From: an archaeon
Lineage (GTDB): Archaea; Iainarchaeota; Iainarchaeia; Iainarchaeales; 1-14-0-10-31-34
Assembly: GCA_024277355.1 (NCBI GenBank)
Contig: JAJRVL010000011.1
Span: forward strand, 79,365 to 111,364
DNA length: 32,000 nucleotides
Direction: 5' to 3'
Part shown: one piece after another, positions 1-32,000 of the stretch
Layout: each line of letters begins with the position of its first letter
Position numbering within the stretch: position 1 is the stretch's first letter
Position numbers and translations under genes: made by a program
The notes under the pieces: generated by a model
Database searches by the model: none
Told to the model about the DNA's origin: nothing
Seen by the model: only the letters and a program-made list of their open reading frames with translations

Positions 1-1392
1 GCATCCAACAACACAAGGTTTGCCCATTCCTCTTGCAACAACAGCAGCATGAGAAGTGTTTCCTCCTCTGCAAGTTAAAATTCCTTTTGATGCAATCATT
101 CCATGAATATCTTCAGGAGAAGTTTCATGTCTGACTAAAATTACGTTTCCTTTTTCGCTTTCTTTTTCAGCTGTATTTGCATCAAAAAACATTCTCCCTG
201 ATGCAGCCCCGGGAGAAGCATTTAACCCTAAAGCAATTTCATTTAATTTTTGTTTTGGGTCAATTCTTTTATGGAGCAGTTGATTTAAATCTAAAGGATT
301 AATTCTCAGTAAAGCTTCTTGTTTTGAAATTAGTTTTTCTTCAACTAATTCAACTGCAATTCTAACTGCTGCCTGACCGGTTCTTTTTCCGTTTCTGGTC
401 TGCAGTAAAAATAATTTTTTGTCTTCAATAGTAAATTCAGTGTCCTGCATGTCTTTGTAGTGTTTTTCTAATTTTTCGCATACAGACTTAAATTCTTCAA
501 AAACTTCAGGCATTACTTCATTTAATTCAGCAATTATTCTTGGAGTACGGATTCCTGCAACAACATCCTCGCCTTGAGCATTTAACAAAAATTCTCCATA
601 TAATTTTTTTATTCCATTAGAAGGGTTTCTGGTAAAACACACTCCTGTCCCTGAAGTTTCGCCTAAATTTCCAAAAACCATTTCCTGAATTACTACTCCA
701 GTTCCCCATGAATCAGGAATTTTATTTAATTTACGATAAGTTATTGCTCGTTTATTATTCCATGAATTAAATACAGCCTTAACCGCTAAAATTAATTGTT
801 GTTTTGGTTCTTCAGGAAAAGTGTTTTTTGTTTCTTGTTCAACTAAATTTTTGTATTCTTTAATTATTTTTTTTAGTGATTCAGCAGTTAAATCACAGTC
901 TTTTGTTGTTTCTGTATTTTGTTTTTCTTTTTCTAAGATTTCTTCAAATTTATCGTGTTCTAAATTTAATACAACATTAGAAAACATCTGAATAAATCTT
1001 CTGTAAGAATCTAATACAAATCTTTCATTTTTTGTTTTTTCAATCATTGATTTAATTGTTTTTTCATTTAATCCAAGATTTAATACTGTATCCATCATTC
1101 CAGGCATTGAGGTTCTTGCACCACTTCTAACTGAAACTAATAAGGGGTTTTCTCCTGAAAACTGTTTTTTTGTTTGTTTTTCTAATTGCATTAAAGAGTC
1201 ATTTAATTCTTGTTCTAATCCTTCAGGGAAATCATTTGAATCAAAAAAATTAATACAAGCTTGAGTTGAAATCACAAAACCTTTAGGGACAGGCAAACCT
1301 AATTTAGTCATTTCACATAAATTGCTTCCTTTTCCTCCTAAAAGGTTTTTCATTTCTTTGCTTCCTTCCTCAAAAAAATAAATATACTTCAA
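1..1392 (-). CDS. ppdK: pyruvate, phosphate dikinase, N-terminal ~464 aa (C-terminus runs off the window start)
   Basis: The minus strand is open over 1..1392; I checked every codon and found no stop. It is absent from the ORF track because the window edge truncates it. The translation begins (TTG)KYIYFFEEGSKEMKNLLGGKGSNLCEM and reaches ...TCRGGNTSHAAVVARGMGKPCVVGC, the phospho-histidine swivel motif. The TTG at 1390-1392 is preceded by a GGGGGA SD-like box, and an in-frame TAA lies upstream at 1405-1407. Confidence 0.9.
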   Translation of the reverse strand, partial: MKYIYFFEEGSKEMKNLLGGKGSNLCEMTKLGLPVPKGFVISTQACINFFDSNDFPEGLEQELNDSLMQLEKQTKKQFSGENPLLVSVRSGARTSMPGMMDTVLNLGLNEKTIKSMIEKTKNERFVLDSYRRFIQMFSNVVLNLEHDKFEEILEKEKQNTETTKDCDLTAESLKKIIKEYKNLVEQETKNTFPEEPKQQLILAVKAVFNSWNNKRAITYRKLNKIPDSWGTGVVIQEMVFGNLGETSGTGVCFTRNPSNGIKKLYGEFLLNAQGEDVVAGIRTPRIIAELNEVMPEVFEEFKSVCEKLEKHYKDMQDTEFTIEDKKLFLLQTRNGKRTGQAAVRIAVELVEEKLISKQEALLRINPLDLNQLLHKRIDPKQKLNEIALGLNASPGAASGRMFFDANTAEKESEKGNVILVRHETSPEDIHGMIASKGILTCRGGNTSHAAVVARGMGKPCVVGC

Positions 1393-1533
1393 TTCAAATC
1401 CCCCTTAAACAAAATCATGTAAAACTTCATAAAAAGTATGAAAACTTAGATAAAGAAAGCTTTTAAACCAAATGTTTAACTAAAAAAAGCAATTCATTTA
1501 AACTATTAAGAACTGAATATTACAGGAGATTAA

Positions 1534-2550
1534 ATGAAAAAAATAAGTATTTTAGGTTCAACCGGAAGCATCGGAACACAGACTTTAGATGTAGTAAGAC
1601 AGCATTCTGATGAATTCAAAGTTTTAGGGTTAGCTGCGTTTAATGAAATAGACAAAATAATTGAACAAATTAATGAATTTAAGCCGGAAAAAGTCTGTTT
1701 GTTTGATGAAAAATCAGCTGAAGAGTTAGCAAAAAAAACTGATGTTGAAGTTGTTTCAGGGATGCAGGGATTAAAAGAAATTGCAGTAATAGAAGAAATT
1801 GAGCAGACAATTGTTTCAGTTGTAGGTGCAATAGGAATTGAGCCGACAATGCATGCAATAAAAAAAGGAAAAAATATTGCTTTAGCAAATAAAGAAACTT
1901 TAGTTTCAGCAGGACAGCCAATAATGAAAGAAGTCAAAAAACAAGGAATTGTATTAATGCCAATTGATTCAGAGCATTCAGCTATATTTCAATGTTTGAA
2001 TGGAGAGGAAAGAAAAAAAGTTTCAAAAGTTTTAATTACTTGTTCTGGCGGGCCGTTTAGAGGGAAAAAAATTTCTGATTTTTATAATGCAACTCCTGAA
2101 CAGGCTTTAGGACATCCAACATGGAGTATGGGTTCAAAAATTACAATTGATTCTTCAACTTTAATGAATAAAGGCCTGGAAGTATTGGAAGCAAAATGGC
2201 TGTATGATTTAGAATTAGAAGAAATTGAAGTAGTAATTCATCCTCAAAGTTTAATTCATTCAATGGTTGAATTTACTGACGGGAGTATTATGGCTCAAAT
2301 TGGAACACACGATATGCGTACTCCCATCCAATATGCTTTAACTTATCCAAAAAGATTAACAAATGAATTTCCAAGATTAAATTTATTTGAAAACAATAAT
2401 TTAACTTTTGAAAAACCTGATTACAAAAATTTTCCGTGTTTAGGTTTTGCTTTTGAAGCAGGAAAACAAAAAGGAACTTTAGCTTCAGCAATGAATGCAG
2501 CAAATGAAATTGCTGTCTGGAGTTTTTTAGATAAAAAAATCAAGTACTGA
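1534..2550 (+). CDS. dxr: 1-deoxy-D-xylulose 5-phosphate reductoisomerase; the ORF ends at an in-frame TGA and the conserved C-terminus continues to 2679
   Basis: Motifs ILGSTGSIGTQTLDV, LANKETLV, PIDSEHSAIFQCL, CSGGPFRG and HPTWSMGSKITIDSSTLMNKGLEVLEA. An AGGAG SD box sits upstream of the ATG. Confidence 0.9.
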   Translation: MKKISILGSTGSIGTQTLDVVRQHSDEFKVLGLAAFNEIDKIIEQINEFKPEKVCLFDEKSAEELAKKTDVEVVSGMQGLKEIAVIEEIEQTIVSVVGAIGIEPTMHAIKKGKNIALANKETLVSAGQPIMKEVKKQGIVLMPIDSEHSAIFQCLNGEERKKVSKVLITCSGGPFRGKKISDFYNATPEQALGHPTWSMGSKITIDSSTLMNKGLEVLEAKWLYDLELEEIEVVIHPQSLIHSMVEFTDGSIMAQIGTHDMRTPIQYALTYPKRLTNEFPRLNLFENNNLTFEKPDYKNFPCLGFAFEAGKQKGTLASAMNAANEIAVWSFLDKKIKY

Positions 2551-2679
2551 GAAATCCCGGAAATAATTAAACAAGTAATGGATTTACATAAAAATACTTT
2601 AAATCCTTCTTTAGAGGATTCACTTGAAGCAGATAAAAAAGCAAGAGAAACAGCAAAAAAAATAATAGAAGAAAAATGA
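2551..2679 (+). other. dxr: in-frame continuation of dxr after TGA 2548-2550 (42 codons, conserved C-terminal helical tail)
   Basis: The same frame reads EIPEIIKQVMDLHKNTLNPSLEDSLEADKKARETAKKIIEEK*. It aligns to the E. coli Dxr tail as I recall it (...FTDIAALNLSVLEKM...VDDVLSVDANAREVARKEV). Confidence 0.75.
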
Positions 2680-2788
2680 GAAAAAATGAAAAAACAGCAG
2701 AGTATTCAGTTATTCAGTAATTGATAATTTAATAAACAAAACAAAAAGAAATTTAAGCATTAAAAGAGTTTAATTACAAAGTGATGAA

Positions 2789-3478
2789 ATGAATTATGCA
2801 GTAATTTGTGCCGGCGGAAAAGGAATAAGAATGGACGCCGGAAAAAACAAAGTGTTCTTAAAAATTAAAGGCAAAGAAATAATTGCAAAAACTATTTTAG
2901 TGTTTGAAAAAGCAAAAGAAATAAACGGAATAATTATTTCAATTGGAAAGAATGACATAAAAGAAATACAGGAAATAATTGAAAAAGAAAAATTTGAAAA
3001 AATTAAAGCAGTAATTGAAGGTGGAAAAGAAAGACAGGATTCCGTTTATAATGGAATAAAAAAATTACAGGAATTTGCAGAAAAAGATGACGTGATTTTA
3101 ATTCATAATGCAGCAAACCCTTTTGTAAAAGAAGAAACAATAAACAACTGCATTAAAGCAGCAAAAGAATTTGGAGCAAGTGTTGCAGCACAAAAAGTAA
3201 AAGACACAATAAAAAAAGTTGATGAAGATTTATTAGTTAAAAAAACATTAAACCGAAAAGAATTATGGCAAATGCAGACTCCGCAGGCAATAATTAACCA
3301 CATTGCATTAAAAGCATTTGAAAAAGCTTATTCAGAAAACTTTTATGGAACAGATGACGTTCAGTTAGTTGAAAGAATTCATGGAAAAATAAAAATAGTT
3401 GAATGTTCATATAAAAACATTAAAATTACAACAAAAGAAGATATAGAATTAGCAGAAAGAATTTTAGATGAAAACTGA
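2789..3478 (+). CDS. ispD: 2-C-methyl-D-erythritol 4-phosphate cytidylyltransferase
   Basis: N-terminal AVICAGGKGIRM nucleotide-binding loop, length 229 aa, and IspD-like ...WQMQTPQ... and ...TDDVQLVE... segments. A GTGAT SD-like box sits upstream. Confidence 0.88.
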   Translation: MNYAVICAGGKGIRMDAGKNKVFLKIKGKEIIAKTILVFEKAKEINGIIISIGKNDIKEIQEIIEKEKFEKIKAVIEGGKERQDSVYNGIKKLQEFAEKDDVILIHNAANPFVKEETINNCIKAAKEFGASVAAQKVKDTIKKVDEDLLVKKTLNRKELWQMQTPQAIINHIALKAFEKAYSENFYGTDDVQLVERIHGKIKIVECSYKNIKITTKEDIELAERILDEN

Positions 3479-3493
3479 TTAAAATGAAAAAAA

Positions 3494-4345
3494 TTGTCAG
3501 GAAATTGTTTAAAAGAAAAAAAAACCCCTAAAAAAATAAATATTCCCAGAAGAAAGTTTCTCAAAACCATAACTATCGGAACTACATCAATATCTTTAGC
3601 TTATCTTTTGAGCTGTTTTCCAATTAAGCTATCTAAACTGCCTATAGAAAAAACCCATCAAACTACATTACTTGGAATGATTCATTTTACAGACATGAAA
3701 TCAAGCAAACAAGAAATTATTAATAAAACAAAAACCAATAAAAATACTTTAAAAAGCTACAATAAAGCACTTGAAGCCATTAAAAGACTGCCTGCTGGTT
3801 CAAGAATATTAATTGAAGATGCTACTCCTTTTTCAGTTAACGGAAAAAAGTATTACAGTATTTTTTCTGTTTTATCTGAAAAAGCAAGAGCAAAAGGATT
3901 AATAGTTGAAAATTATCTTCCAAGAAAAGCAATATTCAGGAGAATTGACGCATACAGTTATTTGATTGAAACATTTTATAAAAATAAAAATCCAGAAATA
4001 ATTAAAGCAAGAAAAAAAGAACTAGCTAAAAAATACAATCTTAGTTCAATAAAAAACATTAATTCTGTTGAAGAAGCAAGCACAAAATTATATCAATATT
4101 TTGAACATATGACAAATTTTTTAATTAAATCTTACAGAAAAAAACCAGCATTAATTATTGCAGGAGATTTACATGTTGCTGCATCAAAAAAATGGCTGAA
4201 AAATGCTGAAGATATAACTCCTAAAAACACCAGAAAATACACTGAAAAAATCATGGCAAATTCAAAACAAGAATTTAAAGAACTAGTTGAATTATTTGAA
4301 AAACACAGAGAAAAAATGGTTAAAAAATTAAAAGTTAACGGATGA
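3494..4345 (+). CDS. hypothetical exported protein with a Tat-like signal; weak TraB/GumN/TIKI-like motifs
   Basis: The N-terminus carries RRKFLKTITIGTTSISLAYLLSC, a twin-arginine consensus followed by a hydrophobic stretch. LLGMIHFTD and ALIIAGDLHVAAS resemble the two His motifs of the TraB/GumN family, recalled from memory and weak. The start is probably TTG 3494, since no ATG occurs before the signal. Confidence 0.5.
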   Translation: MSGNCLKEKKTPKKINIPRRKFLKTITIGTTSISLAYLLSCFPIKLSKLPIEKTHQTTLLGMIHFTDMKSSKQEIINKTKTNKNTLKSYNKALEAIKRLPAGSRILIEDATPFSVNGKKYYSIFSVLSEKARAKGLIVENYLPRKAIFRRIDAYSYLIETFYKNKNPEIIKARKKELAKKYNLSSIKNINSVEEASTKLYQYFEHMTNFLIKSYRKKPALIIAGDLHVAASKKWLKNAEDITPKNTRKYTEKIMANSKQEFKELVELFEKHREKMVKKLKVNG

Positions 4346-4404
4346 ATTAATAGTTAGATAAAAAAAAAAGCAACAATATAAAAAGGATTTTATACATAAT
4401 TTTA

Positions 4405-4935
4405 GTGAGAGTTATGCCATTTAGAGTAGGATTAGGACAAGATTCCCATAGGTTTTCTCACGTGCATGAAAAAAGACCTTTGATTTTAGGCGGAATAGAA
4501 ATTAAAGATTGTTTGGGTTTAAAGGGAAATTCAGATGCAGATGTAATACTTCATGCATTATTTAATTCTCTTGCACAATTAATTGGCTGGAAAAGTTTAG
4601 GAAGCCATGCAGACAAAATGGTTAAAGAACAAGGAATAACTGATTCAAAAGAATACTTAAAAGAACCATTAAAAAAACTAAAAGAAATGAATTATGAAAT
4701 TACAACTGTAAGCATCACACTTGAATGCAAAAAACCAAAAATTGATCCGGTATCAAATGAAATAAGAACAAGTGTTGCAAAAATTCTTGGAATAAAAAAA
4801 GAACAAGTAGGAATAATTGCAACAACAGGAGAAAGATTAACTGCTTTTGGAAGAGGGGAAGGAATACAAGCATTTACAGTGATAACAGCAATACATAAAG
4901 ACATCAAAAAATTTACAGGAAAAAAAAATAAATAA
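4405..4935 (+). CDS. ispF: 2-C-methyl-D-erythritol 2,4-cyclodiphosphate synthase (likely ATG start at 4414)
   Basis: FRVGLGQDSHRF and GNSDADVILHAL are the metal and substrate motifs of IspF. Length is about 173 aa. Confidence 0.9.
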   Translation: MRVMPFRVGLGQDSHRFSHVHEKRPLILGGIEIKDCLGLKGNSDADVILHALFNSLAQLIGWKSLGSHADKMVKEQGITDSKEYLKEPLKKLKEMNYEITTVSITLECKKPKIDPVSNEIRTSVAKILGIKKEQVGIIATTGERLTAFGRGEGIQAFTVITAIHKDIKKFTGKKNK

Positions 4936-5004
4936 ATAAATTCGTTCTTTGACGTAATATGCTTGTTAAATCAACGTAAGGTTTAAATAGTTTGAGCTAT
5001 AATA

Positions 5005-6828
5005 TTGGTATTTCGGGAAAAGATTTTTATGGATAAAAATGAATTAAATTTTGGAAAATTACTGGAAAAAATTGATTCTCCAGCAGACTTAAAAAAACTA
5101 AAAGTTGAAGAATTAGAAGAATTGTCTAAAGAAGTAAGAGAAGTTTTAATTAAAACCTGTTCAGCTAACGGAGGACATATTGGGGCAAATTTAGGAGTAG
5201 TTGAATTAAGCATTGCATTGCATTATGTTTTTAATTCTCCTCAAGACAAATTTTTGTTTGATACAAGCCATCAAAGTTATACTCACAAATTATTGACTGG
5301 AAGGAAAAAAGATTTCCATACAATCTGCACTCCAAAAGGAATTCCAAGATTTACAGTAAGAAATGAAACTCCATTTGATAACTGGAGTGCAGGCCATGCT
5401 TCAACTGCATTAAGCGGAGCAATGGGAATGGCTGAAGCAAGAAAAACAAACAAACAAGAATATGAAGTAGTAGCAGTAACAGGCGACGGAGCATTAACCG
5501 GCGGAATGTGTTATGAAGCACTAAATAATATCGGGTATAACCAGACAGATGTAATTTTAATTTTAAATGACAACAAAATGAGCATTTCTCCTAATGTAGG
5601 TGCAATGTATAAACATTTGAAAAAGCTGTCAATGTTTGCAGACGAAAAAATTCCACGAAGAGAAGTAGGAACAATATTTGAAAAATTAGGAATTCAATAT
5701 TACGGGCCGGTTGACGGCCATAACGTAAAAAAATTAGTTGAAGAATTAGAAAATTTAAAAGACTTAAAAGGACCAAAATTGCTTCATGTATTAACCATTA
5801 AAGGAAAAGGAATGGAATACATGGAAAACGATAAAGCAACATGGCATGAGCACCCTGCATTTGATGTTGAAACCGGCCAGCCAATAAAAAAAGGACCTGC
5901 AAAAATAGAAAAAATTGCAGTTCAGGCTTTAATGGAATTAGCAGAACAAGATAAATCAATTGTGGGAATTACAGCAGCAATGCCTGCAGGAACCGCTTTA
6001 ATTGAATTCAGCAAAAAATTCCCTGACAGATTTTATGATGTAGGAATAGCAGAAGAACACGCAGTTACTTTTGCAGCAGGATTAGCTGCAGAAAAAACAA
6101 AACCTTTTGTAGTAATTTACAGTCCTTTTTTGCAGAGAGCTTTTGATCAGGTAGCACATGATGTTGCATTACAGGATTTGCCGGTAAAATTATTGGTTCC
6201 AAAAGCAGCAATAACCGGAGACGGCCCAACACAAGGAGGAATCCTTGACTTCAGTTATCTGAGAATTATTCCAAACTTAATTGTAATGGCGCCAAAAGAT
6301 GAAAACGAATTAAGACATATGATTAAAACCGCACAAGAATACAATAAAGGACCAATTAGTGTCAGATACCCAAAAGGAAATGCTTTAGGAGTAGAATTAG
6401 ATAAAGAAATGAAATCAATTGAAATAGGAAAAGCTGAAATGATTAAAGAAGGAAAAGACATTTCTTTGATTAGTATTGGATTTATGTTAAAAGAAACAGT
6501 TGAAGCTGCTGAGATTTTAAAGAAAGAAGGGATTGATGCTGAAGTAATTAATTCAAGGTTTGTTAAACCATTAGATAGAAAAATGATTTCTGAAAGCCTG
6601 AAAAAAACAGGAAAAGGAATCACAATAGAAGAAAATATTCTTCCCGGAGGGTTTGGTTCAGCTGTCTTGGAAATGCTTGAAGCTAAAGGACTAAATGAAG
6701 TTGTATTGCAGAGAATAGGCGCACCAGACGAATATATTGGTTATGACAGTCCAAATGAAATCAAAAAACAGTTTGGAATGGATGCAGAAAGCATAGTAAA
6801 AAAAGTTAAAAAAATGCTTGGAAAATAA
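5005..6828 (+). CDS. dxs: 1-deoxy-D-xylulose-5-phosphate synthase (likely ATG start at 5029)
   Basis: GGHIGANLGVVELSIALHYVF, SHQSYTHKLLTGR, the TPP motif VAVTGDGALTGGMCYEALNN, and the transketolase-like C-terminal domains. About 600 aa. Confidence 0.93.
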   Translation: MVFREKIFMDKNELNFGKLLEKIDSPADLKKLKVEELEELSKEVREVLIKTCSANGGHIGANLGVVELSIALHYVFNSPQDKFLFDTSHQSYTHKLLTGRKKDFHTICTPKGIPRFTVRNETPFDNWSAGHASTALSGAMGMAEARKTNKQEYEVVAVTGDGALTGGMCYEALNNIGYNQTDVILILNDNKMSISPNVGAMYKHLKKLSMFADEKIPRREVGTIFEKLGIQYYGPVDGHNVKKLVEELENLKDLKGPKLLHVLTIKGKGMEYMENDKATWHEHPAFDVETGQPIKKGPAKIEKIAVQALMELAEQDKSIVGITAAMPAGTALIEFSKKFPDRFYDVGIAEEHAVTFAAGLAAEKTKPFVVIYSPFLQRAFDQVAHDVALQDLPVKLLVPKAAITGDGPTQGGILDFSYLRIIPNLIVMAPKDENELRHMIKTAQEYNKGPISVRYPKGNALGVELDKEMKSIEIGKAEMIKEGKDISLISIGFMLKETVEAAEILKKEGIDAEVINSRFVKPLDRKMISESLKKTGKGITIEENILPGGFGSAVLEMLEAKGLNEVVLQRIGAPDEYIGYDSPNEIKKQFGMDAESIVKKVKKMLGK

Positions 6829-6947
6829 TTACAAAAAGAATAACAGCTAATTATAAAAGAATAAAAATAATAGAAATAAAAAATTAAGGAAAAAAATAAA
6901 ACTAATAAATTACTAATTAATCAAAAACTAATTAAAAAAAAGAAAAG

Positions 6948-6967
6948 TTGATTGCTAAAGCAATCAA
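6948..6967. terminator. perfect 8-bp hairpin (TTGATTGC-taaa-GCAATCAA) between convergent dxs and the 6964-7215 gene
   Basis: The inverted repeat is read directly from the sequence. It overlaps the stop codon of the minus-strand gene and lies in an A/T-rich spacer. A role as a bidirectional terminator is inferred only. Confidence 0.35.
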
Positions 6968-7215
6968 ACACCAATTTTTAATTTTGAAGGCTGAATAATA
7001 AAACCCCAATCAGCTACTGTAAATTTTAATGGAGAACCGCCATCTCCGCCACCCATCAAAATTACAGGAACAGAATTGCTTTCTTCGTCATCTTTAGGAA
7101 CAGATGTTACTCCATCTTCAATTTCATCCCCAACAACACCAATTTGATTCCACACTGCAGAAGTAAACCCTGCAAAAGCAATTAACAAAACTGCTAAAAT
7201 TAATAATTTTTTCAT
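6964..7215 (-). CDS. small secreted hypothetical protein (83 aa)
   Basis: The N-terminus MKKLLILAVLLIAFAGFTSA looks like a signal peptide. An acidic middle section follows. No family recognised. Confidence 0.5.
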   Translation of the reverse strand: MKKLLILAVLLIAFAGFTSAVWNQIGVVGDEIEDGVTSVPKDDEESNSVPVILMGGGDGGSPLKFTVADWGFIIQPSKLKIGV

Positions 7216-7280
7216 TTAATAAAACCTCCAAATAAACAAAACAATTAGTATATGTGTGTTTTACTTTAAAAAGTTTTAGT

Positions 7281-8120
7281 TTACAAAAAATCCCTTGATT
7301 TTTTCCATTCAATTTCAGCTTTCTCACAAAAAGAAATAATTTTTTGTTTTTGTTCTGAAACTAAACCTTTCCAGTCAAACAAAACAAAATCAACTTTTTC
7401 AGAAGTCTGTTTAATCATTTGTTCAAATAAAACAAAATCAACTTCATTAACATAATATTTAGATAAAATATGAGAAACCGCAATATCTGTTCTGGCCATT
7501 ACTTTAGAAAAAGAAGGACAATAATGGGTTCCGCCTACTCCAATTGCTGTCTTGAAATTTGAATTAAAATTAAAAAAAGAATCCATAATAGAAAAAGCAA
7601 TTATTTTTCCTGCCTGCTTATTTTTCCATTCGGTTTCATTGCTTCCAATTTCAATAAAAACTGCAGGTTTAGACAAAAAAGGGCCGTGATGAGTTTGCTC
7701 CATTAAAACAGGCCAGTCAAAATTTTCTTTTTTTGTTTGTTCAAGTAAATTCAAAAAAAAGTTTTTCATTACTAAAGAAGAAACTGAAACTAAAGTTTTT
7801 TCTTTTCCGCCTAAATCAGCTTTACTAAAATTTCCTATTGGGTGAACAGAAAAAGTTTTTTGTCCTGATTCACTTGAATGCTTTGAAGCAAAAATAAACA
7901 AATCAGTTTCTAATTCATCTAAAAAATCTGCGGTAACTTGTTTTTCATTAATTAAAATTAAATCAAAAATTTGTTTTTCATTAGAAAAAGAATAAATTGA
8001 ATTTGAATTAAATTGTTTTTCTGTTTTCTTAAAATCAAAGCATTCAATTAAATTAGAATAAATGTTTAATCCTGCTAAATCTGTTTTAGAAACAATAATT
8101 GAAATTTTATTAAAGTTCAT
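7281..8120 (-). CDS. dtdA: D-aminoacyl-tRNA deacylase, archaeal type (DtdA/DTD2-like)
   Basis: Length is about 279 aa. The N-terminus is IIVSKTDLAGLNI and later segments read ...THHGP... and ...GVGGTHYCP..., matching the archaeal DtdA family as I recall it. Confidence 0.75.
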   Translation of the reverse strand: MNFNKISIIVSKTDLAGLNIYSNLIECFDFKKTEKQFNSNSIYSFSNEKQIFDLILINEKQVTADFLDELETDLFIFASKHSSESGQKTFSVHPIGNFSKADLGGKEKTLVSVSSLVMKNFFLNLLEQTKKENFDWPVLMEQTHHGPFLSKPAVFIEIGSNETEWKNKQAGKIIAFSIMDSFFNFNSNFKTAIGVGGTHYCPSFSKVMARTDIAVSHILSKYYVNEVDFVLFEQMIKQTSEKVDFVLFDWKGLVSEQKQKIISFCEKAEIEWKKSRDFL

Positions 8121-8137
8121 AAGAAAAAAACAAATAA

Positions 8138-8608
8138 TTATTTTTTATAACTTAAGGATAACTGGCCAAAAACATCTTCTAAATTATTTAAAGTTTGAAT
8201 TAAGTTTTTTGTAACGTAATGATTGAAAGATGCTTTGAGGTCATCTCGTTCAGCAAAAGGCGCAGGATTAAATAAATACGCCTGTTTTTTTCTAACTAAT
8301 AAATCAAATTCTTTCATTCGGTTTAAATGATATCTTAAAAGTTTTTCAGAGATTTTTTTTGAATTCTTTTTTTTAATATAAGACTGGATGTTTGGAACAG
8401 TAGGAAGCGTTTTAGAAAAATTCAAATAAAATAATGCATCTAATACATCTAAAACAGTGGTTCTGGATTCTTTTTCTGAAAGCAAACCAAAAGACAAAGC
8501 AAACCACCTTAACATTGAACGTTTAGTTAATTTTACATTAGGGGGGAAATCCATTGATTTAATTATGAAAGTTTTTCTAACTAAACAGCTTTCAGGTAAT
8601 TCAGACAA
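8138..8608 (-). CDS. hypothetical winged-helix-like protein
   Basis: 156-aa ORF with a TTG start. The segment EKLLRYHLNRMKEFDLLVRKKQAYLFNP resembles a wHTH recognition helix plus wing. No specific family recognised. Confidence 0.45.
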   Translation of the reverse strand: MSELPESCLVRKTFIIKSMDFPPNVKLTKRSMLRWFALSFGLLSEKESRTTVLDVLDALFYLNFSKTLPTVPNIQSYIKKKNSKKISEKLLRYHLNRMKEFDLLVRKKQAYLFNPAPFAERDDLKASFNHYVTKNLIQTLNNLEDVFGQLSLSYKK

Positions 8609-8741
8609 TTTAACACCAAAACATTATTTCCTTTTCAAATAGATTATTCTCATTGATTTATTTAAGTTTTTTGGTTAAATTAAGCAAAAATTGAATAAAC
8701 GTTTAAAATAAGTTAATGTCATATAATTTTACTGATTCTAT

Positions 8742-9104
8742 ATGAGTATTTCAATTAATACAAGCTTTCTTCCATTCAAGCTTGACTTAAAAGAAAAAAA
8801 GCCTGTAAGAATGGATATTGAAGTAATAAACAGATATGATAAACCAAAAAAAGTTATTTTAGAGTTATTAGCTTCAAGTCAGATTGGATTTAACAAGACA
8901 AGCGCAACAAAAGAAAAATATGAAATTGGATTGCTTGAACCAGGACAAAGCAAAAACATCAAAATAGATATTTTTCCTAAAAATTTTGCAATAAAAAGAG
9001 AAGAAGTAATTTCAATTACTGCAACAGAAATAACTATTGAAGATTCAGGTTATAGTTTTCCTTCAAAAAAATTCAAGAAAAACGTCGGCTTAGAAATAAA
9101 ATAA
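8742..9104 (+). CDS. hypothetical small beta-rich protein (120 aa)
   Basis: Clean ORF with coding-like, purine-rich composition. No motif recognised. Confidence 0.45.
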   Translation: MSISINTSFLPFKLDLKEKKPVRMDIEVINRYDKPKKVILELLASSQIGFNKTSATKEKYEIGLLEPGQSKNIKIDIFPKNFAIKREEVISITATEITIEDSGYSFPSKKFKKNVGLEIK

Positions 9105-9105
9105 T

Positions 9106-9309
9106 TCACTTTTTTTTAGTTTTTTTTATTTCTTTTTTTTCTTCTTTTAGTTCTTCCTGAAATTCTTCTCGGTCTTCGTCATCTAAGCCTAATTGTTTAA
9201 GCATTTTATCATGGTCTTGCGGAGTAAGCTTGTCATACCATTCATTCCATATTTTATCTTCGGCTTTAGAAACGATTTTTCCTTCTATAGGTTTTTTTCG
9301 TTTAGGCAT
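9106..9309 (-). CDS. small highly charged protein (67 aa) with N-terminus MPKRKKP
   Basis: The sequence reads MPKRKKPIEGK...EELKEEKKEIKKTKKK. It shares the MP+Lys N-terminal signature with five other ORFs in the window. Confidence 0.5.
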   Translation of the reverse strand: MPKRKKPIEGKIVSKAEDKIWNEWYDKLTPQDHDKMLKQLGLDDEDREEFQEELKEEKKEIKKTKKK

Positions 9310-9404
9310 AAATAAAAAAATCCTTGAATAATATTTAAAATACTTTCCTATAAATCAAAAAATCAATAAAAGTATTTAAAGGAATTAACTCATTAATCAA
9401 TAAA

Positions 9405-10013
9405 ATGAGCAAAATTATTTCAAATCCTGACAAAAACCAGAATATAATTCTGATTGTTCCTGAAGAAAAATACCAGAATACAATTCAAGCATTACTAAAA
9501 GAACTGGTTTCAGCAAAAAAAACAATTGTTTTTATTTCAGTTAATAAAACAAAAAAAGCATTAGAAAAAGAATTAAAAGAAAATAAAATTTCAACAGAAA
9601 AAATTTATTTTGTTGACTGTGTAAGCAAAAGTATTTCAAAAGGAAAAATTTCATGGAGCGACGAAAAAAACCAATATGTCGATAACCCAACTTCTTTAAC
9701 TCAAATAAGCCTTGCAGTATTTAAATTATTTGACCAGACAAAAATGGATTATTTAGTTTTAGATTCAATTAACACTTTGCTGATATATAATGAAGAAAAA
9801 GAAGTGTTGAAATTTGTACATCACACAACAGGCAAACTAAAAGAAAACAACAAAACCGGTGTGTTTGTTTATTTAAAGGAAGAAATGAATCAAACTTTGC
9901 TGAAAAAGTTTTCTCAGTTTTCCGATAAAATAATTGAAGCAAATCCCCCTGAAAAAAAAGAATTTATTAGAAAAAAAGGTTCAATGAATTCATTTGAAGA
10001 AATAAAGCTTTAA
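9405..10013 (+). CDS. hypothetical RecA/KaiC-fold-like protein with no obvious P-loop
   Basis: The strand/helix pattern (IILIVP..., TIVFISVN..., IYFVDCVS..., DYLVLDSINTLL) resembles degenerate KaiC/RecA-superfamily proteins. No GxxxxGK[ST] is present. Confidence 0.45.
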   Translation: MSKIISNPDKNQNIILIVPEEKYQNTIQALLKELVSAKKTIVFISVNKTKKALEKELKENKISTEKIYFVDCVSKSISKGKISWSDEKNQYVDNPTSLTQISLAVFKLFDQTKMDYLVLDSINTLLIYNEEKEVLKFVHHTTGKLKENNKTGVFVYLKEEMNQTLLKKFSQFSDKIIEANPPEKKEFIRKKGSMNSFEEIKL

Positions 10014-11348
10014 TCAAAAATTAAAATATTTTTTTAACTCCCATTCAGAAACCTGAGTATTATATTCAAGACATTCAGCTTTTTTTGCTTTTATAAAGCT
10101 TTCAAAGATTTTTTCGCCTAAAACATTTTTAATTAATTCATCTTTTTCTAATTCATTTAATGCTTCAGACAAAGAAGAAGGAAGTTTTTCAATTTTTAAT
10201 TCACTCATTTTTTCTTCAGAAAAACCATAAACATCTTCTTCAACTGCATCAGGTGGAAAAAGATTTTTTTCTATTCCGTTTAATCCTGCTTCAAGCATTA
10301 CAGCAAAAGCCAAATAAGGATTAGAAGAAGGGTCAGGGCAGCGTAATTCAATTCTTGCAGCTTTTTCTTTTTCCTTAAAAATTCTTGGAACACGGATTAA
10401 AGCAGAACGATTAGTTGTAGCCCAGCAGATGTTTACTGGGGCTTCAAAACCAGAAACAAGTCTTTTATAAGAATTAATTGTTGGAGAAAGAACTGCGCTC
10501 ATGGCTTTAATGTGTTTTAACTGCCCTGCAATAAAATTCATTGCTAAATCTGAAAGATTATGCTTAAAAGAAAAATCACAAAAAAGATTTTTTCCATTTA
10601 AGTCAAATAAAGATTGATGAACATGCATTCCTGAACCATTAATTCCAAAAACAGGTTTAGGCATAAAAGAAGCAAACAAATCAAAAGAAGACGCAACAGA
10701 TTTTACAGTCTGCTTAAAAGTTATGGCTCTGTCAGCAGTAATTAAAGCATCTCCATATTCAAAATCAATTTCATGCTGGCCAAAAGCAACTTCATGATGA
10801 GAAGATTCAACTTTAACCCCTAACTCCAATAAAAAAGAAACAATTCTGCTTCTGACATTAGTTGCTAAATCTTTAGAAGAAAAATCAAAATAAGAACCAG
10901 TGTCATGAGGAACAGGCCTAATATCTCCGTTAGGCTTTTCAAACAAAAAAAATTCTAATTCAGGCCCTGTATTAAAAATAAATCCTTTTACTTTTGCTTT
11001 TTCAATTGTTTTTTTTAAAATAAATCTTGGGTCTCCTTCAAAAGGTTTCCCTTCAGGAGAAAAAACATCACAAATAAATCTTGCAGTTTTTTTATCCCAA
11101 GGCAAAACAGCATAAGTTGATGCATCAGGTTTAAGATACATGTCTGACTCATGAATTCTGGCAAAACCTTCAATAGAAGAACCATCAAACCAAGTCCCTG
11201 TTTCTAAAGAATTCTTTAATTGAGCAGCAGGAAAATAAACGCTTTTAATGTTTCCAATTATATCCGTGAACTGAAGAACAATTTCTTCTATTTTATCTTC
11301 TTTAACTTTATTTAAAATATTATCAAAATCAACCATAAAAAAAGACAA
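10014..11348 (-). CDS. glnA: glutamine synthetase type I (likely ATG start at 11336)
   Basis: Segments FTDIIGNIKSV, GPELEFFLF, HHEVAFGQHEIDF, KPVFGINGSGMHVHQSL and NSYKRLVSGFEAP are characteristic of glutamine synthetase. Confidence 0.93.
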   Translation of the reverse strand: MSFFMVDFDNILNKVKEDKIEEIVLQFTDIIGNIKSVYFPAAQLKNSLETGTWFDGSSIEGFARIHESDMYLKPDASTYAVLPWDKKTARFICDVFSPEGKPFEGDPRFILKKTIEKAKVKGFIFNTGPELEFFLFEKPNGDIRPVPHDTGSYFDFSSKDLATNVRSRIVSFLLELGVKVESSHHEVAFGQHEIDFEYGDALITADRAITFKQTVKSVASSFDLFASFMPKPVFGINGSGMHVHQSLFDLNGKNLFCDFSFKHNLSDLAMNFIAGQLKHIKAMSAVLSPTINSYKRLVSGFEAPVNICWATTNRSALIRVPRIFKEKEKAARIELRCPDPSSNPYLAFAVMLEAGLNGIEKNLFPPDAVEEDVYGFSEEKMSELKIEKLPSSLSEALNELEKDELIKNVLGEKIFESFIKAKKAECLEYNTQVSEWELKKYFNF

Positions 11349-11443
11349 TTTTGTTTATTTATATAGCTTTGCGGAAAAAAAGTAAACAAAAATTTAGGAA
11401 ATAAGGAAAATAATAAAAACTTGTTTATACTTTAATTGATTTT

Positions 11444-11893
11444 ATGAATAAAAGTAAAAAAACGTTTAGCGAAAATTCAAGTAAAAGAGTTCTTAATGCA
11501 TTAATTGAGAACTCAAGAATGTCATCAAGAGAAATCGCAAAAAAAGTCAATTTAAGCACTGCCACAGTAATAAAAAAAATAAACGAAATGAAGAAAAAAG
11601 GAATTATTAAAGGCTTTACTGCAAAAGTTGATTTTGAGAAATTAGGCTATGATTTTCCTGCTTTAATTGAAATAAGAGTTTCAAAAGGAAAATTGACTGA
11701 AGTCGAAAACAAAATAGCAAAAGACAAAAATGTAAAAGCAGTTTATGACATTACAGGGCAATTTGATGCTGCAATTTTAGCTGATTTTAAAAAAAGAAAA
11801 GAACTAAATGATTTTCTTAAAAAACTGCAAAAAATTGAATTTGTTGAACGAACTGAAGCAAAATTAATTCTGAATAAAGTAAAAGAAGAATAG
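11444..11893 (+). CDS. lrp: Lrp/AsnC-family transcriptional regulator
   Basis: An N-terminal HTH (NSRMSSREIAKKVNLSTATVIKKINEMKKKGII) is followed by a RAM/ACT-like C-terminal domain (ALIEIRVSKGK...VYDITGQFD). It is divergent from glnA. Confidence 0.85.
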   Translation: MNKSKKTFSENSSKRVLNALIENSRMSSREIAKKVNLSTATVIKKINEMKKKGIIKGFTAKVDFEKLGYDFPALIEIRVSKGKLTEVENKIAKDKNVKAVYDITGQFDAAILADFKKRKELNDFLKKLQKIEFVERTEAKLILNKVKEE

Positions 11894-11940
11894 TTTTATA
11901 CATAACGAAAGGTTTTTATTAAAACAAATTTATTATTTGT

Positions 11941-12774
11941 TTGATGACTAGAAGAAGACACTTTAAAAGAAGCCCTGCAGGCGCTTTTGGAAAAAAACCT
12001 ACTCATGGAACAGAGCTTTCTGTTGACAGGAAAATAGGCGGAGCTATAGGAAAACTAATTAAACAAAGAAAACAAGAACAAAGAAAACAAGATAAAAGAA
12101 TGGCACAATTAAAAAAAATTTCAAAAACAAAACTTACTCTTGCAGAAGAACTTGAGTTAATTAAACTAAATTTAATTAAATACCAAAAATTATTAGGAGA
12201 TACTTCAAAAGGAGTAGTTACATTAAACCTTGCAGGAATAGGAAAAAAAAGGAATCTTTCTGAAAAACAACTAAAACAAATTTCAAAACTGCTTTATGAA
12301 GGAAATATTGAAGAAATAAGAAATTACAAGATAGAAACTTTAACAGAAAAAAAAAGCACTCAACTAAAAACAATAATAAAAAAATATCCTGCAAAATTAA
12401 TCCCTAAACCTAAATCTTTTACTCATTTGCCTTCAGGAAACATGCTTGCAAGAATTTCAGTTGAATTAAAAATAATTAAACCAAGAAAACAAGTACAGCA
12501 AGTAAATAAATATGGCTCCAGAATAGGAAAACCAAAGCAAATAACAGAAGAAATTGAAACTACTAGCACAGAATTATTAGTTGAATATAATTTGAATAGT
12601 CTGCCTTCAAGAAAAAAGAAAGGAAACTTAAGAATTCAGACAATTGATGGAAAAGGAAAAGTTGGATTAATTCCTGACAGTGTTGTTTCAATAGTAAGTC
12701 AAATAAGACAAATGCACGAAGGAAAAACAGGAACTACTCTTTTTCTTCAGGGAACTTTAACTAAAGCAAACTGA
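11941..12774 (+). CDS. lysine/arginine-rich hypothetical protein (277 aa) with an HhH-like LAGIGKKR segment
   Basis: N-terminus MTRRRHFKRSPAGAFGKKP. The segment TLNLAGIGKKRNLSEKQLKQISKLL resembles the conserved core of the 16996 and 17525 paralogs. Confidence 0.5.
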   Translation: MMTRRRHFKRSPAGAFGKKPTHGTELSVDRKIGGAIGKLIKQRKQEQRKQDKRMAQLKKISKTKLTLAEELELIKLNLIKYQKLLGDTSKGVVTLNLAGIGKKRNLSEKQLKQISKLLYEGNIEEIRNYKIETLTEKKSTQLKTIIKKYPAKLIPKPKSFTHLPSGNMLARISVELKIIKPRKQVQQVNKYGSRIGKPKQITEEIETTSTELLVEYNLNSLPSRKKKGNLRIQTIDGKGKVGLIPDSVVSIVSQIRQMHEGKTGTTLFLQGTLTKAN

Positions 12775-12775
12775 T

Positions 12776-13582
12776 TTATTTTTCATTAATTATTTTTAGT
12801 AAAGCTTCATGCACTAAACTATTTGAAGCAAAGCAGTCAATTGGCAAAGGCTTTAATTCTGTTTCAGAATCAGGATCAGAAACTTTTCCGCCGGCTTCCT
12901 GAACTAATAAAGCACCAGCACATAAATCCCATGGCTTTAAATGATATTCAAGATAGGCATCAACCCTTCCGCAAGCAATATAAGCTAAATCTAATGCAGC
13001 CGAACCGCTTCTTCTGATATCTTTAATTTTATACAACAGTCTTCTTACTGCATTTAAAGTGAATTCCATTTTTTCTCCTCTATTATAAGAAAAACCAGTG
13101 TTAAGCAAAATGCGGATTAATTCAGAATTCTGAGAAACAGAAATTTTGTTTCCGTTCAAAAAAGCACCTTTTCCTTTTTCTGCAGTAAATAATTCATTTA
13201 AAACCGGATCAAAAATTACTCCAAGAATTGTTTGTTCTTTTTTCTTTAAAGCAATTGAAACACAAAAATGAGGATAATTATGTGCAAAGTTTACTGTTCC
13301 ATCTAAAGGATCAACAACCCACAAAAAATCAGCTAATTCATAGCCTCTAGGAGTTTCTTCAGCTAAAATTTCATGCGAAGGAAAAGCTTTCAGAATTGTT
13401 TCTTTAATTATTTTTTCTGCTTCAAAATCCGCTTTAGTTACAATATCCCTTTTGCCTTTGTATTTAACTTTATTTAAGTCAGTGAATTTTCCCCTGTAAG
13501 ACAAAATTACAGTTCCTGCTTTTTTTGCTGCAAGAACTGCTGTTTTCATAAACTCTGACTGCATAACAAAACAAAAGAACAA
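12776..13582 (-). CDS. suhB: inositol monophosphatase / FBPase-family phosphatase (likely ATG start at 13549)
   Basis: Motifs ILAEE, WVVDPLDGTVNF and SGSAALDLAYIACGRVDAY. Confidence 0.85.
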   Translation of the reverse strand: MFFCFVMQSEFMKTAVLAAKKAGTVILSYRGKFTDLNKVKYKGKRDIVTKADFEAEKIIKETILKAFPSHEILAEETPRGYELADFLWVVDPLDGTVNFAHNYPHFCVSIALKKKEQTILGVIFDPVLNELFTAEKGKGAFLNGNKISVSQNSELIRILLNTGFSYNRGEKMEFTLNAVRRLLYKIKDIRRSGSAALDLAYIACGRVDAYLEYHLKPWDLCAGALLVQEAGGKVSDPDSETELKPLPIDCFASNSLVHEALLKIINEK

Positions 13583-14423
13583 AAGGAATTAAAAATAAAT
13601 TCTGCTTGGTCAAGAAATAGCTTTAAGAAACAAACTGTTATGTAGACAGAATATACATAATTATTAGTCTTTTTTGGCCAAAAAAGAGCCCTCAACATAC
13701 TAAAACCCTTTATTTCAGCCAGATAAGCCAATATAGCCAAACCCATCAAAAATGGCTTTAAATATGCCTTAAAAAAACTCTGCTAAAAAAATCTTATTTT
13801 AGAGTATTTCGTTAATTTAAGCCAAATTAAACTGAATTTAATAGATTTACTGGCTTTTCTTATAGATCGGCAAAGCAATTCAACCCCTCACAGATTTCCA
13901 AAAACCTCTTTGGAAATTTCCTTGATTTTTCTGGGTTTTTTCTTTATTTTTTCAACTATTTCTAATTAAGGAATTTTTTGTTTATTTTTGTTTTTTCTTA
14001 GAAGTTTTCCAGAAAATTTTTGAAAAGTTTTATTTTTTTAAGCCACTTCGCAAACTCCCTTTCTGGATTTTTTGAGCCACATCTGACTCCGCCTATTTTG
14101 TATACATAACTCTTGATCTTGCTGGCTTCTCCAAACAACCAACTTACCCGCCCCCACACTTCCACTAAAGTTCAGTTTTTCACACTTTTCAACAAAGTCC
14201 CCTCTATGAAAACACGGATAATGTAGATTATACGTGGATTCATGAGTAAATAAAGGCTCAAACAAACGCTTTAATCAACCAAACTAAACCGCTCGCCTTA
14301 AAGATAAGCGATTTTAACGGGTTTTAAGCCAGTTTTTGGTTTTGCTGCCTAAAAATTAGAAGTTAACTTTGAATAGTTAATTTTGTTTTTGATCTGTTAG
14401 AGGAACACAGACAATAACTTATC

Positions 14424-14469
14424 AAAACCAGAGTTATGTATAAGACTAAATTTGTTTTAGGTTTCTATA
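14424..14469 (+). repeat. AAAACCA-GAG-TTATGTATAAGACTA...GTTTTAGGTTTCTATA module, with no annotated gene downstream
   Basis: This is the best copy of the recurrent intergenic module. It is followed by a 19-codon ORF (14469-14528) that would be leaderless if the module is a promoter. Confidence 0.5.
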
Positions 14470-14599
14470 TGTTTTACACACAATTTTGCTTTAATTGCTA
14501 TAATATTATGTTTTTGTGTTTTATTTAAATCAGCAAATCAATTCCACAAAATTATCTGTAAATTGAATTTTTATCTAAAAATTGAAATAAAAGAACTAT

Positions 14600-14627
14600 G
14601 AAAATAAATGCGCTTGCGCGCGCGCCG
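14600..14627 (-). terminator. GC-only island (GCGCTTGCGCGCGCGCCG) plus T-run, downstream of the XRE gene
   Basis: This is the only run of pure G/C that I noticed. It is self-complementary and lies 28 nt past the XRE stop, followed on the minus strand by a T-rich tract. The terminator role is inferred. Confidence 0.3.
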
Positions 14628-14654
14628 AAAATTTAGGGTTAGTTTAAGCAACCA

Positions 14655-14852
14655 TTATAACTCAAAAATAGCTTCTATATCCTCATTAAACACTTTAGCT
14701 ATATTATAAGCTAATTTTAAAGAAGGATTATATTTCCCTTGCTCTAAAAAGACAATTGTTTCTCTTCGAACTTTAACGATTTTAGCTAATTGTTCCTGTG
14801 TTAAATTGTATTTTGCTCTGAATTCTTTGATTTTTGTCTTCATTTGATTCAC
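14655..14852 (-). CDS. XRE/Cro-C1-family helix-turn-helix regulator (65 aa)
   Basis: [47 protein letters not shown] is a textbook HTH_3 domain. Confidence 0.85.
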
Positions 14853-15028
14853 TTATTTAAAATCAAATTTAAGTTAGAAATAATTAACCTTATGTTAGAA
14901 TTACATAACAACTAATATTTAAGATTTTGCATTAAGCAGCAAATATCAAAAAAACCAACAAATACTTGAAAAGCAAAAAACCTGTCTAATTCAATATAAT
15001 TTAAAAGAAAAAGAAACTAAACAATATT

Positions 15029-15787
15029 ATGAAAAAATTGTTTATTTTATTGATTTTATTGGTTTTTATTTTTGGATGTATTAATTCTCCAGAGCCAATA
15101 AAAGATTCATTCAAATTAGGCGAAACATTTACTATAAAAGAAAATCAAACTTTAACTGAAGAAAAAGAAAAATTCATTGTCAAAGTAGTTTCTTTTGTTG
15201 ATTCAAGATGCCCTGCAGAAGTTAAATGTATCTGGGAAGGAGAATTAGGAGTTGATTTGTTAATTGTTAGCAGTTTAGGAGAACAAGAAATTTATTTAGG
15301 CGCAACAACAGTCTCTAAAGAAAATTTTTCTTTATATAATTCTTATGAAATTGAATTACTTTCAATTGATTTTGAAACAAAAACTGCTGAATTAAAAATA
15401 ACTGAAATTGATTCAAATACAAAAACATGGTTTTCAATTAAACCAATTCAATGCAAAGGAAACAACTGGAATACCTGGCCTGCTTCTGCAACAATGAAAT
15501 TTGAAAACGAATTATCTTTAATTAAAAACTGGTTCGATATTGAACATAACATAAAAGTTTATGAAATTAAATCAAAACAAATTTATGAAGCAGTATGCAG
15601 TGCTTGTTCTTGTTCCAGAGGAGACAAAATCGCAGTTTTAGTTGATGTAAAAAATAAAGAAAAAACATTAGATCTTGGTTGGGAAGAAATGATTATTGAA
15701 TGCGCTGAAGAAACAAAACAATGCCCTAACGGTTCAATAACAGCAAGAATTAATCCATTTTGTGATTTTGAAAAATGCTCACAATAA
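15029..15787 (+). CDS. Cys-rich exported protein / putative lipoprotein
   Basis: The N-terminus MKKLFILLILLVFIFGC resembles a signal peptide with a lipobox. Conserved-looking Cys pairs occur (DSRCPAEVKCIWEG, CSACSCSRG). No family recognised. Confidence 0.55.
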   Translation: MKKLFILLILLVFIFGCINSPEPIKDSFKLGETFTIKENQTLTEEKEKFIVKVVSFVDSRCPAEVKCIWEGELGVDLLIVSSLGEQEIYLGATTVSKENFSLYNSYEIELLSIDFETKTAELKITEIDSNTKTWFSIKPIQCKGNNWNTWPASATMKFENELSLIKNWFDIEHNIKVYEIKSKQIYEAVCSACSCSRGDKIAVLVDVKNKEKTLDLGWEEMIIECAEETKQCPNGSITARINPFCDFEKCSQ

Positions 15788-15924
15788 ACAAATTATGTAT
15801 AAACTGTTTTTTGTTGAGTTAATTCTGATTTAACTTTAATTTGTTATTTTAATCAATTCTCTTTAAATTTAATTCCTACACAGTTTTTTAGTGAAGTTTA
15901 TACTTAATTTAACAGGAAATTATT

Positions 15925-16923
15925 ATGTTTGCATCTGAAATAAATAAATTATTAAATTTAGTTTCCAGAAGCTTTACGCTTTGTATTCCGCGTCTTCCAA
16001 AACAAGTCAGAAACGAAGTAGGAAACTTTTATCTTTTATGCAGGTATGCAGACTCAATCGAAGACTCAAAAATTTCATTTACTGACAAAAAAAAGTACTT
16101 TAAAAGGTATTTAACCTGCCTTAAACAAGAAGACTTAAACAAAATGAACACGTTATCGGCTGAATTAACTCCTAAAATTCTAAACAAAAATGATCAAAAA
16201 ATGTTTAAGCGGTTTTCTAAAGTATTTAAGCAGTTTGTGGGTTTTGACGAAAAATCAAAAAAAATTGCTTTAAAATGGCTAAAAGAAATGACTAAAGGAA
16301 TGGCTAAATACTCTAAAAAAGAAATTGAAAATTTTTTGGATTTAGATAATTATTGTTATTATGTTGCAGGCACAGTTGGTTTTTATATTACGCAAATCAC
16401 CGACCATAAATTTAATTTACATAAATATGATTTTTTGTTATCTAAATGCGAAGATTTTGGTTTATTACTTCAGAAAGTAAATATTATACGGGATTTTTCA
16501 AAAGACTATGAAAATGGAAAAACCTTCTGGCCTAAATCACTTTTTAAAAAACACAACATGGAAATAAAAGATGCATTTAAAAATAAAAATGACTTAAAAA
16601 GAAAACAAATTTTGTCTGAAATGATTAAAAGCACTGAACCGCATATTAAAAATACGCTTGAATACTTAAAAAATTTGCCTGCTGAATTAAAATTTGTCTG
16701 GGCAATTCCTTTTTATATGGCAATTCCAACACTGTTAAAGTGTTATGGTAACGACGAAATTTTTGATCCGCAAAAAAAAGTAAAAATTGGAAAAATCCAG
16801 ACAACTCAAATAATTTCATCTTTAAACAAAAAAATTTCTTCAGAACAATTTTTTGAAGAATATCTTATTGCTTTAAATGAAAAAAACTCACAAGGACTAA
16901 ATTTAAATCTTCAACTAAAATAA
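15925..16923 (+). CDS. squalene synthase-like head-to-head prenyl diphosphate synthase (SQS/PSY family)
   Basis: First Asp-rich box YADSIED, then YCYYVAGTVG, then FGLLLQKVNIIRDFSKDYENGKTFWP. The last closely resembles the SQS signature GLFLQKTNIIRDYLED...FWP. Confidence 0.8.
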   Translation: MFASEINKLLNLVSRSFTLCIPRLPKQVRNEVGNFYLLCRYADSIEDSKISFTDKKKYFKRYLTCLKQEDLNKMNTLSAELTPKILNKNDQKMFKRFSKVFKQFVGFDEKSKKIALKWLKEMTKGMAKYSKKEIENFLDLDNYCYYVAGTVGFYITQITDHKFNLHKYDFLLSKCEDFGLLLQKVNIIRDFSKDYENGKTFWPKSLFKKHNMEIKDAFKNKNDLKRKQILSEMIKSTEPHIKNTLEYLKNLPAELKFVWAIPFYMAIPTLLKCYGNDEIFDPQKKVKIGKIQTTQIISSLNKKISSEQFFEEYLIALNEKNSQGLNLNLQLK

Positions 16924-16995
16924 CTTTTTGTTTGCTTCAGACTAATAAAGCAAAACTATAAATTAAGCTAATTCTTTAATTATTTAAGGGATTTT

Positions 16996-17472
16996 ATGCC
17001 TGCAGGAAAAAAATATAAGCCTTCAAGTAAATTAAAAAGAAAATGGAGAAACAGTTCAGCTGGAAAAATTACTAAAGGATTATTCGGCCCAAGCAGGAAA
17101 ACAATTGAAAGAGTTAAAACAGGATTAACTTTAAGAGAAACAAAAAAACACATTAGTTTAGCCGAGGCTGTTGATTTATTAGAAAAATTAGAAAACAAAA
17201 AAATAAATGCTTCTAAATCAATGGCAATAAAATACTCTTTAGACGCCATCAATGTAAAAAACTTAAAAAAAAGACAACAAATAATAGCTGCAATAAAAAA
17301 AGCTGATAGACAAGTAAGCTTTGCTAACATGCATGGAAAAGGCGTGCCTGTGACTACTTTAAAAGAAATGACTCGTGTTTTTGTTGAAAATTTAGGTCCA
17401 ATTAAAGCGCGTTTGTTTTTTAAAATTATTACCAAAAAACAAAAAAACATCAGAATAAAAATGACGGATTAA
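16996..17472 (+). CDS. basic hypothetical protein (158 aa), MPAGKK N-terminus; tandem paralog 1
   Basis: The core SKSMAIKYSLDAINVKNLKKRQQI aligns with TAKLMGIKIALDAVGIKNPATRKKL in the next gene. Both genes are the same length. Confidence 0.6.
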   Translation: MPAGKKYKPSSKLKRKWRNSSAGKITKGLFGPSRKTIERVKTGLTLRETKKHISLAEAVDLLEKLENKKINASKSMAIKYSLDAINVKNLKKRQQIIAAIKKADRQVSFANMHGKGVPVTTLKEMTRVFVENLGPIKARLFFKIITKKQKNIRIKMTD

Positions 17473-17524
17473 AGCAAAAGAAATAATATAAGATAGACTC
17501 ATTGAATATTCAAGAGATAATTTT

Positions 17525-18001
17525 ATGCCTGCAAAAAAAAACAACACTAGTTTTTCTTATAAAAAAGTTTTAGCTGGTTTTGTGCTTAAACCAAAAAGAA
17601 AAGTAATTAAAGCAACAAGAAAAGGATTAAAAAAAAGCAAAAAAAACCTTGACCAGACTGCTAAGTTAATGGGAATAAAAATTGCTTTAGATGCCGTTGG
17701 AATTAAAAACCCTGCAACAAGAAAAAAATTAAAAAATATTTTATTAAATCATTTTGGGCAAATCGCATTAATGGTTAAACCAGGAAAAAAAACTTTAAAA
17801 GAAAAAGCAAATGATGCAAACACAATATTTAGATTAAAAGCCCGTGTAACAAATCGGTTAATAGAAGAACTTGGAAGAGAACAAGGCAAAAAAATAAGTG
17901 TGCTTTTGGCTTTAACAGAAAGTAAAAGAGATGTAATCTATCAAGAATTAATAAAAAAAGACCCGTTAATTACAAGAGCAATTAAGAAAATAAAAAAATA
18001 A
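17525..18001 (+). CDS. basic hypothetical protein (158 aa), MPAKKN N-terminus; tandem paralog 2
   Basis: See the 16996 entry. The LDAVGIKNPATRKKLKNIL segment is helix-hairpin-helix-like. Confidence 0.6.
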   Translation: MPAKKNNTSFSYKKVLAGFVLKPKRKVIKATRKGLKKSKKNLDQTAKLMGIKIALDAVGIKNPATRKKLKNILLNHFGQIALMVKPGKKTLKEKANDANTIFRLKARVTNRLIEELGREQGKKISVLLALTESKRDVIYQELIKKDPLITRAIKKIKK

Positions 18002-18067
18002 ATTTATTCTAATTTTTTATAATAACATTCTTTTGTCTATTTAAGTTTTTGGAGTGTTTTGATGTCT

Positions 18068-18093
18068 AAAAAAACCAATAATTATGTATAAGC
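18068..18093 (+). promoter_or_regulatory. AAAACCA-N4-TTATGTATAA BRE/TATA-like module upstream of the 18113 gene
   Basis: The 3' end of the motif lies 22 nt before ATG 18113, which would fit a leaderless or short-leader archaeal promoter. It is one copy of the recurrent module. Confidence 0.45.
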
Positions 18094-18112
18094 TAAGTTT
18101 TTTTAAGTTTAA

Positions 18113-18472
18113 ATGAGTTTTTTGTTTGTGTTTTCAGTTAATTTTATTTTAAGTGTATTGCTTGATATTGTAGTTTTATTTTATGCTGCAAGATTTTTTC
18201 GTGTTCCAAGAAACTCTGCTCAAAAAGCATTAATTATAACTGTCATTGCTTCTTTGTTTGGTTTTTTTATTGGAGATGTTTTAATTAAACTTATTTTGTC
18301 TCCGTTTCTTTCATTATTGCTGTTGTTTGCTCCGTTGGTTTTAATTACGGTGATTTTTATTAGATTATTTATCATTAAATTTGTTTATAGAATTAGTTTT
18401 AGTAAATCTTTTATTATTTGGATTTTGTCTGCTGTGGTTTCAGTTTTAGTTTCAAGGTTTTTGCCTTTTTAA
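18113..18472 (+). CDS. small integral membrane protein (119 aa, ~4 TM)
   Basis: Almost entirely hydrophobic (FLFVFSVNFILSVLLDIVVLFYAARFF...). Confidence 0.55.
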   Translation: MSFLFVFSVNFILSVLLDIVVLFYAARFFRVPRNSAQKALIITVIASLFGFFIGDVLIKLILSPFLSLLLLFAPLVLITVIFIRLFIIKFVYRISFSKSFIIWILSAVVSVLVSRFLPF

Positions 18473-18510
18473 CTGGAAAAGAATTTAAATTCCAAACACA
18501 TTAATTTTTT

Positions 18511-18891
18511 ATGCCGCCAAGAAAACCGTATTTCAGAAAGCACAGAAAAAGAAACACCAAGCACGCTAATTCCGATAAAAAAATTATTTTGAATCAGGTT
18601 AAACCTGGAGAAAAATTTAATTCAAAAAAACATGAAGAGAGAAGAAACAGACAATTTGGAGTTATGGTTAAACCTTCAGGCAATGAAAAAAAAAGAAGAT
18701 TTTTTGTTTCAAAAAATGAATTAGATTTATTAATTAAGCATAATCAGAATTTACCTGAATTAGCAGGCTCAAATAAAGGAAAATACCCTTATGGTTTTGT
18801 TGACAGAAGAAAAAAAACACACAAATACCAAAAAACTAAAACATTTAAAAGCGGTGGACAAAGAAAAAATAAACCCGCAAAGAAGAAATAA
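18511..18891 (+). CDS. basic hypothetical protein (126 aa), MPPRKP N-terminus; paralog of 21930
   Basis: It shares RRFFVSK and GFVDRRKK with RAFMVSE and GFYNRRKS of the 21930 gene. Both have a Lys-rich C-terminal tail. Confidence 0.55.
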   Translation: MPPRKPYFRKHRKRNTKHANSDKKIILNQVKPGEKFNSKKHEERRNRQFGVMVKPSGNEKKRRFFVSKNELDLLIKHNQNLPELAGSNKGKYPYGFVDRRKKTHKYQKTKTFKSGGQRKNKPAKKK

Positions 18892-18892
18892 A

Positions 18893-19420
18893 CTATTTTT
18901 TTATAAATTCAGTCCATTTCTTAAGTGAAGAAACTGCATTAATCATTTTAGGCATATTTTGTTTTATGAATTTGTTTTTCTCTAAATCGGTTTTGGGTTT
19001 TTGTTTTTTGTAGTTTTCATAAACTTGTTTCCCATTAAAATCAACAAAAGCAATTCTTGCACTAAAATTATTTTCTTTCAGCATCACTGAATCCCCAGTT
19101 ATTACTGCAATATGAAATGGATGAGAAAGTAAAGATTCTGCTAACTGGTTTGAAGTTTTTATTTTTTTTCTTTTTAAGTCTTTTTTTAATTCATTAAAAT
19201 CAGCAAAAAAATAAAATCCGCCTTTAGGTTTAGTTGCTTTTATTCCTTTAATTTCATTAAATTGTTCACTGAAATATTTTCCTGTCATTTCATGAATTTT
19301 TCTTGTTATTTCAAAGTATTCTTCTATTTCTTTGTTTTTTGAATAAGCAGTTATCCCTGCAAACTGAATTGGAGTTGAAACATTAGAGTAAATTGTTGCT
19401 GCAACTTTTTTGAAATCCAA
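18893..19420 (-). CDS. aminotransferase C-terminal part, in frame with 19427-20209 and separated from it by TAA plus 2 codons
   Basis: Read-through gives ...LPKNCSK*LSLDFKKVAATIYSNVSTPIQFAGITAY.... The total length of 439 codons fits a full-length aminotransferase. Confidence 0.7.
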   Translation of the reverse strand: MDFKKVAATIYSNVSTPIQFAGITAYSKNKEIEEYFEITRKIHEMTGKYFSEQFNEIKGIKATKPKGGFYFFADFNELKKDLKRKKIKTSNQLAESLLSHPFHIAVITGDSVMLKENNFSARIAFVDFNGKQVYENYKKQKPKTDLEKNKFIKQNMPKMINAVSSLKKWTEFIKK

Positions 19421-19426
19421 ACTTAA

Positions 19427-20209
19427 TTATTTTGAACAGTTTTTTGGTAAAATACAGTGCCCTAATCTATATCCCCCTGCTGACCTGTCTTTAGATAAAC
19501 CATTTGTAACAAAAGTTCCTTCTGGATAAATTTTTCCCATTGAAACAAAATTTCTGAAGTTATAGGAAGTTAAAGCATAAATTTCATCTGCGATAACAAA
19601 AACATTGTGTTTTCTGCATATTTTAGTTATTTCTTCTAATTCTTTTTTTGAATAAAGATTTCCTGTTGGATTATGAGGATTATTCAAAACAAGAATGCGT
19701 TGATCTTTATGCAGTTTAAATAAAAATCCATCTAAATCTTTTGGCTGAATTTTATAATCAAATTCTGGTTTTAAATAAAAAGTATGAAAATGTTTTTTTA
19801 ATAATTTTATTTCAGGATAATAGCCAATCCATGAAGGCGAAGGAATAATTATATCTCCTTTAATTATTTCAAAAATCATGTGAATTAAGGTTTTTGTTCC
19901 TGGGCCAATTATTATCCTTGAAGGATTAATTTCTAATCCAAAATGCTTTTTATTGAATTCTGCAACTTTTTTTCTTAATTCAATTATTCCTTGTGCATCA
20001 GAATAATGGCTTTTATCTGAGTTTTGTCCTAAGGCTTTTGCAATTACTTCTGGGACATGAAAAGGACTTTGACCAAAAGATAAAGCAGAAAAATCAAAAT
20101 TGCATTTCATTTTAGTGCATTTTTTTCTTTGTTCTGCAATTAATATTCCTGTCCTGAGGTTTTCAGGCATTTTAATTGCATTAATTTCTTTTTCAACTAA
20201 AATTTTCAT
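19427..20209 (-). CDS. class I/II (aspartate-family) aminotransferase, N-terminal 260 aa, ending at an in-frame TAA
   Basis: NNPHNPTGN and the PLP-lysine region GLSKDRSAGGYRLG. Confidence 0.8.
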   Translation of the reverse strand: MKILVEKEINAIKMPENLRTGILIAEQRKKCTKMKCNFDFSALSFGQSPFHVPEVIAKALGQNSDKSHYSDAQGIIELRKKVAEFNKKHFGLEINPSRIIIGPGTKTLIHMIFEIIKGDIIIPSPSWIGYYPEIKLLKKHFHTFYLKPEFDYKIQPKDLDGFLFKLHKDQRILVLNNPHNPTGNLYSKKELEEITKICRKHNVFVIADEIYALTSYNFRNFVSMGKIYPEGTFVTNGLSKDRSAGGYRLGHCILPKNCSK

Positions 20210-20269
20210 TTAATTTCCCTATCTATTAAATGGGTTATTATTTTATAATTTAGATACTTATTATTAATT

Positions 20270-20392
20270 ATGCTTTCGGATTATTTTAAACAGTTTTTAA
20301 GAGAAGATAAATCTGAAAAACAAATGAAATTAATTCAAAAAATGGCTGAAACAAGAAAAAGTGTTTCTGAAGCAATGGGTTCTCATAGAGAG
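20270..20392 (+). other. N-terminal 41 codons of the GltB-like gene, upstream of in-frame TAA 20393-20395
   Basis: ATG 20270 opens MLSDYFKQFLREDKSEKQMKLIQKMAETRKSVSEAMGSHRE*. The same frame continues LKFDGLSFVPAQLSVFPLL..., which matches the family-typical FDDL.F.PAQL segment, and runs into 20477. Confidence 0.6.
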
Positions 20393-20476
20393 TAATTAAA
20401 ATTTGACGGTTTAAGTTTTGTTCCTGCACAGCTTTCTGTTTTTCCTTTATTAAAAAAAGAAAAAGTAAACACTAAA

Positions 20477-21508
20477 GTGAAAATTGGAACTGTCTGCAAA
20501 AAACCTTTTGAGATTTCCACGCCTATAATGATTTCCCATATGAGTTTTGGAGCTTTAGCAAAAGAAATTAAAATAGCATTAGCTAAAGCTTCTGCGATGT
20601 CTGGAACTCTTTCTGCCAGCGGAGAAGGCGGAATGTTAAATGAAGAAAGAAAACAAGCTGATAAATATATTATTGAATTTGCTTCAGGAAGATTTGGTGT
20701 TTCAGAAAAAAGACTTGCTTTAGCTGATGGAATTGAAATAAAAATTGGCCAGGCGGCAAAAGCAGGAATGGGCGGGCATTTGCCTGCAAAAAAAGTAACA
20801 AAAGAAATAGCTAAAGTAAGAGAAATAAAAGAAGGAACTGACGCAGTAAGCCCTGCAAGACATTTAGATATTAAAACAAAACAGGGTTTAAAAGAAAAAG
20901 TCAACTGGCTTAGAAGCATTAATAAAGGCCCAATTGGAATTAAGATTGCTTCAGGGAATATAGAAAAAGATTTAGAGTTTGCTTTGTTTGCTGAACCTGA
21001 TTTTGTTACTTTTGATGGGGTTTCCGGCGCTACTGGTTCTGCACAAAAATTAATCAAAGACAATGTTGGAATACCTTCTATTGCTGCATTAAGCCGTGCA
21101 CAAAATTTTTTAGAAGAAACAGGACAAAAAAATAAAGTTCAGTTGTTTATCACTGGCGGATTAAGAACCAGTGCAGATTTTACTAAAGCATTAGCTTTAG
21201 GAGCAGATGCGGTTTATATTGCTACGGCTGCTTTAATGGCTTTAGGGTGCCAGCAATACAGGATTTGTGAAACAGGAAACTGCCCTATGGCGATTACAAC
21301 CCAAAATGAATTTATAAGAAAAAAAATTGATATTGAAAAACGAGCTTTAGGTGTTTCAAATTTTATTAATACAAGCACTAAAGAAATAGAAGATTTCTGC
21401 AGGTTAATGGGATTAAATGACATTAAAAAACTTTCAAAAGAAAATTTACGATCAATGGATGAATTAACTGCTAAAACCACTAAAACCAAAATGTTTTATG
21501 AAAAATGA
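20477..21508 (+). CDS. glutamate synthase domain-2-like FMN/Fe-S oxidoreductase (archaeal GltB-type)
   Basis: Segments PIMISHMSFGALAKE, SGEGGM, IEIKIGQGAKAGMGGHLP-like (here IEIKIGQAAKAGMGGHLPAKKV), GVSGATGSA and CQQYRICETGNCPMAITTQ. The annotated GTG start is probably not the true N-terminus. Confidence 0.85.
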   Translation: MKIGTVCKKPFEISTPIMISHMSFGALAKEIKIALAKASAMSGTLSASGEGGMLNEERKQADKYIIEFASGRFGVSEKRLALADGIEIKIGQAAKAGMGGHLPAKKVTKEIAKVREIKEGTDAVSPARHLDIKTKQGLKEKVNWLRSINKGPIGIKIASGNIEKDLEFALFAEPDFVTFDGVSGATGSAQKLIKDNVGIPSIAALSRAQNFLEETGQKNKVQLFITGGLRTSADFTKALALGADAVYIATAALMALGCQQYRICETGNCPMAITTQNEFIRKKIDIEKRALGVSNFINTSTKEIEDFCRLMGLNDIKKLSKENLRSMDELTAKTTKTKMFYEK

Positions 21509-21575
21509 ATACTGAAAAAAACACAACAGGGTTAAATAAAAGTTATACAACAATATTAACTGAATTCAGGAGGTT

Positions 21576-21845
21576 TTGTTTATGGAAGAAATGAATCCGG
21601 AACAAATGGAAGAAAAAAAACAAATGGTTTTGCAGATGTGTATTTGTAAAAACTGTCCTAGTTTTGTTGATTGCAGCGGAGAAAGCATAGGATATTGTTT
21701 TCCTTCAATAGGAAAAAGTAAATGTATTGCAGAAGAAAAAGGCTGTATTTGCGGCGGCTGTCCAATAACAGAAAAAATGGGATTAAAAAACACGTATTTT
21801 TGTACTAAAGGAAGCGAAAAAGAACAAATGAAAAAAGACATGTAA
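21576..21845 (+). CDS. small Cys-rich protein, DUF2769-like (likely ATG start at 21582)
   Basis: CICKNCPSF...CICGGCP repeats. An AGGAGGT SD box sits upstream. Confidence 0.6.
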   Translation: MFMEEMNPEQMEEKKQMVLQMCICKNCPSFVDCSGESIGYCFPSIGKSKCIAEEKGCICGGCPITEKMGLKNTYFCTKGSEKEQMKKDM

Positions 21846-21929
21846 AAAGCTGATTGTTTTTTGAATAAATTTATATTCAAAAGACAAAATACAGAAATCA
21901 TTAAATATAAAAAAAAGCAATAACTAATT

Positions 21930-22298
21930 ATGCCCCCAAAAAAACCAATTAAACCTAAAAAATTAACTAAACCAAAAAAACGTGCGTTTATGGTTTCAGA
22001 AAAAAAATACTCTGAAATGGATAAATCAAACACAGGCCGAGCAAGAAGATTTAAATCAGCTCCAGGCGTTGTTTTTTTACCTGAAAAAAGGAAAGAGCAG
22101 ATTGGGAAAGTTCGCGGAAACGTTTTTTATGTGAAAAAAAAAGACCGGGGCAGAATAAATGATTTACCAGGGATTGCAATACAGCGCAGGTTTCCTAATA
22201 AACAAAATGTAATAGGTTTTTATAACAGAAGAAAAAGTGCTAAAGAAGAACAGGCTAAATTATCTGCCGAACTTAAGAAAAAACAAAAAAAGAAATAA
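21930..22298 (+). CDS. basic hypothetical protein (122 aa), MPPKKP N-terminus; paralog of 18511
   Basis: See the 18511 entry. Lys-rich at both ends. Confidence 0.55.
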   Translation: MPPKKPIKPKKLTKPKKRAFMVSEKKYSEMDKSNTGRARRFKSAPGVVFLPEKRKEQIGKVRGNVFYVKKKDRGRINDLPGIAIQRRFPNKQNVIGFYNRRKSAKEEQAKLSAELKKKQKKK

Positions 22299-22337
22299 CT
22301 GTTATTTAGTTTCATTCAACATATAAAGTTTAAATAG

Positions 22338-22844
22338 TTGGCTGAAGATATTCTTTTTATGGTAAAAAAATTAAGGGTCGGTTGGTTTTCTTTTACTTGT
22401 GGAGAAGATTCAACAATAGTTTTTTCTGAACTGCTTAATGATCATTATTTTGACTGGATTAAATTAATTGACTTTAAATACATTAAAATTCTGAAATCAA
22501 AAAATGTATTGGATAAATTAGATGTTGCTTTTGTTGAAGGTGCTATTTCAAATGACAAAGACGAAAAATTCCTTAAAGATATAAGAAAAAAATCAAAGAA
22601 AGTTGTTGCAATTGGTTCCTGCGCCTGTAATGGAATGCCTTCAGCTCAAAGAAATGATTTTGATAAAAAAACAGTAAATGAAATTAATTTTTTGCTTAAA
22701 AAATTCAGGCATAAAAAGAAGGTGCTTCCATTAAATAAAATAATCAAAGTTGATGAGTTAGTTAATGGGTGTCCAATGCAGGAAAAAGTTTTCCTTAAAG
22801 TATTAAATGATTTATTAATTGAATTTGGTGTAATTAATGCATAA
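22338..22844 (+). CDS. [NiFe]-hydrogenase small subunit, minimal form with proximal-cluster domain only (likely ATG start at 22359)
   Basis: VGWFSFTCGEDS, VAIGSCACNGMP and VNGCPM correspond to the proximal [4Fe-4S] ligand positions of NuoB-like hydrogenase small subunits. Its stop overlaps the large-subunit ATG (ATGCATAA). Confidence 0.75.
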   Translation: MAEDILFMVKKLRVGWFSFTCGEDSTIVFSELLNDHYFDWIKLIDFKYIKILKSKNVLDKLDVAFVEGAISNDKDEKFLKDIRKKSKKVVAIGSCACNGMPSAQRNDFDKKTVNEINFLLKKFRHKKKVLPLNKIIKVDELVNGCPMQEKVFLKVLNDLLIEFGVINA

Positions 22845-23424
22845 AATCGAGGATATTACAATTGATAGTTTAACTAAAGTTGAAGGGCATTCAGAGGTTA
22901 AAGTAAAAGTTAAAGATAAAAAAGTTCAGGACGTTCAGTTCAATATAATTGAAAATAAAAGATTTTATACTCAGGCAATAAGAGGTAAAAATTTCAGAAT
23001 GATAACTCAGTTAGTTCCAAGAATTTGCGGGACCTGCAGTATTGCTCATTTAATGGCTTGTATTGAAGCAGTAGAAAAAACATTAGATGTAAAAGTATCA
23101 AATCAAACAAAAATTTTAAGGCGGCTTCTTGTTAATGGTTTAATGATCAGAGATCATGCATTGCATTTGTATTTGTTTACTTTGCCTGATGTTTTTGGAG
23201 TGGATTCTGTTTTAGAGTTTGATGAAACAAAACACGAATTACTGCATGATGCATTTAAAGTTAAAGCAGTAGGAAACAAACTTGATACTATTATTGGAGG
23301 AAGAGCAGTTCATGCAACTTTTCCTGCTGTAGGAGGATTTACTCATTTTCCTTCCTTTGAAGAAATCAAAGAAGTAATTAAATTATTAAAAAACTCAAGA
23401 CCTGCAGTATTAAGATTAATTTAA
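22837..23424 (+). CDS. [NiFe]-hydrogenase large subunit, N-terminal 195 aa, ending at an in-frame TAA
   Basis: L1 nickel-binding motif RICGTCSIAH. Confidence 0.85.
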   Translation: MHKIEDITIDSLTKVEGHSEVKVKVKDKKVQDVQFNIIENKRFYTQAIRGKNFRMITQLVPRICGTCSIAHLMACIEAVEKTLDVKVSNQTKILRRLLVNGLMIRDHALHLYLFTLPDVFGVDSVLEFDETKHELLHDAFKVKAVGNKLDTIIGGRAVHATFPAVGGFTHFPSFEEIKEVIKLLKNSRPAVLRLI

Positions 23425-23514
23425 ATTTACTTTAATTGTCCTCTTTCACTGGAAAGAGAAACAAATTTTGTTGGATTAGTTGAAAAAAATTATGGTTTTC
23501 TTGAAGGAAAAATA

Positions 23515-24114
23515 ATGGATTCAGAAGGCAGTTGTTTTGAAGAACATGAATATTTAGAACATCTTGAAAAAACTGAATTTGATCGTTCTGAGGCAATAGG
23601 CTATAAATTTGAAGGAAAAGATTATATGGTTGGTGCTTTAGCAAGAATGAATTTAAATAAAAATGCTTTAAACAAAAAAACACGAAAAGACTTAAAAAAA
23701 TATTTGAAAGTGTTTCCTTCAAAAAATATTTTCCATAATAATCTTGCTCAAGCAATCGAAATACTGCATTGTATTGATGATTCAATCGAAATACTTGAAA
23801 ACAATAAATTCAAAAAAGAGCATTTAGCTGAAGTAAAAGTAAAAGCCGCAACAGGAATAGGAGTAATTGAAGCGCCAAGAGGAACACTTTATTACAGGTT
23901 AAATATTCAAAAAGATGGGAAAATAAAAGACGGAAACATTATTGTTCCAACATCACAAAATCAAGTTAACATAAATGACGATATAAAAAAATTAGTTGAA
24001 GACAACATAAACAAACCAAAAAAAGAAATTGCTTATGAAATAGAAAAATTAATCAGAGCTTATGATCCGTGTTTAAGTTGTGCTGCCCATTTTATTAAAT
24101 TAAAGTTTGAATAA
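23515..24114 (+). CDS. [NiFe]-hydrogenase large subunit, C-terminal part; the frame is open and continuous from 23425
   Basis: L2 motif DPCLSCAAH near the C-terminus, and EAPRGTLYY. Codons 23425-23514 (IYFNCPLSLERETNFVGLVEKNYGFLEGKI) contain no stop and lie in the same frame as 22837. Confidence 0.85.
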   Translation: MDSEGSCFEEHEYLEHLEKTEFDRSEAIGYKFEGKDYMVGALARMNLNKNALNKKTRKDLKKYLKVFPSKNIFHNNLAQAIEILHCIDDSIEILENNKFKKEHLAEVKVKAATGIGVIEAPRGTLYYRLNIQKDGKIKDGNIIVPTSQNQVNINDDIKKLVEDNINKPKKEIAYEIEKLIRAYDPCLSCAAHFIKLKFE

Positions 24115-24469
24115 TTTCCTTTACTCCTTTAAATGCTTTTTCTTCAGTTAAATCTGAAGGAATTCCAATTATTTCAAATTCGTTTATTTTGCCTATTTTT
24201 TTTAATAATTTCAAAGTTAACCCTAAATCAAAGCCGTGCACTGAACAGATTTTTCTGGTTTCAATTTTATTTAAATTATTAATTAAAGAAACTTTTTTTA
24301 TTCCTAAAACTGAATCCAAAAAAACAAGTTTTTTTTCTGGAAATTCTTCAGTTGGATCAAATTCCTTAAAATTTATTTCTGGGAAATTTTTTGCGAGTTT
24401 TCCTTTAATTTTTAAGGGAAGAGAATCTTCTTTTAATAATTCATTTCCTAAAACAAAAATTGTTTTCAT
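24095..24469 (-). CDS. hydrogenase maturation endopeptidase (HycI/FrxA-like)
   Basis: FVLGNELLKEDS, DSV and HGFDLG match the metal-ligand pattern of these proteases. It is about 124 aa and overlaps the 3' end of the large subunit by 20 nt in convergent orientation. Confidence 0.7.
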   Translation of the reverse strand: MKTIFVLGNELLKEDSLPLKIKGKLAKNFPEINFKEFDPTEEFPEKKLVFLDSVLGIKKVSLINNLNKIETRKICSVHGFDLGLTLKLLKKIGKINEFEIIGIPSDLTEEKAFKGVKEIIQTLI

Positions 24470-24843
24470 TCTTCCACTTTATTTAATTTTATAAATTGTT
24501 TTTCAACTGTTTTTCTATTTACAAAGGGTTTATGGTGTCTAAAACCCCCTCCAAAATTATGAGGAATATGCATTAATTCATGAATTAATGTTTTAGTTTG
24601 TTCTTCTTCCGGCTGCCTGAAAAAAAGTTCCATTAATTCAATTACATAAAATGGTTTTTCCTGCATTCCAATCTGAACTGCTTTGCCAATTGTGTGGATT
24701 CTTGCAATTGTTCTTTTTGTTTTAGTGCCTTTAGAAATAATGCATGAAATTCTTTCAGATGGAATGTGATTAAATTCTAATCTATTAGCTAACTTTCTTG
24801 CTTTTTTTGTAAAGGTTTCAGAGAATTCATACTGCATAAACAA
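24466..24843 (-). CDS. predicted HExxH zinc metallopeptidase (archaeal COG4900-like; likely ATG start at 24837)
   Basis: LIHELMHIPHNFGGGFRHH. An ATGA overlap couples it to the downstream protease gene. Confidence 0.65.
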   Translation of the reverse strand: MFMQYEFSETFTKKARKLANRLEFNHIPSERISCIISKGTKTKRTIARIHTIGKAVQIGMQEKPFYVIELMELFFRQPEEEQTKTLIHELMHIPHNFGGGFRHHKPFVNRKTVEKQFIKLNKVEE

Positions 24844-24878
24844 ACCACAAGTTATGTATAAGACTATTTTAGTTTTAC
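24842..24878 (+). repeat. copy of the AAACCA-N-TTATGTATAAGACTA-TTTTAG module, between the YbjQ stop and the metallopeptidase start
   Basis: It shares AGTTATGTATAAGACTA (17/17) with the copy at 14432-14448. Confidence 0.5.
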
Positions 24879-25178
24879 TGCTGTTCCATAAACAAGAATT
24901 TCTGCCGCAGAAGCCATTACTTGTGAAGTTGTAAATCTTACATTGATTACAGCATCTGCACCTAGTTTTTCTGCTTCCCTCTGCAACCTTATAACTGCTT
25001 CTTCTCTGGCTTCAGTTAATAATTCAGTATATTCTTTTAGTTCTCCGCCGACAATTTGTCTTAATCCAGATAAAATATCTTTTCCAAACCATTTTGCTCT
25101 GATAGTGTTTCCTCTAACTAATCCAAGTGTTTGTTTTATTTCTTTTCCTGCTACAAAATCTGTTGAAACAATAATCAT
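24864..25178 (-). CDS. YbjQ/UPF0145-family protein
   Basis: Full-length match to the family pattern: MIIVSTDFVAGKEI...GLVRGNTIRAK...GGELKEYTELLTEAREEA...GADAVINVRF...YGTAVKL. Confidence 0.85.
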   Translation of the reverse strand: MIIVSTDFVAGKEIKQTLGLVRGNTIRAKWFGKDILSGLRQIVGGELKEYTELLTEAREEAVIRLQREAEKLGADAVINVRFTTSQVMASAAEILVYGTAVKLK

Positions 25179-25193
25179 TTTTTCACTCTTTTT

Positions 25194-25331
25194 TTATTTA
25201 AATTCTATTACATCTGCTTTTATAATAAGGCTTTCCGAGGCTTTTGCGTTCAAAAGAATTCCTCCAGAAGAATTTGAATCAGTTCTTGCTAAACCAACAA
25301 CTAATTCTCCTTTATAACCCATATTTCCTTT
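25194..25331 (-). other. in-frame continuation of the PPC-like gene after TAA 25332-25334
   Basis: KGNMGYKGELVVGLARTDSNSSGGILLNAKASESLIIKADVIEFK* fits the second half of the PPC fold. The combined length is 121 codons. Confidence 0.5.
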
Positions 25332-25676
25332 TTAAAGCAGTACGCCGTGTAAAGAGGTTACTTTGAATTCGTCTTCCACAAATTTTTTCCGGAAGATGCC
25401 TCCCCCAAAAACACTTAATTCAACTTCTTTTATTTTTCCTTCAACACTTCTTATTGACGCTCTTTGAACTTTGTTTTCAGAAAACGCCTGCTTTAATCCT
25501 GACATTATATCTTCGCCGTCTTCAAATTCCATTGTAATCGTTTTTTTTCCTTCCATAAAAACAACCCCTGCTCTATTTTTATTTGTACTTAATACAATAA
25601 ACCTAAATAAAACTAAATAAAAATAAATTGCTTTAATCCCAACAAAACATGAAAATTTATTAACAAAAACAAACAT
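25332..25676 (-). CDS. PPC (DUF296)-like protein, N-terminal part ending at an in-frame TAA (likely ATG start at 25556)
   Basis: MEGKKTITMEFEDGEDIMSGLKQAFSENKVQRASIRSVEGKIKEVELSVF...FKVTSLHGVLL* resembles the first half of a PPC domain. The upstream 40 codons of the ORF are hydrophobic junk. Confidence 0.55.
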   Translation of the reverse strand: MFVFVNKFSCFVGIKAIYFYLVLFRFIVLSTNKNRAGVVFMEGKKTITMEFEDGEDIMSGLKQAFSENKVQRASIRSVEGKIKEVELSVFGGGIFRKKFVEDEFKVTSLHGVLL

Positions 25677-25686
25677 ATTTTATGTT

Positions 25687-26544
25687 ATGTGTGAAGAAAA
25701 AAAATTAAATGAAGAACAAAAACAATTTGTTGAGAGATTAAGAGAAGAGTTGATTATTGGTGGTTATTCTGAAAGAACAACAAAAATGTATCTCCATTAT
25801 TTAAATGATTTTTTTAAGGAAACCGAAAAAACTGTTAAAGAAATATTAAGAGAAGATATTGTAAAATATTTGGCTGCAAAAAGAGAAAAAAGTCATCTGA
25901 CAAATGCTTCACTAGCATTAATTCATGCGTCTTTAAAATTCTTTTTTGACGGAATTCTGAAAAACAAAGTAATGGATGAAATAAAAATTCCAAAAAAAGA
26001 AAAAAAACTGCCTACGATTTTAACTCCGAGAGAAATCAAAATATTAATTAAAACTGCAAAAGCTGGAAGAGACCGAACCATAATCGAATTTCTTTATTCA
26101 ACTGGAATAAGAGTAAGTGAGTGTGCAAATATGAAAATATCAAGTTTAGAATTAAATGAAGGGGTTGCAAGAGTAAAAGGAGGAAAAGGAAAAAAAGATA
26201 GAATAATAATTTTATCAAAAAAATGGATTCATAACTTGAAAAAATACTTGAAAAGAAAAAAAATAACATCTGAGTTTGTTTTCTCTAAAAAAAATGGAAA
26301 ACCAATCACAGGAGACACTATAGAAAGAATGGTAAAAAAATATGCAGAGAAAGCAGGAATCCAGAAAACTGTTACCCCACATGTTTTAAGACATTCTTTT
26401 GCAACTCATTTACTTGAAGGTGGTGAAAACATTAGAAAAATCCAGGAATTATTAGGGCATAGCAATTTGGCTACAACTCAAATTTATACTTTTGTTTCAA
26501 CTGAAGAACTCAAAAAAGTTCAAAGCCCTTTAGATAAGCTTTAG
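25687..26544 (+). CDS. xerA: tyrosine recombinase XerA-like
   Basis: An N-terminal SAM-like domain, then ARVKGGKGKKDRI, HVLRHSFATHLLEGGENIRKIQELLGHSNLATTQIYT. 285 aa. Confidence 0.85.
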   Translation: MCEEKKLNEEQKQFVERLREELIIGGYSERTTKMYLHYLNDFFKETEKTVKEILREDIVKYLAAKREKSHLTNASLALIHASLKFFFDGILKNKVMDEIKIPKKEKKLPTILTPREIKILIKTAKAGRDRTIIEFLYSTGIRVSECANMKISSLELNEGVARVKGGKGKKDRIIILSKKWIHNLKKYLKRKKITSEFVFSKKNGKPITGDTIERMVKKYAEKAGIQKTVTPHVLRHSFATHLLEGGENIRKIQELLGHSNLATTQIYTFVSTEELKKVQSPLDKL

Positions 26545-26588
26545 ACCCTCTAGTTCCAGTAATAAACATAAAATTGCACAAAACACTC

Positions 26589-26620
26589 AAAAAACCATTA
26601 AATTTTATGTATACTTGGTT
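26589..26620 (+). repeat. AAAACCA-N7-TTATGTATA module copy
   Basis: Read directly from the sequence in the xerA downstream spacer. Confidence 0.4.
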
Positions 26621-26657
26621 AAATTTATCTGCCATTACAAAAGCAAACACACAACCC

Positions 26658-26703
26658 AAACCAGCAATTATGTATAATTTCGTTTTTTCGTTTAGTTTCT
26701 ATA
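26658..26703 (+). repeat. AAACCA-N4-TTATGTATAA...GTTTAGTTTCTATA module copy
   Basis: It aligns over about 45 nt with 14424-14469 (AAAACCAGAGTTATGTATAAGACTAAATTTGTTTTAGGTTTCTATA). Confidence 0.5.
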
Positions 26704-26791
26704 AAAAAACTCCAAATCAGGGGGGTTTTTTTGTTTGCTGAACAAAAAGTTTATATATATAAAAGAAGTTATTATTTAATCAATTTTAGAG

Positions 26792-27112
26792 GTGTTTTCA
26801 GTGACAGTAAGATTATCAAAATTATTTGGAATGGATATTTACACTGATAGTGCAGAATATAAAGGAAAAGTTTTTGATTTAGTTATTAACTTAGAAAAAG
26901 GAAGAATTGAGACTATAACTACTGAACCATTAAAAGTTAAATCAAAACAAGAAGCAAAAAAAATAATTAAAGAAAAAAGCGTCCCTTATAAAAACATAAA
27001 ATCTGCAAAAGATATTCTAATAGTTAAAACTGGAAGAGTAGCTGATGTTGAAGAAAACGAAGAACCAAAGTCTCAAAAATCATATTACTCATCTTTTATT
27101 AGAAGACGCTAA
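26792..27112 (+). CDS. PRC-barrel-like small protein (GTG start at 26792 or 26801)
   Basis: LSKLFGMDIYTDSAEYKGKVFDLVINLEKGRIETI fits the PRC-barrel N-terminal pattern. A TATA-like TTTATATATATAAAA sits upstream. Confidence 0.55.
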   Translation: MFSVTVRLSKLFGMDIYTDSAEYKGKVFDLVINLEKGRIETITTEPLKVKSKQEAKKIIKEKSVPYKNIKSAKDILIVKTGRVADVEENEEPKSQKSYYSSFIRRR

Positions 27113-27220
27113 TTCTATTTTTTTATTCTTTTTTTAGCAAACATTTATATTTAGTTATAACATATATATATACATAAAAAAGGTTATAATAATATAATAA
27201 AGCATTAGTGGAACTGAGGG

Positions 27221-27817
27221 GTGTCTGTGAAAGGTTATTTTGTTCAATATAAATTTATTTTGCCTAAAGATGTAAAACATTCATCTTATACTTATCAAAA
27301 GCTATTTAGAGCTATTTATGGTTATTCTCAACAAGTTTCAAAATCCAATGGAAAAACATATGTTTATCATAGACATGGTGTTTTATCAAAAACACCTTTT
27401 ATTAAACATGGAAAAAACTGTGTTGTAATTCCTCAAGAAAAGTTTTCAGATTTAATTAGTTTTTTTAAAACAGGAAAAAACCCAAGTCATTCCTGGACTA
27501 TTAAAGGAGACTGGAAAGCAGTTTATTATTTAAATGAAAAAGAAATTGGCGAAACTGATATTACAGCGTCTTTAGAAAATCTTTTAGATAGAACTTATAT
27601 AGTAAACCCAGCAAAAGAACACGGGCTTTTATTGTCTGAAATGGAAAAACTCAAAGAAAGTGCCGAAAGTAGAAAATCAAAAGACAACGTATTTTCAGAT
27701 GTAATTTTTAATGAAGCAAAAGAAATAATAACTTCTTCTTGGTTTAAGGAAGTTTATTCTAAATCAGAAAAATTAAAATATTTCCATTCACTGTATACTT
27801 TTCTCAAAAGCAAGTAA
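27221..27817 (+). CDS. hypothetical protein (198 aa)
   Basis: GTG start. The N-terminal beta-alpha-beta pattern (YFVQYKFILP...YQKLFRAIYGYSQQV...YVYHRHGVL) is vaguely like the Cas2/VapD fold. No confident family. Confidence 0.45.
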   Translation: MSVKGYFVQYKFILPKDVKHSSYTYQKLFRAIYGYSQQVSKSNGKTYVYHRHGVLSKTPFIKHGKNCVVIPQEKFSDLISFFKTGKNPSHSWTIKGDWKAVYYLNEKEIGETDITASLENLLDRTYIVNPAKEHGLLLSEMEKLKESAESRKSKDNVFSDVIFNEAKEIITSSWFKEVYSKSEKLKYFHSLYTFLKSK

Positions 27818-28207
27818 TCTTTCTTCTTCTTTTTCTTCTATTTTTTCTTTTAATTTAAGTATTAATTCTCTTTTTCTCCATTTTCTTTTTCCACCAACAT
27901 TAGATGATTCAAGTAAACCAACATCAACAAGTGTTTTAATATAAGGATATAAACTTCTGTCGTTTTTGTAGTCAATAGAAAAAAGTTCATTTATTCTTCT
28001 TTTTATTTCATCCATTGGAACCCATTCATCAAAACCAATGACAGATAAAATATGGTGTGCCTGAGTATTATCAACGAGTTTGATATAATCCCATAAACTA
28101 TAAATTTTAGATATTGTTTTTTCTTCATGTTCATAAATTGTTTTTTCTGGTTCTTGTTTTGTCTGCTTAAACACCGAAAAAATACGGTTTAATATGTCTT
28201 TAATCAT
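27788..28207 (-). CDS. hypothetical winged-helix-like protein (139 aa)
   Basis: MDEIKRRINELF...LYPYIKTLVDVGLLESSNVGGKRKW. It overlaps 27221-27817 convergently by 30 nt. Confidence 0.45.
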   Translation of the reverse strand: MIKDILNRIFSVFKQTKQEPEKTIYEHEEKTISKIYSLWDYIKLVDNTQAHHILSVIGFDEWVPMDEIKRRINELFSIDYKNDRSLYPYIKTLVDVGLLESSNVGGKRKWRKRELILKLKEKIEEKEEERLLAFEKSIQ

Positions 28208-28613
28208 TAGTTATCAATATTATAATTACCTTAACTACTTATAAATTTAACTCTTTTTACAATTTTTACGAGTAATTACGAGTAGTTTTAGTTTTTCTAT
28301 TAAGTAATTACTCTGTATTTTGCTCTAAATCGCCAAATAATGCTTGTTTTATGAACTAGTGAGTGTAAGGTAATTTAAGCAGGTTAGCTAAATTTGTTGC
28401 ATTTGTCTTTGTGTTATTTTGGGTTAGTGCTTTTTTCTGTTTTTTAGCAAGTAGTGAGCCGCAATTTTTTTAAGATTTAAAACGAGTTTTTTTTTATTTA
28501 ACTAGTGAGTTAGTGGTTTTTCAGATTTTTAATAAAATCTTGTTTTGTGTTAAAAAGTAAGTGCTTATTTTTTAGTTTTTGGGAATAATTAGATTTTTTG
28601 AGTGTTTTTTTAA

Positions 28614-28688
28614 TAGCGGGGAAAGGATTTGAACCTTTGACCTTCGGGTTATGAGCCCGACGGGCACTCCTGGCTGCCCCACCCCGCT
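28614..28688 (-). tRNA. initiator tRNA-Met (CAT)
   Basis: The cloverleaf folds by hand: AGCGGGG/CCCCGCT acceptor with A1:U72, D stem GGGC/GCCC, anticodon stem TCGGG/CCCGA (three G:C pairs next to the loop CTCATAA), T stem AAAGG/CCTTT. No CCA is encoded. Confidence 0.9.
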
Positions 28689-28910
28689 ATCTTTATTTCT
28701 TTTTTAAGTGCTTATTTGTGCTTTTTTTCTTGTTTTAAGCATTTTATTGAATTTTTTTGCTTTTTAAGTTAATTTTTGTGCTTTTTTTCCGTTTTTTAGT
28801 CTTGTTTTTCTTTTTTTATTTTATGTGTTTGTTTTGTTTTTTTGTCCTAGTTTTTGTGTTTTTTCGCCTTATTTTGAAAGGTTTTTTAACAAATTTTCTA
28901 TTAAATCTAG

Positions 28911-29396
28911 TTATTTTTTGAGTTCTTTAATTCTTTTTTTGTTATCTACAATTTCCATTGCTTTTCCGCATTTTGGGCATTTGAATTGATATTCTGAAGC
29001 AATTTCAAATGGGACATTGTCGCATAATTTTTTACATGTAAAAAACACATAGTCTTTTTCAAATTCAAGTTTTTTTTCTAATTTCTTAATTTCTTCACTT
29101 TGTTCTTCTAATATAAGTTCGGCAATTCTTTTTTCTTTGATTTCCCAGGTATATGAATACCATCCTGTTTTGTTGTTCTTTTTTTTATCATAACAAGCAA
29201 TTCCTCTGTAGTGAAGTCTGTTTAATATTGCTCTTACTTCAGTTATTTTTAATTTGGTTTTTTTTGATATTTCTTCATCGGTAAATTTTTTTTTTTGGTT
29301 TTGACAGGCTTTAATTAAAGGTATTGCATCTTCTCCGCCAGTGTTTATTATAAATTCTTTCGCAATACTTTGTGAAAAAATGTCTTTTCTTGCCAT
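28911..29396 (-). CDS. tfe: transcription factor E, alpha subunit (TFIIE-alpha homolog)
   Basis: A winged helix (TDEEISKKTKLKITEVRAILNRLHYRGI) plus a Zn-ribbon (FFTCKK...FKCPKCG). Confidence 0.85.
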   Translation of the reverse strand: MARKDIFSQSIAKEFIINTGGEDAIPLIKACQNQKKKFTDEEISKKTKLKITEVRAILNRLHYRGIACYDKKKNNKTGWYSYTWEIKEKRIAELILEEQSEEIKKLEKKLEFEKDYVFFTCKKLCDNVPFEIASEYQFKCPKCGKAMEIVDNKKRIKELKK

Positions 29397-29421
29397 ATAT
29401 TTTGTGTTGTTGAATAATAAT

Positions 29422-29961
29422 TTAAACTAATGGGCGTTTTTTAGTTTTTTTTCCTTTTTTTTGTGGAATAATTTTTATTTTGTTATTAGGAAACTTTTTG
29501 TTTAGTTCTTTTCCTTCAAAAACCTCGTGCAGGGTTAATGCTAAAGCAGCAATTTCTGAATGCGGTTGATTTCCTATGGAAATATTGTAGTCGCTTTTTT
29601 CATACACTAATGGAGGGACTTTTTCTGCACCGACGATTATACATATTTTATTTTTTTTTCTTATTTCTTTTATTTTTTTACCTAATAATTCTCCGTACAT
29701 TGTTAAATGAACAATACAGTATTTTTCTTTTTTGATTTTATTTATTTCGTTTTTTATGTTTTCTGCAAACCGTATTTTGAATTTTCCGCCCCAGTTGTTA
29801 ACTATTTTATTAACACTGTCTTCTATTGAATAATCAGTTTCCCCAATTATTGTTATTTTTTCTGCACCTAATGCTCTTGAAGTTAATGCACAATGGGTTG
29901 TTGTTCTGATATCTCTGTAAATTCTGTGCCCTAATCTTAATACTTGAACTTTTTTAACCAT
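29422..29961 (-). CDS. trm56: tRNA (cytidine56-2'-O)-methyltransferase, archaeal SPOUT (aTrm56-like)
   Basis: VLRLGHRIYRDIRTTTHCALTSRALGAEKI matches the aTrm56 N-terminal signature. About 179 aa. Confidence 0.75.
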   Translation of the reverse strand: MVKKVQVLRLGHRIYRDIRTTTHCALTSRALGAEKITIIGETDYSIEDSVNKIVNNWGGKFKIRFAENIKNEINKIKKEKYCIVHLTMYGELLGKKIKEIRKKNKICIIVGAEKVPPLVYEKSDYNISIGNQPHSEIAALALTLHEVFEGKELNKKFPNNKIKIIPQKKGKKTKKRPLV

Positions 29962-31293
29962 ATTATTTTATTGCTTGCTTTGTATTTTTATATTATCTTT
30001 TTTAGGGATATTATGCTTGATATAAAATTAATAAGAGAAAAGCCTGAATTAGTAAGAAAAAATCTTGAGAAAAGGCAGTCAAAGAAATATTTAGAGTTAT
30101 TTGACAACCTGCTTATTGTAGATAAAAAAATGCTTTTTTTGTTAAAAGAAACAGAGGAGTTAAGACACAAAAGAAACACAATCACTTCTGAAGTAAAAAA
30201 GTTATTAACAGAAAAAAAAGACGCAACAGAAAAAATAAAACAAGCAAAGGAAATTCCCTTACAAATAAAAGAAAAAGACCAAAAGTTAACTGAATTAAAA
30301 CAGGAACATAATTCAATTTTATTTAAACTTCCTAATTTACTGCACAAAAGCGTTCCTTTTGGAAAAGATGATTCAGAAAACAAGGAAATAAAAAAAGAAG
30401 GAAAAATTCAAAAACAGGATTTTGATTTAATTCATCATGGAAAACTTGCAGCTGATTTAAACGGAGCAGACTTTGAAAGAGCAGTAAAAATTTCTGGTTC
30501 AGGGTTTTATTTTTTAAAAGGAGATTTAGCTTTACTTGAACAAGCTTTAATCAGATTTGCAACAGATTTGCTGACAAAAAAAAATTATGAATTAATTTTT
30601 CCTCCTCTGCTTATGCGGAGAAAACCATATTCTGGAGTAACTGATTTAAACGACTTTGAAAATGTAATGTACAAAATTGAAAATGAAGATTTATATTTAA
30701 TTGCAACTTCAGAACACCCTTTAGTTTCAATGTATATGGATGAAACTTTAAATGAAAAAAATTTGCCTTTAAAATTTGCAGGAGTTTCTCCTTGTTTTAG
30801 AAAAGAAGTAGGAAAACATGGTTTAGATGAAAGAGGATTATTCAGGGTGCATCAATTTAATAAAGTTGAACAAGTTATTTTTTGCAGGCCTGAAGAGTCA
30901 GAAAAACTTCATGAAGAATTATTAAAGAATTCAGAAAAATTAATGCAGTCACTTAAAATTCCTTATATAGTAGTTAATGTCTGCACCGGAGACATAGGGG
31001 TTGTCGCGTCAAAAAAATATGATGTTGAAGGATATTCTCCAAGAGAAAAAAAATATATTGAAGTAATGTCTTGTTCTAATTGCACTGATTTTCAGTCAAG
31101 AAGACTAAATATAAAATATTATTCCGGAAAAGAAAAAGTTTTTGTTCACACTTTAAATAATACGATGATTGCAACTGCAAGGGCTTTAAGGTTAATTCTT
31201 GAAAATTTTCAGACAAAAAAACACACAGTTAAAATTCCAAAAGCATTACGCCCTTATTTAAACGGTTTAAAGGAGTTAAAGCTAAAAAAGTAA
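29944..31293 (+). CDS. serS: seryl-tRNA synthetase (true start most likely ATG 30013)
   Basis: MLDIKLIREKPELVRKNLEKR, a coiled-coil arm, then class-II motifs (FRKEVGKHGLDERGLFRVHQFNKVEQ, TLNNTMIATARAL). Confidence 0.93.
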   Translation: MNFFNHIILLLALYFYIIFFRDIMLDIKLIREKPELVRKNLEKRQSKKYLELFDNLLIVDKKMLFLLKETEELRHKRNTITSEVKKLLTEKKDATEKIKQAKEIPLQIKEKDQKLTELKQEHNSILFKLPNLLHKSVPFGKDDSENKEIKKEGKIQKQDFDLIHHGKLAADLNGADFERAVKISGSGFYFLKGDLALLEQALIRFATDLLTKKNYELIFPPLLMRRKPYSGVTDLNDFENVMYKIENEDLYLIATSEHPLVSMYMDETLNEKNLPLKFAGVSPCFRKEVGKHGLDERGLFRVHQFNKVEQVIFCRPEESEKLHEELLKNSEKLMQSLKIPYIVVNVCTGDIGVVASKKYDVEGYSPREKKYIEVMSCSNCTDFQSRRLNIKYYSGKEKVFVHTLNNTMIATARALRLILENFQTKKHTVKIPKALRPYLNGLKELKLKK

Positions 31294-31382
31294 GTTTAAA
31301 TACCTTTTTTTACCCAGTTTATTATCTGATTTTCAGAGACAATTTATATTTTTATTGAAGCAATTTTATTTATTGTTGTTCT

Positions 31383-31455
31383 GGGTCCGTAGCTCAGTCG
31401 GTAGAGCACCGGCCTTTTAAGCCGGGTGTCGAGGGTTCGAGTCCCTTCGGACTCG
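31383..31455 (+). tRNA. tRNA-Lys (TTT)
   Basis: Hand-folded cloverleaf: GGGTCCG/CGGACTC acceptor, anticodon loop CTTTTAA. Confidence 0.9.
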
Positions 31456-31457
31456 TT

Positions 31458-31475
31458 TCGCGGTTTTGTCCGCGA
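31458..31475 (+). other. GC-rich hairpin TCGCGG-ttttgt-CCGCGA immediately 3' of tRNA-Lys(TTT)
   Basis: The inverted repeat is read directly from the sequence. Its function (processing or termination) is unknown. Confidence 0.35.
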
Positions 31476-31595
31476 GACGATATACTGTATTCAGTTCAGT
31501 GGTGCTTTGTTTTTTCATTTATTTCTTAAAAGTTTTGTGATTTAATTTTAATTAATCTTAGTTTTTGATCAAACTTTTTCTTAAAAGTTTGTTTT

Positions 31596-31668
31596 GGGCC
31601 CATAGCTCAGTCGGTAGAGCACCAGCCTCTTAAGCTGGGTGTCGAGGGTTCGATCCCCTCTGGGCTCG
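31596..31668 (+). tRNA. tRNA-Lys (CTT)
   Basis: Cloverleaf: GGGCCCA/TGGGCTC acceptor, anticodon loop CTCTTAA. Confidence 0.9.
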
Positions 31669-31762
31669 TTATTCTCATTTATGTGAGTTTAATTGATTGA
31701 AGCGTTCAATCGTTTTGTTTAATATTAATTTATATTGGTTATTCCAATAATATTTTATTTCT

Positions 31763-31836
31763 GAGACTGTAGCTCAGCATGGGAGAGCACACGGCTGAAG
31801 ACCGTGGTGTCGCGGGTCCAAATCCCGCCAGTCTCA
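31763..31836 (+). tRNA. tRNA-Phe (GAA)
   Basis: Cloverleaf: GAGACTG/CAGTCTC acceptor, anticodon stem CACGG/CCGTG, loop CTGAAGA, T stem GCGGG/CCCGC. Confidence 0.88.
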
Positions 31837-31924
31837 TTTTTTTAAATTTAACGATTGTTGCTTTTTTAATTTTTTTTTTGCCTTTCTTTTTTTAAATTCT
31901 TCTCATCTTATTTTGAAAGGTTTT

Positions 31925-32000
31925 ATGAATTCTACTTTAGTTATTGGTTCTCAGTTTGGGGATGAAGGAAAAGGAAAAATAGTTGACTATTTGGCTGAAA
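31925..32000 (+). CDS. purA: adenylosuccinate synthetase, N-terminal 25 codons (runs off the window end)
   Basis: MNSTLVIGSQFGDEGKGKIVDYLAE contains the GDEGKGK P-loop signature of PurA. Confidence 0.8.
   Translation, partial: MNSTLVIGSQFGDEGKGKIVDYLAE

What the first reader, a model, noticed from the sequence alone, without database searches (positions are those of the whole stretch)
1534..25676. Five conserved genes each broken by one in-frame stop (4x TAA, 1x TGA), none by a frameshift
Five genes carry a single in-frame stop:
- dxr: TGA 2548-2550
- class-I aminotransferase: TAA 19427-19429, minus strand
- GltB-domain-2 FMN oxidoreductase: TAA 20393-20395
- [NiFe]-hydrogenase large subunit: TAA 23422-23424
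- PPC/DUF296-like protein: TAA 25332-25334, minus strand

I checked codon by codon that the same frame continues after each stop. The separated parts still carry family-typical sequence: the dxr C-terminal tail, the hydrogenase DPCLSCAAH Ni-binding motif, the aminotransferase C-terminal domain, and FDGLSFVPAQLS just after the stop in the GltB-like gene.

That is roughly 1 gene in 9. All five are substitutions to stop, none is an indel, and four lie within 6.8 kb. Possible explanations are very recent nonsense pseudogenisation in a reduced genome, consensus or assembly artefacts, or context-dependent read-through or partial recoding.

TAA, TGA and TAG all act as apparently genuine terminators elsewhere in the window. 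A simple global reassignment therefore does not fit.
Basis: partly seen in the sequence, partly recalled or inferred. Interest (0 to 1): 0.8.

Follow-up and report, generated by a model that had tools for sequence, protein, structure and literature searches.

The report
Six young nonsense mutations, DPANN archaeon
Six otherwise intact, conserved genes in this small AT-rich archaeal genome each carry one very recent single-base change to a stop codon; this looks like fresh gene inactivation or a data error, not a changed genetic code.

Summary
All five in-frame stops sit at the stated coordinates inside conserved domains. I found a sixth: TAA 28911-28913 in the TFE-alpha gene.

The window comes from a DPANN-type archaeon (GC 28.8%). 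The stops are present in the deposited NCBI assembly, whose called proteins are the fragments.

At four sites, close relatives carry a sense codon one base away:
- dxr: GGA>TGA
- hydrogenase large subunit: GAA>TAA
- PCC: GAA>TAA
- TFE: CAG/CAA>TAA

The aminotransferase and GltB-like sites cannot be polarised.

Other findings:
- No frameshifts were seen.
- 83 kb from five related loci contain no in-frame stops.
- dN/dS against the closest hydrogenase relative is 0.089 upstream of the stop and 0.092 downstream, so the lesion is very young.
- TAA, TGA and TAG end 25, 9 and 4 genes at the same C-termini as homologs. The stops align with Gly, Glu and Gln. They share no sequence context or RNA structure. 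None is shared with a relative. Reassignment, Sec/Pyl and programmed read-through are therefore unsupported.

Best reading: recent genuine nonsense substitutions in dispensable genes or dispensable gene tails (about 0.55). Main rival: consensus or template-damage artefact (about 0.25). Tolerated suppression remains possible but has no positive evidence (about 0.07). Reads are needed to decide.

The parts
1534..2679 (+). dxr (DXP reductoisomerase), 381 codons, with in-frame TGA at 2548-2550 (codon 339)
   Evidence: Three Pfam DXR domains; DXPR_C spans the stop. The column is Gly in all 11 relatives of 77-84% identity. The codon is GGA in L087 (91% nt identity) and in L088. This is a G>T change at codon position 1.
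18893..20209 (-). Class I/II aminotransferase, 438 codons, with in-frame TAA at 19427-19429 (codon 261)
   Evidence: The Aminotran_1_2 match covers residues 43-379. Eighty full-length homologs of about 438 aa were found. The column is variable (R/K/K/E/N/K). Relatives' codons are AGG, AAA, AAA, GAA, AAT, AAA. The ancestral codon is undetermined.
20270..21508 (+). GltB-domain-2-like FMN oxidoreductase, 412 codons, with in-frame TAA at 20393-20395 (codon 42)
   Evidence: Glu_synthase match, E = 5.8e-109. The 41 N-terminal residues before the stop align with homologs. The column is T/V/S/I in homologs of about 52% identity. The ancestral codon is undetermined. The deposited gene call (P0241, 343 aa) restarts at GTG 20477.
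22837..24114 (+). [NiFe]-hydrogenase large subunit (group 3-like), 425 codons, with in-frame TAA at 23422-23424 (codon 196)
   Evidence: Homologs of 425 aa align end to end. The closest relative, L086 (90% aa, 86% nt identity), has GAA at this codon. dN/dS is 0.089 upstream and 0.092 downstream.
25194..25556 (-). PCC/DUF296 protein, 120 codons, with in-frame TAA at 25332-25334 (codon 75)
   Evidence: The PCC domain match (residues 6-104) spans the stop. The syntenic ortholog in L001 is intact at 120 aa and has GAA (Glu) at this codon.
28869..29396 (-). TFE-alpha (TFIIE alpha), ancestral CDS of 175 codons, with in-frame TAA at 28911-28913 (codon 162).
   Evidence: The L001 ortholog (175 aa) aligns 1-175 across the stop. 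The stop column is Gln (CAG). Nine of the 13 post-stop codons are identical in amino acid, and the ancestral TAA terminator is retained.

Best explanation
These are six independent, very recent single-nucleotide nonsense substitutions in the genome of one DPANN-type archaeon. They are young pseudogenes, or truncation alleles still at high frequency in the population, and were not yet followed by further decay.

Shown:
- At four sites the nearest relatives carry a sense codon one base away (GGA>TGA, GAA>TAA twice, CAR>TAA).
- The stops occur only in this genome.
- Downstream sequence is as constrained as upstream.
- The normal terminators are unchanged.

Inferred:
- The mutations are real rather than technical.
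- They persist because the affected functions are dispensable. These are the MEP-pathway dxr, an aminotransferase and a GltB-like oxidoreductase lying in a region that breaks synteny with relatives, a two-subunit hydrogenase, and a PCC protein.
- In the one clearly essential gene hit (TFE-alpha), only the last 13 residues are lost.
- A recent relaxation of selection, a bottleneck, or a transient mutator state would give several single-hit genes of the same age. A G>T-prone mutator, as from oxidised guanine, would fit best. This is speculation beyond the data.
For: - Stops confirmed inside conserved domains.
- The fragments are what was called on the deposited 111-kb NCBI contig.
- Ancestral sense codons seen in relatives: GGA in L087 and L088, GAA in L086, GAA in L001, CAG in L001.
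- dN/dS against L086 is 0.089 upstream and 0.092 downstream of the hydrogenase stop. Window-lineage changes are 28 synonymous, 19 mostly conservative missense and 1 stop; the sister lineage has 13 and 11.
- dxr has one private deviation at an otherwise invariant column and the hydrogenase has two. Each site also departs from the consensus in the closest relative (P0365 has the same residue; P0362 has different residues), so none looks like a recent random error.
- 0 in-frame stops in 83 kb of relatives.
- The only housekeeping gene hit is truncated at 92% of its length. SerRS, Trm56, Xer, GlnA, PPDK and dxs are intact.
- The error rate needed to give six nonsense changes by chance is about 1-4 per kb, since nonsense changes are about 6% of all coding substitutions (about 17% for GC>TA alone is my own estimate from the codon counts). 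In my judgement that is far above a normal consensus error rate for a 111-kb contig. The assembly also shows no homopolymer indels despite many A7-A9 runs.
Against: - No reads are available, so an artefact cannot be excluded.
- Six nonsense lesions and no frameshift is odd for ordinary pseudogenes (p is about 0.016-0.12 depending on the assumed indel share).
- All six being single-hit and equally young needs a special history.
- Three of the four polarised changes are G>T, a class that is only about 8% of this lineage's long-term substitutions. The expected G>T share among nonsense changes is about 17%, giving p about 0.02 post hoc. G>T is also the classic oxidative-damage artefact.
- No second genome of the same species exists in the collections to show that the alleles are inherited.
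Confidence: 0.55

Rival explanations
1. Technical artefact. The stops are consensus errors in the deposited assembly. Possible sources are G>T changes from oxidised guanine fixed during whole-genome amplification of a single cell or a very low-input sample, very low local coverage, or a polishing step that corrected indels but left substitutions.
For: - Only substitutions and no frameshifts.
- Three of four polarised changes are G>T on the coding strand. This is more than the lineage's own spectrum predicts, p about 0.02-0.06.
- All lesions are 'age zero': downstream constraint is unchanged.
- The species is seen only once in the collections, so nothing corroborates the alleles.
Against: - Six nonsense errors imply about 30-100 total errors in 27 kb of coding sequence (nonsense fractions as). 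In my judgement that is far above normal consensus error for a 111-kb contig.
- Window-private GC>TA changes are not elevated over 2,920 aligned codons: 7.8% against 7.6% and 6.4% in relatives. They are not elevated in the hydrogenase either: 4 of 48 against 1 of 24. These tests have low power.
- No excess of private missense changes at invariant columns in dxr or the hydrogenase.
- The one hit in an essential gene lies in its last 8%, as if filtered by selection.
- One stop is C>T, not G>T.
Confidence: 0.25
2. Tolerated stops. The organism reads through UAA and UGA at some frequency, through suppressor tRNAs (for example Glu-UUA or Gly-UCA) or a leaky aRF1. The six genes still yield some full-length protein, and the stops are nearly neutral.
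For: - Clean single stops with fully conserved downstream sequence and no frameshifts.
- High density confined to one genome.
- The TGA falls on a Gly column, as in table 25. Two TAA fall on Glu.
- Four of the six stops lie at variable, surface-like columns.
Against: - TAA ends 25 genes and TGA ends 9, at homolog-matched C-termini.
- Extensions to the next in-frame stop are ordinary: median about 5-6 codons by eye from the listed values, and one tandem stop.
- The stops map to three different amino acids, so at least two suppressors would be needed.
- No shared 3' context and no shared RNA structure (4 of 6 have z about 0).
- No suppressor tRNA in the window.
- No stop is shared with any relative, so there is no sign that such codons persist over time.
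- I found no literature precedent in DPANN.
Confidence: 0.07
3. Functional split genes of the Nanoarchaeota type. The two halves are translated separately and assemble.
For: DPANN archaea are known for split genes (my own background knowledge). The gene caller did call C-terminal fragments.
Against: - No start codon follows the stops. The next start is 30 codons downstream in the hydrogenase gene and 27 in the GltB-like gene, which deletes conserved residues such as F211 and F221 in the hydrogenase.
- All relatives have single intact genes.
- The dxr and TFE tails are only 42 and 13 residues.
Confidence: 0.02

Closest known systems
Young nonsense pseudogenes in genomes under relaxed selection or drift (recently host-restricted bacteria, mutator lineages)
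   Same: Single-base changes of a sense codon to a stop in otherwise intact orthologs. They affect dispensable metabolic genes, and essential genes are spared except at a C-terminal tail.
   Different: There are no accompanying frameshifts, deletions or second lesions. All six look equally young. G>T is over-represented. It is not verified that the alleles are real.
NCBI genetic code 25 (UGA = Gly; Gracilibacteria and Absconditabacteria)
   Same: The single in-frame TGA falls on a Gly column that is invariant among close relatives.
   Different: This is an archaeon. TGA terminates 9 genes in the window, including dxr itself. There is only one in-frame TGA in about 9,000 codons. Relatives have GGA at the site. 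No tRNA-Gly(UCA) was seen.
Oxidative-damage (8-oxoguanine) G>T / C>A sequencing artefact
   Same: Substitutions only, and three of four polarised changes are G>T.
   Different: From my background knowledge, such artefacts are normally low-frequency read errors and do not reach the consensus of a long contig. No general GC>TA excess was detected in the window. One stop is C>T.
Ambiguous stop/sense decoding in ciliates (Condylostoma, Parduczia)
   Same: The same codons appear both in frame and as terminators.
   Different: In those organisms in-frame stops are abundant in most genes and map to fixed amino acids (Gln, Trp). Here there are six in 39 genes, they map to Gly, Glu and Gln, and they are absent from relatives.

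Membership tests
Stop-codon reassignment (tables 4, 25, ciliate-type) | The reassigned codon is no longer used, or is rarely used, as a terminator | tested here: not met
   Terminal stops are TAA 25, TGA 9, TAG 4. The ends coincide with homolog C-termini for dxr, the hydrogenase, Xer, PCC and others.
Stop-codon reassignment (tables 4, 25, ciliate-type) | The codon recurs in frame in many genes, at columns holding one particular amino acid | tested here: not met
   There is 1 TGA (Gly) and 5 TAA (Glu, Glu, Gln, K/R/E/N, T/V/S/I) in about 9,000 codons.
Stop-codon reassignment (tables 4, 25, ciliate-type) | Shared by related lineages | tested here: not met
   0 in-frame stops in 83 kb of five related loci. 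Relatives have GGA, GAA or CAG at the sites.
Stop-codon reassignment (tables 4, 25, ciliate-type) | A cognate tRNA with a stop-matching anticodon, or an altered release factor | not testable with these tools
   Only 4 tRNAs lie in the window (Met-CAT, Lys-TTT, Lys-CTT, Phe-GAA).
Selenocysteine / pyrrolysine recoding | In-frame UGA at a Cys/Sec column (or UAG at a Pyl site) in a known Sec/Pyl protein | tested here: not met
   The TGA aligns with Gly in DXR. The hydrogenase Cys motifs are ordinary Cys codons. There is no in-frame TAG.
Programmed stop-codon read-through | The stop is conserved among relatives, with a stimulatory context or downstream structure | tested here: not met
   The stops are absent from relatives. 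The +4 bases are G, T, T, A, A, C. Fold z-scores are about 0 for 4 of 6 sites, and no structure is shared.
Recent nonsense pseudogene | An in-frame stop inside a region homologous to intact orthologs, one base away from the orthologous sense codon | tested here: met
   Met for dxr, the hydrogenase, PCC and TFE. The aminotransferase and GltB-like sites are compatible but not polarised.
Recent nonsense pseudogene | Relaxed constraint or further lesions after inactivation | tested here: not met
   dN/dS is 0.089 upstream and 0.092 downstream. Each gene has a single lesion. This is compatible only with a very young age.
Recent nonsense pseudogene | The allele is really present in the organism's DNA | not testable with these tools
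   There are no reads, and no second genome of the species.
Split genes (Nanoarchaeota type) | Each part has its own start codon and together the parts cover the whole protein | tested here: not met
   The next start lies 27-30 codons after the stop in the GltB-like and hydrogenase genes, which loses residues that are invariant in the hydrogenase alignment.

The most novel reading that the evidence does not exclude
This DPANN archaeon tolerates UAA and UGA inside genes because termination is leaky, or because it carries ochre and opal suppressor tRNAs (for example Glu-UUA and Gly-UCA). That would be an early, ambiguous stage of stop-codon capture. No TAA reassignment is known to me in any archaeon or bacterium.
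Probability: 0.06. Interest if true: 0.9.

Novelty: new member of a known kind. Interest (0 to 1): 0.3.

Why it matters
If the alleles are real, this genome has been caught just after losing a hydrogenase, the MEP-pathway reductoisomerase and three other functions. It would then be a useful snapshot of how reduced symbiotic archaea shed genes, and possibly of a G>T-biased mutator episode.

If they are errors, it is a caution. A public assembly carries about one false stop per 5 kb, which splits genes in downstream protein catalogues; the fragments are already in the 15-billion-protein collection.

The low-probability suppression reading would be the first ochre-codon ambiguity in prokaryotes that I know of. 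Nothing here argues for it positively.

Tried and rejected
Searches that found nothing useful:
- Exact look-ups of window proteins, and of P0241, in the gene-position index found nothing. The rest of the source contig could therefore not be read.
- The metagenome scan with the GltB-like protein gave only relatives of about 50% identity.
- The genome scan with the aminotransferase gave a best hit of 63%, in other archaeal phyla. The source genome is not among the species representatives.
- Viral-contig scans were empty.
- 90%-identity clusters gave sister sequences only for the hydrogenase, dxr and a 139-aa ORF, and none for the aminotransferase, GltB-like, PCC or TFE genes.
- Two literature searches found no report of in-frame stops or TAA recoding in DPANN.

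Tests that were uninformative:
- A mutator or damage signature. Private-substitution spectra over 2,920 aligned codons (window, L088, L090) and in the hydrogenase gene show no GC>TA excess. The expected excess is only a few events, so the test has little power.
- Clustering of the stops is not significant (p = 0.12).
- A read-through structure. Folds of the 100 nt after each stop show nothing shared.

Ideas rejected:
- Older, decayed pseudogenes that would support long-running gene decay. The 1.07-kb ORF-free stretch at 13583-14654 has no Rfam hit and no readable gene remnant. The gap at 6829-7280 holds a small secreted-protein ORF.
- An apparent premature stop in the sister dxr fragment L087. 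It is Illumina adapter sequence.
- The odd 'EFDR' motif in the hydrogenase, which I suspected was an error. The sister P0362 has EFEK at the same place, so it is a lineage feature.

Full report
**What the window is**

The window has GC 28.8% and holds about 39 genes. Pfam annotation gives:
- the N-terminal part of a pyruvate phosphate dikinase, running off the left end;
- a bacterial-type MEP operon (dxr, ispD, an unassigned 283-aa ORF, ispF, dxs);
- D-aminoacyl-tRNA deacylase, GlnA, an Lrp-type regulator, an inositol monophosphatase;
- a squalene/phytoene synthase and several orphan ORFs;
- a class I aminotransferase and a GltB-domain-2-like FMN oxidoreductase;
- a two-subunit [NiFe] hydrogenase;
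- YbjQ, a PCC/DUF296 protein, a Xer-type recombinase;
- TFE-alpha, aTrm56 and SerRS.

It also has four tRNAs: Met-CAT, Lys-TTT, Lys-CTT and Phe-GAA.

The best hydrogenase and dxr homologs are from DPANN-type archaea, named Woesearchaeota, Aenigmarchaeota, Micrarchaeota or Diapherotrites by their depositors. The left 13.5 kb is syntenic with L088 (GCA_043819075.1) and L090. The right 9 kb is syntenic with L001. L090 and L001 lie on the same 103-kb JGI contig.

**Checking the observation**

Translation through each site confirms a single in-frame stop with the frame continuing:
- dxr: TGA 2548-2550, codon 339 of 381
- aminotransferase: TAA 19427-19429, codon 261 of 438
- GltB-like: TAA 20393-20395, codon 42 of 412
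- hydrogenase large subunit: TAA 23422-23424, codon 196 of 425
- PCC: TAA 25332-25334, codon 75 of 120

Pfam domain matches run across the stops in dxr, the aminotransferase and PCC. Full-length homologs align end to end, without gaps at the stops, for the hydrogenase, dxr and the aminotransferase. In the GltB-like gene the 41 residues before the stop still align with homologs.

The stops are in the public record. A 100%-identical 343-aa GltB fragment (P0241) and the other fragments are in the protein collection, as called on one 111,364-bp NCBI contig. They are hydrogenase 195 and 199 aa, dxr 338 aa, aminotransferase 260 and 175 aa, and PCC 114 and 42 aa.

**A sixth stop**

I ran tblastn with the relatives' proteins against the window. 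The 175-aa TFE-alpha of L001 aligns over its whole length, across the TAA at 28911-28913. That stop aligns with Gln (CAG). Thirteen more codons follow (LDLIENLLKNLSK, against LQLIEVALKKLSK in L001), and the ancestral TAA terminator is still in place.

So six of about 39 genes carry one in-frame stop each. The same comparison showed no frameshift in any gene that has a relative.

**Is it more than background?**

The reciprocal search of 83 kb from five related loci (L001, L002, L086, L088, L089, L090) found no in-frame stop in a conserved gene body. The only hit lies upstream of the true start of hydS in L086. Fisher p is about 0.003-0.01.

The apparent clustering, five of six within 9.5 kb, is not significant (p = 0.12).

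**What the stops replaced**

- Hydrogenase: the 90%-identity cluster of the N-terminal fragment contains a full-length 425-aa sister, P0362. Its DNA (L086; 86% nt and 90% aa identity) has GAA where the window has TAA.
- dxr: the column is Gly in all 11 relatives of 77-84% identity. The codon is GGA in L087 (91% nt identity) and in L088.
- PCC: the syntenic L001 ortholog has GAA.
- TFE-alpha: L001 has CAG.
- Aminotransferase: the column is variable. Relatives' codons are AGG, AAA, AAA, GAA, AAT, AAA.
- GltB-like: the column is T/V/S/I in homologs of about 52% identity.

Four sites are therefore polarised: three G>T and one C>T, all at codon position 1. Two sites are undetermined.

**Age of the lesions**

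Against L086, dN/dS in the hydrogenase gene is 0.089 for codons 1-195 and 0.092 for codons 197-425, with dS about 0.65-0.69.

Changes were polarised with L002 and L001 as outgroups:

| Lineage | Synonymous | Missense | Stop |
|---|---|---|---|
| Window | 28 | 19 (mostly conservative) | 1 |
| Sister (L086) | 13 | 11 | 0 |

The window's missense changes are split evenly on either side of the stop.

At otherwise invariant columns the window has two private deviations in the hydrogenase and one in dxr. At each of these sites the closest relative also departs from the consensus, so they are lineage features and not recent errors. P0365 has the same residue; P0362 has different residues.

Each gene has exactly one lesion. 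The stops are therefore very young relative to the divergence from the nearest known relative.

**Recoding and read-through**

- Terminal stops are TAA 25, TGA 9 and TAG 4. dxr itself ends in TGA. The hydrogenase, PCC and TFE genes end in TAA at the same place as their orthologs.
- The distance to the next in-frame stop after terminators is ordinary.
- The six stops align with Gly, Glu, Glu, Gln and two variable columns. One suppressor tRNA cannot explain them.
- The base after the stop is G, T, T, A, A and C.
- Folds of the 100 nt downstream have z about 0 at four sites and share no structure.
- No suppressor tRNA lies in the window.
- The TGA is not at a Cys/Sec column, and there is no in-frame TAG.
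- No relative shares any of the stops.
- I found no literature on such a phenomenon in DPANN.

Global reassignment, Sec/Pyl and programmed read-through fail their defining tests. General leaky termination or unlinked suppressor tRNAs cannot be tested from the window.

A split-gene reading also fails. The next start codon is 27-30 codons after the stop in the GltB-like and hydrogenase genes.

**Real mutation or artefact?**

From the window's codon usage and its lineage spectrum, about 6% of random coding substitutions would be nonsense. My estimate from the same codon counts is about 17% if only GC>TA changes occur. Six stops would then imply roughly 30-100 changes in 27 kb. In my judgement that is far above the normal consensus error of a contig long enough to reach 111 kb. 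There are also no homopolymer indels despite many A7-A9 runs.

Private-substitution spectra over 2,920 aligned codons:

| Class | Window | L088 | L090 |
|---|---|---|---|
| GC>TA | 7.8% | 7.6% | 6.4% |
| GC>AT transitions | 37% | 13% | 15% |

GC>TA is not elevated in the window. The window lineage is instead dominated by GC>AT transitions, which fits its lower GC (28.8% against 35%). The expected excess under a damage model is only a handful of events, so this test is weak.

Points in favour of an artefact, or of a recent mutator:
- G>T makes up three of the four polarised stops, where about 17% is expected (p about 0.02, post hoc).
- There are no frameshifts (p about 0.016-0.12).

Point in favour of real, selection-filtered mutations:
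- The clearly essential genes are intact. The one hit in such a gene (TFE-alpha) removes only its last 13 residues.
- The other five hits are in metabolic genes. Two of them (the aminotransferase and the GltB-like gene) lie in a region that breaks synteny with relatives, and their best homologs are outside DPANN.

**Verdict**

The best-supported reading is a set of very recent genuine nonsense substitutions: young pseudogenes or truncation alleles (confidence about 0.55). A consensus or template-damage artefact is the main rival (about 0.25). Tolerated suppression is a low-probability but interesting alternative (about 0.06-0.07). No tool available here can separate these without the reads or the rest of the genome.

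The phenomenon belongs to a known kind, nonsense-disrupted genes, so its interest is modest. What is slightly unusual is that all lesions are nonsense, with a G>T lean, and all are equally young.

Noticed in passing
It aligns with Gln (CAG) of the L001 ortholog. Thirteen conserved codons and the ancestral terminator follow it.
   Followed up: yes
window 1534-6828; L088 10001-15236; L090 10001-14866; L089 10001-11155: A bacterial-type MEP operon (dxr, ispD, ORF, ispF, dxs) lies next to PPDK in this archaeon. Its DPANN relatives L088 and L090 share it; L089 shares PPDK and dxr, and the rest was not checked. The nearest non-DPANN dxr homologs are clostridial, at about 55-57% identity. No ispE is recognisable: the 283-aa ORF at 3494-4345 has no credible Pfam, NCBIfam or PDB hit, and relatives have an unrelated ORF of about 150 aa there.
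   Followed up: partly
window 13583-14654: About 1.07 kb has 19-33 stops in every reading frame, no tRNA and no credible Rfam match. This is unusually long for a compact genome. A small XRE-type HTH ORF follows at 14655-14852 (minus strand).
   Followed up: partly
window about 13.6-22.3 kb: This stretch breaks synteny with L090 and L001. It holds orphan ORFs, a squalene/phytoene synthase, the aminotransferase and the GltB-like gene. The aminotransferase's best hits are 59-63% identical, in Thermoplasmata, Methanosarcinales and Nitrosopumilaceae. The GltB-like gene's best hits are about 53% identical, mostly bacterial, and it lacks their N-terminal rubredoxin domain. This may be an acquired island.
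   Followed up: partly
window 1-13582 compared with L088 and L090: GC>AT transitions make up 37% of the window lineage's private substitutions, against 13-15% in the two relatives. AT>GC changes are half as frequent. This matches GC 28.8% against 35%, and indicates a strong recent drive towards AT in this lineage.
   Followed up: partly
L087 1-655: This ENA 'contig' (coverage 1.4x) is a single insert flanked by Illumina adapter sequence on both sides. Its apparent premature stop in dxr lies in the adapter.
   Followed up: yes
window 25232-25334 (minus strand): The 100 nt after the PCC stop fold unusually well (-25.2 kcal/mol, z = -3.0, 0 of 200 shuffles as good). The other sites do not, apart from a weak -6.6 kcal/mol fold after the TFE stop.
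   Followed up: no
window 22338-24114; L001 9525-11278; L086 2159-3914: The hydrogenase locus has only a small (Oxidored_q6) and a large subunit, in this window and in relatives. A DUF2769 ORF and a 122-aa orphan lie upstream in the window only. The hydS ORF's TTG start at 22338 is probably too far upstream; the relatives start at the MVKKLRV motif.
   Followed up: partly

Follow-up and report, generated by a model that had tools for sequence, protein, structure and literature searches.

The window, the whole stretch of DNA analysed (32,000 nucleotides), belongs to a 1.13-Mb genome of a DPANN archaeon, most likely one of the Iainarchaeota (G000; completeness 96%, contamination 0.67%), and carries close to its left end four genes of the MEP isoprenoid pathway, flanked on both sides by archaeal genes. 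We refer to its genus as g1, to the sister genera as g2-g4 and to the sister-genus genomes as G016-G018. The features of the window, and three further MEP genes on contig C2 of the same genome, are:

1-1392, minus strand: PPDK (pyruvate, phosphate dikinase), N-terminal 464 aa (TIGR01828, 733 bits); extends past the window start, divergent from dxr
1534-2679, plus strand: dxr (DXP reductoisomerase) frame (TIGR00243, 462 bits, cut-off 316); called ORF 1534-2550
2789-3478, plus strand: ispD (MEP cytidylyltransferase), 229 aa (PF01128, 199.5 bits; TIGR00453, 206.5 bits, cut-off 181)
3494-4345, plus strand: ORF X, 283 aa, between ispD and ispF; no family
4405-4935, plus strand: ispF (MEcPP synthase), 176 aa (PF02542, 144 bits; TIGR00151, 152.4 bits, cut-off 116)
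5005-6828, plus strand: dxs (DXP synthase), 607 aa (TIGR00204, 721.9 bits, cut-off 466)
7281-8120, minus strand: DtdA, archaeal D-aminoacyl-tRNA deacylase (PF04414, 209 bits); conserved right flank of the putative isoprenoid 'slot'
8138-8608, minus strand: conserved 156-aa ORF, right flank; beside DtdA in G016, G017 and G018 (61-74% identity)
25687-26544: XerA-type integrase, an archaeal hallmark
28911-29396: TFE-alpha, an archaeal hallmark
29422-29961: aTrm56, an archaeal hallmark
C2:307943-308757: ispE (CDP-ME kinase; TIGR00154, 172 bits), adjoining ispG
C2:309444-310613: ispG (PF04551, 386 bits)
C2:158927-159748: ispH (PF02401, 310 bits), apart from ispE-ispG

The clustering of dxr, ispD, ispF and dxs on one strand, noticed in an earlier sequence-only reading, is borne out by curated models that all four genes match above cut-off. 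That reading had found no ispE, ispG or ispH in the window; all three lie on C2, bringing the genome to seven MEP genes, which are spread over three loci, with ispE-ispG, ispH and idi2 at three sites outside the window cluster. These are the same seven families as in E. coli (Dxs, Dxr, IspD, IspE, IspF, IspG, IspH), recognised by equivalog-model matches, and the Dxr catalytic blocks DSEH, HPxW and NKGxE are intact (alignment A1). The system differs from that of E. coli in its archaeal host, in products presumably destined for ether lipids, in the dispersal of its genes and in lesions that the assembly shows in dxr and ispE. Among congeners ispD is 75-78% and dxs 78-80% identical.

Two other genes at the locus were considered as partners of the pathway. 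Where a congener has PPDK and dxr on the same contig, the two adjoin; arrival together with the MEP genes was rejected, as PPDK lies elsewhere in G016 and G018 and is absent from the donor-like genomes G174 and G179. Since PPDK of the sister genera sits on other contigs, it would have been relocated, not co-imported. ORF X begins with a twin-arginine-signal-like RRKFLK and a lipobox LLSC. It matches no Pfam or NCBIfam family, is present once in the genome, has no equivalent in the clusters of relatives, and a search of 5.8 billion proteins turns up no match but itself. It is not the missing kinase, as it gives no GHMP signal and the true ispE is on C2, and by these searches it is a species-specific ORFan outside the MEP pathway.

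Two of the seven MEP genes are interrupted in this assembly. In dxr an in-frame TGA at 2548-2550 ends the called ORF at 338 aa (381-393 aa in congeners, where the gene is intact) and cuts about 42 C-terminal residues from Dxr; beyond it, the frame remains conserved up to the gene's natural stop, a TGA at 2677-2679. This corrects the ORF boundary: the end at 2550 is set solely by the premature stop, and the conserved frame continues to 2679. The stop occupies a position that is glycine in congeners and fits a one-base change. In ispE the TIGR00154 match falls into two pieces in different frames (model positions 1-79 and 76-273), with the frameshift in runs of A7-A8; the gene is intact, at 282-284 aa, in four of five congeners, and the 283-aa frame of the other, G013, has one in-frame TAA. 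The dxr stop and the ispE frameshift are both private to the G000 assembly. Recoding of TGA as glycine (genetic code 25) was considered and rejected: the natural stop of dxr is itself TGA, the other 30 comparable genes have no internal stop, and the private in-frame stop in an aminotransferase gene of this genome (19427-19429) is TAA.

Given these lesions, this strain may lack a fully functional MEP pathway. It is possible, though on balance doubtful, that they are real and that the pathway is decaying, the strain taking isoprenoids or lipids from a host. Both affected genes carry private lesions, and among 31 G000 genes of at least 200 aa comparable with family relatives only dxr has an internal stop or frameshift, so the assembly is not generally error-ridden; DPANN archaea are, moreover, often host-dependent, and no G1P dehydrogenase was found in the genome. 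Against decay, the remaining five MEP genes are intact, the sequence past the dxr stop is still conserved in frame, and the ispE frameshift sits in homopolymers that are a classic site of sequencing error. The aminotransferase gene offers a further private stop outside the pathway, and 31 genes are a small sample.

The genome holds no recognisable mevalonate (MVA) route beside the MEP genes. HMGR (PF00368) has no match in this 96% complete genome; with sister-genus proteins as tblastn queries, HMGS, thiolase and MVK have none at E below 1e-3, and AcnX large and small subunits, UbiD and UbiX have none either. The full set of 15 proteins encoded in the G018 MVA interval retrieved only the type-2 IPP isomerase IDI2 (on C3, at 49% identity) and one weak hit to a kinase, the IPK query finding another kinase at 24% identity, and no remnant of the MVA genes was seen. 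A lineage that builds IPP the bacterial way, one of the options raised by the sequence-only reading, is what this gene content describes. The pattern extends to the genus. All seven MEP genes are present in six of six g1 species, as counts of dxr, ispE, ispG, ispH and dxs (each 6/6) against HMGR (0/6) reflect, and the sister genera g2-g4 have no MEP genes and HMGR in 3/3. Across 215 genomes of the phylum, about 31 have MEP and 131 have HMGR, with one overlap, G157, which has 5% contamination and a dxr contig 84% identical to that of g1 and is probably a contaminated bin. G157 apart, MEP and HMGR are mutually exclusive in this set.

The two pathways also share a position. The archaeal-type MVA pathway runs via trans-anhydromevalonate phosphate and employs the AcnX dehydratase, a UbiD-type decarboxylase with UbiX, and IPK (PMC11052028). 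It is non-homologous to MEP and, IDI2 excepted, absent from G000; in the sister genera G016-G018 it forms one 12-gene cluster at the very locus of the g1 MEP genes. In all three the MVA genes lie between a homologue of the conserved 132-aa ORF at C9:77319-77717 and DtdA, which flanks the supercluster. The order in G018 is HMGR-HMGS-thiolase-DUF35-MVK-unknown-UbiX-UbiD-AcnX large-AcnX small-IPK-IDI2; G017 has the same set with MVK and the unknown gene (432 aa) transposed, and these two genes were not seen in the stretch of G016 that was covered. The interval from the 132-aa ORF to DtdA in G000 holds instead PPDK and dxr-ispD-ispF-dxs. Comparison of these intervals suggests that in g1 an entire pathway gave way to the other at an unchanged chromosomal position.

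A second, independent in-place swap is seen in another family, between two species of one genus, G148 and G149 (branch length 0.12 each). At a locus bounded in both genomes by an IDI2 gene and a 192-aa ORF, themselves 81-88% identical across the two species, G148 carries a classical MVA cluster and G149 an MEP cassette (ispE-ispH-IMPase-dxr-ispD-ispF-dxs-ispG-pta-tpi). There is no evidence in this pair for import of the flanks by homologous recombination, the flanks being 59-90% identical with no gradient toward the junctions. Cassettes of three kinds occur, with MVA genes of the archaeal or the classical type or with all seven MEP genes. The Iainarchaeota may keep a conserved 'slot' near idi2 and dtdA, in which non-homologous isoprenoid-precursor pathways are exchanged as cassettes between lineages, MEP displacing MVA in place at least two times independently and probably six or more, with no stable dual-pathway state surviving and with a catalytically dead Dxr as the relic in family f8, which would have lost all else; we regard this wider proposal as evenly poised.

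Where the MEP genes came from was approached with trees, all of which, apart from an 11-taxon MEP tree, were built by a quick method. The species tree, computed from 3036 columns of 17 ribosomal proteins in 52 genomes, gives (g2,((g3,g4),g1)) with support 98-100. In the Dxs tree all Iainarchaeal sequences and one other archaeal sequence split with support 89 from 78 others, of which 77 are bacterial or unlabelled and one is from a MAG with the doubtful label Methanosarcinales, bacterial sampling being limited to the 80 best of 599 pattern matches. Concatenated Dxr, IspD, IspF and Dxs give (f32,(g69,g1)) with support 100/99, the pairing of g1 with g69 itself having only 91/94; the g1 genes are thus closest to those of genus g69 of family f30 and of family f32, in which all seven genes form one cassette. 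As they branch inside the Iainarchaeal clade and beside no sampled bacterium, the proximate donor would be an archaeon of the same phylum, not a bacterium. The inter-domain transfer proposed in the sequence-only reading holds for the ultimately bacterial type of the genes, with the refinement that their immediate source would be an archaeon. Two findings together had been named as speaking against that reading, genes within an archaeal clade and a full MVA pathway in the genome; the first was found and the second was not.

Vertical inheritance is an alternative. If an early Iainarchaeal ancestor had carried the MEP and MVA genes next to each other, at a single locus, and lineages each later lost one pathway, no transfer within the phylum would be needed. 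All Iainarchaeal Dxs are compatible with one origin, f1, f30 and f32 occupy the same region of the species tree (node support 90), and a tandem intermediate would leave both pathways in the same position beside IDI2 and DtdA, as is the case in several families. The two pathways would have had to coexist across many internal nodes, but no credible genome of today combines them, the sole overlap between the 31 MEP and 131 HMGR genomes being G157. At least six changes of MEP are required on the 52-genome species tree, the closely related G148 and G149 differ in pathway, and g1 pairs with g69 instead of falling outside f30 and f32. We consider ancient vertical inheritance unlikely.

A recent transfer of the cluster into g1 straight from a bacterium is disfavoured and seems highly improbable. 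The enzymes are of bacterial type, and the nearest non-archaeal Dxs, from many bacterial phyla, are 43-49% identical (best 80 of 599 matches), but other Iainarchaeal Dxs are closer (59-67%) and form an enclosing clade. The GC content and tetranucleotide usage of the cluster are also host-like, and within the genus the MEP genes are as diverged (75-86% identity) as the flanking PPDK (75-79%). An assembly or binning artefact, a bacterial fragment fused to an archaeal contig, has nothing in its favour beyond the initial surprise at MEP genes in an archaeon and is refuted by conserved synteny: four congeners, each assembled independently, keep the order PPDK, dxr-ispD-ispF-dxs, DtdA with archaeal neighbours on either side. 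G012, a fifth congener, has the cluster on two contigs in a compatible order, and single-contig genomes of the phylum, e.g. G179, also bear MEP clusters. The contig's tetranucleotide correlation with the genome, 0.995, is typical, and this together with the recurring gene order shows the contig is not chimeric. The archaeal hallmarks listed in the sequence-only reading are likewise all real: TFE-alpha, aTrm56, DtdA, the XerA-type integrase and a tRNA-Met which, read by eye, has A1:U72 and three G:C pairs adjoining the anticodon loop. The genome also has a full-length archaeal SSU rRNA (1404 bits) and encodes a GGGP synthase.

The joint explanation we favour, with a probability of roughly 0.8, is that g1 uses MEP to make IPP and DMAPP, has lost the resident MVA supercluster and now carries the MEP core in the same interval, the genes deriving from another lineage of the phylum and ultimately from bacteria. 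Gene identities, the absence of MVA, the shared locus and the tree positions are observed; that the enzymes are active, which way and how the swap proceeded, and that the products enter lipids are inferred. In this scheme the g1 ancestor would have lost its 12-gene archaeal-type supercluster, and dxr-ispD-ispF-dxs, from a donor near g69 (f30) or f32, would have come to occupy the same interval, between the 132-aa ORF and DtdA. Dxs would start the pathway by joining pyruvate and glyceraldehyde 3-phosphate, Dxr, IspD, IspE and IspF would convert its product to MEcPP, and IspG and IspH would carry out the reduction to IPP and DMAPP. These would pass through the single polyprenyl synthase to GGGP synthase and UbiA-type prenyltransferases and so into archaeal ether lipids; the genome does encode the polyprenyl synthase, GGGPS and two members of the UbiA family. 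As neither a G1P dehydrogenase nor a clear G3P dehydrogenase (GpsA) was found in G000, we do not claim complete autonomous lipid synthesis.

Some bacteria, e.g. Gram-positive cocci, have had MEP replaced by a transferred MVA pathway. The g1 case resembles theirs as a wholesale displacement of one non-homologous precursor pathway by the other via gene transfer, in the opposite direction and the opposite domain. To our knowledge an incoming pathway taking the chromosomal place of the outgoing one has not been reported. Among DPANN archaea, Woesearchaeota and Micrarchaeota have been reported before to carry MEP clusters. Those of Woesearchaeota (Castelle et al. 2021, PMC8204110; Huang et al. 2021, PMC8421398; also Castelle & Banfield 2018, as cited in PMC8204110) are similarly bacterial-type genes co-located in a small genome, the sole IPP/DMAPP route and ascribed to horizontal transfer. 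They belong to a different phylum, and subgroup J has an ispDF fusion (PMC8421398) where G000 has separate ispD and ispF; reuse of the MVA-supercluster locus and a same-phylum archaeal donor, seen in g1, are not described there. The Micrarchaeota orders Norongarragalinales, Zaosheniarchaeales and Micrarchaeales have a complete MEP pathway (PMC12892359, 2025) and are, like g1, non-Woesearchaeales DPANN with a full MEP set, there gained by HGT after the orders diversified. That paper does not mention MEP in Iainarchaeota, in which MEP and MVA are exclusive genome by genome. PMC13001223 reviews the heterogeneity of isoprenoid pathways. Iainarchaeota are assigned to MVA in one paper, and another regards MEP as otherwise known only from Woesearchaeales; we found no report of MEP genes in Iainarchaeota in the literature.

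What is new is the position: MEP genes lie where the sister genera hold the MVA supercluster. What is added is the manner of replacement, at the same locus, with exclusivity over 215 genomes, recurrence even within one genus and a source inside the phylum. That archaea use mevalonate and bacteria MEP is a textbook part of the lipid divide and is drawn on in debates over LUCA and early membranes. If the proposal of a slot is true, the Iainarchaeota would be a natural, repeated experiment in core-pathway replacement across this archaeal-bacterial divide. Related pairs such as G148 and G149, or g1 and g3/g4, are useful for asking what favours either route, candidate selective factors being carbon supply (pyruvate and GAP for one, acetyl-CoA for the other) and the cost of Fe-S enzymes. 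A core essential pathway can, it appears, be exchanged cleanly and repeatedly.

Gene calls in the window, made from six-frame ORFs and curated profiles (NCBIfam equivalog models with their cut-offs), place dxr, ispD, ispF and dxs together on the + strand, all above the equivalog cut-offs, bearing out the sequence-only reading's claim of a bacterial-type cluster for the MEP isoprenoid route in an archaeal context. The cluster and the genes discussed with it are as follows.

1-1392, strand opposite dxr: pyruvate, phosphate dikinase (PPDK), upstream of the cluster
1534-2550 as called, +: dxr
2789-3478, +: ispD
3494-4345, +: 283-aa Tat/lipobox-like ORF (X), no family assigned, between ispD and ispF
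4405-4935, +: ispF
5005-6828, +: dxs
7281-8120: DtdA, archaeal D-aminoacyl-tRNA deacylase, downstream of the cluster with a conserved 156-aa ORF
12776-13582, -: inositol-monophosphatase-family (IMPase) gene
15925-16923, +: squalene/phytoene-synthase-family gene
18893-20209, -: class I/II aminotransferase, interrupted by an in-frame TAA (19427-19429)
22338-23424, +: hydrogenase-like ORFs

The remainder carries GlnA, an Lrp regulator, glutamate synthase and hydrogenase pieces, SerRS, a XerA-type integrase, TFE-alpha, aTrm56 and four tRNAs, of which the tRNA-Met shows an A1:U72 pair and GGG/CCC in its anticodon stem, so that with DtdA every archaeal marker previously noticed on the contig is identified. 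The squalene/phytoene-synthase-family gene, 9 kb from the cluster, scores 150 bits against PF00494 and 192 bits against a squalene synthase model, below that model's cut-off. In the hydrogenase-like stretch, a 168-aa ORF resembling the NiFe small subunit precedes a 195-aa piece whose match to the large subunit extends no further than position ~90; the frames after it are broken, and the stretch may represent a hydrogenase that has degraded. Between the genes of the MEP cluster, each species has different lineage-specific ORFans; those of the congeners (L039:10085-10522, L039:11271-11723, L040:2454-2879 and L037:8524-8961 in stretches fetched from relatives) encode very basic proteins of 141-150 aa, two pairs of which are weakly related.

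The window is C9:79365-111364 of an assembly (G000) of 1.128 Mb in 11 contigs, 96% complete with 0.67% contamination. A chimeric contig is excluded, as the genome carries a full-length archaeal SSU rRNA and GGGP synthase (GGGPS), tetranucleotide usage in the cluster region correlates at 0.995 with the genome mean (window GC 26-32%), and the order PPDK / dxr-ispD-ispF-dxs / DtdA is found again in four independently assembled congeners at 65-86% protein identity. In a fifth congener (G012) the cluster is split over two contigs, compatible with this order.

The three MEP genes missing from the window were all found on another contig of the genome, C2, and a type-2 IPP isomerase on a third.

C2:307943-308757: ispE, neighbour of ispG
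C2:309444-310613: ispG, neighbour of ispE
C2:158927-159748: ispH
C3:39679-40704: type-2 IPP isomerase (tblastn, 49% identity to the sister-genus protein)

HMG-CoA reductase (HMGR), the marker of the mevalonate (MVA) route, was not found in the genome, and a tblastn search of it with all proteins of one sister genus's MVA interval returned only the IPP isomerase and a weak kinase match. The suggestion that this lineage builds IPP the bacterial way is thus upheld, all seven MEP genes being present and the mevalonate set gone save the isomerase. Downstream, the genome encodes one polyprenyl synthase, GGGPS and two UbiA-family prenyltransferases; despite the latter two, no convincing GpsA-type G3P dehydrogenase was found in the whole genome, nor was a G1P dehydrogenase (PF13685).

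Two of the seven genes carry lesions private to G000. In dxr an in-frame TGA at 2548-2550 stands where the congeners have a conserved Gly, and conserved sequence runs on in frame to a natural stop at 2677-2679; ispE is split over two frames inside A7-A8 runs (L001 ~1490-1515), and is intact in four of five congeners (282-284 aa), the 283-aa frame of G013 having one in-frame TAA. Among 31 G000 genes of at least 200 aa comparable with family relatives, dxr alone has an internal stop or frameshift, which argues that the assembly is not generally error-ridden, although the aminotransferase TAA is another private stop. The lesions may be sequencing error or real decay; that the pathway functions is inferred from the intact orthologues of the genus.

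Comparison with the sister genera (g2-g4) of this genus (g1, family f1) indicates what the cluster replaced. In G018, G017 and G016 a complete archaeal-type MVA supercluster lies between a homologue of C9:77319-77717 and DtdA, ordered in G018 as HMGR (class II), HMGS, thiolase, DUF35, MVK, an unknown 432-aa gene, UbiX, UbiD-type decarboxylase, AcnX large, AcnX small, IPK and IDI2. In G017 the gene set is unchanged but MVK and the 432-aa gene stand in the reverse order, and neither of these two was seen in the stretch examined from G016. In G000 the matching interval is occupied by PPDK and dxr-ispD-X-ispF-dxs. Since G016 and G018 have PPDK at another site and the MEP-bearing G174 and G179 lack it, PPDK is a resident gene that has moved.

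A second, independent swap in place is seen in family f14, in the congeners G148 and G149 (ribosomal-protein branches 0.12 each). Their common flanks, an IDI2 gene and a 192-aa ORF, are 81-88% identical; between them G148 has the classical MVA set HMGR, HMGS, thiolase, DUF35, MVK, MVD and PMK, and G149 has ispE-ispH-IMPase-dxr-ispD-ispF-dxs-ispG-pta-tpi (phosphotransacetylase and triose-phosphate isomerase last). Likewise, the MEP cassette of G178 has after it homologues of orf125 and IDI2, two genes from the edge of the MVA cluster. One order thus holds two MVA variants, AcnX, UbiD/UbiX and IPK in the f1 genera and MVK-PMK-MVD in G148, both in clusters adjoining IDI2 (L172/L173, G018:C2:206959-219399; L238/L239, G148:C4:25888-41815). 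The IMPase gene adjoins or sits within MEP clusters of three families (also L041:10185-10991 in G149 and L044:12917-13759 in G182); together with PPDK beside dxr and tpi and pta in G149, it may tie the cluster to the provision of pyruvate and GAP, the substrates of Dxs.

Across 215 genomes (species) of the phylum, which form a single class and fall almost entirely within one order, a strong Dxr match occurs in 31, IspE above cut-off in 29 and Dxs above cut-off in 28, essentially one and the same set, and HMGR in 131. All MEP genes are present in 6/6 species of g1 and HMGR in 0/6, the reverse of g2-g4. Dxr and HMGR coincide only in G157 (family f19, contamination 5%), where the 6.4 kb dxr contig (L050, G157:C27:1-6370) carries PPDK and dxr 78-84% identical to g1 and is probably mis-binned from a g1 organism. 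Family f8 lacks both MEP and MVA genes, yet 20 of its 22 genomes have an intact Dxr homologue of ~375-390 aa adjoining DtdA (L046:9478-10605 in G026; L047:9093-10223 in G030). Its NADPH motif GSTGSIG has become GSNNDIG and the catalytic blocks DSEH, HPxW, NKGxE and HPQS are all lost, features that mark it, as judged from sequence, as a conserved dead-enzyme relic; G170, of the sister lineage, has the full MEP pathway.

The cluster is not new in kind, because MEP is already established in other DPANN archaea: in Woesearchaeota (PMC8204110, PMC8421398), in 'a few DPANN' (PMC6107057) and, in 2025, in Micrarchaeota, earlier detection being stated as Woesearchaeales only (PMC12892359). A 2024 survey puts Iainarchaeota under MVA (PMC10936187), and our literature search on Iainarchaeota/Diapherotrites and MEP found no report for the phylum. 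Recurrent, in-place, mutually exclusive replacement was not found described.

The species tree (17 ribosomal proteins, 52 genomes, 3036 columns, rooted on other orders) gives (g2,((g3,g4),g1)) with support 98-100, and at least six changes are needed to place MEP upon it. In a Dxs tree of 106 sequences one branch (support 89) sets all Iainarchaeal proteins and one further archaeon against the rest, among them Bacillota, Thermodesulfobacteriota, Nitrospirota and the FCB group; no specific bacterial sister appears, the bacterial side being the best 80 of 599 pattern-matched stretches. Concatenated Dxr+IspD+IspF+Dxs, analysed by a thorough method, gives (f32,(f30-g69,g1)) with support 100/99, and g1 IspH is 55-58% identical to that of g69, a genus of family f30, and only 28% to that of f32. 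The inter-domain transfer first proposed therefore holds for the ultimate source of the g1 genes, which is bacterial, but their immediate source is archaeal. The main alternative, in which an ancestral line kept both pathways for a long time and its descendants each lost one or the other, is less parsimonious. Transfer within the phylum is the most economical account: a seven-gene MEP cassette would have passed between Iainarchaeal lineages and inserted at or next to the isoprenoid locus already in place, the MVA genes would then have been lost and, in g1, the MEP genes would later have scattered to three sites.

Follow-up and report, generated by a model that had tools for sequence, protein, structure and literature searches.

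Two adjacent genes, A and B, lie on the plus strand of the 32,000-nt stretch of archaeal DNA that was analysed (hereafter the window), and their products have exactly the same length, as the original prediction had stated (Table 1). This equality is a coincidence, since the lengths of the 40 family members that were collected and aligned span 118-206 aa. The MPA-type N-termini that had also been pointed out are present (MPAGKK in A, MPAKKN in B), and an MP-K/R start is found in 10 of the 40 members as well as in 14 ORFs of the same genome, so that it is not specific to the family. Within the spacer that separates the genes, an element AATATAAG is located about 40 nt 5′ of the ATG of B; gene A has one resembling it, TATAAATT, about 38 nt 5′ of its own ATG. 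Judging from their sequence, the two may act as separate archaeal promoters. A site scan with promoter and terminator models of the bacterial type gave no excess of sites, and the only Rfam matches in the window were its four tRNAs, none of them near A or B. A 156-aa antisense ORF (16980-17450), rich in Phe and Leu, was discarded as a shadow of the Lys-rich gene A; conservation favours the plus strand.

Table 1. Features of the locus, in window coordinates
Feature	Position	Strand	Description	Basis
Gene A	16996..17472	+	158-aa ORF, pI 10.8, net charge +29	
N-terminal family motif of A	17077..17127	+	residues 28-44, GLFGPSRKTIERVKTGL	alignments, column counts
Conserved core of A	17218..17283	+	residues 75-96	column counts, predicted helices
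A-B spacer	17473..17524	none	A/T-rich, 52 nt	sequence read
Gene B	17525..18001	+	158-aa ORF, pI 10.7, net charge +32	
N-terminal family motif of B	17579..17629	+	residues 19-35, FVLKPKRKVIKATRKGL	alignments
Conserved core of B	17666..17731	+	residues 48-69, LMGIKIALDAVGIKNPATRKKL	alignments, helices H42-58 / H63-83

Direct BLASTP comparison of the A and B proteins gave 28% identity across 65 aa (E 5e-4), and the core that they were said to share (MAIKYSLDAINVKNLKKRQQI in one, MGIKIALDAVGIKNPATRKKL in the other) is identical at 10 of 21 positions. Using a test HMM built from 36 relatives, with A and B left out, A scored 81.5 bits (E 3.5e-24) and B 47.2 bits (E 1.2e-13); in the shuffled control (n=1000), the top copy reached 20 bits and all others remained below 8 bits. 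The tandem paralogy is thus real though old. That is, by their sequences A and B are genuine homologs that represent anciently diverged paralogs. In the family tree, A is an A-type member whose nearest relatives are P0014, P0010, P0011 and P0009, and B is a B-type member whose ortholog is a 143-aa protein of the congeneric MAG JBDRFE010000002.1 (G002; 39% identity, E 1.5e-15; clade support 100/95).

A third relative had been proposed in the 277-aa ORF at 11941. The segment cited for it, TLNLAGIGKKRNLSEKQLKQI, does exist, but homology does not: BLASTP against A and B gave E values of 0.6 and 1.1, the family HMM left the ORF unmatched at E<=10 even when its filters were disabled, and hhalign against a 37-sequence family profile gave a probability of 0.1%. 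Two genomes contain relatives of this ORF, and these are different from the members of the family. A 126-aa basic protein encoded at 18511 is also unrelated (hhalign probability 0.08% against the family), and neither of the two ORFs belongs to the family. The census of the genome did reveal a third paralog, located on another contig (C2:143928-144425; 189 aa, E 2e-12 with the family profile).

Motifs, charge and distribution of the family

The family can be defined by three ordered motifs in proteins of 118-206 aa whose pI exceeds 9.6, features that A and B both display. The N-terminal motif has the consensus G-x-F-G-P-S-[KR]-K-T-L-x-R-V-x-x-G-L, in which the P is present in 30 and the G in 26 of the 40 members. 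The core reads R-M-A-x-K-Y-A-L-D-A-h-[GN]-[IV]-x-D-x-x-K-R-x-x-[IV], and its most conserved columns, in A numbering, are L82 and R93 (each 37/40), K79 and D83 (each 34/40) and D89 (33/40). The third, C-terminal motif is L-G-x-x-K-x-x-x-F. The gain from this definition is a family described by a profile, three motifs and a member list, together with a corrected set of paralogs in which the true third copy is the one on contig C2.

All 40 members are basic, with a pI of 9.65-11.6 and a K+R content of 16-31%. In A and B the charge is spread over the full length of the protein, with no Cys and one or two His residues, and both genes fall among the 3.8% of ORFs in the genome that have a pI above 10.5. 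The description of the pair as lysine-rich was accurate for A and B themselves, whose K/(K+R) ratios (0.75-0.79) are the top values among full-length members, but not as a family trait: the ratio goes down to 0.42 in relatives, and the pI stays high throughout. Since Arg replaces Lys in GC-richer relatives, the conserved trait is positive charge, not lysine, and the lysine richness of A and B is, on compositional grounds, a property of their AT-rich lineage.

Members were found in 57 of the 196 genomes of the order and in 29 of its 73 genera, at one to three copies per genome. Among the 55 high-quality genomes of the order, 20 encode the family and in the other 35 it was not found; no member came from the 19 genomes of the phylum outside the order, nor from a scan of viral contigs. 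Even among the five congeners, two have no family gene or none that was detected, and in a third (G004) a frameshift divides the gene. Nine further real members came from a scan of 1.84 billion protein representatives. One more match from these searches, the 2108-aa protein P0004 (E 1.7e-16), is a false positive that results from 17 Thr-rich repeats contributing about 3 bits each, and it is unmatched by the larger family profile. When A or B was the query, word-indexed homolog searches returned self matches only, and a 12-sequence profile retrieved only five proteins; the search for related loci with narrower alignments gave one genome locus, two metagenome loci and no viral locus. On these sequence searches, the family is restricted to a single order of ultra-small archaea in a small DPANN phylum, probably Iainarchaeota (Candidatus Diapherotrites in the NCBI nomenclature). 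Its genes are chromosomal and vertically inherited within taxonomic families: their neighbours are housekeeping genes, common to close relatives only, i.e. within genera or families.

The family is also fast-evolving, varying between zero and three copies per genome and often being undetectable in close relatives. The congeneric ortholog of B is 38% identical to it, compared with 62-90% for four syntenic neighbours, and the median terminal branch in the family tree is 1.6 substitutions per site. For six ortholog pairs examined by dN/dS analysis, dS was saturated or undefined and dN ranged from 0.21 to 0.87.

Predicted structure and comparison with known folds

AlphaFold2 predicted a seven-helix protein for A (pLDDT 82.4, pTM 0.70, from 8 sequences only) and an all-helical one for B (pLDDT 72). 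Residues 1-10 of the A model have a mean pLDDT of 56. In A, the conserved core takes in the last part of predicted helix 4 (H56-84, 29 residues), a turn of 5 residues and the first part of predicted helix 5 (H90-112, 23 residues).

This arrangement bears on the original proposal that the core resembles a helix-hairpin-helix (HhH) motif, and on the reading of A, B and the 11941 ORF as a family of HhH DNA-binding proteins. There is a local likeness, which consists of a hydrophobic residue, G/N, I/V, any residue and then basic residues at a helix-turn-helix junction, and the predicted geometry at the motif (helix, 5-residue loop, helix) is in agreement with it. As in the HhH motif of PF00633, a tight turn would join two helices, opening with G/N and an aliphatic residue and leading into conserved basic residues; it is conceivable that the second helix binds phosphate at its N-terminus. 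However, no Pfam HhH model matched any of 12 members (A, B and ten relatives) at E<=1, and the G-h-G hairpin is absent. At its first position the 40 members have G in 25 cases and N in 11, A being among the latter; in the column of the second glycine the six commonest residues (K, S, R, T, L and F) account for 35 of 40, and Gly occurs in none of the 40; the column immediately after it is the conserved D. The turn of gene A (INVKN) lacks glycine altogether. Furthermore, in the model the motif joins two long helices within a bundle instead of forming a compact unit, the family lacks the (HhH)2 duplication, its hairpin is predicted to sit inside a seven-helix protein, no HhH protein is present among the Foldseek matches, and the 11941 ORF, as seen above, is unrelated. 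A and B are not helix-hairpin-helix proteins, and we consider the proposed three-member HhH family highly improbable; the HhH annotation can thereby be removed before it spreads. A possible likeness to SAP, HeH and LEM DNA-binding modules lies in a G-[LI]-x5-[KR]-x2-[LI] spacing over a helix-loop-helix that follows an Ala/Leu-rich helix. These modules are independent and about 35 residues long, whereas the family hairpin appears, from the model, to be embedded in a larger helical protein, and the Pfam SAP model gave no match among the same 12 members at E<=1.

No other known family could be assigned. With Foldseek, which was run on both models against the PDB and on the A model against BFVD, the lowest E values were 0.45-0.84 and TM-scores did not exceed 0.38. 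Noise-level matches to PspA, an SPX domain and a Snf7-like protein (E 0.8-5.6) were dismissed because of their TM-scores of 0.16-0.22 and E values above 0.8. Sequence searches of the PDB with family profiles produced either no match or noise at E>=0.6; Pfam had no match for A or B, and NCBIfam, PHROGs and PADLOC had nothing consistent for the family. In particular, profile searches placed neither protein in a known ribosomal or nucleoid family, and Pfam, PDB sequence and Foldseek searches detected no fold or motif known for binding nucleic acid. Neither A nor B carries a membrane, secretion, metal or catalytic signature or a signal peptide. The view that the pair belongs to an undescribed family therefore holds for all these resources, and a search of the literature turned up no account of one. 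One candidate match was rejected, namely that of the metagenomic member P0005, alone among the 12 members scanned, to DUF3826 (PF12875), a Bacteroidetes family of unknown function. The P0005 core matches DUF3826 positions 9-72 at 26.6 bits (gathering cut-off, 25 bits); A and B are unmatched, and a DUF3826 search of the whole genome, including the third paralog, yielded nothing at E<=10. We read this match as a shared 'L-T-D-x-x-K-R ... H-Y' pattern at a helix start and not as homology.

Candidate functions

With about +30 charges over 158 residues and none of the signatures listed above, the proteins most likely need a polyanionic partner. The reading that we favour is that of a candidate dispensable, non-specific nucleic-acid-binding protein, an assignment that we regard as an even call. 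Such a protein would comprise a disordered, highly basic N-terminal arm with the G-x-F-G-P-x-[KR]-K motif, a conserved alpha-hairpin carrying the core motif, and a C-terminal helical pair whose hinge may lie at the almost invariant L-G. The most likely partner would be nucleic acid, either DNA or RNA, bound independently of sequence through the basic arm and the conserved basic cluster that flanks the hairpin (R75, K79, K92 and R93 in A). For the turn itself, the best reading of its conserved G/N and D would be a helix C-cap and an N-cap, respectively. The role could be that of an accessory nucleic-acid binder or chaperone acting beside histone and Alba, and probably neither that of a core chromatin nor that of a ribosomal component.

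The genome has a single histone match (PF00808) and a single Alba match (PF01918), both on contig C2, outside the window, and histones occur in 168 of the 196 genomes of the order, including 55 of 55 high-quality genomes. The 'chromatin-like' interpretation given originally is weakened because histone and Alba are already present and most genomes of the order lack the family. The same histone and Alba genes, and the 35 high-quality genomes in which the family was not found, also speak against the binder reading in general, as does the fact that characterised chromatin proteins are usually lineage-conserved and slow-evolving. The small, strongly basic archaeal nucleoid-associated proteins Sul7d, Cren7, MC1, Sso10a and the Lrs14 family are each confined to certain taxa, often occur in several copies and share their cells with other chromatin proteins; they are beta-rich or winged-helix proteins, abundant and conserved lineage-wide. 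The family resembles them in being small, basic, restricted, multi-copy and encoded beside other chromatin proteins, but differs in its predicted all-alpha structure, its patchy distribution and its very fast evolution, and has no sequence or fold relation to them.

The same divergence, copy-number change and loss could alternatively reflect an arms race, and not relaxed constraint on a generic binder, if the proteins took part in virus defence, counter-defence or the interplay between a DPANN symbiont and its host. The low identity of the B ortholog relative to its syntenic neighbours, the zero to three copies per genome with patchiness even within the genus, the frameshifted copy in G004 and the very long tree branches would all fit such a fast-evolving conflict or interaction protein. 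Nevertheless, we consider this unlikely, as the proteins lack a signal peptide and a membrane segment, PADLOC and PHROG matches are not consistent, no member was found in viral contigs, and the genes sit among housekeeping genes and not in defence islands or mobile elements. Moreover, positive charge and three motifs have been kept throughout the order, which speaks for a shared biochemical task.

Another reading is rRNA binding by a lineage-specific ribosomal or ribosome-associated protein, small and very basic with an extended arm. Many ribosomal proteins are of this kind, and they would be expected to make up much of the class of small, most-basic ORFs (100-220 aa, pI >10.5) into which A and B fall in this genome; the basic N-terminal arm, modelled at low confidence, and the translation-related neighbours at some loci (methionine aminopeptidase twice, deoxyhypusine synthase and Dus) would agree with this. 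Yet no ribosomal Pfam or NCBIfam model matches, none of about 30 inspected loci lies within a ribosomal-protein cluster, and the family, encoded by only 20 of the 55 high-quality genomes and multi-copy in some, evolves much faster than its neighbours, which makes a ribosomal role quite improbable. Charge alone cannot tell polyanions apart, and the all-helical prediction with long helices, like the noise-level PspA, SPX and Snf7-like matches, might suggest a cationic amphipathic binder of anionic lipids or polyphosphate, with a remodelling or scaffold function in the style of PspA or ESCRT-III. However, a uniformly basic composition is not a feature of ESCRT-III and PspA proteins, the structural matches are those dismissed above, and no linkage to membrane or division genes was observed, so that we find this very unlikely.

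If the favoured nucleic-acid-binding reading is extended, A and B could be the founders of a new, Iainarchaeota-specific class of proteins that shape the archaeal nucleoid (or RNA) architecture and have a previously unseen all-alpha fold, in which a heterodimer of the tandem A-type/B-type pair would bind DNA via the basic alpha-hairpin and the N-terminal arm and supplement the single histone and single Alba of these reduced genomes. We put this forward as a doubtful possibility. The importance of the family is modest on present evidence. Should DNA or RNA binding prove true, an all-helical and apparently new fold would join the lineage-specific archaeal nucleic-acid-binding proteins, and the family would show a rapid turnover of such proteins in reduced DPANN genomes.

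The gene neighbourhood gives weak hints of DNA metabolism. This link to replication and repair genes is post hoc, concerns four loci only and fails to hold even between members of a single genus. The neighbours in question encode the RFC small subunit, PolD DP2, endonuclease III, UvrB or Nre; the RFC small subunit gene is joined to the family gene by a stop/start overlap, and the PolD DP2 gene is separated from it by a 64-nt gap.

Homology and anatomy of the A/B family

The window, a 32-kb piece (contig C9:79365-111364), comes from an archaeal MAG of 1.13 Mb (96% complete, G+C content about 28%). It encodes two adjacent ORFs of exactly 158 aa on the same strand (genes A and B), separated by a gap of 52 nt and carrying the N-termini and core segments quoted in the original prediction. 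The two core segments are identical at 10 of 21 positions, and in a direct BLASTP comparison the proteins align over 65 residues at only 28% identity, one gap of 18 residues included (E 5e-4). Indirect evidence is stronger. A single 143-aa protein of the congeneric MAG G002 (JBDRFE010000002.1) matched B with E 1.5e-15 and A with E 0.004, and a profile built from these three sequences retrieved nine more proteins of 126-179 aa, carrying the same three motifs, from 1.84 billion representative proteins. When A and B were left out, a profile of 36 relatives scored 81.5 bits for A and 47.2 bits for B; among 1000 shuffled controls, one reached 20 bits and all others stayed below 8. This establishes A and B as real homologs and bears out the proposed paralogy.

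The pair does not, judging from the tree, stem from a recent duplication. B groups with the G002 protein (support 100/95), and the sequences nearest to A (P0014, P0010, P0011, L030 and P0009) belong to other families of the order and all have in common with A a longer N-terminal segment, K-x-K-x-K-W-R...A-R-R-V-L-R-G. Since family members range from 118 to 206 aa, the equal length of A and B is a coincidence. A true third paralog is located on another contig of the same genome (E 2e-12). An antisense ORF spanning nearly all of gene A, a Phe/Leu-rich mirror of the Lys-rich gene, was rejected as a gene, having no conservation support.

Features of the A/B family and its surroundings (window positions unless a contig or locus is named)
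Feature	Position	Strand	Remarks
Gene A	16996-17472	+	158 aa
Gene B	17525-18001	+	158 aa
Antisense ORF	16980-17450	-	156 aa
Third paralog	C2:143928-144425		189 aa, start MPKPK
Basic ORF	11941-12774	+	277 aa
Very basic protein	18511-18891	+	126 aa, pI 11.0, start MPPRKPYF, adjoins the A/B pair
Hydrophobic protein	18113-18472	+	119 aa, directly downstream of B
ORF-free module	13982-14385		By XRE regulator; L022:3431-3833 in G002
Class I/II aminotransferase	18893-20209	-	Split, ORFs of 260 and 175 aa
Split copy in G004 (L018/L034)	G004:C30, ~1284-1710	-	Overlapping ORFs of 81 and 67 aa
RFC-adjacent locus (L052)	G126:C19, 386-1800	+
Second tandem pair (L055)	G058:C26, 1489-2082 and 2102-2698	-
Predicted helices of A	Residues 11-18, 21-30, 34-51, 56-84, 90-112, 119-133, 135-157		AlphaFold2

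The family, taken as 40 non-identical members, is conserved in architecture and cationic by selection. The N-terminal arm is basic and closes with G-x-F-G-P-S-[KR]-K-T-L-x-R-V-x-x-G-L; next come a variable insert, the core R-M-A-x-K-Y-A-L-D-A-h-[GN]-[IV]-x-D-x-x-K-R-x-x-[IV], a spacer that likewise varies and the C-terminal motif L-x-x-E-L-G-x-x-K-x-x-x-F. Near-invariant residues (A numbering) are K79, D83 (each 34/40), L82, R93, G134 (each 37/40), D89 and F141 (each 33/40). All 40 members have a pI of 9.65-11.6 and 16-31% K+R; in the genome of the window, only 3.8% of the ORFs exceed pI 10.5. The net charge, +29 for A and +32 for B, is distributed along the whole length; neither protein contains Cys, and each has only one or two His. 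The description of the pair as lysine-rich holds insofar as their K/(K+R) of 0.75-0.79 is unsurpassed by any other full-length member, but this reflects the AT-rich genome. The ratio falls to 0.42 in members from GC-richer contigs while the pI is unchanged, and it is therefore the positive charge that is the conserved trait.

The original prediction was right about the pair but not about a third member, the 277-aa basic ORF. That ORF does contain the segment TLNLAGIGKKRNLSEKQLKQI, yet it proved unrelated to the family: its BLASTP comparisons with A and B gave E 0.6 and 1.1, the family HMM did not match it at E<=10 with filters off, and hhalign against the 37-sequence family profile gave a probability of 0.1%. 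It belongs to a separate orphan family and lacks a Pfam match; the relatives detected, which align with residues 103-275 (the C-terminal 170), come from G003 (same genus) and G007 (same family) alone. The 126-aa protein next to the pair was likewise discarded as a family member (hhalign probability 0.08%). This genome has several orphan families made up of basic proteins, the A/B family being one of them.

Core, predicted fold and putative function

AlphaFold2 predicted both proteins to be all-helical (A: pLDDT 82.4, pTM 0.70, 8-sequence alignment; B: pLDDT 72, 3-sequence alignment). In the A model, the core runs from the final turns of a helix of 29 residues through a five-residue turn (INVKN) into the beginning of a second helix, 23 residues long; the G/N of the turn and the following D are probably best explained as helix C-cap and N-cap. 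The core had been proposed to be helix-hairpin-helix (HhH)-like. However, the second glycine of the defining G-h-G hairpin is present in none of the 40 sequences, the turn of A being devoid of any glycine, no Pfam HhH profile matched any of 12 members, and Foldseek returned no HhH protein; HhH membership is therefore ruled out. What the family has in common with HhH is a turn followed by basic residues, and a functional analogy is possible, with conserved R75, K79, K92 and R93 flanking a tight turn at a helix N-terminus. SAP/HeH modules resemble the family hairpin in spacing, a likeness that serves as a lead only.

The claim that the family is undescribed stands. A and B have no Pfam match, 12 members gave nothing consistent in Pfam, and NCBIfam, PHROGs and PADLOC yielded scattered single matches only. 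The core of one metagenomic member (P0005) matched DUF3826 at 26.6 bits (cut-off 25 bits), which we read as a shared helix-start pattern; a DUF3826 search of this genome was negative even at E<=10. Family profiles searched against all PDB sequences gave nothing below E 0.6, and Foldseek found no neighbour of the models in the PDB (best E 0.59 and 0.84, TM-scores <=0.38) or BFVD (best E 0.45). The fold may be new, although the model comes from a shallow alignment.

Having no signal peptide or membrane segment, the family is cytoplasmic by default, and metal or catalytic signatures are absent. With a net charge of about +30 over its 158 residues, such a protein would need a polyanion as its partner, DNA or RNA being the likeliest. 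This genome encodes a single histone and a single Alba and lacks HU, and almost all genomes of the order have histones; A and B would then act as an accessory binder beside histone and Alba rather than as the main chromatin protein. Nucleic-acid binding, plausible although not by way of an HhH, would be non-specific; we give this reading about an even chance, the other half being split between three rival readings, namely a role in conflict or interaction, a lineage-specific ribosome-associated role and the binding of some other polyanion.

Distribution, genomic setting and evolution

The 37-sequence profile detected the family in 57 of the 196 species-level genomes of the order (29/73 genera; 20/55 high-quality genomes), at one to three copies per family-bearing genome; the remaining 19 genomes of the phylum yielded no member. 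The scan of 1.84 billion representative proteins gave 13 matches, one of them (P0004) a false positive. Clusters with members comprise a single sequence or very few, and all named members bear the label "hypothetical protein". One of these, P0009, is annotated by NCBI as from a Candidatus Diapherotrites archaeon, whose genome belongs to the same order, which makes Iainarchaeota the probable phylum. JGI metagenomes contributed two loci and the viral contigs scanned none; the family is rare outside the order. A second tandem pair (L055) occurs in a different family of the order, its second copy being found with E 0.0016 by the first profile and 3e-7 by the larger one.

Neighbours of the family genes are housekeeping genes (RuBisCO, methionine aminopeptidase, NAD kinase, pyrimidine synthesis genes, Hsp20, transketolase and others) and are common only to close relatives, which places the gene on the chromosome, under vertical inheritance and outside any mobile element or defence island. 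Replication or repair genes adjoin it at four loci (RFC small subunit; PolD DP2, 64 nt away; endonuclease III; UvrB or Nre), a post hoc pattern that is not conserved even within one genus. At L052, the family-gene start overlaps the stop of the RFC small-subunit gene, with Nre convergent downstream; this looks like an operon, although it did not turn up in the other genomes of its genus.

The family is fast evolving and dispensable. Neighbouring proteins of this genome and G002 are 62-90% identical (IMPase 84%, XRE 90%, DUF7504 76%, 119-aa membrane protein 62%), and the B ortholog only 38%. The median terminal branch of the tree measures 1.6 substitutions per site, dS is saturated, and no copy was detected in two of the five congeners. 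In G004, the gene is frame-split directly after a K-K-K-K run; the cause is either faulty assembly or a poly-A tract in which the frame has shifted (pseudogene or slippage).

The region around the pair is syntenic with G002 and has been rearranged between the two genomes. The ORF-free module is kept in G002 (66% identity, 422 nt), where the B ortholog lies about 150 nt from it, between module and XRE gene; in the window, A and B lie 2.6 kb beyond it, past lipoprotein and squalene/phytoene synthase genes. The 119-aa hydrophobic protein occupies another relative position in G002. The nearby aminotransferase, otherwise complete (Pfam PF00155 positions 6-233 and 242-339), is interrupted mid-enzyme by an in-frame stop; decay into a pseudogene, an error in sequencing or read-through of the stop codon could each account for this.
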